From: Eledone cirrhosa | Lineage: Eukaryota | DNA: 64,000 bases | Assembly (NCBI GenBank): GCA_964016885.1 | Contig: OZ024744.1 | Coordinates: 132,556,001-132,620,000, forward strand | Direction: 5' to 3' | Part shown: one piece after another, positions 1 to 64,000 of the stretch | Numbering within the stretch: the stretch's first letter is position 1 | Layout of the letters: the number at the start of each line of letters is the position of its first letter | Program-made: the position numbers and the translations under genes | Notes under the pieces: generated by a model | What the model was told of the DNA's origin: nothing | What the model saw: the letters and a program-made list of their open reading frames with translations, nothing else | Database searches by the model: none

Positions 1-3000
1 GTTAAGTTGGGGTTAAGTTAAGTTGGGGTTAGGTTAAGTTGGGGATAAGTTAAGTTGGGGATAATTTAAGTTGGGGTTAAGTTAAGTTGGGTTTAAGTTA
101 AGCTGGGGTTAAGTTAAGTTGGGGTTAAATTAAGTTGGGGTTAAGTTAAGTTGGGGTTAAGTTAAGTTTGGGTTAGGTTAAGTTGGGGATTAGTTAAGTT
201 GGGGATAAGTTAAGTTGGGGTTAAGTTAAGTTGGGTTTAAGTTAAGTTGTGGTTAAGTTAAGTTGGGGTTAAGTTAAGTTGGGGCTTAAGTTAAGTTGGG
301 GTTAGGTTAAGTTGGGGATAAGTTAAGTTGGGGATAATTTAAGTTGGGGTTAAGTTAAGTTGGGTTTAAGTTAAGCTGGGGTTAAGTTAAGTTGGGGTTA
401 AATTAAGTTGGGGTTAAGTTAAGTTGGGGTTAAGTTAAGTTTGGGTTAGGTTAAGTTGGGGATTAGTTAAGTTGGGGATAAGTTAAGTTGGGGTTAAGTT
501 AAGTTGGGTTTAAGTTAAGTTGTGGTTAAGTTAAGCTGGGGTTAAGTTAAGTTGGGGTTAAATTAAGTTGGGGTTAATTTAAGTTGGGGTTAAGTTAAGT
601 TGGGGTTCAGTTAAGTTGGGGATAAGTCAAGTTGGGGTTAAGTTAAGTTGGGGTTAAGTTAAGTTGGGGTTAGGTTAAGTTGGGGATAAATTAAGTTGGG
701 GATAAGCTAAGTTGGGGTTAAGTTAAGTTGGGTTTAAGTTAAGTTGGGGTTAAGTTAAGTTGGGGTTAAATTAAGTTGGAGATAAGTTAAGCTGGGGTTA
801 AATTAAGTTGGGGTTAAGTTAAGTTGGGGTTAGGTTAAGTTGGGGTTAACCCCAACTTAACTTAACCCCAACTTAACTTAGCCCCAACTTCACTCAACCC
901 CAACTTAACTTAACCCCAACTTCACTCAACCCCAACTTAACTCAACCCCAACTTAATTTAACCCCAACTTAACTTAACCCTAACTTAACTTAACCCCGAC
1001 TTAACTTAACCCCGACTTAACTTAACCCCAACTTAACTTAACCCCAACTTAACTTAACCCCAACTTAACTTAATCCCAACTTGACTTAACCCCAACTTAA
1101 CGCACACCCAACTTAACTTACCCCCAACTTAACTTAACCCCAAAATCGGAGTTACGTTAAGTTGGGGTTAAGTTAAGTTAGGCTTAACTTAAGTTGGGCT
1201 TAAGTTAAGTTGGGGGTAAGTTAAGTTGGGGGTAAGTTAAGTTGGGGTTAATTTAAGTTGGGGTTAAGTTAAGTGGTGGTTATGTTAAGTTGGGGTTAAG
1301 TTAAGTTGGGGTTAAATTAAGTTGGGGTTAAGTTAAGTTGGGTGTAAGTTAAGTTGGGGTTGAGTGAAGTTGGGGTTAAGTTAAGTTGGGGTTAAGTAGA
1401 GTTGGGGTTAAGTTAAGTTGGGGTTAAGTTAAGTTGGTGTTAAGTTGGGGTTAAGTTAAGTTGGGGTTAAGTTGGGGTTAAGTTAAGTGGTGGTTATGTT
1501 AAGTTGGGGTTAACTTAAGTTGGGGTTAATTTAAATTGGGGTTAAGTTAACTTTGTGGTTAAGTTAAGTTGGGGTTAAGTTAAGTTGGGGTTAAGTTAAG
1601 TTGGGGTTGAGGGAAGTTGGGGTTAAGTTAAGTTGGGGTTAACTTAAGTTGGGTTTAACTTAAGTTGCGGTTAAGTTAAGTTAGGGTTAAGTTAAGTTGG
1701 GGTTAAGTTAAGTCGGGGTTAAGTTAAGTTGGGGTTGAGTTAAGTTGGGGTTAATTTAAGTTGAGGTTATGTTAAGTTGGGGTTAATTTAAGTTGGGGTT
1801 AAGTTAAGTTGGGGTTAAGTTAAGTTGGGGTTAATTTAAGTTGGGGTTAAGTTCAGTTGGGGTTAATTTAAGTTGGGGTTAAGTTAAGTTGGGTTTAAGT
1901 TAAGTTGGGGTTAAATTAAGTTGGGGTTAAATTAAGTTGGGGTTAAGTTAAGTTGGGGTTAGGTTAAGTTGGGGATAAGTTAAGTTGGGGATAAGCTAAG
2001 TTGGGGTTAAGTTAAGTTGGGTTTAAGTTAAGTTGGGGTTAAGTTAAGTCGGGGTTATGTTAAGTCGGTGTTAAGTTAAGTTAGGGTTAAGTTAAGTTGG
2101 GGTTAAGTTAAGTTGGGGTTGAGTTAAGTTGGGGTTGAGTTAAATTGGGGTTGAGTTAAGTTGGGGTTAAGTTAAGTTGGGGTTAAGTTAAGTTAGGGTT
2201 AAGTTAAGTTGGGGTTAAGTTAAGTTGGGGTTAAGTTAAGTTGGGGCTGAGTTAAGTTGGGTGTACGTTAAGTTGGGGTTGACTGAAGTTGGGGTTAAGT
2301 TAAGTTGGGGTTAAGTTAAGTTAGGGTTAATTTAAGTTGGGGTTATGTTAAGTTGGGGTTAAGTTAAGTTGGTGTTAAGTTGGGGGTAATTTAAGTGGTG
2401 GTTATGTTAAGTTGGGGTTAAGTTAAGTTGGGGTTAATTTAAATTGGGGTTAAGTTAACTTTGTGGTTAAGTTAAGTTGGAGTTAAGTTAAGTTGGAGTT
2501 AAGTTAAGTTGGGGTTGAGTGAAGTTGGGGTTAAGTTAAGTTGGGGTTAGCTTAAGTTGGGTTTGAGTTAAGTTGCGGTTAAGTTAAGTTGGGGTTAAGT
2601 TAAGTTGGGGTTAAGTTAAGTCGGGGTTAATTTAAGTTGGGGTTAAGTTAAGTTGGGGTTAATTTAAGTTGGGGTTAAGTTAAGTTTAGGTTAAGTTAAG
2701 TTGGGGTTAAATTAAGTTGGGGTTAAGTTAAGTTGGGGTTAAGTTAAGTTGGGGTTAGGTTAAGTTGGGGATAAGTTAAGTTGGGGATAAGTTAAGTTGG
2801 GGTTAAGTTAAGTTGGGTTTAAGTTAAGTTGGGGTTAAGTTAAGTTGGGGTTTAATTAAGTTGGGGTTGAGTTAAGTTGGGGTTGACTTAAGTTGGGCTT
2901 AAGTTAAGTTGGGGTTAAGTTAAGATGTGGTTAAGTTAAGTTGGGGTTAAGTTAAGTTGGGGTTAAATTAAGTTGGGGTTAAGTTAAGTTGGGGGTAAGG

Positions 3001-6000
3001 TAAATTGCTGGTAAGTTAAGTTGGGGGTAAGTTAAGATGGGGCTAAGTTAAGTTGGGGTTAAGTTAATTTGGGGTTAAGTTAAGTTAGGGTTAAGTTAAG
3101 TTGGGGTTGACTTAAGTTGGGGTTAAGTTAAGTTGGGGTTATGTTAAGTTGGGTTTAAGTTAAGTTGGGGTTAAGTTAAGTTGGGGTTAAGTTAAGTTGG
3201 GGTTAAGTTAAGTTGGGGTTAAGTTAAGTTGGGATTAAGTTAAGTTGGGGTTAAGTTAAGTTGGGGTTAAATTAAGTTGGGGTTAAGTTAAGTTGGGGTT
3301 AATTTAAGTTGGGGTTAAGTTAAGTTGGGGTTGAGTTAAGTTGGGGGTAAGTTAAGTTGGGGGTAAGTTAAGTTGGGTGTAAGTTAAGATGGGGTTAAGT
3401 TAAGTTGGAGTTAAGTTATTTTGGGGTTAAGTTAAGTTGGGAGTAAGTTAAGTTGGTGATAAGTTAAGTTGGGGGTAAGTTAAGTTGGGGTTAAGTTAAG
3501 TTGGGTTAAGTTGGGGTTAAGTTAAGTTAGGGTTAAGTTAAGTTGGGGTTGAGTTAAGTTGGGGTTAAGTTAAGAGGTGGTTATGTTCAGTTGGGGTTAA
3601 GTTAAGTTGGGGTTAAGTTAAGTTGGGGTTAAGTTAAGTTGGGGTTAAGATAAGTTGGGGTTAAGTTAAGTTGGGGTTGAGTTAAGTTGGGGTTGAGTTA
3701 ATTTGGGGTTAAGTTAAGTTGGGGTTAACTTAATTTGGGTTTAATTTAAGTTGGGGTTAAGTTAAGTTGGGGTTAAATTAAGTTGGGATTAAGTTAAGTT
3801 GGGTGTACGTTAAGTTGGGGTTGACTGAAGTTGGGGTTAAGTTAAGTTGGGGTTAAGTAGAGTTGGGGTTAATTTAAGTTGGGGTTAAGTTAAGTTGGTG
3901 TTAAGTTGGGGTTAAGTTAAGTTGGGGTTAAGTTGGGGTTAAGTTAAGTGGTGGTTATGTTAAGTTGGGGTTAAGTTAAGTTGGGGTTAATTTAAATTGG
4001 GGTTAAGTTAACTTTGTGGTTAAGTTAAGTTGGAGTTAAGTTAAGTTGGGGTTAAGTTAAGTTGGGGTTGAGTGAAGTTGGGGTTAATTTAAGTTGGGGT
4101 TCAGTTAAGTTGGGGTTAAGTTAAGTTGGGGTTGAGTTAAGTTGGGGTTAATTTAAGTTGAGGTTATTTTAAGTTGGGGTTAAGTTAAGTTGGGGTTAAG
4201 TTAAGTTGGGGTTAAGTTAAGTTGGGGTTAAGTTAAGTTGGGGTTAAGTTAAGTTGGGTTTAAGTTAAGTTGGGGTTAAATTAAGTGGGGGTTAAATTAA
4301 AGTGGGGTTAAGTTAAGTTGGGGGTAAGTTAAGTTGGGGGCAAGTTAAGTTGGTGTTAAGTTAAGTTGGGGTTAAGTTAAGTTGGGGTTAAGTTAAGTTG
4401 GGTTAAATTAAGTTGGGACTAAGTTAAGTTAGGGCTAAGTTCAGTTGGGGTAAAGTTAAGTTGGGGCTAAGTTAAGTTGGGTATAAGTTGAGTTGGGGTT
4501 AAGTTAAGTTGGGGTTAAGTTAAGTTGGGGTTAAATTAAGTTGGGGTTAATTAAGTTGGGGTTAAGTTAAGTTGGGGTTAAGTTAAGTTGGGGTTAATTT
4601 AAGTTGGGGTTGTGTTAATTTGGGGTTAAGTTAAGTTGGGGTTATATTAAGTTGGGTTTAAGTTAAGTTGGGGTTAAGTTAAGTTGGGGTTAAGTTAAGT
4701 TAGGGTTAATTTAAGTTGGGGTTATGTTAAGTTGGGGTTAAGTTAAGTTGGGGTTAAGTAGAGTTGGGGTTAATTTAAGTTGGGGTTAAGTTAAGTTGGT
4801 GTTAAGTTGGGGTTAAGTTAAGTTGGGGTTAAGTTGGGGTTAAGTTGAGTGGTGGTTATGTTAAGTTGGGGTTAAGTTAAGTTGGGGTTAATTTAAATTG
4901 GGGCTAAGTTAACTTTGTGGTTAAGTTAAGTTGGAGTTAAGTTGGGGTTAAGTTAAGTTGGGGTTGAGTGAAGTTGGGGTTAAGTTAAGTTGGGGTTAAC
5001 TTAAGTTGGGGTTAAGTTAAGTTGGGGTTAAATTAAGTTGGGGTTAAATTAAGGTGGGGTTAAGTTAAGTTGGGGGTAAGTTAAGTTGGGGGCAAGTTAA
5101 GTTGGTGTTAAGTTAAGTTGGGGTTAAGTTAAGTTGGGGTTAAGTTAAGTTGGGTTTAAGTTAAGTTGGGACTAAGTTAAGTTAGGGCTAAGTTAAGTTG
5201 GGGTTAAGTTAAGTTGGGGCTAAGTTAAGTTGGGTCTAAGTTGAGTGGTGGTTATGTTAAGTTGGGGTTAAGTTAAGTTGGGGTTAATTTAAATTGGGGT
5301 TAAGTTAAGTTGGGGTTAAGTTAAGTTGGGGTTAAATTAAGTTGGGGTTAATTAAGTTGTGGTTAAGTTAAGTTGGGGTTAAGTTAAGTTGGGGTTAATT
5401 TAAGTTGGGGTTGTGTTAAGTTGGGGTTAAGTTAAGTTGGGGATAAGTTAAGTTGGGGTTAAGTTAAGTTGGGGGTAAGTTAAGTTGGTGGTAAGTTAAG
5501 TTGGGGTTAAGTTAAGTTGGGGTTAATTTAAATTGGGGTTAATTTAACTTTGTGGTTAAGTTAAGTTGGGGTTTATTTAAGTTGGGTTTAAGTTAAGTTG
5601 GGGTTGAGTTAAGTTGGGGTTGAGTGAAGTTGGGGTTAAGTTAAGTCGGGGTTAATTTAAGTTGGGGTTGAGTTAAGTCGGGGCTAATTTAAGTTGGGGC
5701 TAAGTTAATTTGTGGTTAAGTTAAGTTGGGGTTAAGTTAAGTTGGGGTTAAGTTAAGTTGGGGGTAAGTTAAGTTGGGGGCAAGATAAGTTGGGGTTAAG
5801 TTAAGTTGCGGTTAAGTTAAGTTGGGGTTAAGTTAAGTTGGGTTTAAGTTAAGTTGGGGTTCAGTTAAGTTGGGGTTAATTTAAGTTGGGGTTAAGTTAA
5901 GTTGGGGTTGAGTTAAGTTGGGGTTTAATTAAGTTGGGGTTGAGTTAAGTTGGGGTTGAGTTAAGTGGGGGTTGAGTTAAGTTGGGGTTAAGCTAAGTTG

Positions 6001-6266
6001 GGGTTAAGTTAAATTGAGGTTAAGTTAACTTGGGTTTGAGTTAAGTTGGGGTTAAGTTAAGTTGGTGTTAAGTTCAGTTCAGGTTAAGTTAACTTGGGGT
6101 TAAGTTAAGTTGGGGTTGAGTTAAGTTGGGGTTGAGTTAAGTTGGGGTTAAGTTAAGTTGGGGTTAACTTAAGTTGGGGTTAAGTTAAGTTGGGGTTAAT
6201 TTAAGTTGGGGTTCAGTTAAATTGAGGTTAAGATAACTTGGGTTTGCGTTAAGATGGGGTTAAGTT
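1..6266 (+). repeat. Satellite A array 1: 16-bp tandem repeat GGGGTTAAGTTAAGTT (G-rich on +), continues off the left edge
   Basis: Continuous 16-bp periodicity with point variants (GGGGATAAG, GTTAGGTT, TGAGTGAAG, GTGGTGGTTATG, GTAGAG) and occasional 11-bp monomers lacking one GTTAA. Confidence 0.99.
848..1143 (-). repeat. Inverted satellite-A cassette, class alpha
   Basis: Starts at palindrome GGGGTT|AACCCC (842-853), reads AACTTAACTTAACCCC, ends CCCCAA|AATCGGAGTTACG; diagnostic variants TTAGCCCC and CGCACACCC. Confidence 0.97.
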
Positions 6267-6982
6267 AGGTTTTTCGAAAACCTTATATAATCATTTTTAT
6301 TTAGGTTCTTCGAAACACCTTATATAATCAATTTTTTTAGGTTTTTCGAAAAACCTTATATAATCAATTTTTTAATACTTTTAGAAATATTTATATATGA
6401 TTTCAAATATTGATTTTATTAGGTTTTTGGAATAATCAATTTTTTTTACGTTTTTCGAAAAATGTTATATAATCAATTTTTTTTAGGTTTTTCGATTCAA
6501 TTCAATTTTTATAATCAAATATTTTTAGGTTTTTAGAAAAACCTTATATAATCAAATTTTTTTAGGTTTTTCGAAAAACCTTATATAATTAATTTTTTTA
6601 TACTTTTAGAAATATTTATATCTGATTTCAAATATTGGATTTTTTAGGTTTTTCGATAATCAATTTTTTTTAGATTTTTCGAAAAATCTTATATAATCAA
6701 TTTTTTTACGTTTTTAGAAAGACCTTATATAATCAATTTTTTCATACTTTTAGAAATATTTATATCTGATTTCAAATATTGATTTTTTTTTTAGGTTTTT
6801 CGAAATACCTTATATAATCAATTTTTTTTAGGTTTTTCAAATTACTTTATATAATCAATTTTTTTTATCTGATTTCAAATATTGATTTTTTTAGCTTTTT
6901 CGACAAAATCTTATATAATCAATTTTTTTTAGGTTTTTCGAAAAAGAATGAATTTGAGTTCATAGTCGAAATATATACTTCT

Positions 6983-7039
6983 GCATTAATCTTTTTACGT
7001 TTTTTTGATTTTTTTTAAAAAAACGTAAAAAATTAATGC
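6983..7039. other. Stem-loop in satellite-B core (GCATTAATCTTTTTACGTTTTTTT...AAAAAAACGTAAAAAATTAATGC), repeated in most B units
   Basis: About 23-bp inverted repeat with one bulged C and a short T-rich loop, read directly. Confidence 0.9.
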
Positions 7040-10000
7040 TTTTACAAATCTTTTGAAATATTTACTTTCTAGTTTCAAATTTTGCAGATTAAATTTTTCT
7101 CGAAAAACCTAAAAAATCAGTTGTCGAAATCAGAAGTTAATATTTCGAAAAACGCAATTTGAAAAACTCATATTAATTTTTTTTCGAAAACTTATTATAT
7201 AATCAATTTTTTTATACTTTTAGAAATATTTATATCTGATTTCAAATATTGATTTTTTTAGGTTTTTCGAAAACCCTATATAATCAATTTTTTTGTACTT
7301 TTAGAAATATCTATATCTGATTTCATGTATTGATTTTTTTATATTTTTCGAAAAAGCTTAGATAATCAATTTTTTTAGGTCTTTCGAAAACATTATATAA
7401 TCAATTTTTTTTTAGGTTTTTCGAAAAAACCTTATATAATCAATTTTTTTTAGGTTTTTCAAATATTGATTTTTTTAGCTTTTTCGACAAAATCTTATAT
7501 AATCAATTTTTTTTAGGTTTTTCGAAAAAGAATGAATTTGAGTTCATAGTCGAAATATATACTTCTGCATTAATCTTTTTACGTTTTTTTGATTTTTTTA
7601 AAAAAACGTAAAAAATTAATGCTTTTACAAATCTTTTGAAATATTTACTTTCTAGTTTCAAATTTTGCAGATTAAATTTTTCTCGAAAAACCTAAAAAAT
7701 CAGTTGTCGAAATCAGAAGTTAATATTTCGAAAAACGCAATTTGAAAAACTCATATTAATTTTTTTTCGAAAACATTATATAATCAATTTTTTAGAAATA
7801 TTTATATCTGATTTCAAATATTGATTTTTTTAGGTTTTTCGAAAACCCTATATAATCAATTTTTTTGTACTTTTAGAAATATCTATATCTGATTTCATGT
7901 ATTGATTTTTTTATATTTTTCGAAAAATCTTATATAATCAATTTTTTTACGTTTTTAGAAAAACCTTATATAATCAATTTTTTTTAGGTTTTTCGAAAAA
8001 CCTTATATAATCAATTTTTTTATGTTTTTTCGAAAAATCTTATATAATCAATTTTTTTACGTTTTTAGAAATATCTATATCTGATTTCAAATATTGATTT
8101 TTTTTAGATTTTTCGAAATACCTTATATAATCAATTTTTTTTAGGTTTTTCAAATTACCTTATATAATCAATTTTTTTTATCAGATTTCAAATATTGATT
8201 TTTTTAGCTTTTTCGACAAAATCTTATATAATCAATTTTTTTTAGGTTTTTCGAAAAAGAATGAATTTGAGTTCATAGTCGAAATATATACTTCTGCATT
8301 AATCTTTTTACGTTTTTTTGATTTTTTTTAAAAAAACGTAAAAAATTAATGCTTTTACAAATCTTTTGAAATATTTACTTTCTAGTTTCAAATTTTGCAG
8401 ATTAAATTTTTCTCGAAAAACCTAAAAAATCAGTTGTCGAAATCAGAAGTTAATATTTCGAAAAACGCAATTTGAAAAACTCATATTAATTTTTTTTCGA
8501 AAACATTATATAATCAATTTTTTTTTAGGTTTTTCGAAAAAACCTTATATAATCAATTCTTTTTTTGGTTTTTTCGAAAAATCTTATATAATCAATTTTT
8601 TTACGTTTTTAGAAAAACCTTATATAATCAATTTTTTTTAGATTTTTCAAAAAACCTTATATAATCAATTTTTTTTAGGTTTTTCGAAAAACCTTATATA
8701 ATCAATTTTTTTTGTTTTTTTGAAAAATCTTATATAATCAATTTTTTTACGTTTTTAGAAATATTTATATCTGATTTCAAATATTGATTTTTTTTAGGTT
8801 TTTCGAATTACCTTATATAATCAATTCTTTTTTTGGTTTTTTCGAAAAATCTTATATAATCAATTTTTTTACGTTTTTAGAAAAACCTTATATAATCAAT
8901 TTTTTTTAGATTTTTCAAAAAACCTTATATAATCAATTTTTTTTGTTTTTTTGAAAAATCTTATATAATCAATTTTTTTACGTTTTTAGAAATATTTATA
9001 TCTGATTTCAAATATTGATTTTTTTTAGATTTTTCGAAACACCTTATATAATCAATTTTTTTTAGGTTTTTCAAATTACCTTATATAATCAATTTTTTTT
9101 ATCTGATTTCAAATATTGATTTTTTTAGCTTTTTCGACAAAATCTTATATAATCAATTTTTTTTAGGTTTTTCGAAAAAGAATGAATTTGAGTTCATAGT
9201 CGAAATATATACTTCTGCATTAATCTTTTTACGTTTTTTTAATTTTTTTTAAAAAAACGTAAAAAATTAATGCTTTTACAAATCTTTTGAAATATTCACT
9301 ATCTAGTTTCAAATTTTGCAGATTAAATTTTTCTCGAAAAACCTAAAAAATCAGTTGTCGAAATCAGAAGTTAATATTTCGTAAAACGCAATTTGAAAAA
9401 CTCATTAATTTTTTTTCGAAAACTTATTATATAATCAATTTTTTTATACTTTTAGAAATATTTATATCTGATTTCAAATATTGATTTTTTTAGGTTTTTC
9501 GAAAACCCTATATAATCAATTTTTTTGTACTTTTAGAAATATCTATATCTGATTTCATGTATTGATTTTTTTATATTTTTCGAAAAAGCTTAGATAATCA
9601 ATTTTTTTAGGTCTTTCGAAAACCTTATATAATCAATTTTTTTTTAGGTTTTTCGAAAAAACCTTATATGATCAATTTTTTTTAGGTTTTTTCTAAAAAT
9701 CTTATATAATCAATTTTTTTTAGGTTTTTCGAAAAACCTTATATAATCAATTTTTTTTGTTTTTTCGAAAAATCTTATATAATTAATTTTTTTACGTTTT
9801 TAGAAATATTTATATCTGATTTCAAATATTGATTTTTTTTAGATTTTTCGAAATACCTTATATAATCAATTTTTTTTAGGTTTTTCAAATTACCTTATAT
9901 AATCAATTTTTTTTATCAGATTTCAAATATTGATTTTTTTAGCTTTTTCGACAAAATCTTATATAATCAATTTTTTTTAGGTTTTTCGAAAAAGAATGAA

Positions 10001-11480
10001 TTTGAGTTCATAGTCGAAATATATACTTCTGCATTTTTACGTTTTTTTGATTTTTTTTAAAAAAACGTAAAAAATTAATGCTTTTACAAATCTTTTGAAA
10101 TATTTACTTTCTAGTTTCAAATTTTGCAGATTAAATTTTTCTCGAAAAACCTAAAAAATCAGTTGTCGAAATCAGAAGTTAATATTTCGAAAAACGCAAT
10201 TTGAAAAACTCATATTAATTTTTTTTCGAAAACATTATATAATCAATTTTTTAGAAATATTTATATCTGATTTCAAATATTGATTTTTTTAGGTTTTTCG
10301 AAAACCCTATATAATCAATTTTTTTGTACTTTTAGAAATATCTATATCTGATTTCATGTATTGATTTTTTTATATTTTTCGAAAAATCTTATATAATCAA
10401 TTTGTTTACGTTTTTAGAAAAACCTTATATAATCAATTTTTTTTGTTTTTTCTAAAAATCTTATATAATCAATTTTTTTTAGGTTTTTCGAAAAACCTTA
10501 TATAATCAATTTTTTTATGTTTTTTCGAAAAATCTTATATAATCAATTTTTATACGTTTTTAGAAATATTTATATCTGATTTCAAATATTGATTTTTTTT
10601 AGATTTTTCGAAATACCTTATATAATCAATTTTTTTTAGGTTTTTCAAATTACCTTATATAATCAATTTTTTTTATCTGATTTCAAATATTGATTTTTTT
10701 AGCTTTTTCGACAAAATCTTATATAATCAATTTTTTTTAGGTTTTTCGAAAAAGAATGAATTTGAGTTCATAGTCGAAATATATACTTCTGCATTAATCT
10801 TTTTACGTTTTTTTGAAAAAATTAATGCTTTTACAAATCTTTTGAAATATTTACTTTCTAGTTTCAAATTTTGCAGATTAAATTTTTCTCGAAAAACCTA
10901 AAAAATCAGTTGTCGAAATCAGAAGTTAATATTTCGAAAAACGCAATTTGAAAAACTCATATTAATTTCTTTTCGAAAACATTATATAATCAATTTTTTA
11001 GAAATATTTATATCTGATTTCAAATATTGATTTTTTTAGGTTTTTCGAAAACCCTATATAATCAATTTTTTTGTACTTTTAGAAATATCTATATCTGATT
11101 TCATGTATTGATTTTTTTATATTTTTAGAAAAAGCTTAGATAATCAATTTTTTTAGGTCTTTCGAAAACCTTATATAATCAATTTTTTTTTAGGTTTTTC
11201 GAAAAAACCTTATATAATCATTATTTTTTAGGCTTTTTCGAAAAATCTTATATAATCAATTTTTTTACGTTTTTCGAAAAAACTTATATCAATTTTTTTT
11301 AGGTTTTTCAAAAAACCTTATATAATCAATTTTTTTTAGGTTTTTCGAAAAACCTTATATAATCAATTTTTTTTGTTTTTTCAAAAAATCTTATATAATC
11401 AATTTTTTTACGTTTTTAGAAATATTTATATCTTATTTCAAATATTGATTTTTTTTAGATTTTTCGAAATACCTTATATA

Positions 11481-11544
11481 ATCAATTTTTTTTAGGTTTT
11501 TCAAATCACCATAAGATAATTTGAAAAACCTAAAAAAAATTGAT
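11481..11544. other. Perfect 26-bp inverted repeat with 12-nt loop
   Basis: ATCAATTTTTTTTAGGTTTTTCAAAT (11481-11506), loop CACCATAAGATA, ATTTGAAAAACCTAAAAAAAATTGAT (11519-11544). Confidence 0.95.
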
Positions 11545-12245
11545 CTGATTTCAAATATTGATTTTTTTAGCTTTTTCGACAAAATCTTATATAATCAATT
11601 TTTTTTAGGTTTTTCGAAAAAGAATGAATTTGAGTTCATAGTCGAAATATATACTTCTGCATTAATCTTTTTACGTTTTTTTGAAAAAATTAATGCTTTT
11701 ACAAATCTTTTGAAATATTTACTTTCTAGTTTCAAATTTTGCAGATTAAATTTTTCTCGAAAAACCTAAAAAATCAGTTGTCGAAATCAGAAGTTATATC
11801 TCGTAAAACGCAATTTGAAAAACTCATATTAATTTTTTTTCGAAAACTTATTATATAATCAATTTTTTTATACTTTTAGAAATATTTATATCTGATTTCA
11901 AATGTTGATTTTTTTAGGTTTTTCGAAAACCCTATATAATCAATTTTTTTGTACTTTTAGAAATATCTATATCTGATTTCATGTATTGATTTTTTTATAT
12001 TTTTCGAAAAAGCTTAGATAATCAATTTTTTTAGGTCTTTCGAAAACCTTATATAATCAATTTTTTTTTAGGTTTTTCGAAAAAACCTTATATAATCAAT
12101 TTTTTTTAGGTTTTTTCGAAGTATCTTATATAATCAATTTTTTTACGTTTTTAGAAATATTTATATCTGATTTCAAATATTGATTTTTTTTAGATTTTTC
12201 GAAATACCTTATATAATCAATTTTTTTTAGGTTTTTCAAATTACC

Positions 12246-12420
12246 CCGACTTAACCCCGACTTAACTTAACCCCAACTTAACTTAACCCCAACTTAACTT
12301 AACCCCAACTTGACTTAACCCCAACATAACTCACACCCAACTTAACTTACCCCCAACTTAACTTAACCCCAACTTGACTTAACCCCAACTTAACTTAACC
12401 CCAACTTAACTTAACGCCAA
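12246..12420 (-). repeat. Inverted satellite-A cassette, class delta (truncated, abuts B island)
   Basis: Begins at CAAATTACC|CCGACTTAACCCCGAC; ends TTAACGCCAA|AGTCGGAGTT. Confidence 0.96.
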
Positions 12421-14445
12421 AGTCGGAGTTAAGTTAAGTTGGGGTTAAGCTAAGTTGGGGGTAAGTTAAGTTGGGGGTAAGTTAAATTGGGGTTAAGTTA
12501 AGTTGGGGTTGAGTGAAGTTGGGGTTAAGTTAAGTTGGGGTTAAGTTAAGTTAGGGTTAATTTAAGTTGGGGTTAAGTTAAGTTGGGGTTAACTTAAGTT
12601 GGGGTTAAGTTAAGTTGGGGTTAATTTAGGTTGGGGTTAAGTTAAGTTGGGGTTAAGATAAGTTGGGGTTAAGTTAAATTGAGATTAAGTTAACTTGGGT
12701 TTGAGTTAAGTTGGGGATAAGTCAAGTGGTGGTTATGTTAAGTTGGGGTTAAGTTAAGTTGGGGTTAAATTAAGTTGGGGTTAAGTTAAGTTGGGTGTGA
12801 GCTAAGTTGGGGTTGAGTGAAGTTGGGGTTAAGTTAAGTTGGGGTTAAGTAGAGTTGGGGTTAAGTTAAGTTGGGGTTAAGTTAAGTTGGTGTTAAGTTG
12901 GGGTTAAGTTAAGTTGGGGTTAAGTTAAGTTGGGGTTGAGTGAAGTTGGGGTTAAGTTAAGTTGGGGTTAAATTAAGTTGGGGTTAACTTAAGTTGGGTT
13001 TAAGTTAAGTTGCGGTTAAGTTAAGTTGGGGTTAAGTTAAGTTGGGGTTAAGTTAAGTCGGGGTTAAGTTAAGTTGGGGTTGAGTTAAGTTGGGGTTATT
13101 TTAAGTTGAGGTTATGTTAAGTTGGGGTTAATTTAAGTTGGGGTTAAGTTAAGTTGGGGTCAATTTAAGTTGGGGTTAAGTTCAGTTGGGGTTAATTTAA
13201 GTTGGGGTTAAGTTAAGTTGGGTTTAAGTTAAGTTGGGTTTAAGTTAAGTTGGGGTTAAGTTAAGTTGGGTTTAAGTTAAGTTGGGGCTAAGTTAAGTTG
13301 GGTCTAATTTGAGTTGGGGTTAAGTTAAGTTGGGGTTAAGTTAAGTTGAGGTTAAATTAAGTTGGGGTTAATTAAGTTGGGGTTAAGTTAAGTTGGGGTT
13401 AAGTTAAGTTGAGGTTAAGTTAACTTGGGGTTAAGTTAAGTTGGGGTTAAGTTAAGTTGGGGTTGAGTTAAGTTGGGGTTGAGTTAAGTTGGGGTTAAGT
13501 TAAGTTGGGGTTAAGTTAAGTTGGGGTTAAGTTAAGTTGGGGTTAATTTAAGTTCGGGTTAAGTTAAGTTCGGGGTAAGCTAAGTTGGGGTTCAGTTAAA
13601 TCGGGTCTAAGTTAAGTGGGAGGTTAAGTTAAGTTGGGGTTGAGTTAAGTTGTGGTTAAGTTAACTTGGGGTTAAGTTAAGTTAAGTTTGAGTTAAGTTG
13701 GGGTTAAGTTGGGGTTAAGTTAAGTTGGGGTTAAGTTACGTTGGGGTTAAGTTAAGTTGGGGTTAAGTTGAGGTTAAGTTAAGTTGTGGTTAAGTTAAGT
13801 TGGGGCTAAGTTAAGTTGGGGCTAAGTTAATTTGGGGTTAAGTTAAGTTGGGGTTAATTTAAGTTGGGGTTAGGTTAAGTTGGGGATAAGTTAAGTTGGG
13901 GATAAGTTAAGTTGGGGTTAAGTTAAGTTGGGTTTAAGTTAAGCTGGGGTTAAGTTAAGTTGGGGTTAAATTAAGTTGGGGTTAAGTTAAGTTTGGGTTA
14001 GGTTAAGTTGGGGATAAGTTAAGTTGGGGATAAGTTAAGTTGGGGTTAAGTTAAGTTTGGTTTAAGTTAAGTTGGGGTTAAGTTAAGTTGGGGTTAAGTT
14101 AAGTTGGGGTTAAGTTAAGTTGCGGTTAGTTAAGTTGAGTTTAAGTTAAGTTGGGGTTAATTTAAGTTGGGGTTAAGTTAAGTTGGGGTTCAGTTCAGTT
14201 GGGGTTAAGTCAAGTTGGGGTTAAGTTAAGTTGGGGTTAAGTTAAGTTGGGGTTAGGTTAAGTTGGGGATAATTTAAGTTGGGGATAAGCTAAGTTGGGG
14301 TTAAGTTAAGTTGGGTTTAAGTTAAGTTGGGGTTAAGTTAAGTTGGGGTTAAATTAAGTTGGGGTTAAGTTAAGCTGGGGTTAAATTAAGTTGGGGTTAT
14401 GTTAAGTTGGGGTTAAGTTAAGTTGGGGTTAGTTTAAGTGGGGTT

Positions 14446-14790
14446 AACCCCAACTTAACTTAACCCCAACTTAACTTAACCCCAACTTCACTCAACCCCA
14501 ACTTAAATTAACCCCAACTTCACTCAACCCCAACTTAACTCAACCCCAACTTAAATTAACCCCAACTTAACTTAACCCTGACTTAACTTAACCCCGACTT
14601 AACTTAACCCCGACTTAACTTAACCCCAACTTAACTTAAACCCCAACTTAACTTAACCCCAACTTAACTTAACCCCAACTTGACTTAACCCCAACTTAAC
14701 TCACACCCAACTTAACTTACCCCTAACTTAACTTAACCACAACTTGACGTAAACCCAACTTAACTTAACCCCAACTTAACTTAACCCCAA
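14446..14790 (-). repeat. Inverted satellite-A cassette, class beta
   Basis: GGGGTT|AACCCC start; diagnostic CCCTGAC and GACGTAAACCC; ends CCCCAA|AGTCGGAGTTCAG. Confidence 0.96.
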
Positions 14791-15449
14791 AGTCGGAGTT
14801 CAGTTAAGTTGGGGTTCAGTTAAGTTAGGCTTAACTTAAGTTGGGGTTGAGTTAAGTTGGGGGTAAGTTAAGTTGGGGGTAAGTTAAGTTGGGGTTAAGT
14901 TAAGTTGGGGTTAAGTTGGGGTTAAGTTAAGTTAGGGTTAAGTTAAGTTGGGGTTGACTTAAGTTGGGGTTAAGTTAAGTGGTGGTTATGTTAAGTTGGG
15001 GTTAAGTTAAGTTGGGGTTAAATTAAGTGGGGTTAACTTAAGTTGGGTGTAAGTTAAGTTGGGGTTGAGTGAAGTTGGGGTTAAGTTAAGTTGGGGTTAA
15101 GTTAAGTTAGGGTTAATTTAAGTTGGGGTTATGATAAGTTGGTGTTAAGTTAAGTTGGGGTTAAGTCGAGTTGGGGTTAAGTTAAGTTGGGGTTAAGTTA
15201 AATTGGTGTTAAGTTAAGTTGGGGTTAAGTTAAGTTGGGGTTAGTTAAGTTGAGTTTAAGTTAAGTTGGGGTTAATTTAAGTTGGGGTTAAGTTAAGTTG
15301 GGGTTCAGTTAAGTTGGGGTTAAGTTAAGTTGGGGTTGAGTTAAGTTGTGGTTAAGTTAAGTTGGGGTTAGGTTAAGTTGGGGTTAAGTTAAGCTGGGGT
15401 TAAATTAAGTTGGGGTTAAGTTAAGTTGGGGTTAGGTTAAGTTGGGGTT

Positions 15450-15714
15450 AACCCCAACTTCACTCAACCCCAACTTAACTTAACCCCAACTTCACTCAAC
15501 CCCAACTTAACTCAACCCCAACTTAACTTAACCCCAACTTAACTTAACCCTAACTTAACTTAACCCCGACTTAAACTTAACCCCGACTTAACTTAACCCC
15601 AACTTAACTTAACCCCAACTTAACTTAACCCCAACTTAACTTAATCCCAACTTGACTTAACCCCAACTTAACTCACACCCAACTTAACTTACCCCCAACT
15701 TAACTTAACCCCAA
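15450..15714 (-). repeat. Inverted satellite-A cassette, class gamma
   Basis: GGGGTT|AACCCCAACTTCACTC start; diagnostic CGACTTAAACTT; ends CCCCAA|AGTCGGAGTTAAG. Confidence 0.96.
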
Positions 15715-18700
15715 AGTCGGAGTTAAGTTAAGTTGGGGTTAAGTTAAGTTAGGCTTAACTTAAGTTGGGGTTAAGTTAAGTTGGGGGTAAGTTAAGTTGG
15801 GGGTAAGTTAAGTTGGGGTTAAGTTAAGTTGGGGTTAAGATAAGTGGTGGTTATGTTAAGTTGAGGTTAAGTTAAGTTAGGGTTAAATTAAGTTGGGGTT
15901 AAGTTAAGTTGGGTGTAAGTTAAGTTGGGGTTGAGTGAAGTTGGGGTTAAGTTAAGTTGGGGTTAAGTAGAGTTGGGGTTAAGTTAAGTTGGGGTTAAGT
16001 TAAGTTGGTGTTAAGTTGGGGTTAAGTTAAGTTGGGGTTAAGTTGGGGTTAAGTTAAGTGGTGGTTATGTTAAGTTGGGGTTAACTTAAGTTGGGGTTAA
16101 TTTAAATTGGGGTTAAGTTAACTTTGTGGTTAAGTTAAGTTGGGGTTAAGTTAAGTTGGGGTTAAATTAAGTTGGGGTTGAGTGAAGTTGGGGTTAAGTT
16201 AAGTTGGGGTTAAGTTAAGTTGGGGTTAACTTAAGTTGGGTTTAAGTTAAGTTGCGGTTAAGTTAAGTTGGGGTTAAGTTAAGTTGGGGTTAAGTTAAGT
16301 CGGGGTTAATTTAAGTTGGGGTTGAGTTAAGTTGGGGTTAATTTAAGTTGAGGTTATGTTAAGTTGGGGTTAATTTAAGTTGGGGTTAAGTTAAGTTGGG
16401 GTTAAGTTAAGTTGGGGTTAATTTAAGTTGGGATTAAGTTCAGTTGGGGTTAAATTAAGTTGGGGTTAAGTTAAGCTGGGGTTAAATTAAGTTGGGGTTA
16501 AGTTAAGTTGGGGTTAAGTTAAGTTGGGGTTAAGTTAAGTTAGGGTTAATTTAAGTTGGGGTTATGTTAAGTTGGGGTTAAGTTAAGTTGGGGTTAAGTC
16601 GAGTTGGGGTTAAGTTAAGTTGGGGTTAGTTAAGTTGAGTTTAAGTTAAGTTGGGGTTAATTTAAGTTGGGGTTAAGTTAAGTTGGGGTTCAGTTAAGTT
16701 GGGGTTAAGTTAAGTTGGGGTTAAGTTAAGTTGGTTTAAGTTAAGTTGGGGTTAGGTTAAGTTGGGGATAAGTTAAGTTGGGGATAAGCTAAGTTGGGGT
16801 TAAGTTAAGTTGGGTTTAAGTTAAGTTGGGGTTAAGTTAAGTTAGGCTTAACTTAAGTTGGGGTTAAGTTAAGTTGGGGGTAAATTAAGTTGGGGGTAAG
16901 TTAAGTTGGGGTTAAGTTAAGTTGGGGTTAAGTTAAGTGGTGGTTATGTTAAGTTGGGGTTAAGTTAAGTTGGGGTTAAATTAAGTTGGGGTTAAGTTAT
17001 GTTGGGTGTAAGTTAAGTTGGGGTTGAGTGAAGTTGGGGTTAAGTTAAGTTGGGGTTAAGTTAAGTTAGGGTTAATTTAAGTTGGGGTTATGTTAAGTTG
17101 GGGTTAAGTTAAGTTGGGGTTAAGTAGAGTTGTAGTTAAGTTAAGTTGGGGTTAAGTTAAGTTGGTGTTAAGTTGGGGTTAAGTTAAGTTGGGGTTAAGT
17201 TAAGTCGGGGTTAAGTTAAGTTGGGGTTGAGTTAAGTTGGGGTTAATTTAAGTTGAGGTTATGTTAAGTTGGGGTTAATTTAAGTTGGGGTTAATTTAAG
17301 TTGGGGTTAAGTTAAGTTGGGGTTAAGTTGAGGTTAAGTTAAGTTGTGGTTAAGTTAAGTTGGGGCTAAGTTAAGTTGGGGCTAAGTTAAGTTGGGGCTA
17401 AGTTAAGTTGGGGTTAAGTTAAGTTGGGGTTAAGTTAAGTTGGGTTTAATTTAATTTGGGGTCAACTTAAGTTGGGGTTAAGTTGAGTTGGGGTTAAATT
17501 AAGTTGGGGTTAATTTAAGTTGGGGCTAAGTTAAGTTGGGGCTGAGTTAAGTTGGGGTTAAGTTAAGTTGGGGTTAAGTTAAGTTGGGGTTAAGTTAATT
17601 TTGGGTTAAGTTAAGTTGTGGTTCAGTTAAGTTGGGGTTAAGTTAAGTTTGGGTTAATTTGGGGTTAAATTAAGTTGGGGTTAAGTTAAGTTGGGGTTAA
17701 GTTAAGTTGGGGTTAAGTTAAGTTGGGGTTAATTTAAGTTGGGGTTAAGTTAAGTCGGGGTTAAGTTAAGTCGGTGTTAAGTTAAGTTAGGGTTAAGTTA
17801 AGTTGGGGTTAAGTTAAGTTGGCTTTAAGTTAAGCTGGGGTTAAGTTAAGTTGGGGTTAAATTAAGTTGGGGTTAAGTTAAGTTGGGGTTAGGTTAAGTT
17901 TGGGTTAGGTTAAGTTGGGGTTAAATTAAGTTGGGGTTAAGTTAAGTTGGGGTTAAGTTAAGTTGGGGTTAGGTTAAGTTGGGGATAAGTTAAGTTGGGG
18001 ATAATTTAAGTTGGGGTTAAGTTAAGTTGGGTTTAAGTTAAGCTGGGGTTAAGTTAAGTTGGGGTTAAATTAAGTTGGGGTTAAGTTAAGTTGGGGTTAA
18101 GTTAAGTTTGGGTTAGGTTAAGTTGGGGATTAGTTAAGTTGGGGATAAGTTAAGTTGGGGTTAAGTTAAGTTGGGTTTAAGTTAAGTTGTGGTTAAGTTA
18201 AGTTGGGGTTAAGTTAAGTTGGGGCTTAAGTTAAGTTGGGGTTAGGTTAAGTTGGGGATAAGTTAAGTTGGGGATAATTTAAGTTGGGGTTAAGTTAAGT
18301 TGGGTTTAAGTTAAGCTGGGGTTAAGTTAAGTTGGGGTTAAATTAAGTTGGGGTTAAGTTAAGTTGGGGTTAAGTTAAGTTTGGGTTAGGTTAAGTTGGG
18401 GATTAGTTAAGTTGGGGATAAGTTAAGTTGGGGTTAAGTTAAGTTGGGTTTAAGTTAAGTTGTGGTTAAGTTAAGCTGGGGTTAAGTTAAGTTGGGGTTA
18501 AATTAAGTTGGGGTTAATTTAAGTTGGGGTTAAGTTAAGTTGGGGTTCAGTTAAGTTGGGGATAAGTCAAGTTGGGGTTAAGTTAAGTTGGGGTTAAGTT
18601 AAGTTGGGGTTAGGTTAAGTTGGGGATAAGTTAAGTTGGGGATAAGCTAAGTTGGGGTTAAGTTAAGTTGGGTTTAAGTTAAGTTGGGGTTAAGTTAAGT

Positions 18701-18787
18701 TGGGGTTAAATTAAGTTGGAGATAAGTTAAGCTGGGGTTAAATTAAGTTGGGGTTAAGTTAAGTTGGGGTTAGGTTAAGTTGGGGTT

Positions 18788-19083
18788 AACCCCAACTTAA
18801 CTTAACCCCAACTTAACTTAGCCCCAACTTCACTCAACCCCAACTTAACTTAACCCCAACTTCACTCAACCCCAACTTAACTCAACCCCAACTTAAGTTA
18901 ACCCCAACTTAACTTAACCCTAACTTAACTTAACCCCGACTTAACTTAACCCCGACTTAACTTAACCCCAACTTAACTTAACCCCAACTTAACTTAACCC
19001 CAACTTAACTTAATCCCAACTTGACTTAACCCCAACTTAACGCACACCCAACTTAACTTACCCCCAACTTAACTTAACCCCAA
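18788..19083 (-). repeat. Inverted cassette, class alpha
   Basis: Same junctions and variants as 848-1143 (offset 17940). Confidence 0.96.
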
Positions 19084-20702
19084 AATCGGAGTTACGTTAA
19101 GTTGGGGTTAAGTTAAGTTAGGCTTAACTTAAGTTGGGCTTAAGTTAAGTTGGGGGTAAGTTAAGTTGGGGGTAAGTTAAGTTGGGGTTAATTTAAGTTG
19201 GGGTTAAGTTAAGTGGTGGTTATGTTAAGTTGGGGTTAAGTTAAGTTGGGGTTAAATTAAGTTGGGGTTAAGTTAAGTTGGGTGTAAGTTAAGTTGGGGT
19301 TGAGTGAAGTTGGGGTTAAGTTAAGTTGGGGTTAAGTAGAGTTGGGGTTAAGTTAAGTTGGGGTTAAGTTAAGTTGGTGTTAAGTCGGGGTTAAGTTAAG
19401 TTGGGGTTGAGTTAAGTTGGGGTTATTTTAAGTTGAGGTTATGTTAAGTTGGGGTTAATTTAAGTTGGGGTTAAGTTAAGTTGGGGTCAATTTAAGTTGG
19501 GGTTAAGTTCAGTTGGGGTTAATTTAAGTTGGGGTTAAGTTAAGTTGGGTTTAAGTTAAGTTGGGGTTAAGTTAAGTTGGGGTTGAGTTAAGTTGGGTTT
19601 AAGTTAAGTTGGGGCTAAGTTAAGTTGGGTCTAATTTGAGTTGGGGTTAAGTTAAGTTGGGGTTAAGTTAAGTTGAGGTTAAATTAAGTTGGGGTTAATT
19701 AAGTTGGGGTTAAGTTAAGTTGGGGTTAAGTTAAGTTGAGGTTAAGTTAACTTGGGGTTAAGTTAAGTTGGGGTTAAGTTAAGTTGGGGTTGAGTTAAGT
19801 TGGGGTTGAGTTAAGTTGGGGTTAAGTTAAGTTGGGGTTAAGTTAAGTTGGGGTTAAGTTAAGTTGGGGTTAATTTAAGTTAAGTTTGAGTTAAGTTGGG
19901 GTTAAGTTGGGGTTAAGTTAAGTTGGGGTTAAGTTACGTTGGGGTTAAGTTAAGTTGGGGTTAAGTTGAGGTTAAGTTAAGTTGTGGTTAAGTTAAGTTG
20001 GGGCTAAGTTAAGTTGGGGCTAAGTTAATTTGGGGTTAAGTTAAGTTGGGGTTAATTTAAGTTGGGGTTAGGTTAAGTTGGGGATAAGTTAAGTTGGGGA
20101 TAAGTTAAGTTGGGGTTAAGTTAAGTTGGGTTTAAGTTAAGCTGGGGTTAAGTTAAGTTGGGGTTAAGTTGGGGTTAAGTTAAGTTAGGGTTAAGTTAAG
20201 TTGGGGTTGACTTAAGTTGGGGTTAAGTTAAGTGGTGGTTATGTTAAGTTGGGGTTAAGTTAAGTTGGGGTTAAATTAAGTGGGGTTAACTTAAGTTGGG
20301 TGTAAGTTAAGTTGGGGTTGAGTGAAGTTGGGGTTAAGTTAAGTTGGGGTTAAGTTAAGTTAGGGTTAATTTAAGTTGGGGTTATGATAAGTTGGTGTTA
20401 AGTTAAGTTGGGGTTAAGTCGAGTTGGGGTTAAGTTAAGTTGGGGTTAAGTTAAATTGGTGTTAAGTTAAGTTGGGGTTAAGTTAAGTTGGGGTTAGTTA
20501 AGTTGAGTTTAAGTTAAGTTGGGGTTAATTTAAGTTGGGGTTAAGTTAAGTTGGGGTTCAGTTAAGTTGGGGTTAAGTTAAGTTGGGGTTGAGTTAAGTT
20601 GTGGTTAAGTTAAGTTGGGGTTAGGTTAAGTTGGGGTTAAGTTAAGCTGGGGTTAAATTAAGTTGGGGTTAAGTTAAGTTGGGGTTAGGTTAAGTTGGGG
20701 TT

Positions 20703-20967
20703 AACCCCAACTTCACTCAACCCCAACTTAACTTAACCCCAACTTCACTCAACCCCAACTTAACTCAACCCCAACTTAACTTAACCCCAACTTAACTTAA
20801 CCCTAACTTAACTTAACCCCGACTTAAACTTAACCCCGACTTAACTTAACCCCAACTTAACTTAACCCCAACTTAACTTAACCCCAACTTAACTTAATCC
20901 CAACTTGACTTAACCCCAACTTAACTCACACCCAACTTAACTTACCCCCAACTTAACTTAACCCCAA
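20703..20967 (-). repeat. Inverted cassette, class gamma
   Basis: Matches 15450-15714 (offset 5253). Confidence 0.96.
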
Positions 20968-23900
20968 AGTCGGAGTTAAGTTAAGTTGGGGTTAAGTTAA
21001 GTTAGGCTTAACTTAAGTTGGGGTTAAGTTAAGTTGGGGGTAAGTTAAGTTGGGGGTAAGTTAAGTTGGGGTTAAGTTAAGTTGGGGTTAAGATAAGTGG
21101 TGGTTATGTTAAGTTGAGGTTAAGTTAAGTTAGGGTTAAATTAAGTTGGGGTTAAGTTAAGTTGGGTGTAAGTTAAGTTGGGGTTGAGTGAAGTTGGGGT
21201 TAAGTTAAGTTGGGGTTAAGTAGAGTTGGGGTTAAGTTAAGTTGGGGTTAAGTTAAGTTGGTGTTAAGTTGGGGTTAAGTTAAGTTGGGGTTAAGTTGGG
21301 GTTAAGTTAAGTGGTGGTTATGTTAAGTTGGGGTTAACTTAAGTTGGGGTTAATTTAAATTGGGGTTAAGTTAACTTTGTGGTTAAGTTAAGTTGGGGTT
21401 AAGTTAAGTTGGGGTTAAATTAAGTTGGGGTTGAGTGAAGTTGGGGTTAAGTTAAGTTGGGGTTAAGTTAAGTTGGGGTTAACTTAAGTTGGGTTTAAGT
21501 TAAGTTGCGGTTAAGTTAAGTTGGGGTTAAGTTAAGTTGGGGTTAAGTTAAGTCGGGGTTAATTTAAGTTGGGGTTGAGTTAAGTTGGGGTTAATTTAAG
21601 TTGAGGTTATGTTAAGTTGGGGTTAATTTAAGTTGGGGTTAAGTTAAGTTGGGGTTAAGTTAAGTTGGGGTTAATTTAAGTTGGGATTAAGTTCAGTTGG
21701 GGTTAAATTAAGTTGGGGTTAAGTTAAGCTGGGGTTAAATTAAGTTGGGGTTAAGTTAAGTTGGGGTTAAGTTAAGTTGGGGTTAAGTTAAGTTAGGGTT
21801 AATTTAAGTTGGGGTTATGTTAAGTTGGGGTTAAGTTAAGTTGGGGTTAAGTCGAGTTGGGGTTAAGTTAAGTTGGGGTTAGTTAAGTTGAGTTTAAGTT
21901 AAGTTGGGGTTAATTTAAGTTGGGGTTAAGTTAAGTTGGGGTTCAGTTAAGTTGGGGTTAAGTTAAGTTGGGGTTAAGTTAAGTTGGTTTAAGTTAAGTT
22001 GGGGTTAGGTTAAGTTGGGGATAAGTTAAGTTGGGGATAAGCTAAGTTGGGGTTAAGTTAAGTTGGGTTTAAGTTAAGTTGGGGTTAAGTTAAGTTAGGC
22101 TTAACTTAAGTTGGGGTTAAGTTAAGTTGGGGGTAAATTAAGTTGGGGGTAAGTTAAGTTGGGGTTAAGTTAAGTTGGGGTTAAGTTAAGTGGTGGTTAT
22201 GTTAAGTTGGGGTTAAGTTAAGTTGGGGTTAAATTAAGTTGGGGTTAAGTTATGTTGGGTGTAAGTTAAGTTGGGGTTGAGTGAAGTTGGGGTTAAGTTA
22301 ACTTGGGGTTAAGTTAAGTTAGGGTTAATTTAAGTTGGGGTTATGTTAAGTTGGGGTTAAGTTAAGTTGGGGTTAAGTAGAGTTGTGGTTAAGTTAAGTT
22401 GGGGTTAAGTTAAGTTGGTGTTAAGTTGGGGTTAAGTTAAGTTGGGGTTAAGTTAAGTCGGGGTTAAGTTAAGTTGGGGTTGAGTTAAGTTGGGGTTAAT
22501 TTAAGTTGAGGTTATGTTAAGTTGGGGTTAATTTAAGTTGGGGTTAATTTAAGTTGGGGTTAAGTTAAGTTGGGGTTAAGTTGAGGTTAAGTTAAGTTGT
22601 GGTTAAGTTAAGTTGGGGCTAAGTTAAGTTGGGGCTAAGTTAAGTTGGGGCTAAGTTAAGTTGGGGTTAAGTTAAGTTGGGGTTAAGTTAAGTTGGGTTT
22701 AATTTAATTTGGGGTCAACTTAAGTTGGGGTTAAGTTGAGTTGGGGTTAAATTAAGTTGGGGTTAATTTAAGTTGGGGCTAAGTTAAGTTGGGGCTGAGT
22801 TAAGTTGGGGTTAAGTTAAGTTGGGGTTAAGTTAAGTTGGGGTTAAGTTAATTTTGGGTTAAGTTAAGTTGTGGTTCAGTTAAGTTGGGGTTAAGTTAAG
22901 TTTGGGTTAATTTGGGGTTAAATTAAGTTGGGGTTAAGTTAAGTTGGGGTTAAGTTAAGTTGGGGTTAAGTTAAGTTGGGGTTAATTTAAGTTGGGGTTA
23001 AGTTAAGTCGGGGTTAAGTTAAGTCGGTGTTAAGTTAAGTTAGGGTTAAGTTAAGTTGGGGTTAAGTTAAGTTGGCTTTAAGTTAAGCTGGGGTTAAGTT
23101 AAGTTGGGGTTAAATTAAGTTGGGGTTAAGTTAAGTTGGGGTTAGGTTAAGTTTGGGTTAGGTTAAGTTGGGGTTAAATTAAGTTGGGGTTAAGTTAAGT
23201 TGGGGTTAAGTTAAGTTGGGGTTAGGTTAAGTTGGGGATAAGTTAAGTTGGGGATAATTTAAGTTGGGGTTAAGTTAAGTTGGGTTTAAGTTAAGCTGGG
23301 GTTAAGTTAAGTTGGGGTTAAATTAAGTTGGGGTTAAGTTAAGTTGGGGTTAAGTTAAGTTTGGGTTAGGTTAAGTTGGGGATTAGTTAAGTTGGGGATA
23401 AGTTAAGTTGGGGTTAAGTTAAGTTGGGTTTAAGTTAAGTTGTGGTTAAGTTAAGTTGGGGTTAAGTTAAGTTGGGGCTTAAGTTAAGTTGGGGTTAGGT
23501 TAAGTTGGGGATAAGTTAAGTTGGGGATAATTTAAGTTGGGGTTAAGTTAAGTTGGGTTTAAGTTAAGCTGGGGTTAAGTTAAGTTGGGGTTAAATTAAG
23601 TTGGGGTTAAGTTAAGTTGGGGTTAAGTTAAGTTTGGGTTAGTTTAAGTTGGGGATTAGTTAAGTTGGGGATAAGTTAAGTTGGGGTTAAGTTAAGTTGG
23701 GTTTAAGTTAAGTTGTGGTTAAGTTAAGCTGGGGTTAAGTTAAGTTGGGGTTAAATTAAGTTGGGGTTAATTTAAGTTGGGGTTAAGTTAAGTTGGGGTT
23801 CAGTTAAGTTGGGGATAAGTCAAGTTGGGGTTAAGTTAAGTTGGGGTTAAGTTAAGTTGGGGTTAGGTTAAGTTGGGGATAAGTTAAGTTGGGGATAAGC

Positions 23901-24040
23901 TAAGTTGGGGTTAAGTTAAGTTGGGTTTAAGTTAAGTTGGGGTTAAGTTAAGTTGGGGTTAAATTAAGTTGGAGATAAGTTAAGCTGGGGTTAAATTAAG
24001 TTGGGGTTAAGTTAAGTTGGGGTTAGGTTAAGTTGGGGTT

Positions 24041-24336
24041 AACCCCAACTTAACTTAACCCCAACTTAACTTAGCCCCAACTTCACTCAACCCCAACTTA
24101 ACTTAACCCCAACTTCACTCAACCCCAACTTAACTCAACCCCAACTTAAGTTAACCCCAACTTAACTTAACCCTAACTTAACTTAACCCCGACTTAACTT
24201 AACCCCGACTTAACTTAACCCCAACTTAACTTAACCCCAACTTAACTTAACCCCAACTTAACTTAATCCCAACTTGACTTAACCCCAACTTAACGCACAC
24301 CCAACTTAACTTACCCCCAACTTAACTTAACCCCAA
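24041..24336 (-). repeat. Inverted cassette, class alpha
   Basis: Ends CCCCAA|AATCGGAGTTACG; CGCACACCC variant. Confidence 0.96.
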
Positions 24337-26084
24337 AATCGGAGTTACGTTAAGTTGGGGTTAAGTTAAGTTAGGCTTAACTTAAGTTGGGCTTAAGTTA
24401 AGTTGGGGGTAAGTTAAGTTGGGGGTAAGTTAAGTTGGGGTTAATTTAAGTTGGGGTTAAGTTAAGTGGTGGTTATGTTAAGTTGGGGTTAAGTTAAGTT
24501 GGGGTTAAATTAAGTTGGGGTTAAGTTAAGTTGGGTGTAAGTTAAGTTGGGGTTGAGTGAAGTTGGGGTTAAGTTAAGTTGGGGTTAAGTAGAGTTGGGG
24601 TTAAGTTAAGTTGGGGTTAAGTTAAGTTGGTGTTAAGTCGGGGTTAAGTTAAGTTGGGGTTGAGTTAAGTTGGGGTTATTTTAAGTTGAGGTTATGTTAA
24701 GTTGGGGTTAATTTAAGTTGGGGTTAAGTTAAGTTGGGGTCAATTTAAGTTGGGGTTAAGTTCAGTTGGGGTTAATTTAAGTTGGGGTTAAGTTAAGTTG
24801 GGTTTAAGTTAAGTTGGGGTTAAGTTAAGTTGGGGTTGAGTTAAGTTGGGTTTAAGTTAAGTTGGGGCTAAGTTAAGTTGGGTCTAATTTGAGTTGGGGT
24901 TAAGTTAAGTTGGGGTTAAGTTAAGTTGAGGTTAAATTAAGTTGGGGTTAATTAAGTTGGGGTTAAGTTAAGTTGGGGTTAAGTTAAGTTGAGTTTAAGT
25001 TAACTTGGGGTTAAGTTAAGTTGGGGTTAAGTTAAGTTGGGGTTGAGTTAAGTTGGGGTTGAGTTAAGTTGGGGTTAAGTTAAGTTGGGGTTAAGTTAAG
25101 TTGGGGTTAAGTTAAGTTGGGGTTAATTTAAGTTCGGGTTAAGTTAAGTTCGGGGTAAGCTAAGTTGGGGTTCAGTTAAATCGGGTCTAAGTTAAGTGGG
25201 AGGTTAAGTTAAGTTGGGGTTGAGTTAAGTTGTGGTTAAGTTAACTTGGGGTTAAGTTAAGTTAAGTTTGAGTTAAGTTGGGGTTAAGTTGGGGTTAAGT
25301 TAAGTTGGGGTTAAGTTACGTTGGGGTTAAGTTAAGTTGGGGTTAAGTTGAGGTTAAGTTAAGTTGTGGTTAAGTTAAGTTGGGGCTAAGTTAAGTTGGG
25401 GCTAAGTTAATTTGGGGTTAAGTTAAGTTGGGGTTAATTTAAGTTGGGGTTAGGTTAAGTTGGGGATAAGTTAAGTTGGGGATAAGTTAAGTTGGGGTTA
25501 AGTTAAGTTGGGTTTAAGTTAAGCTGGGGTTAAGTTAAGTTGGGGTTAAGTTGGGGTTAAGTTAAGTTAGGGTTAAGTTAAGTTGGGGTTGACTTAAGTT
25601 GGGGTTAAGTTAAGTGGTGGTTATGTTAAGTTGGGGTTAAGTTAAGTTGGGGTTAAATTAAGTGGGGTTAACTTAAGTTGGGTGTAAGTTAAGTTGGGGT
25701 TGAGTGAAGTTGGGGTTAAGTTAAGTTGGGGTTAAGTTAAGTTAGGGTTAATTTAAGTTGGGGTTATGATAAGTTGGTGTTAAGTTAAGTTGGGGTTAAG
25801 TCGAGTTGGGGTTAAGTTAAGTTGGGGTTAAGTTAAATTGGTGTTAAGTTAAGTTGGGGTTAAGTTAAGTTGGGGTTAGTTAAGTTGAGTTTAAGTTAAG
25901 TTGGGGTTAATTTAAGTTGGGGTTAAGTTAAGTTGGGGTTCAGTTAAGTTGGGGTTAAGTTAAGTTGGGGTTGAGTTAAGTTGTGGTTAAGTTAAGTTGG
26001 GGTTAGGTTAAGTTGGGGTTAAGTTAAGCTGGGGTTAAATTAAGTTGGGGTTAAGTTAAGTTGGGGTTAGGTTAAGTTGGGGTT

Positions 26085-26349
26085 AACCCCAACTTCACTC
26101 AACCCCAACTTAACTTAACCCCAACTTCACTCAACCCCAACTTAACTCAACCCCAACTTAACTTAACCCCAACTTAACTTAACCCTAACTTAACTTAACC
26201 CCGACTTAAACTTAACCCCGACTTAACTTAACCCCAACTTAACTTAACCCCAACTTAACTTAACCCCAACTTAACTTAATCCCAACTTGACTTAACCCCA
26301 ACTTAACTCACACCCAACTTAACTTACCCCCAACTTAACTTAACCCCAA
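26085..26349 (-). repeat. Inverted cassette, class gamma
   Basis: CGACTTAAACTT variant; ends CCCCAA|AGTCGGAGTTAAG. Confidence 0.96.
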
Positions 26350-29300
26350 AGTCGGAGTTAAGTTAAGTTGGGGTTAAGTTAAGTTAGGCTTAACTTAAGT
26401 TGGGGTTAAGTTAAGTTGGGGGTAAGTTAAGTTGGGGGTAAGTTAAGTTGGGGTTAAGTTAAGTTGGGGTTAAGATAAGTGGTGGTTATGTTAAGTTGAG
26501 GTTAAGTTAAGTTAGGGTTAAATTAAGTTGGGGTTAAGTTAAGTTGGGTGTAAGTTAAGTTGGGGTTGAGTGAAGTTGGGGTTAAGTTAAGTTGGGGTTA
26601 AGTAGAGTTGGGGTTAAGTTAAGTTGGGGTTAAGTTAAGTTGGTGTTAAGTTGGGGTTAAGTTAAGTTGGGGTTAAGTTGGGGTTAAGTTAAGTGGTGGT
26701 TATGTTAAGTTGGGGTTAACTTAAGTTGGGGTTAATTTAAATTGGGGTTAAGTTAACTTTGTGGTTAAGTTAAGTTGGGGTTAAGTTAAGTTGGGGTTAA
26801 ATTAAGTTGGGGTTGAGTGAAGTTGGGGTTAAGTTAAGTTGGGGTTAAGTTAAGTTGGGGTTAACTTAAGTTGGGTTTAAGTTAAGTTGCGGTTAAGTTA
26901 AGTTGGGGTTAAGTTAAGTTGGGGTTAAGTTAAGTCGGGGTTAATTTAAGTTGGGGTTGAGTTAAGTTGGGGTTAATTTAAGTTGAGGTTATGTTAAGTT
27001 GGGGTTAATTTAAATTGGGGTTAAGTTAAGTTGGGGTTAAGTTAAGTTGGGGTTAATTTAAGTTGGGATTAAGTTCAGTTGGGGTTAAATTAAGTTGGGG
27101 TTAAGTTAAGCTGGGGTTAAATTAAGTTGGGGTTAAGTTAAGTTGGGGTTAAGTTAAGTTGGGGTTAAGTTAAGTTAGGGTTAATTTAAGTTGGGGTTAT
27201 GTTAAGTTGGGGTTAAGTTAAGTTGGGGTTAAGTCGAGTTGGGGTTAAGTTAAGTTGGGGTTAGTTAAGTTGAGTTTAAGTTAAGTTGGGGTTAATTTAA
27301 GTTGGGGTTAAGTTAAGTTGGGGTTCAGTTAAGTTGGGGTTAAGTTAAGTTGGGGTTAAGTTAAGTTGGTTTAAGTTAAGTTGGGGTTAGGTTAAGTTGG
27401 GGATAAGTTAAGTTGGGGATAAGCTAAGTTGGGGTTAAGTTAAGTTGGGTTTAAGTTAAGTTGGGGTTAAGTTAAGTTAGGCTTAACTTAAGTTGGGGTT
27501 AAGTTAAGTTGGGGGTAAATTAAGTTGGGGGTAAGTTAAGTTGGGGTTAAGTTAAGTTGGGGTTAAGTTAAGTGGTGGTTATGTTAAGTTGGGGTTAAGT
27601 TAAGTTGGGGTTAAATTAAGTTGGGGTTAAGTTATGTTGGGTGTAAGTTAAGTTGGGGTTGAGTGAAGTTGGGGTTAAGTTAAGTTGGGGTTAAGTTAAG
27701 TTAGGGTTAATTTAAGTTGGGGTTATGTTAAGTTGGGGTTAAGTTAAGTTGGGGTTAAGTAGAGTTGTGGTTAAGTTAAGTTGGGGTTAAGTTAAGTTGG
27801 TGTTAAGTTGGGGTTAAGTTAAGTTGGGGTTAAGTTAAGTCGGGGTTAAGTTAAGTTGGGGTTGAGTTAAGTTGGGGTTAATTTAAGTTGAGGTTATGTT
27901 AAGTTGGGGTTAATTTAAGTTGGGGTTAATTTAAGTTGGGGTTAAGTTAAGTTGGGGTTAAGTTGAGGTTAAGTTAAGTTGTGGTTAAGTTAAGTTGGGG
28001 CTAAGTTAAGTTGGGGCTAAGTTAAGTTGGGGCTAAGTTAAGTTGGGGTTAAGTTAAGTTGGGGTTAAGTTAAGTTGGGTTTAATTTAATTTGGGGTCAA
28101 CTTAAGTTGGGGTTAAGTTGAGTTGGGGTTAAATTAAGTTGGGGTTAATTTAAGTTGGGGCTAAGTTAAGTTGGGGCTGAGTTAAGTTGGGGTTAAGCTA
28201 AGTTGGGGGTAAGTTAAGTTGGGGGTAAGTTAAATTGGGGTTAAGTTAAGTTGGGGTTGAGTGAAGTTGGGGTTAAGTTAAGTTGGGGTTAAGTTAAGTT
28301 AGGGTTAATTTAAGTTGGGGTTAAGTTAAGTTGGGGTTAACTTAAGTTGGGGTTAAGTTAAGTTGGGGTTAATTTAGGTTGGGGTTAAGTTAAGTTGGGG
28401 TTAAGATAAGTTGGGGTTAAGTTAAATTGAGATTAAGTTAACTTGGGTTTGAGTTAAGTTGGGGATAAGTCAAGTGGTGGTTATGTTAAGTTGGGGTTAA
28501 GTTAAGTTGGGGTTAAATTAAGTTGGGGTTAAGTTAAGTTGGGTGTAAGCTAAGTTGGGGTTGAGTGAAGTTGGGGTTAAGTTAAGTTGGGGTTAAGTAG
28601 AGTTGGGGTTAAGTTAAGTTGGGGTTAAGTTAAGTTGGTGTTAAGTTGGGGTTAAGTTAAGTTGGGGTTAAGTTAAGTTGGGGTTGAGTGAAGTTGGGGT
28701 TAAGTTAAGTTGGGGTTAAATTAAGTTGGGGTTAACTTAAGTTGGGTTTAAGTTAAGTTGCGGTTAAGTTAAGTTGGGGTTAAGTTAAGTTGGGGTTAAG
28801 TTAAGTCGGGGTTAAGTTAAGTTGGGGTTGAGTTAAGTTGGGGTTATTTTAAGTTGAGGTTATGTTAAGTTGGGGTTAATTTAAGTTGGGGTTAAGTTAA
28901 GTTGGGGTCAATTTAAGTTGGGGTTAAGTTCAGTTGGGGTTAATTTAAGTTGGGGTTAAGTTAAGTTGGGTTTAAGTTAAGTTGGGTTTAAGTTAAGTTG
29001 GGGTTAAGTTAAGTTGGGTTTAAGTTAAGTTGGGGCTAAGTTAAGTTGGGTCTAATTTGAGTTGGGGTTAAGTTAAGTTGGGGTTAAGTTAAGTTGAGGT
29101 TAAATTAAGTTGGGGTTAATTAAGTTGGGGTTAAGTTAAGTTGGGGTTAAGTTAAGTTGAGGTTAAGTTAACTTGGGGTTAAGTTAAGTTGGGGTTAAGT
29201 TAAGTTGGGGTTGAGTTAAGTTGGGGTTGAGTTAAGTTGGGGTTAAGTTAAGTTGGGGTTAAGTTAAGTTGGGGTTAAGTTAAGTTGGGGTTAATTTAAG

Positions 29301-30193
29301 TTCGGGTTAAGTTAAGTTCGGGGTAAGCTAAGTTGGGGTTCAGTTAAATCGGGTCTAAGTTAAGTGGGAGGTTAAGTTAAGTTGGGGTTGAGTTAAGTTG
29401 TGGTTAAGTTAACTTGGGGTTAAGTTAAGTTAAGTTTGAGTTAAGTTGGGGTTAAGTTGGGGTTAAGTTAAGTTGGGGTTAAGTTACGTTGGGGTTAAGT
29501 TAAGTTGGGGTTAAGTTGAGGTTAAGTTAAGTTGTGGTTAAGTTAAGTTGGGGCTAAGTTAAGTTGGGGCTAAGTTAATTTGGGGTTAAGTTAAGTTGGG
29601 GTTAATTTAAGTTGGGGTTAGGTTAAGTTGGGGATAAGTTAAGTTGGGGATAAGTTAAGTTGGGGTTAAGTTAAGTTGGGTTTAAGTTAAGCTGGGGTTA
29701 AGTTAAGTTGGGGTTAAATTAAGTTGGGGTTAAGTTAAGTTTGGGTTAGGTTAAGTTGGGGATAAGTTAAGTTGGGGATAAGTTAAGTTGGGGTTAAGTT
29801 AAGTTGGGTTTAAGTTAAGTTGGGGTTAAGTTAAGTTGGGGTTAAGTTAAGTTGGGGTTAAGTTAAGTTGCGGTTAGTTAAGTTGAGTTTAAGTTAAGTT
29901 GGGGTTAATTTAAGTTGGGGTTAAGTTAAGTTGGGGTTCAGTTCAGTTGGGGTTAAGTCAAGTTGGGGTTAAGTTAAGTTGGGGTTAAGTTAAGTTGGGG
30001 TTAGGTTAAGTTGGGGATAATTTAAGTTGGGGATAAGCTAAGTTGGGGTTAAGTTAAGTTGGGTTTAAGTTAAGTTGGGGTTAAGTTAAGTTGGGGTTAA
30101 ATTAAGTTGGGGTTAAGTTAAGCTGGGGTTAAATTAAGTTGGGGTTATGTTAAGTTGGGGTTAAGTTAAGTTGGGGTTAGTTTAAGTGGGGTT

Positions 30194-30538
30194 AACCCCA
30201 ACTTAACTTAACCCCAACTTAACTTAACCCCAACTTCACTCAACCCCAACTTAAATTAACCCCAACTTCACTCAACCCCAACTTAACTCAACCCCAACTT
30301 AAATTAACCCCAACTTAACTTAACCCTGACTTAACTTAACCCCGACTTAACTTAACCCCGACTTAACTTAACCCCAACTTAACTTAAACCCCAACTTAAC
30401 TTAACCCCAACTTAACTTAACCCCAACTTGACTTAACCCCAACTTAACTCACACCCAACTTAACTTACCCCTAACTTAACTTAACCACAACTTGACGTAA
30501 ACCCAACTTAACTTAACCCCAACTTAACTTAACCCCAA
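30194..30538 (-). repeat. Inverted cassette, class beta
   Basis: Matches 14446-14790 (offset 15748). Confidence 0.96.
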
Positions 30539-31197
30539 AGTCGGAGTTCAGTTAAGTTGGGGTTCAGTTAAGTTAGGCTTAACTTAAGTTGGGGTTGAGT
30601 TAAGTTGGGGGTAAGTTAAGTTGGGGGTAAGTTAAGTTGGGGTTAAGTTAAGTTGGGGTTAAGTTGGGGTTAAGTTAAGTTAGGGTTAAGTTAAGTTGGG
30701 GTTGACTTAAGTTGGGGTTAAGTTAAGTGGTGGTTATGTTAAGTTGGGGTTAAGTTAAGTTGGGGTTAAATTAAGTGGGGTTAACTTAAGTTGGGTGTAA
30801 GTTAAGTTGGGGTTGAGTGAAGTTGGGGTTAAGTTAAGTTGGGGTTAAGTTAAGTTAGGGTTAATTTAAGTTGGGGTTATGATAAGTTGGTGTTAAGTTA
30901 AGTTGGGGTTAAGTCGAGTTGGGGTTAAGTTAAGTTGGGGTTAAGTTAAATTGGTGTTAAGTTAAGTTGGGGTTAAGTTAAGTTGGGGTTAGTTAAGTTG
31001 AGTTTAAGTTAAGTTGGGGTTAATTTAAGTTGGGGTTAAGTTAAGTTGGGGTTCAGTTAAGTTGGGGTTAAGTTAAGTTGGGGTTGAGTTAAGTTGTGGT
31101 TAAGTTAAGTTGGGGTTAGGTTAAGTTGGGGTTAAGTTAAGCTGGGGTTAAATTAAGTTGGGGTTAAGTTAAGTTGGGGTTAGGTTAAGTTGGGGTT

Positions 31198-31462
31198 AAC
31201 CCCAACTTCACTCAACCCCAACTTAACTTAACCCCAACTTCACTCAACCCCAACTTAACTCAACCCCAACTTAACTTAACCCCAACTTAACTTAACCCTA
31301 ACTTAACTTAACCCCGACTTAAACTTAACCCCGACTTAACTTAACCCCAACTTAACTTAACCCCAACTTAACTTAACCCCAACTTAACTTAATCCCAACT
31401 TGACTTAACCCCAACTTAACTCACACCCAACTTAACTTACCCCCAACTTAACTTAACCCCAA
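31198..31462 (-). repeat. Inverted cassette, class gamma
   Basis: Matches 15450-15714 (offset 15748). Confidence 0.96.
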
Positions 31463-34400
31463 AGTCGGAGTTAAGTTAAGTTGGGGTTAAGTTAAGTTAG
31501 GCTTAACTTAAGTTGGGGTTAAGTTAAGTTGGGGGTAAGTTAAGTTGGGGGTAAGTTAAGTTGGGGTTAAGTTAAGTTGGGGTTAAGATAAGTGGTGGTT
31601 ATGTTAAGTTGAGGTTAAGTTAAGTTAGGGTTAAATTAAGTTGGGGTTAAGTTAAGTTGGGTGTAAGTTAAGTTGGGGTTGAGTGAAGTTGGGGTTAAGT
31701 TAAGTTGGGGTTAAGTAGAGTTGGGGTTAAGTTAAGTTGGGGTTAAGTTAAGTTGGTGTTAAGTTTGGGTTAAGTTAAGTTGGGGTTAAGTTGGGGTTAA
31801 GTTAAGTGGTGGTTATGTTAAGTTGGGGTTAACTTAAGTTGGGGTTAATTTAAATTGGGGTTAAGTTAACTTTGTGGTTAAGTTAAGTTGGGGTTAAGTT
31901 AAGTTGGGGTTAAATTAAGTTGGGGTTTAGTGAAGTTGGGGTTAAGTTAAGTTGGGGTTAAGTTAAGTTGGGGTTAACTTAAGTTGGGTTTAAGTTAAGT
32001 TGCGGTTAAGTTAAGTTGGGGTTAAGTTAAGTTGGGGTTAAGTTAAGTCGGGGTTAATTTAAGTTGGGGTTGAGTTAAGTTGGGGTTAATTTAAGTTGAG
32101 GTTATGTTAAGTTGGGGTTAATTTAAGTTGGGGTTAAGTTAAGTTGGGGTTAAGTTAAGTTGGGGTTAATTTAAGTTGGGATTAAGTTCAGTTGGGGTTA
32201 AATTAAGTTGGGGTTAAGTTAAGCTGGGGTTAAATTAAGTTGGGGTTAAGTTAAGTTGGGGTTAAGTTAAGTTGGGGTTAAGTTAAGTTAGGGTTAATTT
32301 AAGTTGGGGTTATGTTAAGTTGGGGTTAAGTTAAGTTGGGGTTAAGTCGAGTTGGGGTTAAGTTAAGTTGGGGTTAGTTAAGTTGAGTTTAAGTTAAGTT
32401 GGGGTTAATTTAAGTTGGGGTTAAGTTAAGTTGGGGTTCAGTTAAGTTGGGGTTAAGTTAAGTTGGGGTTAAGTTAAGTTGGTTTAAGTTAAGTTGGGGT
32501 TAGGTTAAGTTGGGGATAAGTTAAGTTGGGGATAAGCTAAGTTGGGGTTAAGTTAAGTTGGGTTTAAGTTAAGTTGGGGTTAAGTTAAGTTAGGCTTAAC
32601 TTAAGTTGGGGTTAAGTTAAGTTGGGGGTAAATTAAGTTGGGGGTAAGTTAAGTTGGGGTTAAGTTAAGTTGGGGTTAAGTTAAGTGGTGGTTATGTTAA
32701 GTTGGGGTTAAGTTAAGTTGGGGTTAAATTAAGTTGGGGTTAAGTTATGTTGGGTGTAAGTTAAGTTGGGGTTGAGTGAAGTTGGGGTTAAGTTAAGTTG
32801 GGGTTAAGTTAAGTTAGGGTTAATTTAAGTTGGGGTTATGTTAAGTTGGGGTTAAGTTAAGTTGGGGTTAAGTAGAGTTGTGGTTAAGTTAAGTTGGGGT
32901 TAAGTTAAGTTGGTGTTAAGTTGGGGTTAAGTTAAGTTGGGGTTAAGTTAAGTCGGGGTTAAGTTAAGTTGGGGTTGAGTTAAGTTGGGGTTAATTTAAG
33001 TTGAGGTTATGTTAAGTTGGGGTTAATTTAAGTTGGGGTTAATTTAAGTTGGGGTTAAGTTAAGTTGGGGTTAAGTTGAGGTTAAGTTAAGTTGTGGTTA
33101 AGTTAAGTTGGGGCTAAGTTAAGTTGGGGCTAAGTTAAGTTGGGGCTAAGTTAAGTTGGGGTTAAGTTAAGTTGGGGTTAAGTTAAGTTGGGTTTAATTT
33201 AATTTGGGGTCAACTTAAGTTGGGGTTAAGTTGAGTTGGGGTTAAATTAAGTTGGGGTTAATTTAAGTTGGGGCTAAGTTAAGTTGGGGCTGAGTTAAGT
33301 TGGGGTTAAGTTAAGTTGGGGTTAAGTTAAGTTGGGGTTAAGTTAATTTTGGGTTAAGTTAAGTTGTGGTTCAGTTAAGTTGGGGTTAAGTTAAGTTTGG
33401 GTTAATTTGGGGTTAAATTAAGTTGGGGTTAAGTTAAGTTGGGGTTAAGTTAAGTTGGGGTTAAGTTAAGTTGGGGTTAATTTAAGTTGGGGTTAAGTTA
33501 AGTCGGGGTTAAGTTAAGTCGGTGTTAAGTTAAGTTAGGGTTAAGTTAAGTTGGGGTTAAGTTAAGTTGGCTTTAAGTTAAGCTGGGGTTAAGTTAAGTT
33601 GGGGTTAAATTAAGTTGGGGTTAAGTTAAGTTGGGGTTAGGTTAAGTTTGGGTTAGGTTAAGTTGGGGTTAAATTAAGTTGGGGTTAAGTTAAGTTGGGG
33701 TTAAGTTAAGTTGGGGTTAGGTTAAGTTGGGGATAAGTTAAGTTGGGGATAATTTAAGTTGGGGTTAAGTTAAGTTGGGTTTAAGTTAAGCTGGGGTTAA
33801 GTTAAGTTGGGGTTAAATTAAGTTGGGGTTAAGTTAAGTTGGGGTTAAGTTAAGTTTGGGTTAGGTTAAGTTGGGGATTAGTTAAGTTGGGGATAAGTTA
33901 AGTTGGGGTTAAGTTAAGTTGGGTTTAAGTTAAGTTGTGGTTAAGTTAAGTTGGGGTTAAGTTAAGTTGGGGCTTAAGTTAAGTTGGGGTTAGGTTAAGT
34001 TGGGGATAAGTTAAGTTGGGGATAATTTAAGTTGGGGTTAAGTTAAGTTGGGTTTAAGTTAAGCTGGGGTTAAGTTAAGTTGGGGTTAAATTAAGTTGGG
34101 GTTAAGTTAAGTTGGGGTTAAGTTAAGTTTGGGTTAGGTTAAGTTGGGGATTAGTTAAGTTGGGGATAAGTTAAGTTGGGGTTAAGTTAAGTTGGGTTTA
34201 AGTTAAGTTGTGGTTAAGTTAAGCTGGGGTTAAGTTAAGTTGGGGTTAAATTAAGTTGGGGTTAATTTAAGTTGGGGTTAAGTTAAGTTGGGGTTCAGTT
34301 AAGTTGGGGATAAGTCAAGTTGGGGTTAAGTTAAGTTGGGGTTAAGTTAAGTTGGGGTTAGGTTAAGTTGGGGATAAGTTAAGTTGGGGATAAGCTAAGT

Positions 34401-34535
34401 TGGGGTTAAGTTAAGTTGGGTTTAAGTTAAGTTGGGGTTAAGTTAAGTTGGGGTTAAATTAAGTTGGAGATAAGTTAAGCTGGGGTTAAATTAAGTTGGG
34501 GTTAAGTTAAGTTGGGGTTAGGTTAAGTTGGGGTT

Positions 34536-34831
34536 AACCCCAACTTAACTTAACCCCAACTTAACTTAGCCCCAACTTCACTCAACCCCAACTTAACTTA
34601 ACCCCAACTTCACTCAACCCCAACTTAACTCAACCCCAACTTAAGTTAACCCCAACTTAACTTAACCCTAACTTAACTTAACCCCGACTTAACTTAACCC
34701 CGACTTAACTTAACCCCAACTTAACTTAACCCCAACTTAACTTAACCCCAACTTAACTTAATCCCAACTTGACTTAACCCCAACTTAACGCACACCCAAC
34801 TTAACTTACCCCCAACTTAACTTAACCCCAA
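34536..34831 (-). repeat. Inverted cassette, class alpha
   Basis: Matches 18788-19083 (offset 15748). Confidence 0.96.
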
Positions 34832-36579
34832 AATCGGAGTTACGTTAAGTTGGGGTTAAGTTAAGTTAGGCTTAACTTAAGTTGGGCTTAAGTTAAGTTG
34901 GGGGTAAGTTAAGTTGGGGGTAAGTTAAGTTGGGGTTAATTTAAGTTGGGGTTAAGTTAAGTGGTGGTTATGTTAAGTTGGGGTTAAGTTAAGTTGGGGT
35001 TAAATTAAGTTGGGGTTAAGTTAAGTTGGGTGTAAGTTAAGTTGGGGTTGAGTGAAGTTGGGGTTAAGTTAAGTTGGGGTTAAGTAGAGTTGGGGTTAAG
35101 TTAAGTTGGGGTTAAGTTAAGTTGGTGTTAAGTCGGGGTTAAGTTAAGTTGGGGTTGAGTTAAGTTGGGGTTATTTTAAGTTGAGGTTATGTTAAGTTGG
35201 GGTTAATTTAAGTTGGGGTTAAGTTAAGTTGGGGTCAATTTAAGTTGGGGTTAAGTTCAGTTGGGGTTAATTTAAGTTGGGGTTAAGTTAAGTTGGGTTT
35301 AAGTTAAGTTGGGGTTAAGTTAAGTTGGGGTTGAGTTAAGTTGGGTTTAAGTTAAGTTGGGGCTAAGTTAAGTTGGGTCTAATTTGAGTTGGGGTTAAGT
35401 TAAGTTGGGGTTAAGTTAAGTTGAGGTTAAATTAAGTTGGGGTTAATTAAGTTGGGGTTAAGTTAAGTTGGGGTTAAGTTAAGTTGAGGTTAAGTTAACT
35501 TGGGGTTAAGTTAAGTTGGGGTTAAGTTAAGTTGGGGTTGAGTTAAGTTGGGGTTGAGTTAAGTTGGGGTTAAGTTAAGTTGGGGTTAAGTTAAGTTGGG
35601 GTTAAGTTAAGTTGGGGTTAATTTAAGTTCGGGTTAAGTTAAGTTCGGGGTAAGCTAAGTTGGGGTTCAGTTAAATCGGGTCTAAGTTAAGTGGGAGGTT
35701 AAGTTAAGTTGGGGTTGAGTTAAGTTGTGGTTAAGTTAACTTGGGGTTAAGTTAAGTTAAGTTTGAGTTAAGTTGGGGTTAAGTTGGGGTTAAGTTAAGT
35801 TGGGGTTAAGTTACGTTGGGGTTAAGTTAAGTTGGGGTTAAGTTGAGGTTAAGTTAAGTTGTGGTTAAGTTAAGTTGGGGCTAAGTTAAGTTGGGGCTAA
35901 GTTAATTTGGGGTTAAGTTAAGTTGGGGTTAATTTAAGTTGGGGTTAGGTTAAGTTGGGGATAAGTTAAGTTGGGGATAAGTTAAGTTGGGGTTAAGTTA
36001 AGTTGGGTTTAAGTTAAGCTGGGGTTAAGTTAAGTTGGGGTTAAGTTGGGGTTAAGTTAAGTTAGGGTTAAGTTAAGTTGGGGTTGACTTAAGTTGGGGT
36101 TAAGTTAAGTGGTGGTTATGTTAAGTTGGGGTTAAGTTAAGTTGGGGTTAAATTAAGTGGGGTTAACTTAAGTTGGGTGTAAGTTAAGTTGGGGTTGAGT
36201 GAAGTTGGGGTTAAGTTAAGTTGGGGTTAAGTTAAGTTAGGGTTAATTTAAGTTGGGGTTATGATAAGTTGGTGTTAAGTTAAGTTGGGGTTAAGTCGAG
36301 TTGGGGTTAAGTTAAGTTGGGGTTAAGTTAAATTGGTGTTAAGTTAAGTTGGGGTTAAGTTAAGTTGGGGTTAGTTAAGTTGAGTTTAAGTTAAGTTGGG
36401 GTTAATTTAAGTTGGGGTTAAGTTAAGTTGGGGTTCAGTTAAGTTGGGGTTAAGTTAAGTTGGGGTTGAGTTAAGTTGTGGTTAAGTTAAGTTGGGGTTA
36501 GGTTAAGTTGGGGTTAAGTTAAGCTGGGGTTAAATTAAGTTGGGGTTAAGTTAAGTTGGGGTTAGGTTAAGTTGGGGTT

Positions 36580-36844
36580 AACCCCAACTTCACTCAACCC
36601 CAACTTAACTTAACCCCAACTTCACTCAACCCCAACTTAACTCAACCCCAACTTAACTTAACCCCAACTTAACTTAACCCTAACTTAACTTAACCCCGAC
36701 TTAAACTTAACCCCGACTTAACTTAACCCCAACTTAACTTAACCCCAACTTAACTTAACCCCAACTTAACTTAATCCCAACTTGACTTAACCCCAACTTA
36801 ACTCACACCCAACTTAACTTACCCCCAACTTAACTTAACCCCAA
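36580..36844 (-). repeat. Inverted cassette, class gamma
   Basis: Same junctions and variants as the other gamma copies. Confidence 0.96.
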
Positions 36845-39800
36845 AGTCGGAGTTAAGTTAAGTTGGGGTTAAGTTAAGTTAGGCTTAACTTAAGTTGGGG
36901 TTAAGTTAAGTTGGGGGTAAGTTAAGTTGGGGGTAAGTTAAGTTGGGGTTAAGTTAAGTTGGGGTTAAGATAAGTGGTGGTTATGTTAAGTTGAGGTTAA
37001 GTTAAGTTAGGGTTAAATTAAGTTGGGGTTAAGTTAAGTTGGGTGTAAGTTAAGTTGGGGTTGAGTGAAGTTGGGGTTAAGTTAAGTTGGGGTTAAGTAG
37101 AGTAGGGGTTAAGTTAAGTTGGGGTTAAGTTAAGTTGGTGTTAAGTTGGGGTTAAGTTAAGTTGGGGTTAAGTTGGGGTTAAGTTAAGTGGTGGTTATGT
37201 TAAGTTGGGGTTAACTTAAGTTGGGGTTAATTTAAATTGGGGTTAAGTTAACTTTGTGGTTAAGTTAAGTTGGGGTTAAGTTAAGTTGGGGTTAAATTAA
37301 GTTGGGGTTGAGTGAAGTTGGGGTTAAGTTAAGTTGGGGTTAAGTTAAGTTGGGGTTAACTTAAGTTGGGTTTAAGTTAAGTTGCGGTTAAGTTAAGTTG
37401 GGGTTAAGTTAAGTTGGGGTTAAGTTAAGTCGGGGTTAATTTAAGTTGGGGTTGAGTTAAGTTGGGGTTAATTTAAGTTGAGGTTATGTTAAGTTGGGGT
37501 TAATTTAAGTTGGGGTTAAGTTAAGTTGGGGTTAAGTTAAGTTGGGGTTAATTTAAGTTGGGATTAAGTTCAGTTGGGGTTAAATTAAGTTGGGGTTAAG
37601 TTAAGCTGGGGTTAAATTAAGTTGGGGTTAAGTTAAGTTGGGGTTAAGTTAAGTTGGGGTTAAGTTAAGTTAGGGTTAATTTAAGTTGGGGTTATGTTAA
37701 GTTGGGGTTAAGTTAAGTTGGGGTTAAGTCGAGTTGGGGTTAAGTTAAGTTGGGGTTAGTTAAGTTGAGTTTAAGTTAAGTTGGGGTTAATTTAAGTTGG
37801 GGTTAAGTTAAGTTGGGGTTCAGTTAAGTTGGGGTTAAGTTAAGTTGGGGTTAAGTTAAGTTGGTTTAAGTTAAGTTGGGGTTAGGTTAAGTTGGGGATA
37901 AGTTAAGTTGGGGATAAGCTAAGTTGGGGTTAAGTTAAGTTGGGTTTAAGTTAAGTTGGGGTTAAGTTAAGTTAGGCTTAACTTAAGTTGGGGTTAAGTT
38001 AAGTTGGGGGTAAATTAAGTTGGGGGTAAGTTAAGTTGGGGTTAAGTTAAGTTGGGGTTAAGTTAAGTGGTGGTTATGTTAAGTTGGGGTTAAGTTAAGT
38101 TGGGGTTAAATTAAGTTGGGGTTAAGTTATGTTGGGGTTAAGTTAAGTTGGGGTTAAGTTAAGTTAGGGTTAATTTAAGTTGGGGTTATGTTAAGTTGGG
38201 GTTAAGTTAAGTTGGGGTTAAGTAGAGTTGTGGTTAAGTTAAGTTGGGGTTAAGTTAAGTTGGTGTTAAGTTGGGGTTAAGTTAAGTTGGGGTTAAGTTA
38301 AGTCGGGGTTAAGTTAAGTTGGGGTTGAGTTAAGTTGGGGTTAATTTAAGTTGAGGTTATGTTAAGTTGGGGTTAATTTAAGTTGGGGTTAATTTAAGTT
38401 GGGGTTAAGTTAAGTTGGGGTTAAGTTGAGGTTAAGTTAAGTTGTGGTTAAGTTAAGTTGGGGCTAAGTTAAGTTGGGGCTAAGTTAAGTTGGGGCTAAG
38501 TTAAGTTGGGGTTAAGTTAAGTTGGGGTTAAGTTAAGTTGGGTTTAATTTAATTTGGGGTCAACTTAAGTTGGGGTTAAGTTGAGTTGGGGTTAAATTAA
38601 GTTGGGGTTAATTTAAGTTGGGGCTAAGTTAAGTTGGGGCTGAGTTAAGTTGGGGTTAAGTTAAGTTGGGGTTAAGTTAAGTTGGGGTTAAGTTAATTTT
38701 GGGTTAAGTTAAGTTGTGGTTCAGTTAAGTTGGGGTTAAGTTAAGTTTGGGTTAATTTGGGGTTAAATTAAGTTGGGGTTAAGTTAAGTTGGGGTTAAGT
38801 TAAGTTGGGGTTAATTTAAGTTGGGGTTAAGTTAAGTCGGGGTTAAGTTAAGTCGGTGTTAAGTTAAGTTAGGGTTAAGTTAAGTTGGGGTTAAGTTAAA
38901 TTGGCTTTAAGTTAAGCTGGGGTTAAGTTAAGTTGGGGTTAAATTAAGTTGGGGTTAAGTTAAGTTGGGGTTAGGTTAAGTTTGGGTTAGGTTAAGTTGG
39001 GGTTAAATTAAGTTGGGGTTAAGTTAAGTTGGGGTTAAGTTAAGTTGGGGTTAGGTTAAGTTGGGGATAAGTTAAGTTGGGGATAATTTAAGTTGGGGTT
39101 AAGTTAAGTTGGGTTTAAGTTAAGCTGGGGTTAAGTTAAGTTGGGGTTAAATTAAGTTGGGGTTAAGTTAAGTTGGGGTTAAGTTAAGTTTGGGTTAGGT
39201 TAAGTTGGGGATTAGTTAAGTTGGGGATAAGTTAAGTTGGGGTTAAGTTAAGTTGGGTTTAAGTTAAGTTGTGGTTAAGTTAAGTTGGGGTTAAGTTAAG
39301 TTGGGGCTTAAGTTAAGTTGGGGTTAGGTTAAGTTGGGGATAAGTTAAGTTGGGGATAATTTAAGTTGGGGTTAAGTTAAGTTGGGTTTAAGTTAAGCTG
39401 GGGTTAAGTTAAGTTGGGGTTAAATTAAGTTGGGGTTAAGTTAAGTTGGGGTTAAGTTAAGTTTGGGTTAGGTTAAGTTGGGGATTAGTTAAGTTGGGGA
39501 TAAGTTAAGTTGGGGTTAAGTTAAGTTGGGTTTAAGTTAAGTTGTGGTTAAGTTAAGCTGGGGTTAAGTTAAGTTGGGGTTAAATTAAGTTGGGGTTAAT
39601 TTAAGTTGGGGTTAAGTTAAGTTGGGGTTCAGTTAAGTTGGGGATAAGTCAAGTTGGGGTTAAGTTAAGTTGGGGTTAAGTTAAGTTGGGGTTAGGTTAA
39701 GTTGGGGATAAGTTAAGTTGGGGATAAGCTAAGTTGGGGTTAAGTTAAGTTGGGTTTAAGTTAAGTTGGGGTTAAGTTAAGTTGGGGTTAAATTAAGTTG

Positions 39801-39869
39801 GAGATAAGTTAAGCTGGGGTTAAATTAAGTTGGGGTTAAGTTAAGTTGGGGTTAGGTTAAGTTGGGGTT

Positions 39870-40165
39870 AACCCCAACTTAACTTAACCCCAACTTAACT
39901 TAGCCCCAACTTCACTCAACCCCAACTTAACTTAACCCCAACTTCACTCAACCCCAACTTAACTCAACCCCAACTTAAGTTAACCCCAACTTAACTTAAC
40001 CCTAACTTAACTTAACCCCGACTTAACTTAACCCCGACTTAACTTAACCCCAACTTAACTTAACCCCAACTTAACTTAACCCCAACTTAACTTAATCCCA
40101 ACTTGACTTAACCCCAACTTAACGCACACCCAACTTAACTTACCCCCAACTTAACTTAACCCCAA
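39870..40165 (-). repeat. Inverted cassette, class alpha
   Basis: Same junctions and variants as the other alpha copies. Confidence 0.96.
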
Positions 40166-43100
40166 AATCGGAGTTACGTTAAGTTGGGGTTAAGTTAAGT
40201 TAGGCTTAACTTAAGTTGGGCTTAAGTTAAGTTGGGGGTAAGTTAAGTTGGGGGTAAGTTAAGTTGGGGTTAATTTAAGTTGGGGTTAAGTTAAGTGGTG
40301 GTTATGTTAAGTTGGGGTTAAGTTAAGTTGGGGTTAAATTAAGTTGGGGTTAATTTAAGTTGGGTGTAAGTTAAGTTGGGGTTGAGTGAAGTTGGGGTTA
40401 AGTTAAGTTGGGGTTAAGTAGAGTTGGGGTTAAGTTAAGTTGGGGTTAAGTTAAGTTGGTGTTAAGTTGGGGTTAAGTTAAGTTGGGGTTAAGTTGGGGT
40501 TAAGTTAAGTGGTGGTTATGTTAAGTTGGGGTTAAGTAGAGTTGGGGTTAAGTTAAGTTGGGGTTAAGTTAAGTTGGTGTTAAGTTGGGGTTAAGTTAAG
40601 TTGGGGTTAAGTTGGGGTTAAGTTAAGTGGTGGTTATGTTAAGTTGGGGTTAACTTAAGTTGGGGTTAATTTAAATTGGGGTTAAGTTAACTTTGTGGTT
40701 AAGTTAAGTTGGGGTTAAGTTAAGTTGGGGTTAAGTTAAGTTGGGGTTGAGGGAAGTTGGGGTTAAGTTAAGTTGGGGTTAACTTAAGTTGGGTTTAAGT
40801 TAAGTTGCGGTTAAGTTAAGTTAGGGTTAAGTTAAGTTGGGGTTAAGTTAAGTCGGGGTTAAGTTAAGTTGGGGTTGAGTTAAGTTGGGGTTAATTTAAG
40901 TTGAGGTTATGTTAAGTTGGGGTTAATTTAAGTTGGGGTTAAGTTAAGTTGGGGTTAAGTTAAGTTGGGGTTAATTTAAGTTGGGGTTAAGTTCAGTTGG
41001 GGTTAATTTAAGTTGGGGTTAAGTTAAGTTGGGTTTAAGTTAAGTTGGGGTTAAATTAAGTTGGGGTTAAATTAAGTTGGGGTTAAGTTAAGTTGGGGTT
41101 AGGTTAAGTTGGGGATAAGTTAAGTTGGGGATAAGCTAAGTTGGGGTTAAGTTAAGTTGGGTTTAAGTTAAGTTGGGGTTAAGTTAAGTCGGGGTTATGT
41201 TAAGTCGGTGTTAAGTTAAGTTAGGGTTAAGTTAAGTTGGGGTTAAGTTAAGTTGGGGTTGAGTTAAGTTGGGGTTGAGTTAAATTGGGGTTGAGTTAAG
41301 TTGGGGTTAAGTTAAGTTGGGGTTAAGTTAAGTTAGGGTTAAGTTAAGTTGGGGTTAAGTTAAGTTGGGGTTAAGTTAAGTTGGGGCTGAGTTAAGTTGG
41401 GTGTACGTTAAGTTGGGGTTGACTGAAGTTGGGGTTAAGTTAAGTTGGGGTTAAGTTAAGTTAGGGTTAATTTAAGTTGGGGTTATGTTAAGTTGGGGTT
41501 AAGTTAAGTTGGGGTTAAGTAGAGTTGGGGTTAATTTAAGTTGGGGTTAAGTTAAGTTGGTGTTAAGTTGGGGGTAATTTAAGTGGTGGTTATGTTAAGT
41601 TAGGGTTAAGTTAAGTTGGGGTTAATTTAAATTGGGGTTAAGTTAACTTTGTGGTTAAGTTAAGTTGGAGTTAAGTTAAGTTGGAGTTAAGTTAAGTTGG
41701 GGTTGAGTGAAGTTGGGGTTAAGTTAAGTTGGGGTTAACTTAAGTTGGGTTTGAGTTAAGTTGCGGTTAAGTTAAGTTGGGGTTAAGTTAAGTTGGGGTT
41801 AAGTTAAGTCGGGGTTAATTTAAGTTGGGGTTAAGTTAAGTTGGGGTTAATTTAAGTTGGGGTTAAGTTAAGTTTAGGTTAAGTTAAGTTGGAGTTAAAT
41901 TAAGTTGGGGTTAAGTTAAGTTGGGGTTAAGTTAAGTTGGGGTTAGGTTAAGTTGGGGATAAGTTAAGTTGGGGATAAGTTAAGTTGGGGTTAAGTTAAG
42001 TTGGGTTTAAGTTAAGTTGGGGTTAAGTTAAGTTGGGGTTTAATTAAGTTGGGGTTGAGTTAAGTTGGGGTTGACTTAAGTTGGGCTTAAGTTAAGTTGG
42101 GGTTAAGTTAAGATGTGGTTAAGTTAAGTTGGGGTTAAGTTAAGTTGGGGTTAAATTAAGTTGGGGTTAAGTTAAGTTGGGGGTAAGGTAAATTGCTGGT
42201 AAGTTAAGTTGGGGGTAAGTTAAGATGGGGCTAAGTTAAGTTGGGGTTAAGTTAATTTGGGGTTAAGTTAAGTTAGGGTTAAGTTAAGTTGGGGTTGACT
42301 TAAGTTGGGGTTAAGTTAAGTTGGGGTTATGTTAAGTTGGGTTTAAGTTAAGTTGGGGTTAAGTTAAGTTGGGGTTAAGTTAAGTTGGGGTTAAGTTAAG
42401 TTGGGGTTAAGTTAAGTTGGGATTAAGTTAAGTTGGGGTTAAGTTAAGTTGGGGTTAAATTAAGTTGGGGTTAAGTTAAGTTGGGGTTAATTTAAGTTGG
42501 GGTTAAGTTAAGTTGGGGTTGAGTTAAGTTGGGGGTAAGTTAAGTTGGGGGTAAGTTAAGTTGGGTGTAAGTTAAGATGGGGTTAAGTTAAGTTGGAGTT
42601 AAGTTATTTTGGGGTTAAGTTAAGTTGGGAGTAAGTTAAGTTGGTGATAAGTTAAGTTGGGGGTAAGTTAAGTTGGGGTTAAGTTAAGTTGGGTTAAGTT
42701 GGGGTTAAGTTAAGTTAGGGTTAAGTTAAGTTGGGGTTGAGTTAAGTTGGGGTTAAGTTAAGAGGTGGTTATGTTCAGTTGGGGTTAAGTTAAGTTGGGG
42801 TTAAGTTAAGTTGGGGTTAAGTTAAGTTGGGGTTAAGATAAGTTGGGGTTAAGTTAAGTTGGGGTTGAGTTAAGTTGGGGTTGAGTTAATTTGGGGTTAA
42901 GTTAAGTTGGGGTTAACTTAATTTGGGTTTAATTTAAGTTGGGGTTAAGTTAAGTTGGGGTTAAATTAAGTTGGGATTAAGTTAAGTTGGGTGTACGTTA
43001 AGTTGGGGTTGACTGAAGTTGGGGTTAAGTTAAGTTGGGGTTAAGTAGAGTTGGGGTTAATTTAAGTTGGGGTTAAGTTAAGTTGGTGTTAAGTTGGGGT

Positions 43101-45342
43101 TAAGTTAAGTTGGGGTTAAGTTGGGGTTAAGTTAAGTGGTGGTTATGTTAAGTTGGGGTTAAGTTAAGTTGGGGTTAATTTAAATTGGGGTTAAGTTAAC
43201 TTTGTGGTTAAGTTAAGTTGGAGTTAAGTTAAGTTGGGGTTAAGTTAAGTTGGGGTTGAGTGAAGTTGGGGTTAATTTAAGTTGGGGTTCAGTTAAGTTG
43301 GGGTTAAGTTAAGTTGGGGTTGAGTTAAGTTGGGGTTAATTTAAGTTGGGGTTAAGTTAAGTTGGGGTTAAGTTAAGTTGGGGTTAAGTTAAGTTGGGGT
43401 TAAGTTAAGTTGGGGTTAAGTTAAGTTGGGGTTAAGTTAAGTTGGGGTTAAGTTAAGTTGGGGTTAAGTTAAGTTGGGTTAAATTAAGTTGGGACTAAGT
43501 TAAGTTAGGGCTAAGTTCAGTTGGGGTAAAGTTAAGTTGGGGCTAAGTTAAGTTGGGTATAAGTTGAGTTGGGGTTAAGTTAAGTTGGGGTTAAGTTAAG
43601 TTGGGGTTAAATTAAGTTGGGGTTAATTAAGTTGGGGTTAAGTTAAGTTGGGGTTAAGTTAAGTTGGGGTTAATTTAAGTTGGGGTTGTGTTAATTTGGG
43701 GTTAAGTTAAGTTGGGGTTATATTAAGTTGGGTTTAAGTTAAGTTGGGGTTAAGTTAAGTTGGGGTTAAGTTAAGTTAGGGTTAATTTAAGTTGGGGTTA
43801 TGTTAAGTTGGGGTTAAGTTAAGTTGGGGTTAAGTAGAGTTGGGGTTAATTTAAGTTGGGGTTAAGTTAAGTTGGTGTTAAGTTGGGGTTAAGTTAAGTT
43901 GGGGTTAAGTTGGGGTTAAGTTGAGTGGTGGTTATGTTAAGTTGGGGTTAAGTTAAGTTGGGGTTAATTTAAATTGGGGCTAAGTTAACTTTGTGGTTAA
44001 GTTAAGTTGGAGTTAAGTTGGGGTTAAGTTAAGTTGGGGTTGAGTGAAGTTGGGGTTAAGTTAAGTTGGGGTTAACTTAAGTTGGGGTTAAGTTAAGTTG
44101 GGGTTAAATTAAGTTGGGGTTAAATTAAGGTGGGGTTAAGTTAAGTTGGGGGTAAGTTAAGTTGGGGGCAAGTTAAGTTGGTGTTAAGTTAAGTTGGGGT
44201 TAAGTTAAGTTGGGGTTAAGTTAAGTTGGGTTTAAGTTAAGTTGGGACTAAGTTAAGTTAGGGCTAAGTTAAGTTGGGGTTAAGTTAAGTTGGGGCTAAG
44301 TTAAGTTGGGTCTAAGTTGAGTGGTGGTTATGTTAAGTTGGGGTTAAGTTAAGTTGGGGTTAATTTAAATTGGGGTTAAGTTAAGTTGGGGTTAAGTTAA
44401 GTTGGGGTTAAATTAAGTTGGGGTTAATTAAGTTGTGGTTAAGTTAAGTTGGGGTTAAGTTAAGTTGGGGTTAATTTAAGTTGGGGTTGTGTTAAGTTGG
44501 GGTTAAGTTAAGTTGGGGATAAGTTAAGTTGGGGTTAAGTTAAGTTGGGGGTAAGTTAAGTTGGTGGTAAGTTAAGTTGGGGTTAAGTTAAGTTGGGGTT
44601 AATTTAAATTGGGGTTAATTTAACTTTGTGGTTAAGTTAAGTTGGGGTTTATTTAAGTTGGGTTTAAGTTAAGTTGGGGTTGAGTTAAGTTGGGGTTGAG
44701 TGAAGTTGGCGTTAAGTTAAGTCGGGGTTAATTTAAGTTGGGGTTGAGTTAAGTCGGGGCTAATTTAAGTTGGGGCTAAGTTAATTTGTGGTTAAGTTAA
44801 GTTGGGGTTAAGTTAAGTTGGGGTTAAGTTAAGTTGGGGGTAAGTTAAGTTGGGGGCAAGATAAGTTGGGGTTAAGTTAAGTTGCGGTTAAGTTAAGTTG
44901 GGGTTAAGTTAAGTTGGGTTTAAGTTAAGTTGGGGTTCAGTTAAGTTGGGGTTAATTTAAGTTGGGGTTAAGTTAAGTTGGGGTTGAGTTAAGTTGGGGT
45001 TTAATTAAGTTGGGGTTGAGTTAAGTTGGGGTTGAGTTAAGTGGGGGTTGAGTTAAGTTGGGGTTAAGCTAAGTTGGGGTTAAGTTAAATTGAGGTTAAG
45101 TTAACTTGGGTTTGAGTTAAGTTGGGGTTAAGTTAAGTTGGTGTTAAGTTCAGTTCAGGTTAAGTTAACTTGGGGTTAAGTTAAGTTGGGGTTGAGTTAA
45201 GTTGGGGTTGAGTTAAGTTGGGGTTAAGTTAAGTTGGGGTTAACTTAAGTTGGGGTTAAGTTAAGTTGGGGTTAATTTAAGTTGGGGTTCAGTTAAATTG
45301 AGGTTAAGATAACTTGGGTTTGCGTTAAGATGGGGTTAAGTT

Positions 45343-48300
45343 AGGTTTTTCGAAAACCTTATATAATCATTTTTATTTAGGTTCTTCGAAACACCTTATA
45401 TAATCAATTTTTTTAGGTTTTTCGAAAAACCTTATATAATCAATTTTTTAATACTTTTAGAAATATTTATATATGATTTCAAATATTGATTTTATTAGGT
45501 TTTTGGAATAATCAATTTTTTTTACGTTTTTCGAAAAATGTTATATAATCAATTTTTTTTAGGTTTTTCGAATCAATTCAATTTTTATAATCAAATATTT
45601 TTAGGTTTTTAGAAAAACCTTATATAATCAAATTTTTTTAGGTTTTTCGAAAAACCTTATATAATTAATTTTTTTATACTTTTAGAAATATTTATATCTG
45701 ATTTCAAATATTGGATTTTTTAGGTTTTTCGATAATCAATTTTTTTTAGATTTTTCGAAAAATCTTATATAATCAATTTTTTTACGTTTTTAGAAAGACC
45801 TTATATAATCAATTTTTTCATACTTTTAGAAATATTTATATCTGATTTCAAATATTGATTTTTTTTTTAGGTTTTTCGAAATACCTTATATAATCAATTT
45901 TTTTTAGGTTTTTCAAATTACTTTATATAATCAATTTTTTTTATCTGATTTCAAATATTGATTTTTTTAGCTTTTTCGAAAAAATCTTATATAATCAATT
46001 TTTTTTAGGTTTTTCGAAAAAGAATGAATTTGAGTTCATAGTCGAAATATATACTTCTGCATTAATCATTTTACGTTTTTTTGATTTTTTTTAAAAAAAC
46101 GTAAAAAATTAATGCTTTTACAAATCTTTTGAAATATTTACTTTCTAGTTTCAAATTTTGCAGATTAAATTTTTCTCGAAAAACCTAAAAAATCAGTTGT
46201 CGAAATCAGAAGTTAATATTTCGAAAAACGCAATTTGAAAAACTCATATTAATTTTTTTTCGAAAACATTATATAATCAATTTTTTAGAAATATTTATAT
46301 CTGATTTCAAATATTGATTTTTTTAGGTTTTTCGAAAACCCTATATAATCAATTTTTTTGTACTTTTAGAAATATCTATATCTGATTTCATGTATTGATT
46401 TTTTTATATTTTTCGAAAAATCTTATATAATCAATTTTTTTACGTTTTTAAAAAAACCTTATATAATCAATTTTTTTTAGGTTTTTCGAAAAACCTTATA
46501 TAATCAATTTTTTTATGTTTTTTCGAAAAATCTTATATAATCAATTTTTTTACGTTTTTAGAAATATTTATATCTGATTTCAAATATTGATTTTTTTTAG
46601 ATTTTTCGAAATACCTTATATAATCAATTTTTTTTAGGTTTTTCAAATTACCTTATATAATCAATTTTTTTTATCTGATTTCAAATATTGATTTTTTTAG
46701 CTTTTTCGACAAAATCTTATATAATCAATTTTTTTTAGGTTTTTCGAAAAAGAATGAATTTGAGTTCATAGTCGAAATATATACTTCTGCATTAATCTTT
46801 TTACGTTTTTTTGATTTTTTTTAAAAAAACGTAAAAAATTAATGCTTTTACAAATCTTTTGAAATATTCACTTTCTAGTTTCAAATTTTGCAGATTAAAT
46901 TTTTCTCGAAAAACCTAAAAAATCAGTTGTCGAAATCAGAAGTTAATATTTCGTAAAACGCAATTTGAAAAACTCATTAATTTTTTTTCGAAAACTTATT
47001 ATATAATCAATTTTTTTATACTTTTAGAAATATTTATATCTGATTTCAAATATTGATTTTTTAGGTTTTTCGAAAACCCTATATAATCAATTTTTTTGTA
47101 CTTTTAGAAATATCTATATCTGATTTCATGTATTGATTTTTTTATATTTTTCGAAAAAGCTTAGATAATCAATTTTTTTAGGTCTTTCGAAAACATTATA
47201 TAATCAATTTTTTTTTAGGTTTTTCGAAAAAACCTTATATAATCAATTTTTTTTAGGTTTTTCAAATATTGATTTTTTTAGCTTTTTCGACAAAATCTTA
47301 TATAATCAATTTTTTTTAGGTTTTTCGAAAAAGAATGAATTTGAGTTCATAGTCGAAATATATACTTCTGCATTAATCTTTTTACGTTTTTTTGATTTTT
47401 TTAAAAAAACGTAAAAAATTAATGCTTTTACAAATCTTTTGAAATATTTACTTTCTAGTTTCAAATTTTGCAGATTAAATTTTTCTCGAAAAACCTAAAA
47501 AATCAGTTGTCGAAATCAGAAGTTAATATTTCGAAAAACGCAATTTGAAAAACTCATATTAATTTTTTTTCGAAAACATTATATAATCAATTTTTTAGAA
47601 ATATTTATATCTGATTTCAAATATTGATTTTTTTAGGTTTTTCGAAAACCCTATATAATCAATTTTTTTGTACTTTTAGAAATATCTATATCTGATTTCA
47701 TGTATTGATTTTTTTATATTTTTCGAAAAAGCTTAGATAATCAATTTTTTTAGGTCTTTCGAAAACCTTATATAATCAATTTTTTTTTAGGTTTTTCGAA
47801 AAAACCTTATATGATCAATTTTTTTAGGTTTTTTCTAAAAATCTTATATAATCAATTTTTTTTAGGTTTTTCGAAAAACCTTATATAATCAATTTTTTTT
47901 GTTTTTTCGAAAAATCTTATATAATTAATTTTTTTACGTTTTTAGAAATATTTATATCTGATTTCAAATATTGATTTTTTTTAGATTTTTCGAAATACCT
48001 TATATAATCAATTTTTTTTAGGTTTTTCAAATTACCTTATATAATCAATTTTTTTTATCAGATTTCAAATATTGATTTTTTTAGCTTTTTCGACAAAATC
48101 TTATATAATCAATTTTTTTTAGGTTTTTCGAAAAAGAATGAATTTGAGTTCATAGTCGAAATATATACTTCTGCATTTTTACGTTTTTTTGATTTTTTTT
48201 AAAAAAACGTAAAAAATTAATGCTTTTACAAATCTTTTGAAATATTTACTTTCTAGTTTCAAATTTTGCAGATTAAATTTTTCTCGAAAAACCTAAAAAA

Positions 48301-50244
48301 TCAGTTGTCGAAATCAGAAGTTAATATTTCGAAAAACGCAATTTGAAAAACTCATATTAATTTTTTTTCGAAAACATTATATAATCAATTTTTTAGAAAT
48401 ATTTATATCTGATTTCAAATATTGATTTTTTTAGGTTTTTCGAAAACCCTATATAATCAATTTTTTTGTACTTTTAGAAATATCTATATCTGATTTCATG
48501 TATTGATTTTTTTATATTTTTCGAAAAATCTTATATAATCAATTTTTTTACGTTTTTAGAAAAACCTTATATAATCAATTTTTTTTGTTTTTTCTAAAAA
48601 TCTTATATAATCAATTTTTTTTAGGTTTTTCGAAAAACCTTATATAATCAATTTTTTTATGTTTTTTCGAAAAATCTTATATAATCAATTTTTATACGTT
48701 TTTAGAAATATTTATATCTGATTTCAAATATTGATTTTTTTTAGATTTTTCGAAATACCTTATATAATCAATTTTTTTTAGGTTTTTCAAATTACCTTAT
48801 ATAATCAATTTTTTTTATCTGATTTCAAATATTGATTTTTTTAGCTTTTTCGACAAAATCTTATATAATCAATTTTTTTTAGGTTTTTCGAAAAAGAATG
48901 AATTTGAGTTCATAGTCGAAATATATACTTCTGCATTAATCTTTTTACGTTTTTTTGAAAAAATTAATGCTTTTACAAATCTTTTGAAATATTTACTTTC
49001 TAGTTTCAAATTTTGCAGATTAAATTTTTCTCGAAAAACCTAAAAAATCAGTTGTCGAAATCAGAAGTTAATATTTCGAAAAACGCAATTTGAAAAACTC
49101 ATATTAATTTCTTTTCGAAAACATTATATAATCAATTTTTTAGAAATATTTATATCTGATTTCAAGTATTGATTTTTTTAGGTTTTTCGAAAACCCTATA
49201 TAATCAATTTTTTTGTACTTTTAGAAATATCTATATCTGATTTCATGTATTGATTTTTTTATATTTTTAGAAAAAGCTTAGATAATCAATTTTTTTAGGT
49301 CTTTCGAAAACCTTATATAATCAATTTTTTTTTAGGTTTTTCGAAAAAACCTTATATAATCATTATTTTTTAGGCTTTTTCGAAAAATCTTATATAATCA
49401 ATTTTTTTACGTTTTTAGAAATATTTATATCTTATTTCAAATATTGATTTTTTTTAGATTTTTCGAAATACCTTATATAATCAATTTTTTTTAGGTTTTT
49501 CAAATCACCATAAGATAATTTGAAAAACCTAAAAAAAATTGATCTGATTTCAAATATTGATTTTTTTAGCTTTTTCGACAAAATCTTATATAATCAATTT
49601 TTTTTAGGTTTTTCGAAAAAGAATGAATTTGAGTTCATAGTCGAAATATATACTTCTGCATTAATCTTTTTACGTTTTTTTGAAAAAATTAATGCTTTTA
49701 CAAATCTTTTGAAATATTTACTTTCTAGTTTCAAATTTTGCAGATTAAATTTTTCTCGAAAAACCTAAAAAATCAGTTGTCGAAATCAGAAGTTATATCT
49801 CGTAAAACGCAATTTGAAAAACTCATATTAATTTTTTTTCGAAAACTTATTATATAATCAATTTTTTTATACTTTTAGAAATATTTATATCTGATTTCAA
49901 ATATTGATTTTTTTAGGTTTTTCGAAAACCCTATATAATCAATTTTTTTGTACTTTTAGAAATATCTATATCTGATTTCATGTATTGATTTTTTTATATT
50001 TTTCGAAAAAGCTTAGATAATCAATTTTTTTAGGTCTTTCGAAAACCTTATATAATCAATTTTTTTTTAGGTTTTTCGAAAAAACCTTATATAATCAATT
50101 TTTTTTAGGTTTTTTCGAAGTATCTTATATAATCAATTTTTTTACGTTTTTAGAAATATTTATATCTGATTTCAAATATTGATTTTTTTTAGATTTTTCG
50201 AAATACCTTATATAATCAATTTTTTTTGGGTTTTTCAAATTACC
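45343..50244. repeat. Satellite B island 2 (6 higher-order units)
   Basis: Same left and right junctions as island 1; core marker at 46022, 46752, 47333, 48136, 48896, 49621. Confidence 0.98.
49480..49543. other. Second copy of the perfect 26-bp inverted repeat
   Basis: Same as 11481-11544 at offset 37999. Confidence 0.95.
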
Positions 50245-50419
50245 CCGACTTAACCCCGACTTAACTTAACCCCAACTTAACTTAACCCCAACTTAACTTA
50301 ACCCCAACTTGACTTAACCCCAACATAACTCACACCCAACTTAACTTACCCCCAACTTAACTTAACCCCAACTTGAATTAACCCCAACTTAACTTAACCC
50401 CAACTTAACTTAACGCCAA
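50245..50419 (-). repeat. Inverted cassette, class delta (abuts B island 2)
   Basis: Matches 12246-12420 (offset 37999). Confidence 0.96.
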
Positions 50420-52444
50420 AGTCGGAGTTAAGTTAAGTTGGGGTTAAGCTAAGTTGGGGGTAAGTTAAGTTGGGGGTAAGTTAAATTGGGGTTAAGTTAA
50501 GTTGGGGTTGAGTGAAGTTGGGGTTAAGTTAAGTTGGGGTTAAGTTAAGTTAGGGTTAATTTAAGTTGGGGTTAAGTTAAGTTGGGGTTAACTTAAGTTG
50601 GGGTTAAGTTAAGTTGGGGTTAATTTAGGTTGGGGTTAAGTTAAGTTGGGGTTAAGATAAGTTGGGGTTAAGTTAAATTGAGATTAAGTTAACTTGGGTT
50701 TGAGTTAAGTTGGGGATAAGTCAAGTGGTGGTTATGTTAAGTTGGGGTTAAGTTAAGTTGGGGTTAAATTAAGTTGGGGTTAAGTTAAGTTGGGTGTAAG
50801 CTAAGTTGGGGTTGAGTGAAGTTGGGGTTAAGTTAAGTTGGGGTTAAGTAGAGTTGGGGTTAAGTTAAGTTGGGGTTAAGTTAAGTTGGTGTTAAGTTGG
50901 GGTTAAGTTAAGTTGGGGTTAAGTTAAGTTGGGGTTGAGTGAAGTTGGGGTTAAGTTAAGTTGGGGTTAAATTAAGTTGGGGTTAACTTAAGTTGGGTTT
51001 AAGTTAAGTTGCGGTTAAGTTAAGTTGGGGTTAAGTTAAGTTGGGGTTAAGTTAAGTCGGGGTTAAGTTAAGTTGGGGTTGAGTTAAGTTGGGGTTATTT
51101 TAAGTTGAGGTTATGTTAAGTTGGGGTTAATTTAAGTTGGGGTTAAGTTAAGTTGGGGTCAATTTAAGTTGGGGTTAAGTTCAGTTGGGGTTAATTTAAG
51201 TTGGGGTTAAGTTAAGTTGGGTTTAAGTTAAGTTGGGGTTAAGTTAAGTTGGGGTTAAGTTAAGTTGGGTTTAAGTTAAGTTGGGGCTAAGTTAAGTTGG
51301 GTCTAATTTGAGTTGGGGTTAAGTTAAGTTGGGGTTAAGTTAAGTTGAGGTTAAATTAAGTTGGGGTTAATTAAGTTGGGGTTAAGTTAAGTTGGGGTTA
51401 AGTTAAGTTGAGGTTAAGTTAACTTGGGGTTAAGTTAAGTTGGGGTTAAGTTAAGTTGGGGTTGAGTTAAGTTGGGGTTGAGTTAAGTTGGGGTTAAGTT
51501 AAGTTGGGGTTAAGTTAAGTTGGGGTTAAGTTAAGTTGGGGTTAATTTAAGTTCGGGTTAAGTTAAGTTCGGGGTAAGCTAAGTTGGGGTTCAGTTAAAT
51601 CGGGTCTAAGTTAAGTGGGAGGTTAAGTTAAGTTGGGGTTGAGTTAAGTTGTGGTTAAGTTAACTTGGGGTTAAGTTAAGTTAAGTTTGAGTTAAGTTGG
51701 GGTTAAGTTGGGGTTAAGTTAAGTTGGGGTTAAGTTACGTTGGGGTTAAGTTAAGTTGGGGTTAAGTTGAGGTTAAGTTAAGTTGTGGTTAAGTTAAGTT
51801 GGGGCTAAGTTAAGTTGGGGCTAAGTTAAGTTGGGGTTAAGTTAAGTTGGGGTTAATTTAAGTTGGGGTTAGGTTAAGTTGGGGATAAGTTAAGTTGGGG
51901 ATAAGTTAAGTTGGGGTTAAGTTAAGTTGGGTTTAAGTTAAGCTGGGGTTAAGTTAAGTTGGGGTTAAATTAAGTTGGGGTTAAGTTAAGTTTGGGTTAG
52001 GTTAAGTTGGGGATAAGTTAAGTTGGGGATAAGTTAAGTTGGGGTTAAGTTAAGTTGGGTTTAAGTTAAGTTGGGGTTAAGTTAAGTTGGGGTTAAGTTA
52101 AGTTGGGGTTAAGTTAAGTTGCGGTTAGTTAAGTTGAGTTTAAGTTAAGTTGGGGTTAATTTAAGTTGGGGTTAAGTTAAGTTGGGGTTCAGTTCAGTTG
52201 GGGTTAAGTCAAGTTGGGGTTAAGTTAAGTTGGGGTTAAGTTAAGTTGGGGTTAGGTTAAGTTGGGGATAATTTAAGTTGGGGATAAGCTAAGTTGGGGT
52301 TAAGTTAAGTTGGGTTTAAGTTAAGTTGGGGTTAAGTTAAGTTGGGGTTAAATTAAGTTGGGGTTAAGTTAAGCTGGGGTTAAATTAAGTTGGGGTTATG
52401 TTAAGTTGGGGTTAAGTTAAGTTGGGGTTAGTTTAAGTGGGGTT

Positions 52445-52892
52445 AACCCCAACTTAACTTAACCCCAACTTAACTTAACCCCAACTTCACTCAACCCCAA
52501 CTTAACTTAACCCCAACTTCACTCAACCCCAACTTAATTTAACCCCAACTTAACTTAACCCCAACTTAACTTAACCACAAAGTTAACTTAACCCCAATTT
52601 AAATTAACCCCAACTTAAGTTAACCCCAACTTAACATAACCACCACTTAACTTAACCCCAACTTAACCCCAACTTAACTTAACCCCAACTTAACACCAAC
52701 TTAACTTAACCCCGACTTAACTTAACCCCAACTTAACTTAAACCCCAACTTAACTTAACCCCAACTTAACTTAACCGCAACTTGACTTAACCCCAACTTA
52801 ACTCACACCCAACTTAACTTACCCCTAACTTAACTTAACCACAACTTGACGTAAACCCAACTTAACTTAACCCCAACTTAACTTAACCCCAA
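52445..52892 (-). repeat. Inverted cassette, class beta, chimeric and lengthened (448 bp vs 345 bp)
   Basis: Beta ends, but the interior carries ACCACAAAGTTAAC, CATAACCACCAC and AACACCAAC, which are absent from the other beta copies. Confidence 0.94.
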
Positions 52893-53439
52893 AGTCGGAG
52901 TTCAGTTAAGTTGGGGTTCAGTTAAGTTAGGCTTAACTTAAGTTGGGGTTGAGTTAAGTTGGGGGTAAGTTAAGTTGGGGGTAAGTTAAGTTGGGGTTAA
53001 GTTAAGTTGGGGTTAAGTTGGGGTTAAGTTAAGTTAGGGTTAAGTTAAGTTGGGGTTGACTTAAGTTGGGGTTAAGTTAAGTGGTGGTTATGTTAAGTTG
53101 GGGTTAAGTTAAGTTGGGGTTAAATTAAGTGGGGTTAACTTAAGTTGGGTGTAAGTTAAGTTGGGGTTGAGTGAAGTTGGGGTTAAGTTAAGTTGGGGTT
53201 AAGTTAAGTTAGGGTTAATTTAAGTTGGGGTTATGATAAGTTGGTGTTAAGTTAAGTTGGGGTTAAGTCGAGTTGGGGTTAAGTTAAGTTGGGGTTAAGT
53301 TAAATTGGTGTTAAGTTAAGTTGGGGTTAAGTTAAGTTGGGGTTAGTTAAGTTGAGTTTAAGTTAAGTTGGGGTTAATTTAAGTTGGGGTTAAGTTAAGT
53401 TGGGGTTCAGTTAAGTTGGGGTTAGGTTAAGTTGGGGTT

Positions 53440-53704
53440 AACCCCAACTTCACTCAACCCCAACTTAACTTAACCCCAACTTCACTCAACCCCAACTTAA
53501 CTCAGCCCCAACTTAACTTAACCCCAACTTAACTTAACCCTAACTTAACTTAACCCCGACTTAAACTTAACCCCGACTTAACTTAACCCCAACTTAACTT
53601 AACCCCAACTTAACTTAACCCCAACTTAACTTAATCCCAACTTGACTTAACCCCAACTTAACTCACACCCAACTTAACTTACCCCCAACTTAACTTAACC
53701 CCAA
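53440..53704 (-). repeat. Inverted cassette, class gamma
   Basis: Same junctions and variants as the other gamma copies. Confidence 0.96.
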
Positions 53705-56617
53705 AGTCGGAGTTAAGTTAAGTTGGGGTTAAGTTAAGTTAGGCTTAACTTAAGTTGGGGTTAAGTTAAGTTGGGGGTAAGTTAAGTTGGGGGTAAGTTA
53801 AGTTGGGGTTAAGTTAAGTTGGGGTTAAGATAAGTGGTGGTTATGTTAAGTTGAGGTTAAGTTAAGTTAGGGTTAAATTAAGTTGGGGTTAATTTAAGTT
53901 GGGTGTAAGTTAAGTTGGGGTTGAGTGAAGTTGGGGTTAAGTTAAGTTGGGGTTAAGTAGAGTTGGGGTTAAGTTAAGTTGGGGTTAAGTTAAGTTGGTG
54001 TTAAGTTGGGGTTAAGTTAAGTTGGGGTTAAGTTGGGGTTAAGTTAAGTGGTGGTTATGTTAAGTTGGGGTTAACTTAAGTTGGGGTTAATTTAAATTGG
54101 GGTTAAGTTAACTTTGTGGTTAAGTTAAGTTGGGGTTAAGTTAAGTTGGGGTTAAATTAAGTTGGGGTTGAGTGAAGTTGGGGTTAAGTTAAGTTGGGGT
54201 TAAGTTAAGTTGGGGTTAACTTAAGTTGGGTTTAAGTTAAGTTGCGGTTAAGTTAAGTTGGGGTTAAGTTAAGTTAGGGTTAAGTTAAGTCGGGGTTAAT
54301 TTAAGTTGGGGTTGAGTTAAGTTGGGGTTAATTTAAGTTGAGGTTATGTTAAGTTGGGGTTAATTTAAGTTGGGGTTAAGTTAAGTTGGGGTTAAGTTAA
54401 GTTGGGGTTAATTTAAGTTGGGATTAAGTTCAGTTGGGGTTAAATTAAGTTGGGGTTAAGTTAAGCTGGGGTTAAATTAAGTTGGGGTTAAGTTAAGTTG
54501 GGGTTAAGTTAAGTTGGGGTTAAGTTAAGTTAGGGTTAATTTAAGTTGGGGTTATGTTAAGTTGGGGTTAAGTTAAGTTGGGGTTAAGTCGAGTTGGGGT
54601 TAAGTTAAGTTGGGGTTAGTTAAGTTGAGTTTAAGTTAAGTTGGGGTTAATTTAAGTTGGGGTTAAGTTAAGTTGGGGTTCAGTTAAGTTGGGGTTAAGT
54701 TAAGTTGGGGTTAAGTTAAGTTGGTTTAAGTTAAGTTGGGGTTAGGTTAAGTTGGGGATAAGTTAAGTTGGGGATAAGCTAAGTTGGGGTTAAGTTAAGT
54801 TGGGTTTAAGTTAAGTTGGGGTTAAGTTAAGTTAGGCTTAACTTAAGTTGGGGTTAAGTTAAGTTGGGGGTAAATTAAGTTGGGGGTAAGTTAAGTTGGG
54901 GTTAAGTTAAGTTGGGGTTAAGTTAAGTGGTGGTTATGTTAAGTTGGGGTTAAGTTAAGTTGGGGTTAAATTAAGTTGGGGTTAAGTTATGTTGGGTGTA
55001 AGTTAAGTTGGGGTTGAGTGAAGTTGGGGTTAAGTTAAGTTGGGGTTAAGTTAAGTTAGGGTTAATTTAAGTTGGGGTTATGTTAAGTTGGGGTTAAGTT
55101 AAGTTGGGGTTAAGTAGAGTTGTGGTTAAGTTAAGTTGGGGTTAAGTTAAGTTGGTGTTAAGTTGGGGTTAAGTTAAGTTGGGGTTAAGTTAAGTCGGGG
55201 TTAAGTTAAGTTGGGGTTGAGTTAAGTTGGGGTTAATTTAAGTTGAGGTTATGTTAAGTTGGGGTTAATTTAAGTTGGGGTTAATTTAAGTTGGGGTTAA
55301 GTTAAGTTGGGGTTAAGTTGAGGTTAAGTTAAGTTGTGGTTAAGTTAAGTTGGGGCTAAGTTAAGTTGGGGCTAAGTTAAGTTGGGGCTAAGTTAAGTTG
55401 GGGTTAAGTTAAGTTGGGGTTAAGTTAAGTTGGGTTTAATTTAATTTGGGGTCAACTTAAGTTGGGGTTAAGTTGAGTTGAGGTTAAATTAAGTTGGGGT
55501 TAATTTAAGTTGGGGCTAAGTTAAGTTGGGGCTGAGTTAAGTTGGGGTTAAGTTAAGTTGGGGTTAAGTTAAGTTGGGGTTAAGTTAATTTTGGGTTAAG
55601 TTAAGTTGTGGTTCAGTTAAGTTGGGGTTAAGTTAAGTTTGGGTTAATTTGGGGTTAAATTAAGTTGGGGTTAAGTTAAGTTGGGGTTAAGTTAAGTTGG
55701 GGTTAAGTTAAGTTGGGGTTAATTTAAGTTGGGGTTAAGTTAAGTCGGGGTTAAGTTAAGTCGGTGTTAAGTTAAGTTAGGGTTAAGTTAAGTTGGGGTT
55801 AAGTTAAGTTGGCTTTAAGTTAAGCTGGGGTTAAGTTAAGTTGGGGTTAAATTAAGTTGGGGTTAAGTTAAGTTGGGGTTAGGTTAAGTTTGGGTTAGGT
55901 TAAGTTGGGGTTAAATTAAGTTGGGGTTAAGTTTAGTTGGGGTTAAGTTAAGTTGGGGTTAGGTTAAGTTGGGGATAAGTTAAGTTGGGGATAATTTAAG
56001 TTGGGGTTAAGTTAAGTTGGGTTTAAGTTAAGCTGGGGTTAAGTTAAGTTGGGGTTAAATTAAGTTGGGGTTAAGTTAAGTTGGGGTTAAGTTAAGTTTG
56101 GGTTAGGTTAAGTTGGGGATTAGTTAAGTTGGGGATAAGTTAAGTTGGGGTTAAGTTAAGTTGGGTTTAAGTTAAGTTGTGGTTAAGTTAAGTTGGGGTT
56201 AAGTTAAGTTGGGGCTTAAGTTAAGTTGGGGTTAGGTTAAGTTGGGGATAAGTTAAGTTGGGGATAATTTAAGTTGGGGTTAAGTTAAGTAGGGTTTAAG
56301 TTAAGCTGGGGTTAAGTTAAGTTGGGGTTAAATTAAGTTGGGGTTAAGTTAAGTTGGGGTTAAGTTAAGTTTGGGTTAGGTTAAGTTGGGGATTAGTTAA
56401 GTTGGGGTTAAGTTAAGTTGGGGTTAAGTTAAGTTGGGGTTAGGTTAAGTTGGGGATAAGTTAAGTTGGGGATAAGCTAAGTTGGGGTTAAGTTAAGTTG
56501 GGTTTAAGTTAAGTTGGGGTTAAGTTAAGTTGGGGTTAAATTAAGTTGGAGATAAGTTAAGCTGGGGTTAAATTAAGTTGGGGTTAAGTTAAGTTGGGGT
56601 TAGGTTAAGTTGGGGTT

Positions 56618-56897
56618 AACCCCAACTTAACTTAACCCCAACTTAACTTAGCCCCAACTTCACTCAACCCCAACTTAACTTAACCCCAACTTCACTCAAC
56701 CCCAACTTAACTCAACCCCAACTTAAGTTAACCCCAACTTAACTTAACCCTAACTTAACTTAACCCCGACTTAACTTAACCCCAACTTAACTTAACCCCA
56801 ACTTAACTTAACCCCAACTTAACTTAATCCCAACTTGACTTAACCCCAACTTAACGCACACCCAACTTAACTTACCCCCAACTTAACTTAACCCCAA
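56618..56897 (-). repeat. Inverted cassette, class alpha (one monomer shorter)
   Basis: 280 bp vs 296 bp; only one CCCCGAC monomer. Confidence 0.95.
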
Positions 56898-59800
56898 AAT
56901 CGGAGTTACGTTAAGTTGGGGTTAAGTTAAGTTAGGCTTAACTTAAGTTGGGCTTAAGTTAAGTTGGGGGTAAGTTAAGTTGGGGGTAAGTTAAGTTGGG
57001 GTTAATTTAAGTTGGGGTTAAGTTAAGTGGTGGTTATGTTAAGTTGGGGTTAAGTTAAGTTGGGGTTAAATTAAGTTGGGGTTAAGTTAAGTTGGGTGTA
57101 AGTTAAGTTGGGGTTGAGTGAAGTTGGGGTTAAGTTAAGTTGGGGTTAAGTAGAGTTGGGGTTAAGTTAAGTTGGGGTTAAGTTAAGTTGGTGTTAAGTT
57201 GGGGTTAAGTTAAGTTGGGGTTAAGTTGGGGTTAAGTTAAGTGGTGGTTATGTTAAGTTGGGGTTAACTTAAGTTGGGGTTAATTTAAATTGGGGTTAAG
57301 TTAACTTTGTGGTTAAGTTAAGTTGGGGTTAAGTTAAGTTGGGGTTAAGTTAAGTTGGGGTTGAGGGAAGTTGGGGTTAAGTTAAGTTGGGGTTAACTTA
57401 AGTTGGGTTTAAGTTAAGTTGCGGTTAAGTTAAGTTAGGGTTAAGTTAAGTTGGGGTTAAGTTAAGTCGGGGTTAAGTTAAGTTGGGGTTGAGTTAAGTT
57501 GGGGTTAATTTAAGTTGAGGTTATGTTAAGTTGGGGTTAATTTAAGTTGGGGTTAAGTTAAGTTGGGGTTAAGTTAAGTTGGGGTTAATTTAAGTTGGGG
57601 TTAAGTTCAGTTGGGGTTAATTTAAGTTGGGGTTAAGTTAAGTTGGGTTTAAGTTAAGTTGGGGTTAAATTAAGTTGGGGTTAAATTAAGTTGGGGTTAA
57701 GTTAAGTTGGGGTTAGGTTAAGTTGGGGATAAGTTAAGTTGGGGATAAGCTAAGTTGGGGTTAAGTTAAGTTGGGTTTAAGTTAAGTTGGGGTTAAGTTA
57801 AGTCGGGGTTATGTTAAGTCGGTGTTAAGTTAAGTTAGGGTTAAGTTAAGTTGGGGTTAAGTTAAGTTGGGGTTGAGTTAAGTTGGGGTTGAGTTAAATT
57901 GGGGTTGAGTTAAGTTGGGGTTAAGTTAAGTTGGGGTTAAGTTAAGTTAGGGTTAAGTTAAGTTGGGGTTAAGTTAAGTTGGGGTTAAGTTAAGTTGGGG
58001 CTGAGTTAAGTTGGGTGTACGTTAAGTTGGGGTTGACTGAAGTTGGGGTTAAGTTAAGTTGGGGTTAAGTTAAGTTAGGGTTAATTTAAGTTGGGGTTAT
58101 GTTAAGTTGGGGTTAAGTTAAGTTGGGGTTAAGTAGAGTTGGGGTTAATTTAAGTTGGGGTTAAGTTAAGTTGGTGTTAAGTTGGGGGTAATTTAAGTGG
58201 TGGTTATGTTAAGTTGGGGTTAAGTTAAGTTGGGGTTAATTTAAATTGGGGTTAAGTTAACTTTGTGGTTAAGTTAAGTTGGAGTTAAGTTAAGTTGGAG
58301 TTAAGTTAAGTTGGGGTTGAGTGAAGTTGGGGTTAAGTTAAGTTGGGGTTAACTTAAGTTGGGTTTGAGTTAAGTTGCGGTTAAGTTAAGTTGGGGTTAA
58401 GTTAAGTTGGGGTTAAGTTAAGTCGGGGTTAATTTAAGTTGGGGTTAAGTTAAGTTGGGGTTAATTTAAGTTGGGGTTAAGTTAAGTTTAGGTTAAGTTA
58501 AGTTGGGGTTAAATTAAGTTGGGGTTAAGTTAAGTTGGGGTTAAGTTAAGTTGGGGTTAGGTTAAGTTGGGGATAAGTTAAGTTGGGGATAAGTTAAGTT
58601 GGGGTTAAGTTAAGTTGGGTTTAAGTTAAGTTGGGGTTAAGTTAAGTTGGGGTTTAATTAAGTTGGGGTTGAGTTAAGTTGGGGTTGACTTAAGTTGGGC
58701 TTAAGTTAAGTTGGGGTTAAGTTAAGATGTGGTTAAGTTAAGTTGGGGTTAAGTTAAGTTGGGGTTAAATTAAGTTGGGGTTAAGTTAAGTTGGGGGTAA
58801 GGTAAATTGCTGGTAAGTTAAGTTGGGGGTAAGTTAAGATGGGGCTAAGTTAAGTTGGGGTTAAGTTAATTTGGGGTTAAGTTAAGTTAGGGTTAAGTTA
58901 AGTTGGGGTTGACTTAAGTTGGGGTTAAGTTAAGTTGGGGTTATGTTAAGTTGGGTTTAAGTTAAGTTGGGGTTAAGTTAAGTTGGGGTTAAGTTAAGTT
59001 GGGGTTAAGTTAAGTTGGGGTTAAGTTAAGTTGGGATTAAGTTAAGTTGGGGTTAAGTTAAGTTGGGGTTAAATTAAGTTGGGGTTAAGTTAAGTTGGGG
59101 TTAATTTAAGTTGGGGTTAAGTTAAGTTGGGGTTGAGTTAAGTTGGGGGTAAGTTAAGTTGGGGGTAAGTTAAGTTGGGTGTAAGTTAAGATGGGGTTAA
59201 GTTAAGTTGGAGTTAAGTTATTTTGGGGTTAAGTTAAGTTGGGAGTAAGTTAAGTTGGTGATAAGTTAAGTTGGGGGTAAGTTAAGTTGGGGTTAAGTTA
59301 AGTTGGGTTAAGTTGGGGTTAAGTTAAGTTAGGGTTAAGTTAAGTTGGGGTTGAGTTAAGTTGGGGTTAAGTTAAGAGGTGGTTATGTTCAGTTGGGGTT
59401 AAGTTAAGTTGGGGTTAAGTTAAGTTGGGGTTAAGTTAAGTTGGGGTTAAGATAAGTTGGGGTTAAGTTAAGTTGGGGTTGAGTTAAGTTGGGGTTGAGT
59501 TAATTTGGGGTTAAGTTAAGTTGGGGTTAACTTAATTTGGGTTTAATTTAAGTTGGGGTTAAGTTAAGTTGGGGTTAAATTAAGTTGGGATTAAGTTAAG
59601 TTGGGTGTACGTTAAGTTGGGGTTGACTGAAGTTGGGGTTAAGTTAAGTTGGGGTTAAGTAGAGTTGGGGTTAATTTAAGTTGGGGTTAAGTTAAGTTGG
59701 TGTTAAGTTGGGGTTAAGTTAAGTTGGGGTTAAGTTGGGGTTAAGTTAAGTGGTGGTTATGTTAAGTTGGGGTTAAGTTAAGTTGGGGTTAATTTAAATT

Positions 59801-62052
59801 GGGGTTAAGTTAACTTTGTGGTTAAGTTAAGTTGGAGTTAAGTTAAGTTGGGGTTAAGTTAAGTTGGGGTTGAGTGAAGTTGGGGTTAATTTAAGTTGGG
59901 GTTCAGTTAAGTTGGGGTTAAGTTAAGTTGGGGTTGAGTTAAGTTGGGGTTAATTTAAGTTGAGGTTATTTTAAGTTGGGGTTAAGTTAAGTTGGGGTTA
60001 AGTTAAGTTGGGGTTAAGTTAAGTTGGGGTTAAGTTAAGTTGGGTTTAAGTTAAGTTGGGGTTAAATTAAGTGGGGGTTAAATTAAAGTGGGGTTAAGTT
60101 AAGTTGGGGGTAAGTTAAGTTGGGGGCAAGTTAAGTTGGTGTTAAGTTAAGTTGGGGTTAAGTTAAGTTGGGGTTAAGTTAAGTTGGGTTAAATTAAGTT
60201 GGGACTAAGTTAAGTTAGGGCTAAGTTCAGTTGGGGTAAAGTTAAGTTGGGGCTAAGTTAAGTTGGGTATAAGTTGAGTTGGGGTTAAGTTAAGTTGGGG
60301 TTAAGTTAAGTTGGGGTTAAATTAAGTTGGGGTTAATTAAGTTGGGGTTAAGTTAAGTTGGGGTTAAGTTAAGTTGGGGTTAATTTAAGTTGGGGTTGTG
60401 TTAATTTGGGGTTAAGTTAAGTTGGGGTTATATTAAGTTGGGTTTAAGTTAAGTTGGGGTTAAGTTAAGTTGGGGTTAAGTTAAGTTAGGGTTAATTTAA
60501 GTTGGGGTTATGTTAAGTTGGGGTTAAGTTAAGTTGGGGTTAAGTAGAGTTGGGGTTAATTTAAGTTGGGGTTAAGTTAAGTTGGTGTTAAGTTGGGGTT
60601 AAGTTAAGTTGGGGTTAAGTTGGGGTTAAGTTGAGTGGTGGTTATGTTAAGTTGGGGTTAAGTTAAGTTGGGGTTAATTTAAATTGGGGCTAAGTTAACT
60701 TTGTGGTTAAGTTAAGTTGGAGTTAAGTTGGGGTTAAGTTAAGTTGGGGTTGAGTGAAGTTGGGGTTAAGTTAAGTTGGGGTTAACTTAAGTTGGGGTTA
60801 AGTTAAGTTGGGGTTAAATTAAGTTGGGGTTAAATTAAGGTGGGGTTAAGTTAAGTTGGGGGTAAGTTAAGTTGGGGGCAAGTTAAGTTGGTGTTAAGTT
60901 AAGTTGGGGTTAAGTTAAGTTGGGGTTAAGTTAAGTTGGGTTTAAGTTAAGTTGGGACTAAGTTAAGTTAGGGCTAAGTTAAGTTGGGGTTAAGTTAAGT
61001 TGGGGCTAAGTTAAGTTGGGTCTAAGTTGAGTGGTGGTTATGTTAAGTTGGGGTTAAGTTAAGTTGGGGTTAATTTAAATTGGGGTTAAGTTAAGTTGGG
61101 GTTAAGTTAAGTTGGGGTTAAATTAAGTTGGGGTTAATTAAGTTGTGGTTAAGTTAAGTTGGGGTTAAGTTAAGTTGGGGTTAATTTAAGTTGGGGTTGT
61201 GTTAAGTTGGGGTTAAGTTAAGTTGGGGATAAGTTAAGTTGGGGTTAAGTTAAGTTGGGGGTAAGTTAAGTTGGTGGTAAGTTAAGTTGGGGTTAAGTTA
61301 AGTTGGGGTTAATTTAAATTGGGGTTAATTTAACTTTGTGGTTAAGTTAAGTTGGGGTTTATTTAAGTTGGGTTTAAGTTAAGTTGGGGTTGAGTTAAGT
61401 TGGGGTTGAGTGAAGTTGGGGTTAAGTTAAGTCGGGGTTAATTTAAGTTGGGGTTGAGTTAAGTCGGGGCTAATTTAAGTTGGGGCTAAGTTAATTTGTG
61501 GTTAAGTTAAGTTGGGGTTAAGTTAAGTTGGGGTTAAGTTAAGTTGGGGGTAAGTTAAGTTGGGGGCAAGATAAGTTGGGGTTAAGTTAAGTTGCGGTTA
61601 AGTTAAGTTGGGGTTAAGTTAAGTTGGGTTTAAGTTAAGTTGGGGTTCAGTTAAGTTGGGGTTAATTTAAGTTGGGGTTAAGTTAAGTTGGGGTTGAGTT
61701 AAGTTGGGGTTTAATTAAGTTGGGGTTGAGTTAAGTTGGGGTTGAGTTAAGTGGGGGTTGAGTTAAGTTGGGGTTAAGCTAAGTTGGGGTTAAGTTAAAT
61801 TGAGGTTAAGTTAACTTGGGTTTGAGTTAAGTTGGGGTTAAGTTAAGTTGGTGTTAAGTTCAGTTCAGGTTAAGTTAACTTGGGGTTAAGTTAAGTTGGG
61901 GTTGAGTTAAGTTGGGGTTGAGTTAAGTTGGGGTTAAGTTAAGTTGGGGTTAACTTAAGTTGGGGTTAAGTTAAGTTGGGGTTAATTTAAGTTGGGGTTC
62001 AGTTAAATTGAGGTTAAGATAACTTGGGTTTGCGTTAAGATGGGGTTAAGTT

Positions 62053-64000
62053 AGGTTTTTCGAAAACCTTATATAATCATTTTTATTTAGGTTCTTCGAA
62101 ACACCTTATATAATCAATTTTTTTAGGTTTTTCGAAAAACCTTATATAATCAATTTTTTAATACTTTTAGAAATATTTATATATGATTTCAAATATTGAT
62201 TTTATTAGGTTTTTGGAATAATCAATTTTTTTTACGTTTTTCGAAAAATGTTATATAATCAATTTTTTTTAGGTTTTTCGAATCAATTCAATTTTTATAA
62301 TCAAATATTTTTAGGTTTTTAGAAAAACCTTATATAATCAAATTTTTTTAGGTTTTTCGAAAAACCTTATATAATTAATTTTTTTATACTTTTAGAAATA
62401 TTTATATCTGATTTCAAATATTGGATTTTTTAGGTTTTTCGATAATCAATTTTTTTTAGATTTTTCGAAAAATCTTATATAATCAATTTTTTTACGTTTT
62501 TAGAAAGACCTTATATAATCAATTTTTTCATACTTTTAGAAATATTTATATCTGATTTCAAATATTGATTTTTTTTTTAGGTTTTTCGAAATACCTTATA
62601 TAATCAATTTTTTTTAGGTTTTTCAAATTACTTTATATAATCAATTTTTTTTATCTGATTTCAAATATTGATTTTTTTAGCTTTTTCGACAAAATCTTAT
62701 ATAATCAATTTTTTTTAGGTTTTTCGAAAAAGAATGAATTTGAGTTCATAGTCGAAATATATACTTCTGCATTAATCTTTTTACGTTTTTTTGATTTTTT
62801 TTTAAAAAACGTAAAAAATTAATGCTTTTACAAATCTTTTGAAATATTTACTTTCTAGTTTCAAATTTTGCAGATTAAATTTTTCTCGAAAAACCTAAAA
62901 AATCAGTTGTCGAAATCAGAAGTTAATATTTCGAAAAACGCAATTTGAAAAACTCATATTAATTTTTTTTCGAAAACATTATATAATCAATTTTTTAGAA
63001 ATATTTATATCTGATTTCAAATATTGATTTTTTTAGGTTTTTCGAAAACCCTATATAATCAATTTTTTTGTACTTTTAGAAATATCTATATCTGATTTCA
63101 TGTATTGATTTTTTTATATTTTTCGAAAAATCTTATATAATCAATTTTTTTACGTTTTTAAAAAAACCTTATATAATCAATTTTTTTTAGGTTTTTCGAA
63201 AAACCTTATATAATCAATTTTTTTATGTTTTTTCGAAAAATCTTATATAATCAATTTTTTTACGTTTTTAGAAATATTTATATCTGATTTCAAATATTGA
63301 TTTTTTTTAGATTTTTCGAAATACCTTATATAATCAATTTTTTTTAGGTTTTTCAAATTACCTTATATAATCAATTTTTTTTATCTGATTTCAAATATTG
63401 ATTTTTTTAGCTTTTTCGACAAAATCTTATATAATCAATTTTTTTTAGGTTTTTCGAAAAAGAATGAATTTGAGTTCATAGTCGAAATATATACTTCTGC
63501 ATTAATCTTTTTACGTTTTTTTGATTTTTTTTAAAAAAACGTAAAAAATTAATGCTTTTACAAATCTTTTGAAATATTCACTTTCTAGTTTCAAATTTTG
63601 CAGATTAAATTTTTCTCGAAAAACCTAAAAAATCAGTTGTCGAAATCAGAAGTTAATATTTCGTAAAACGCAATTTGAAAAACTCATTAATTTTTTTTCG
63701 AAAACTTATTATATAATCAATTTTTTTATACTTTTAGAAATATTTATATCTGATTTCAAATATTGATTTTTTTAGGTTTTTCGAAAACCCTATATAATCA
63801 ATTTTTTTGTACTTTTAGAAATATCTATATCTGATTTCATGTATTGATTTTTTTATATTTTTCGAAAAAGCTTAGATAATCAATTTTTTTAGGTCTTTCG
63901 AAAACATTATATAATCAATTTTTTTTTAGGTTTTTCGAAAAAACCTTATATAATCAATTTTTTTTAGGTTTTTCAAATATTGATTTTTTTAGCTTTTTCG
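62053..64000. repeat. Satellite B island 3 (truncated by window end)
   Basis: Same left junction GATGGGGTTAAGTT|AGGTTTTTCGAAAACC; core marker at 62732 and 63462; near-identical to 45343 onward (offset 16710). Confidence 0.98.

What the first reader, a model, noticed from the sequence alone, without database searches (positions are those of the whole stretch)
1..64000. Two-satellite composite macro-repeat with a multi-level hierarchy
Seen: a 5-bp GTTAA module builds a 16-bp monomer, which builds cassette-plus-tail units of 1-5 kb, which build a 16.7-17.9 kb macro-unit containing one AT-rich palindromic island. Landmark order across the window is alpha-B-delta-beta-gamma-alpha-gamma-alpha-gamma-beta-gamma-alpha-gamma-alpha-B-delta-beta-gamma-alpha-B. 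Copies differ by only scattered SNPs and indels, so amplification looks recent. Inference: a G-rich structure-forming matrix co-amplified with AT-rich hairpin islands may be a functional chromosomal domain, such as a recombination-maintained chromosome end, or a centromere with the islands as protein-loading sites.
Basis: partly seen in the sequence, partly recalled or inferred. Interest (0 to 1): 0.75.

Follow-up and report, generated by a model that had tools for sequence, protein, structure and literature searches.

The report
Mosaic satellite block in octopod chromosome
The nested pattern of two repeats and small inversions is real and lies inside an 8.4-million-base repeat block that ends over a million bases short of the assembled chromosome end in what is likely an octopus relative; it likely grew by passive copying of a few old junctions, is not a telomere, and its possible centromere role is untested.

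Summary
A 16-bp G-rich satellite carries 17 inverted cassettes and 3 AT-rich islands in exactly the reported order. Copies match over up to 7.5 kb at about 99.9%. There is no fixed macro-unit: island spacing runs 4.7-39 kb, and the islands are not whole palindromes. The window lies in an 8.4-Mb block on C28 (126.97-135.35 of 136.5 Mb) of a coleoid cephalopod, probably an octopod. It is not a telomere: 10 of 46 scaffold ends carry TTAGGG and none carries either satellite. All cassettes share one end junction and all islands one entry junction, so the hierarchy likely comes from a few rearrangements copied by unequal exchange. A 221-bp exact inverted patch points to continuing exchange. Odds that the block overlaps the centromere are about 45%; that the islands are loading sites, about 10%. 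Tribolium cassettes and human Yq12 have similar layouts. The scan already noted this array in four nearby windows. Verdict: a new member of a known kind.

The parts
1..64000 (+). Satellite A matrix: 16-bp GTTAA-GTTAA-GTTGGG monomers, G-rich strand on +, about 80% of the window; part of an 8.4-Mb block (C28:126.97-135.35 Mb)
   Evidence: block limits from samples
848..1141 (-). Inverted cassette alpha (294 bp); further copies 18788-19081, 24041-24334, 34536-34829, 39870-40163, 56618-56895 (278 bp)
6267..12241 (+). AT-rich island B1 (satellite B: 35-38-bp and 46-47-bp monomers with an 18-bp palindromic core, plus seven ~250-bp units)
6931..7184 (+). ~250-bp B unit with an internal hairpin (folding z -6.8) and an inverted, diverged piece of the B monomers; about 91% like tandem arrays on C18
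6251..6292 (+). A-to-B entry junction; 28 exact copies in the genome, all on C28; same junction, slightly diverged, at C28:128.7 Mb
12242..12418 (-). Cassette delta: right half of a beta-like cassette joined directly to B, lacking the palindromic centre; second copy 50241-50417
14446..14788 (-). Inverted cassette beta (343 bp); second copy 30194-30536
15450..15712 (-). Inverted cassette gamma (263 bp); further copies 20703-20965, 26085-26347, 31198-31460, 36580-36842, 53440-53702
18788..39869 (+). Island-free stretch of gamma-alpha (5.25-5.4 kb) and beta-gamma duplications
45343..50240 (+). AT-rich island B2 (six ~250-bp units)
52445..52890 (-). Cassette beta-prime (446 bp)
52493..52713 (-). 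221-bp patch in beta-prime that is an exact inverted copy of a forward gamma-tail stretch (five identical candidates, nearest at 53981)
62053..64000 (+). AT-rich island B3, cut by the window end (6.7 kb in full)

Best explanation
The window is a patch of a chromosome-specific, megabase-scale satellite block whose nested pattern likely arose by passive amplification of a few one-off junctions inside likely heterochromatin. Shown: an 8.4-Mb array of the 16-bp satellite A; one A-to-B entry junction shared by two island-bearing subdomains 3.8 Mb apart; one family of inverted cassettes sampled from C28:130.25 to 135.0 Mb; near-identical multi-kb duplications with mostly private substitutions and indels in 16-bp steps. 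Inferred order: (1) A expanded. (2) A piece of satellite B, kin to pure arrays on C18, C1 and C2, was joined in once. (3) A 170-450-bp inversion formed with one break at the monomer's own TTAA palindrome, probably by template switching. (4) A deletion with 5-bp microhomology fused B to the middle of a cassette, giving delta. (5) In-register unequal exchange then copied blocks of 5-18 kb, giving an irregular hierarchy. (6) Conversion between opposite arms still patches cassettes. The likely role is bulk heterochromatin at or near the centromere region of this chromosome's short end (about 45% that it overlaps the centromere), with no special function for islands or cassettes.
For: All 9 distinct cassette sequences share diagnostic monomers and the end junction. 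The junction recurs in samples from 130.24 to 135.0 Mb and at 124.6 Mb. There are 679 exact palindromic centres, and the listing starts at C28 with none on C1-C27. The entry junction has 28 exact copies, all on C28, and the same join stands at 128.7 Mb. At 132.01 Mb B is followed by about 550 bp of forward A and then beta, while in the window B runs into a beta-like right half over a shared TTACC. Substitutions are star-like and private, and indels come in 16-bp steps. A 221-bp exact inverted patch sits in beta-prime. Island spacing is 4.7-39 kb, so there is no fixed period. The cassette end junction has 9 variants in 102 copies and is no better kept than its flanks (0.062 vs 0.042-0.127). Large parts of the block lack cassettes or islands. 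Unequal recombination as the source of irregular higher-order repeats is the reading in 10.64898/2026.09.17.752431 (section 6 read).
Against: The palindromic cassette centre is better kept than its flanks: 76 of 79 copies keep the exact 12-bp centre, with core mismatch 0.016 vs 0.031-0.116. Anchoring on that motif inflates the figure, but selection is not excluded. Junction hairpins fold far better than shuffles (z -19 and -25), as any satellite inversion would. A second, independent inversion at 128.7 Mb also travels with B islands. The 200-bp A flank left of the entry junction is no more alike between subdomains (0.875) than random monomer runs (median 0.87), so the single-entry claim rests on the junction and the first B monomers. 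The order of events is inferred from one haplotype and from samples, not from the whole block.
Confidence: 0.68

Rival explanations
1. The block is the functional centromere of C28, and the AT-rich islands or inversion hairpins are the sites that recruit CENP-A chromatin (the first reader's centromere reading, in the spirit of the Tribolium macro-dyad proposal).
For: It is an 8.4-Mb satellite block near one end of a 136.5-Mb chromosome. Kin satellites form interior blocks on other chromosomes: B-type at C1:251.1, C2:209.2 and C18:12.9-13.1; A at C3:184.8-185.1; a 196/227-bp GC satellite at C1:279.7, C2:243.6 and C4:233.6. The cassette centre is well kept. Intermixed two-satellite centromere candidates exist (10.64898/2026.09.17.752431). 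An earlier unreviewed note reports the B family on 12 of 27 chromosomes.
Against: The composite was found only on C28. C1 and C2 each carry two separate blocks, 28 and 34 Mb apart. The 196/227-bp satellite (14,734 exact hits of one 32-mer) has nucleosome-scale monomers and is a competing candidate; it also occurs on C28 at 124.7-126.3 Mb, outside the block. Short-dyad density in B is at shuffle level. I confirmed B-type arrays on only 4 chromosomes.
Confidence: 0.17
2. The block is a recombination-maintained chromosome end or subtelomeric cap.
For: The G-rich strand points towards the nearer end, as at a telomere. The monomer resembles TTAGGG and borders interstitial TTAGGG on C3. C28's assembled end has no telomere, and the block contains at least one scaffold gap, so its place could be off.
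Against: About 1.15 Mb of other sequence follows the block. 10 of 46 ends examined carry plain TTAGGG in the right orientation and 0 of 46 carry A or B. The window has no tandem TTAGGG.
Confidence: 0.05
3. The unit order is an assembly artefact.
For: Copies are about 99.9% identical. A 200-N gap with poor-looking sequence and a strand flip lies 174 kb downstream of the window. No long reads were available.
Against: The window has no N. Copies carry private substitutions rather than homopolymer indels. The A|B junction is in raw reads of another sample. Units of 5-18 kb are within long-read length (own knowledge).
Confidence: 0.07
4. Both satellites are amplified rDNA intergenic-spacer subrepeats.
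For: Deleted rDNA units at C28:125.3 and 126.0 Mb are followed by 230 bp of A and by the GC satellite.
Against: The intact rDNA units on C12, C25 and C4 (3 of 3 loci examined) hold no A and no GC satellite, and only one 42-50-bp B-like hit inside an AT-rich insert on C4.
Confidence: 0.03

Closest known systems
Tribolium madens TmSat1/TmSat2 mosaics with macro-dyad symmetry (PMC13081366; abstract and section 7 read); T. freemani (PMC12581902; abstract and start of introduction only)
   Same: Multi-megabase regions of a major satellite interrupted by a minor one in cassettes with stereotyped transitions, elastic interiors and recurrent, conserved inversion sites.
   Different: There the two satellites share a ~110-bp ancestor, inverted arms are kilobases long and tend to symmetry, and the regions likely cover the (peri)centromeres of all chromosomes. 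Here A (16 bp) and B (37/46 bp) look unrelated, inverted blocks are 177-446 bp against 0.5-5-kb tails, and the composite was found on one chromosome.
Human Yq12 heterochromatin, alternating DYZ1 (HSat3) and DYZ2 (HSat1B) (10.1101/2022.12.01.518658; passages read)
   Same: Chromosome-specific block in which a satellite built on a short module alternates with an AT-rich satellite; array sizes vary widely; local expansion homogenises neighbours.
   Different: Yq12 arrays are tens of kb to Mb with a near 1:1 unit ratio and two flanking inversions. Here islands are 0.7-8.4 kb, make up 20-29% of the subdomain, and hundreds of small inversions are amplified.
Ditypic satellite centromere candidates with heterogeneous higher-order repeats (10.64898/2026.09.17.752431; section 6 and passages read)
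   Same: Two intermixed families, irregular higher-order blocks, chromosome-specific variants.
   Different: Those families are chosen for being shared across chromosomes, and 128 of 263 have 100-200-bp monomers. The main text has 0 mentions of octopus, cephalopod or mollusc; supplements of this preprint could not be read and may list one.
[quoted passage not shown]
   Same: Satellite blocks that switch orientation at defined inserted elements.
   Different: One inverted pair of ~15-kb elements per centromere on most chromosomes, against many small, irregularly spaced cassettes on one chromosome here.

Membership tests
Telomere / recombination-maintained terminal array | Lies at the chromosome terminus | tested here: not met
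   Block ends at C28:135.34-135.36 Mb of 136.50 Mb; C28's own telomere is not assembled
Telomere / recombination-maintained terminal array | Is the repeat found at assembled chromosome ends | tested here: not met
   10 of 46 ends carry TTAGGG, 0 of 46 carry A or B
Satellite centromere (criteria of 10.64898/2026.09.17.752431) | Long contiguous array | tested here: met
   About 8.4 Mb by sampling, with at least one scaffold gap
Satellite centromere (criteria of 10.64898/2026.09.17.752431) | High local homogenisation | tested here: met
   Blocks of 7.5 kb at 99.9%
Satellite centromere (criteria of 10.64898/2026.09.17.752431) | Family shared by many chromosomes | tested here: inconclusive
   Composite only on C28; A on C2, C3, C28; B-type on C1, C2, C18, C28. 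Listings stop at 100 places, so C5-C27 were not surveyed
Satellite centromere (criteria of 10.64898/2026.09.17.752431) | Gene-poor, transposon-rich surroundings | not tested
   Flanks only sampled; other satellites and rDNA fragments seen
Satellite centromere (criteria of 10.64898/2026.09.17.752431) | CENP-A occupancy or primary constriction | not testable with these tools
   Needs CUT&Tag, methylation or FISH
Regimented higher-order repeat (alpha-satellite type) | Fixed multimer period repeated over long range | tested here: not met
   Island spacing 4.7-39 kb; several unit types
Tribolium-type macro-dyad satellite mosaic | Minor satellite embedded with stereotyped transitions and variable interior | tested here: met
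   One entry junction, islands 0.7-8.4 kb
Tribolium-type macro-dyad satellite mosaic | Kilobase-long, roughly symmetric inverted subarrays | tested here: not met
   Inverted blocks 177-446 bp; perfect arms 7-14 bp
Tribolium-type macro-dyad satellite mosaic | Inversion sites conserved | tested here: inconclusive
   Centre exact in 76 of 79 copies; end junction has 9 variants in 102 copies
rDNA spacer-derived satellite | Monomer present in the spacer of intact rDNA units | tested here: not met
   0 of 3 intact loci hold A; one 42-50-bp B-like hit
G-quadruplex-forming repeat | G3+ runs with loops of 1-7 nt, or G4Hunter of 1.2 or more | tested here: not met
   0 motifs with loops up to 7 nt, 420 with loops up to 12; mean 0.995; 24% of 25-nt windows reach 1.2. 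Thresholds are recalled

The most novel reading that the evidence does not exclude
The block is the centromere of this octopod chromosome, built from a telomere-derived 16-bp repeat, and the AT-rich islands and amplified inversion centres are kept by selection as the sites where centromeric chromatin is loaded. It would be a first sequence-level cephalopod centromere, and an independent case of the inversion-and-cassette layout proposed for flour beetles.
Probability: 0.1. Interest if true: 0.65.

Novelty: new member of a known kind. Interest (0 to 1): 0.3.

Why it matters
As it stands, the block is a clear record of how a satellite turns three or four chance rearrangements into a deep hierarchy, with one conversion event between inverted arms caught intact. 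It also gives concrete probes (A, B and the 196/227-bp satellite) for locating cephalopod centromeres. My searches (listings and abstract starts) turned up no paper describing cephalopod centromeric satellites, though the library lacks most subscription journals. If CENP-A sat on the islands, it would support the idea that repeat layout rather than sequence defines centromeres.

Tried and rejected
rDNA spacer origin: rejected. An Rfam scan of the intact rDNA loci failed internally; the units were placed from the 5.8S hits and blastn instead. Telomere role: rejected. Fixed 17-kb macro-unit: rejected. Cassettes as mirror duplications of their immediate flank: not found; best local matches lie elsewhere and only slightly above the median. 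'B replaced a cassette centre on entry': dropped, because B is followed by forward A at 128.7 and 132.01 Mb, so delta is secondary. CENP-B box (motif recalled, mammalian): 0 matches. No RNA holder listed. The 0.10 share of run X4 (organism B) was laid only for two short stretches: B pieces present (15 contigs), junction not seen, which is no proof of absence. X1-X3 may be the source sample and are not counted as independent. Look-ups of earlier findings by nearness and by sequence returned nothing.
Full report
1. Is it there? Yes. The window is two satellites and nothing else. Satellite A is GTTAA-GTTAA-GTTGGG, with 1,649 16-bp against 28 11-bp spacings and 93.3% mean identity over 309 monomers of one tail. 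Seventeen short blocks of A are inverted: six alpha, three beta, six gamma and two delta. Three islands of satellite B (18% GC) start at 6267, 45343 and 62053. Duplicated blocks reach 7,499 bp with 7 mismatches. In 8 gamma-alpha tails from a 274-kb stretch, 1 of 39 substitution sites is shared and all 4 indels are multiples of 16 bp. One of these 8 tails is much more diverged than the rest, probably a recombinant.

Two parts of the description fail. The 16.7-17.9-kb unit occurs twice in the window, while the first two islands are 39,076 bp apart; in 247 kb, 18 islands are 0.7-8.4 kb long and 4.7-39 kb apart. The island is also not a palindrome. It is a tandem array of 35-38-bp and 46-47-bp monomers with an 18-bp palindromic core and a recurring ~250-bp unit. 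That unit folds well (z -6.8), but short-dyad coverage in one 1-kb stretch equals shuffles (0.33 vs 0.36; arms of 8 or more, 0.068 vs 0.040 +/- 0.028), and two monomer stretches gave z -4.3 and -1.2.

2. Where is it? The window is G000:C28:132,556,001-132,620,000 in a 3.0-Gb genome, and C28 is 136.5 Mb. A hemocyanin unit scores 650-659 bits against two single-unit chains that I recall as octopus and squid and at most 507 against others I recall as gastropod. One gene cluster shows seven units, which by recall fits octopods. So the host is a coleoid cephalopod, probably an octopod. Earlier notes name a species and call C28 the Z chromosome; I tested neither. Satellite A starts at 126,967,457 and ends between 135.34 and 135.36 Mb. 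All my samples in between were A or A plus B, but the block was sampled, not read in full. A 200-N gap at 132,793,543 is followed by poor-looking sequence and a strand flip, so orientation across the block is uncertain. Of 46 scaffold ends examined (25 starts, 21 ends; 2 of them small scaffolds), 10 carry TTAGGG in telomeric orientation and 0 carry A or B.

The composite is local. The entry junction has 28 exact copies, all on C28. The palindromic centre has 679 exact copies, with none listed before C28. The parts occur elsewhere. A forms a 0.3-0.8-Mb array beside interstitial TTAGGG at C3:184.8 Mb and is a module of a ~520-bp unit at C2:209.2 Mb. B-type arrays lie at C1:251.1, C2:209.18 and C18:12.87-13.07 Mb. 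A 196/227-bp GC-rich satellite lies at C1:279.7, C2:243.6, C4:233.6 and C28:124.7-126.3 Mb. Listings stop at 100 places, so the small chromosomes were not surveyed.

Outside support is limited. In a RAD run of another sample with the same species label, 7 of 16 laid reads match at 99+% and cover the A|B junction; 5 end at one place. The ~250-bp unit is in contigs of X1, which may be the source sample, and in pieces in organism B. No long reads were available.

3. How it likely arose. All 9 distinct cassette sequences share diagnostic monomers and one end junction, and that junction recurs from 130.24 to 135.0 Mb: one inversion, copied. Its left break lies on the monomer's own TTAA palindrome, as do both breaks of an unrelated inversion at 128.7 Mb. 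This fits template switching at short inverted repeats (inference). The same A-to-B join opens islands at 128.7 and 132.0-132.8 Mb, which suggests one entry of B, although the A flank beyond the join is no more alike than chance (0.875 vs median 0.87). At 132.01 Mb B is followed by about 550 bp of forward A and then beta. In the window B runs straight into the right half of a beta-like cassette across a shared TTACC, so delta is likely a later microhomology deletion. Beta-prime holds 221 bp that exactly match a forward gamma-tail stretch in inverted orientation, a sign of recent exchange between opposite arms. In-register unequal exchange then explains the 5-18-kb blocks and the irregular spacing (inference).

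Function. G4 potential is weak: 0 motifs with loops up to 7 nt, 420 with loops up to 12, and mean G4Hunter 0.995 against 1.22 for the interstitial TTAGGG. Perfect palindromic arms are only 7-14 bp. The cassette end junction has 9 variants in 102 copies and drifts like its flanks. The centre is exact in 76 of 79 copies, which is the best point for selection but is inflated by anchoring. Much of the block lacks cassettes or islands. I put passive amplification in heterochromatin at 0.68, a centromere organised by islands or hairpins at 0.17 (islands as selected loading sites about 0.10), misassembly at 0.07, a chromosome end at 0.05 and an rDNA spacer origin at 0.03. That last lead came from deleted rDNA units next to the block and failed on 3 of 3 intact loci. 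That the block overlaps the centromere at all I put near 0.45.

4. What is known. Tribolium madens has multi-megabase mosaics of a major satellite with minor-satellite cassettes, conserved inversion sites and stereotyped transitions (PMC13081366, abstract and section 7 read). This array works like that in layout but fails the kilobase symmetric-arm feature. Human Yq12 alternates a pentamer-based and an AT-rich satellite on one chromosome (10.1101/2022.12.01.518658, passages). Intermixed two-family arrays with irregular higher-order repeats are listed in 10.64898/2026.09.17.752431 (section 6 and passages); its main text does not mention cephalopods and its supplements could not be read. PMC12581902 and PMC13652916 were seen as abstracts. 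Passages of PMC12682272 describe chromosome fusions in octopods, and passages of PMC12210499 report CENP-A in molluscs. The Tribolium, Yq12 and atlas leads, and the second subdomain at 128.7 Mb, came from earlier scan notes.

5. Verdict. These are undescribed sequences as far as my searches reach, in an organisation known from beetles and humans. The same array was noted in four nearby windows by this scan. New member of a known kind; interest 0.3.

Noticed in passing
L027 and L028 (C28:125.3 and 126.0 Mb); GC satellite also in L058 (126.3 Mb): Repeated mosaic of a heavily deleted rDNA unit (5' spacer, 18S start with internal tandem repeats, 28S end), a histone 3' stem-loop match, 230 bp of satellite A and a palindromic block of the 196-bp GC satellite.
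   Followed up: partly
L140 (C28:135.36 Mb), L123 (C28:124.59 Mb), L133-L134 (C18:13.07-13.15 Mb): An old, diverged 32-bp hexamer-like satellite (69-73% matches) borders the A block, its inverted outlier and the C18 B array, and holds short TTAGGG runs; a possible link between interstitial telomere repeats and A.
   Followed up: partly
L123, L025, L026, L143 (C28:124.60-124.69 Mb): A ~90-kb inverted outlier of the composite array with two B islands, 2.3 Mb before the main block and next to a scaffold gap; could be a real inversion or a misplaced contig.
   Followed up: partly
L085, L086, L093, L094, L100, L102 (C1:279.7, C2:243.6-244.4, C4:233.6-234.1 Mb): A 196/227-bp GC-rich satellite with 14,734 exact hits of one 32-mer; a competing centromere candidate. 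C1 and C2 each carry two separate blocks of these families.
   Followed up: partly
L020, L095 (C3:184.74-184.77 Mb): Long degenerate interstitial TTAGGG array at 49% of a 379-Mb chromosome, directly joined to satellite A in opposite polarity; possibly a fusion scar.
   Followed up: no
window 6930-7200: In run X1 most depth carries other letters than the window at several sites (e.g. 19,422 of 20,302 at 7071), hinting that other B subfamilies are commoner than the window's type or under-assembled; depth is no copy number.
   Followed up: no
L077 (C28:132,793,543-132,795,100): 200-N gap followed by about 1.3 kb of degenerate, error-like sequence and a switch of strand.
   Followed up: partly
L084 (C1:279.69 Mb): A 20-bp satellite that also flips orientation at its own palindromic site, beside the GC satellite block.
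   Followed up: no
L049-L053 (C4:352.08-352.10 Mb): An rDNA unit of about 40 kb whose spacer holds a ~21-kb AT-rich insert, against about 20-22-kb units on C12 and C25.
   Followed up: no

What the first reader, a model, noticed from the sequence alone, without database searches (positions are those of the whole stretch)
842..1155. Seventeen short inverted cassettes with two invariant junctions
Seen: 15 cassettes open at the perfect palindrome GGGGTT|AACCCC and 2 open at a B island. All 17 close with CCAA|A(G/A)TCGGAGTT, which is a CCCCAA(CTTA)AGTTGGGG junction missing 4 bp and joined to a doubly substituted monomer. I saw TCGGAG only at these junctions. The cassette does not mirror the variants of its immediate flank (the upstream TTAGG has no CCTAA mirror), so it is not a fresh fold-back. 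Inference: one ancestral inversion at the self-complementary TTAA diverged into four classes and was amplified. Each copy can pair with either flank into a ~300-bp hairpin or cruciform, or form dsRNA if transcribed. Retention every 1-5 kb, despite the known instability of palindromes, hints at a role in recombination or small-RNA silencing.
Basis: partly seen in the sequence, partly recalled or inferred. Interest (0 to 1): 0.75.

Follow-up and report, generated by a model that had tools for sequence, protein, structure and literature searches.

The report
Old satellite micro-inversion copied 800 times
The 17 short back-to-front pieces in this 16-base repeat array belong to a family of over 800 related copies, likely born from one old DNA-copying slip and likely carried along passively as the array duplicated, and a few copies sit at the ends of larger flipped blocks that they likely seeded.

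Summary
In detail: 17 inverted cassettes with the stated junctions sit in a 16-bp satellite. They belong to a family of at least 826 copies in an array of about 8 Mb on G000:C28. Invariance is local. Among 269 sampled copies there are 16 right-junction variants, only 75 carry TCGGAG, and lengths run 143-488 bp. Flanks are copied along with the cassettes in 5-39 kb duplications, so the fixed junctions likely reflect common descent. Two younger, independent cassette families (about 30 copies on C28, 3 on C18) have TTAA at both junctions and still mirror their left flank, the mark of a local template switch. All four longer strand flips found (0.8 kb to about 0.57 Mb) have a cassette body at one or both ends. 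One window cassette holds a 221-bp inverted tract copied from the forward array. Evidence for selected function is weak. The scan noted this family before on two other windows of the array (e1-10311094, e1-10311106).

The parts
1..62059 (+). Host satellite, 16-bp monomer TTGGGG-TTAAG-TTAAG, G-rich strand on +, interrupted by AT-rich islands; part of an array of about 8 Mb on G000:C28 (about 127.0-135.3 Mb)
842..1155 (-). Inverted cassette, 296-bp class; left junction GGGGTT|AACCCC (centre 847/848), right junction CCAA-AATCGGAG; perfect arm 14 bp
12240..12430 (-). Inverted cassette, island-linked class (184 bp); left junction replaced by the AT-rich island
14440..14800 (-). Inverted cassette, 345-bp class (second copy 30188-30548); perfect arm 7 bp
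15444..15724 (-). Inverted cassette, 265-bp class (other copies start 20697, 26079, 31192, 36574, 53434); perfect arm 11 bp
18782..19093 (-). Inverted cassette, 296-bp class (other copies start 24035, 34530, 39864; 280-bp variant at 56612)
50239..50429 (-). Second island-linked cassette (38-kb duplication of 12240)
52439..52902 (-). 448-bp cassette, a 345-class copy that has taken up forward-array sequence
52493..52713 (-). 221-bp tract inside the 448-bp cassette, exact reverse complement of a forward-array stretch present at 15991, 21244, 26626, 37121, 53981; likely an inverted conversion or exchange tract (other bodies match at most 59-71 bp)
16752..16852 (+). Cassette-free joint: sequence found 88 bp upstream of 296-class left junctions runs straight into the right-flank marker TTAGGCTTAAC; 6 copies (16842, 22095, 27477, 32590, 37972, 54832); likely one excision, then duplicated
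6274..12239 (+). AT-rich island of 37-bp repeats (also 45350-50238 and from 62060); joins the forward satellite at TTAGG and a cassette interior at CC
12432..35629 (+). Higher-order duplications that carry the cassettes (offsets 5253, 5382, 10495, 15748 bp; larger offsets 37999 and 39076 bp)

Best explanation
The cassettes are copies of one short inverted segment of the satellite that likely arose long ago by a local replication template switch at the monomer's self-complementary TTAA, were likely spread as passengers by tandem duplication of kilobase higher-order units, and likely act now and then as homologous U-turns that start larger inversions. Shown: one junction pair shared by all copies; copying together with flanks; divergence that rises with distance; two younger families with the template-switch mark; cassette bodies at the ends of four later flips; one inverted tract taken up. 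Inferred: the origin mechanism of this family (its own mirror is no longer visible), neutrality of the spread, and strand invasion as the route of the later flips. Mechanism of a flip: a C-rich 3' end finds same-sense homology only in a cassette body of a neighbouring or distant unit, synthesis runs through the junction into opposite-sense array, and it returns through a second homology or a TTAA microhomology.
For: Of 563 orientation junctions in 1.28 Mb of sampled satellite, 275 of 277 forward-to-reverse and 284 of 286 reverse-to-forward joints belong to this one pair, point variants included. The four lineages largely form clades; the window's TCGGAG clade holds 56 of 56 with support 0.88. 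Mean divergence is 3.7% under 10 kb, 4.4% at 10-100 kb, 6.4% at 0.1-1 Mb and 7.3% beyond. Flanks are identical between window copies of a class. Family 2 (C28 128.57-129.60 Mb, 29 and 30 junction hits): its marker occurs 31 times in all 172 sequences held, 16 directly left of the junction, 15 inside the body, 0 elsewhere, with up to 99 bp exact mirror. Family 3 (C18, 3 copies): same pattern, 67-74 bp mirror. Later flips: 131,323,651-131,326,148 (2.5 kb, left junction kept at one end, right junction flipped at the other, a whole cassette reversed between); 132,857,195-132,859,240 (2 kb); the block ending at 133,355,374, where a lone flipped right junction plus 2 body monomers runs into forward array and both outer flanks are of one array subtype; 128,584,724 (family 2, 838 bp plus island). 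Bodies are 5.4% of sampled C28 satellite; four events each touching one would have about 2e-4 probability if ends fell at random (rough).
Against: No forward donor of this family's body was found (best scores 20-25 against self-scores 61-134, apart from the flipped copy), and no mirror of the flank remains (1 of 269 left flanks carries the body's TGAAG marker), so the template-switch origin rests on analogy with families 2 and 3. No intact reciprocal junction exists on C28. The first monomer on each side of both junctions holds fewer distinct variants than the next ones (left 18 against 25, 29, 29, P about 0.03; right 17 against 23, 23, 29, P about 0.06); linkage decay and my junction filters can give this, but weak constraint is not excluded. 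The four flips are single-copy and were not checked in raw long reads. The assembly has gaps next to the window's contig, and the two reversed pieces on either side share 7,556 identical bases, so scaffolding errors exist here. The 2e-4 figure ignores that lone junctions were partly how events were found.
Confidence: 0.78

Rival explanations
1. The cassettes are selected structural landmarks: hairpins or cruciforms, or double-stranded RNA sources, that serve centromere or heterochromatin function, as proposed for Tribolium inversion sites.
For: Strong predicted folding with either flank; at least 826 copies; mild shortage of variants next to the junctions; both junction phases kept in nearly all sampled copies.
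Against: 16 right-junction variants; in the 131.25-131.96 Mb domain only 27 of 61 keep the 12-bp palindrome. No excess of mirrored variants between arms (7 seen, 7.05 expected). Density ranges from one per 2 kb to none over long stretches. Excised versions are amplified too. Other markers are as frequent.
Confidence: 0.1
2. The cassettes are selfish modifiers: breaks at their palindromes trigger repair that over-replicates cassette-bearing units, so they drive their own spread.
For: Copy number of 826 or more against about 30 and 3 for the other two families; recombination traces at cassettes.
Against: Copy number can follow age alone. Linked point variants are as abundant. Density falls to about one per 5-10 kb or less in the youngest-looking uniform lineage at 132.8-134.6 Mb. 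Secondary events are rare: 2 of 150 right junctions of one type and 1 of the 100 listed of another are flipped against their domain.
Confidence: 0.08
3. The cassette is a small mobile element using TTAA sites (piggyBac- or MITE-like) or the product of a TTAA-cutting enzyme with religation in either direction.
For: Five of the six junction types of the three families and both de novo switches are centred on TTAA; family 2 has TTAA on both sides of the insert.
Against: Bodies are pure satellite with no element-specific ends; flanks are co-inherited; similarity falls with distance; younger families mirror their own flank, which a mobile insert would not; TTAA is the only 4-bp inverted homology the monomer offers (sequence).
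Confidence: 0.02
4. The inversions are sequencing or assembly artefacts such as fold-back reads.
For: Palindromic left junction; gaps and a likely misplaced contig nearby.
Against: Hundreds of copies with lineage-specific variants ordered along the chromosome; right junction read in raw Illumina data of another individual.
Confidence: 0.02

Closest known systems
Macro-dyad symmetries with conserved inversion sites in Tribolium madens TmSat1/TmSat2 (PMC13081366) and T. freemani TfSat01/TfSat03 (PMC12581902); passages read
   Same: Orientation switches inside one satellite, a few junction types in very many copies, a degenerate monomer at one junction, no foreign sequence at the joint, hairpin potential, function proposed but untested.
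   Different: Here the reversed arm is only 143-488 bp (about 5% of the array) and both junctions travel as one cassette; listed copies are on one chromosome; junctions diverge by lineage; birth, loss and later flips can be traced.
Short-range template switch, four-point model (Walker et al. 2021, PMC7954356; abstract and first part of the Introduction read)
   Same: A reverse-complement fragment copied from a template tens to hundreds of bases away between two switch points, leaving an inverted repeat; seen directly in families 2 and 3.
   Different: Fragments are 150-490 bp, lie in a tandem satellite and were amplified afterwards; in the window's family the donor is no longer recognisable.
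Strand switches in human beta-satellite and HSat3 arrays, and inversions between inverted repeats (bioRxiv 10.64898/2026.07.22.740206; 12 of 14 passages read)
   Same: Many strand switches per array, read there as stochastic by-products of array expansion; larger inversions enriched for inverted homology at breakpoints.
   Different: Here the inverted homology is a short piece of the satellite itself and individual flips can be tied to it at monomer resolution.
Microinversions in the 21-bp pericentromeric satellite HintCl-18 of Hieracium alpinum (PMC11566620; 9 passages read)
   Same: Short-monomer satellite with forward and reverse blocks, repeated block-type units, template switching proposed.
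   Different: Those blocks have 150-300 bp linkers and their junctions were not traced to single origins in the passages read.
Inverted 'centroid' pairs in cichlid centromeres (PMC13652916; abstract and outline only)
   Same: Satellite blocks of alternating orientation tied to inverted elements.
   Different: Centroids are about 15 kb, transposon-like, one pair per centromere; these cassettes are sub-kilobase satellite pieces in hundreds of copies.

Membership tests
Tribolium-type satellite macro-dyad symmetry | Monomer orientation switches within one satellite, without foreign sequence at the joint | tested here: met
Tribolium-type satellite macro-dyad symmetry | Few junction types in many conserved copies | tested here: met
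   one junction pair in 559 of 563 sampled joints, though with 16 right-junction variants
Tribolium-type satellite macro-dyad symmetry | Multi-kilobase, roughly balanced direct and inverted subarrays | tested here: not met
   bodies 143-488 bp, 5.4% of sampled satellite
Tribolium-type satellite macro-dyad symmetry | Same junctions on several chromosomes | tested here: inconclusive
   all listed hits are on C28 and none on lower-numbered contigs with the satellite (C2, C18), but only the first 100 hits of each search are listed
Tribolium-type satellite macro-dyad symmetry | (Peri)centromeric location | not testable with these tools
   array ends about 1.2 Mb from the end of a 136.5-Mb contig; no chromatin data
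Short-range template-switch inversion (four-point model) | Inverted fragment is the reverse complement of a nearby template | tested here: inconclusive
   met for families 2 and 3; not seen for the window's family
Short-range template-switch inversion (four-point model) | Two switch points, with short identity at the joints | tested here: met
   TTAA at the left junction; TTAA at both junctions of families 2 and 3; right junction of the window's family has about 1 bp and is 4 bp short of the TTAA joint seen on C18
Homology-mediated inversion between inverted repeats (the later flips) | Breakpoints inside oppositely oriented homologous sequence | tested here: met
   4 of 4 flips have a cassette body at one or both ends
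Homology-mediated inversion between inverted repeats (the later flips) | Clean reciprocal products at both ends | tested here: not met
   the 2.5-kb flip lacks the middle of the body; two flips end in a new GTT|AAC joint and one inside an island, which fits strand invasion or template switching better than one crossover
TTAA-site mobile element (piggyBac/MITE type; features recalled) | Own terminal repeats, target duplication, new insertion sites with unrelated flanks | tested here: not met
   flanks co-inherited, body is host satellite, similarity decays with distance

The most novel reading that the evidence does not exclude
Short inverted cassettes are the U-turns of satellite arrays: born repeatedly at the monomer's own palindrome, they set where later strand switches occur, up to half-megabase blocks, and by provoking break repair they promote their own spread. 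Conserved inversion sites in satellites would then be a self-propagating architecture that needs no host function.
Probability: 0.2. Interest if true: 0.6.

Novelty: new member of a known kind. Interest (0 to 1): 0.3.

Why it matters
Conserved inversion junctions in satellite arrays have been read as signs of function (Tribolium papers). This array shows the neutral alternative step by step in one genome: three independent births at TTAA with 3, about 30 and over 800 copies, loss by excision, and re-use as breakpoints of later flips. It is a tidy test case for whether junction conservation needs selection and for how megabase satellite blocks change strand. The mechanisms themselves are known, and no function is shown.

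Tried and rejected
Search for a forward donor of the cassette body by monomer-variant alignment over 1.18 Mb: none. Arm-to-arm correction at the left palindrome: 7 mirrored variants of 224, 7.05 expected (254 of 269 copies in register). Residual mirror of the flank: 1 of 269. Intact palindromic or reciprocal right junctions: none on C28. Ungapped identities were uninformative because of monomer indels, and the self-BLAST printed nothing; shared 64-mer diagonals were used instead. Expression: no RNA holder listed; this says nothing about transcription. Runs X4-X6 (other organisms, small shares) hold the satellite, but no contig covers the right-junction base; contigs drop rare variants, so absence is not shown. 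'Opposite strand' joints were set aside because plain array reads give them on a two-orientation reference. In one search the one listed X1 contig over the right junction has under 31 letters on a side and does not count as bridging; X7, X9 and X8 had 5, 1 and 0 reads on that base. Literature: the monomer motif gave 9 unrelated papers; searches listed no paper on this satellite or on cassette-seeded flips inside a satellite. Supplements were not read, and those of the Tribolium papers may hold similar junction histories.

Full report
Observation. The window is a 16-bp satellite (TTGGGG TTAAG TTAAG) with three AT-rich islands of 37-bp repeats. TCGGAG occurs 17 times, only at right junctions; GGGGTTAACCCC occurs 15 times. 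Orientation mapping gives 17 reversed pieces, 15 opening at the palindrome and 2 at an island. They fall into four classes and 9 distinct sequences, and the flanks of a class are as identical as the junctions.

Setting. The window is G000:C28:132,556,001-132,620,000, inside an array running from about 127.0 to 135.3 Mb. The same satellite occurs on C2 and C18. I fetched 171 stretches; with the window they hold 1.53 Mb of satellite, about a fifth of the C28 array plus small samples elsewhere. Exact searches give 198 TCGGAG-type right junctions, 826 with a looser pattern, and 763 forward matches to the left junction. Only the first 100 places of each search are listed; all listed are on C28.

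One origin, local spread, no array-wide invariance. Of 563 orientation junctions in the first 1.28 Mb examined, 275 of 277 forward-to-reverse and 284 of 286 reverse-to-forward joints belong to this pair, point variants included. The other four are two new GTT|AAC joints and one partial duplication seen twice. Of 311 candidate cassettes, 271 had both junctions and 269 had full flanks. These show bodies of 143-488 bp, 16 right-junction variants and perfect arms of 0-57 bp; 75 carry TCGGAG and 219 keep the 12-bp left palindrome. TCGGGG is the common state and TCGGAG marks the window's clade (56 of 56, support 0.88), plus 19 copies in another lineage. Divergence rises from 3.7% under 10 kb to 7.3% beyond 1 Mb. 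Within the window the cassettes ride on duplications of 5.3, 10.5, 15.7, 38 and 39 kb. Arbitrary point variants occur 6-49 times in the same window. Six copies of a cassette-free joint, left flank fused to right flank, were amplified alongside. The fixed junctions therefore follow from descent (inference).

Birth. Two further, independent cassette families turned up. Family 2 (C28 128.57-129.60 Mb; 29 left and 30 right junction hits) joins GGGG-TTAA-CTTAACCCC on the left and CCCCAAC-TTAA-GTTAAG on the right. Its marker variant occurs 31 times in all sequence held: 16 just left of the junction, 15 inside the body, none elsewhere, with exact mirrors up to 99 bp. Family 3 (C18, 3 copies) has TTAA palindromes at both ends and mirrors its left flank over 67-74 bp. 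This is the local template-switch pattern described in PMC7954356 (abstract and first part of the Introduction read). The window's family shows no such mirror and no donor. Its left flanks differ between lineages, so the trace has likely been lost; its origin by the same route is inferred.

Later recombination. (a) The 448-bp window cassette holds a 221-bp exact reverse copy of a forward stretch found five times in the window; other bodies match at most 71 bp. (b) At 131,323,651-131,326,148 a 2.5-kb block is reversed between a retained left junction and a flipped right junction, with one whole cassette turned round inside; this accounts for the 2 reverse hits among 150 of that junction type. 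(c) At 132,857,195-132,859,240 a 2-kb block starts at a right junction whose body merges into the array and ends at a new GTT|AAC joint. (d) The large reversed block ends at 133,355,374 in a lone flipped right junction followed by two body monomers and then forward array. Its other end is the new joint at 131,964,581. The forward arrays on both outer sides share 45-49% of 40-mers, against 18-29% with the block, which resembles the 133.8-134.6 Mb domain. The window's own contig appears to be scaffolded into this block, because the two reversed pieces share 7,556 identical bases; the block is then about 0.57 Mb. (e) A family-2 body does the same at 128,584,724. A genome-wide search for the new joint type gave only those two sites on C28. 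So all four longer flips found touch a cassette body, although bodies are 5.4% of the sample. These events are single-copy and were not checked in long reads.

Function. Predicted folding is strong with either flank (-252 and -272 kcal/mol against -36 for plain array), but this is true of any inverted piece. There is no excess of mirrored variants across the left palindrome (7 against 7.05). The first monomer beside each junction has somewhat fewer distinct variants (18 against 25-29 and 17 against 23-29; P about 0.03 and 0.06; 254 and 170 of 269 copies were in register). That result runs against strict neutrality, but linkage decay and my junction filters would also produce it. Cassette density varies from one per 2 kb to none over 134 kb.

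Reality in reads. In run X7, another individual of the same species label, 13 raw reads cover the right-junction base and 8 of them, from 8 starts, carry a variant also present in the assembly.

Known relatives. Conserved, highly repeated inversion sites are described in Tribolium satellites, where function is proposed but untested (PMC13081366, 12 of 19 passages read; PMC12581902, 12 passages read). Those have multi-kilobase arms on many chromosomes, a feature not met here. Human beta-satellite and HSat3 strand switches are read as by-products of expansion. Microinversions are reported in a 21-bp plant satellite. Seven paper searches listed nothing on this satellite; supplements were not read. 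Earlier scan notes on two other windows of this array reached the same reading; they are not independent evidence. The two younger families and three of the flips are not mentioned in the lines of those notes that I saw.

Verdict. A real and well-resolved case of known processes: template-switch micro-inversion, passive amplification in higher-order repeats, and occasional inverted-repeat recombination. Selected function about 10%, self-drive under 10% as the main cause. Interest 0.3.

Noticed in passing
G000:C28:128,565,758-129,602,301 (L153, L161-L171): Second, independent inverted-cassette family (about 30 copies, 216-249 bp) with TTAA at both junctions that mirrors its left flank; one copy lies at the end of an inverted duplication that folds back inside an AT-rich island (128,584,724).
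   Followed up: yes
G000:C18:10,129,107; 10,132,207; 10,188,783 (L141, L142, L147): Third independent family, 3 copies of about 148 bp, palindromic TTAA junctions at both ends, mirrors its left flank.
   Followed up: yes
G000:C28:131,987,343-132,793,743: The contig holding the window lies between two 200-N gaps inside one reversed block whose two pieces share 7,556 identical bases; it most resembles the 124.60-124.69 Mb block. Likely a scaffolding misplacement.
   Followed up: partly
window 6274-12239, 45350-50238, 62060-64000: AT-rich islands of 37-bp repeats with a 230-bp more complex unit; a 35-bp probe has 366 matches, listed on C28 (128.5-129.6 and 132.0 Mb on) and twice on C18. Left edge is a constant TTAGG joint; right edges differ by domain.
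   Followed up: partly
L003:7838-8077, L005:7578-7817, L023:5176-5415: A 240-bp mini-array of the same 16-bp monomer sits inside a longer repeated unit at 124.69, 125.3 and 126.0 Mb; a possible dispersed source of the satellite.
   Followed up: no
G000:C2:209.2-209.46 Mb (L130-L132): Satellite blocks make up about half of the sequence here, interspersed with other DNA, all in one orientation, no cassette junction in 40 kb sampled.
   Followed up: partly
L001 and L002:1-4470: A different G-rich repeat (GGGGTTTAAGTCTAAG-like units) abuts the 16-bp array directly at a cassette body at 124.599 Mb.
   Followed up: no
G000:C28:133.30-133.355 Mb: This part of the reversed block contains 68% of the 40-mers of the 128.0 Mb sample, suggesting long-range exchange across 5 Mb.
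   Followed up: no
G000:C28:130,418,248 and 130,422,457: A 65-bp partial cassette plus 192 bp of left flank is duplicated in front of a full cassette, with a new CCCCAA|GTTGGGG joint.
   Followed up: partly
L003:7100-7800: A motif here resembles a short interspersed repeat recalled from octopus genomes (recalled, no call confirms it); an earlier scan note also guesses octopus.
   Followed up: no
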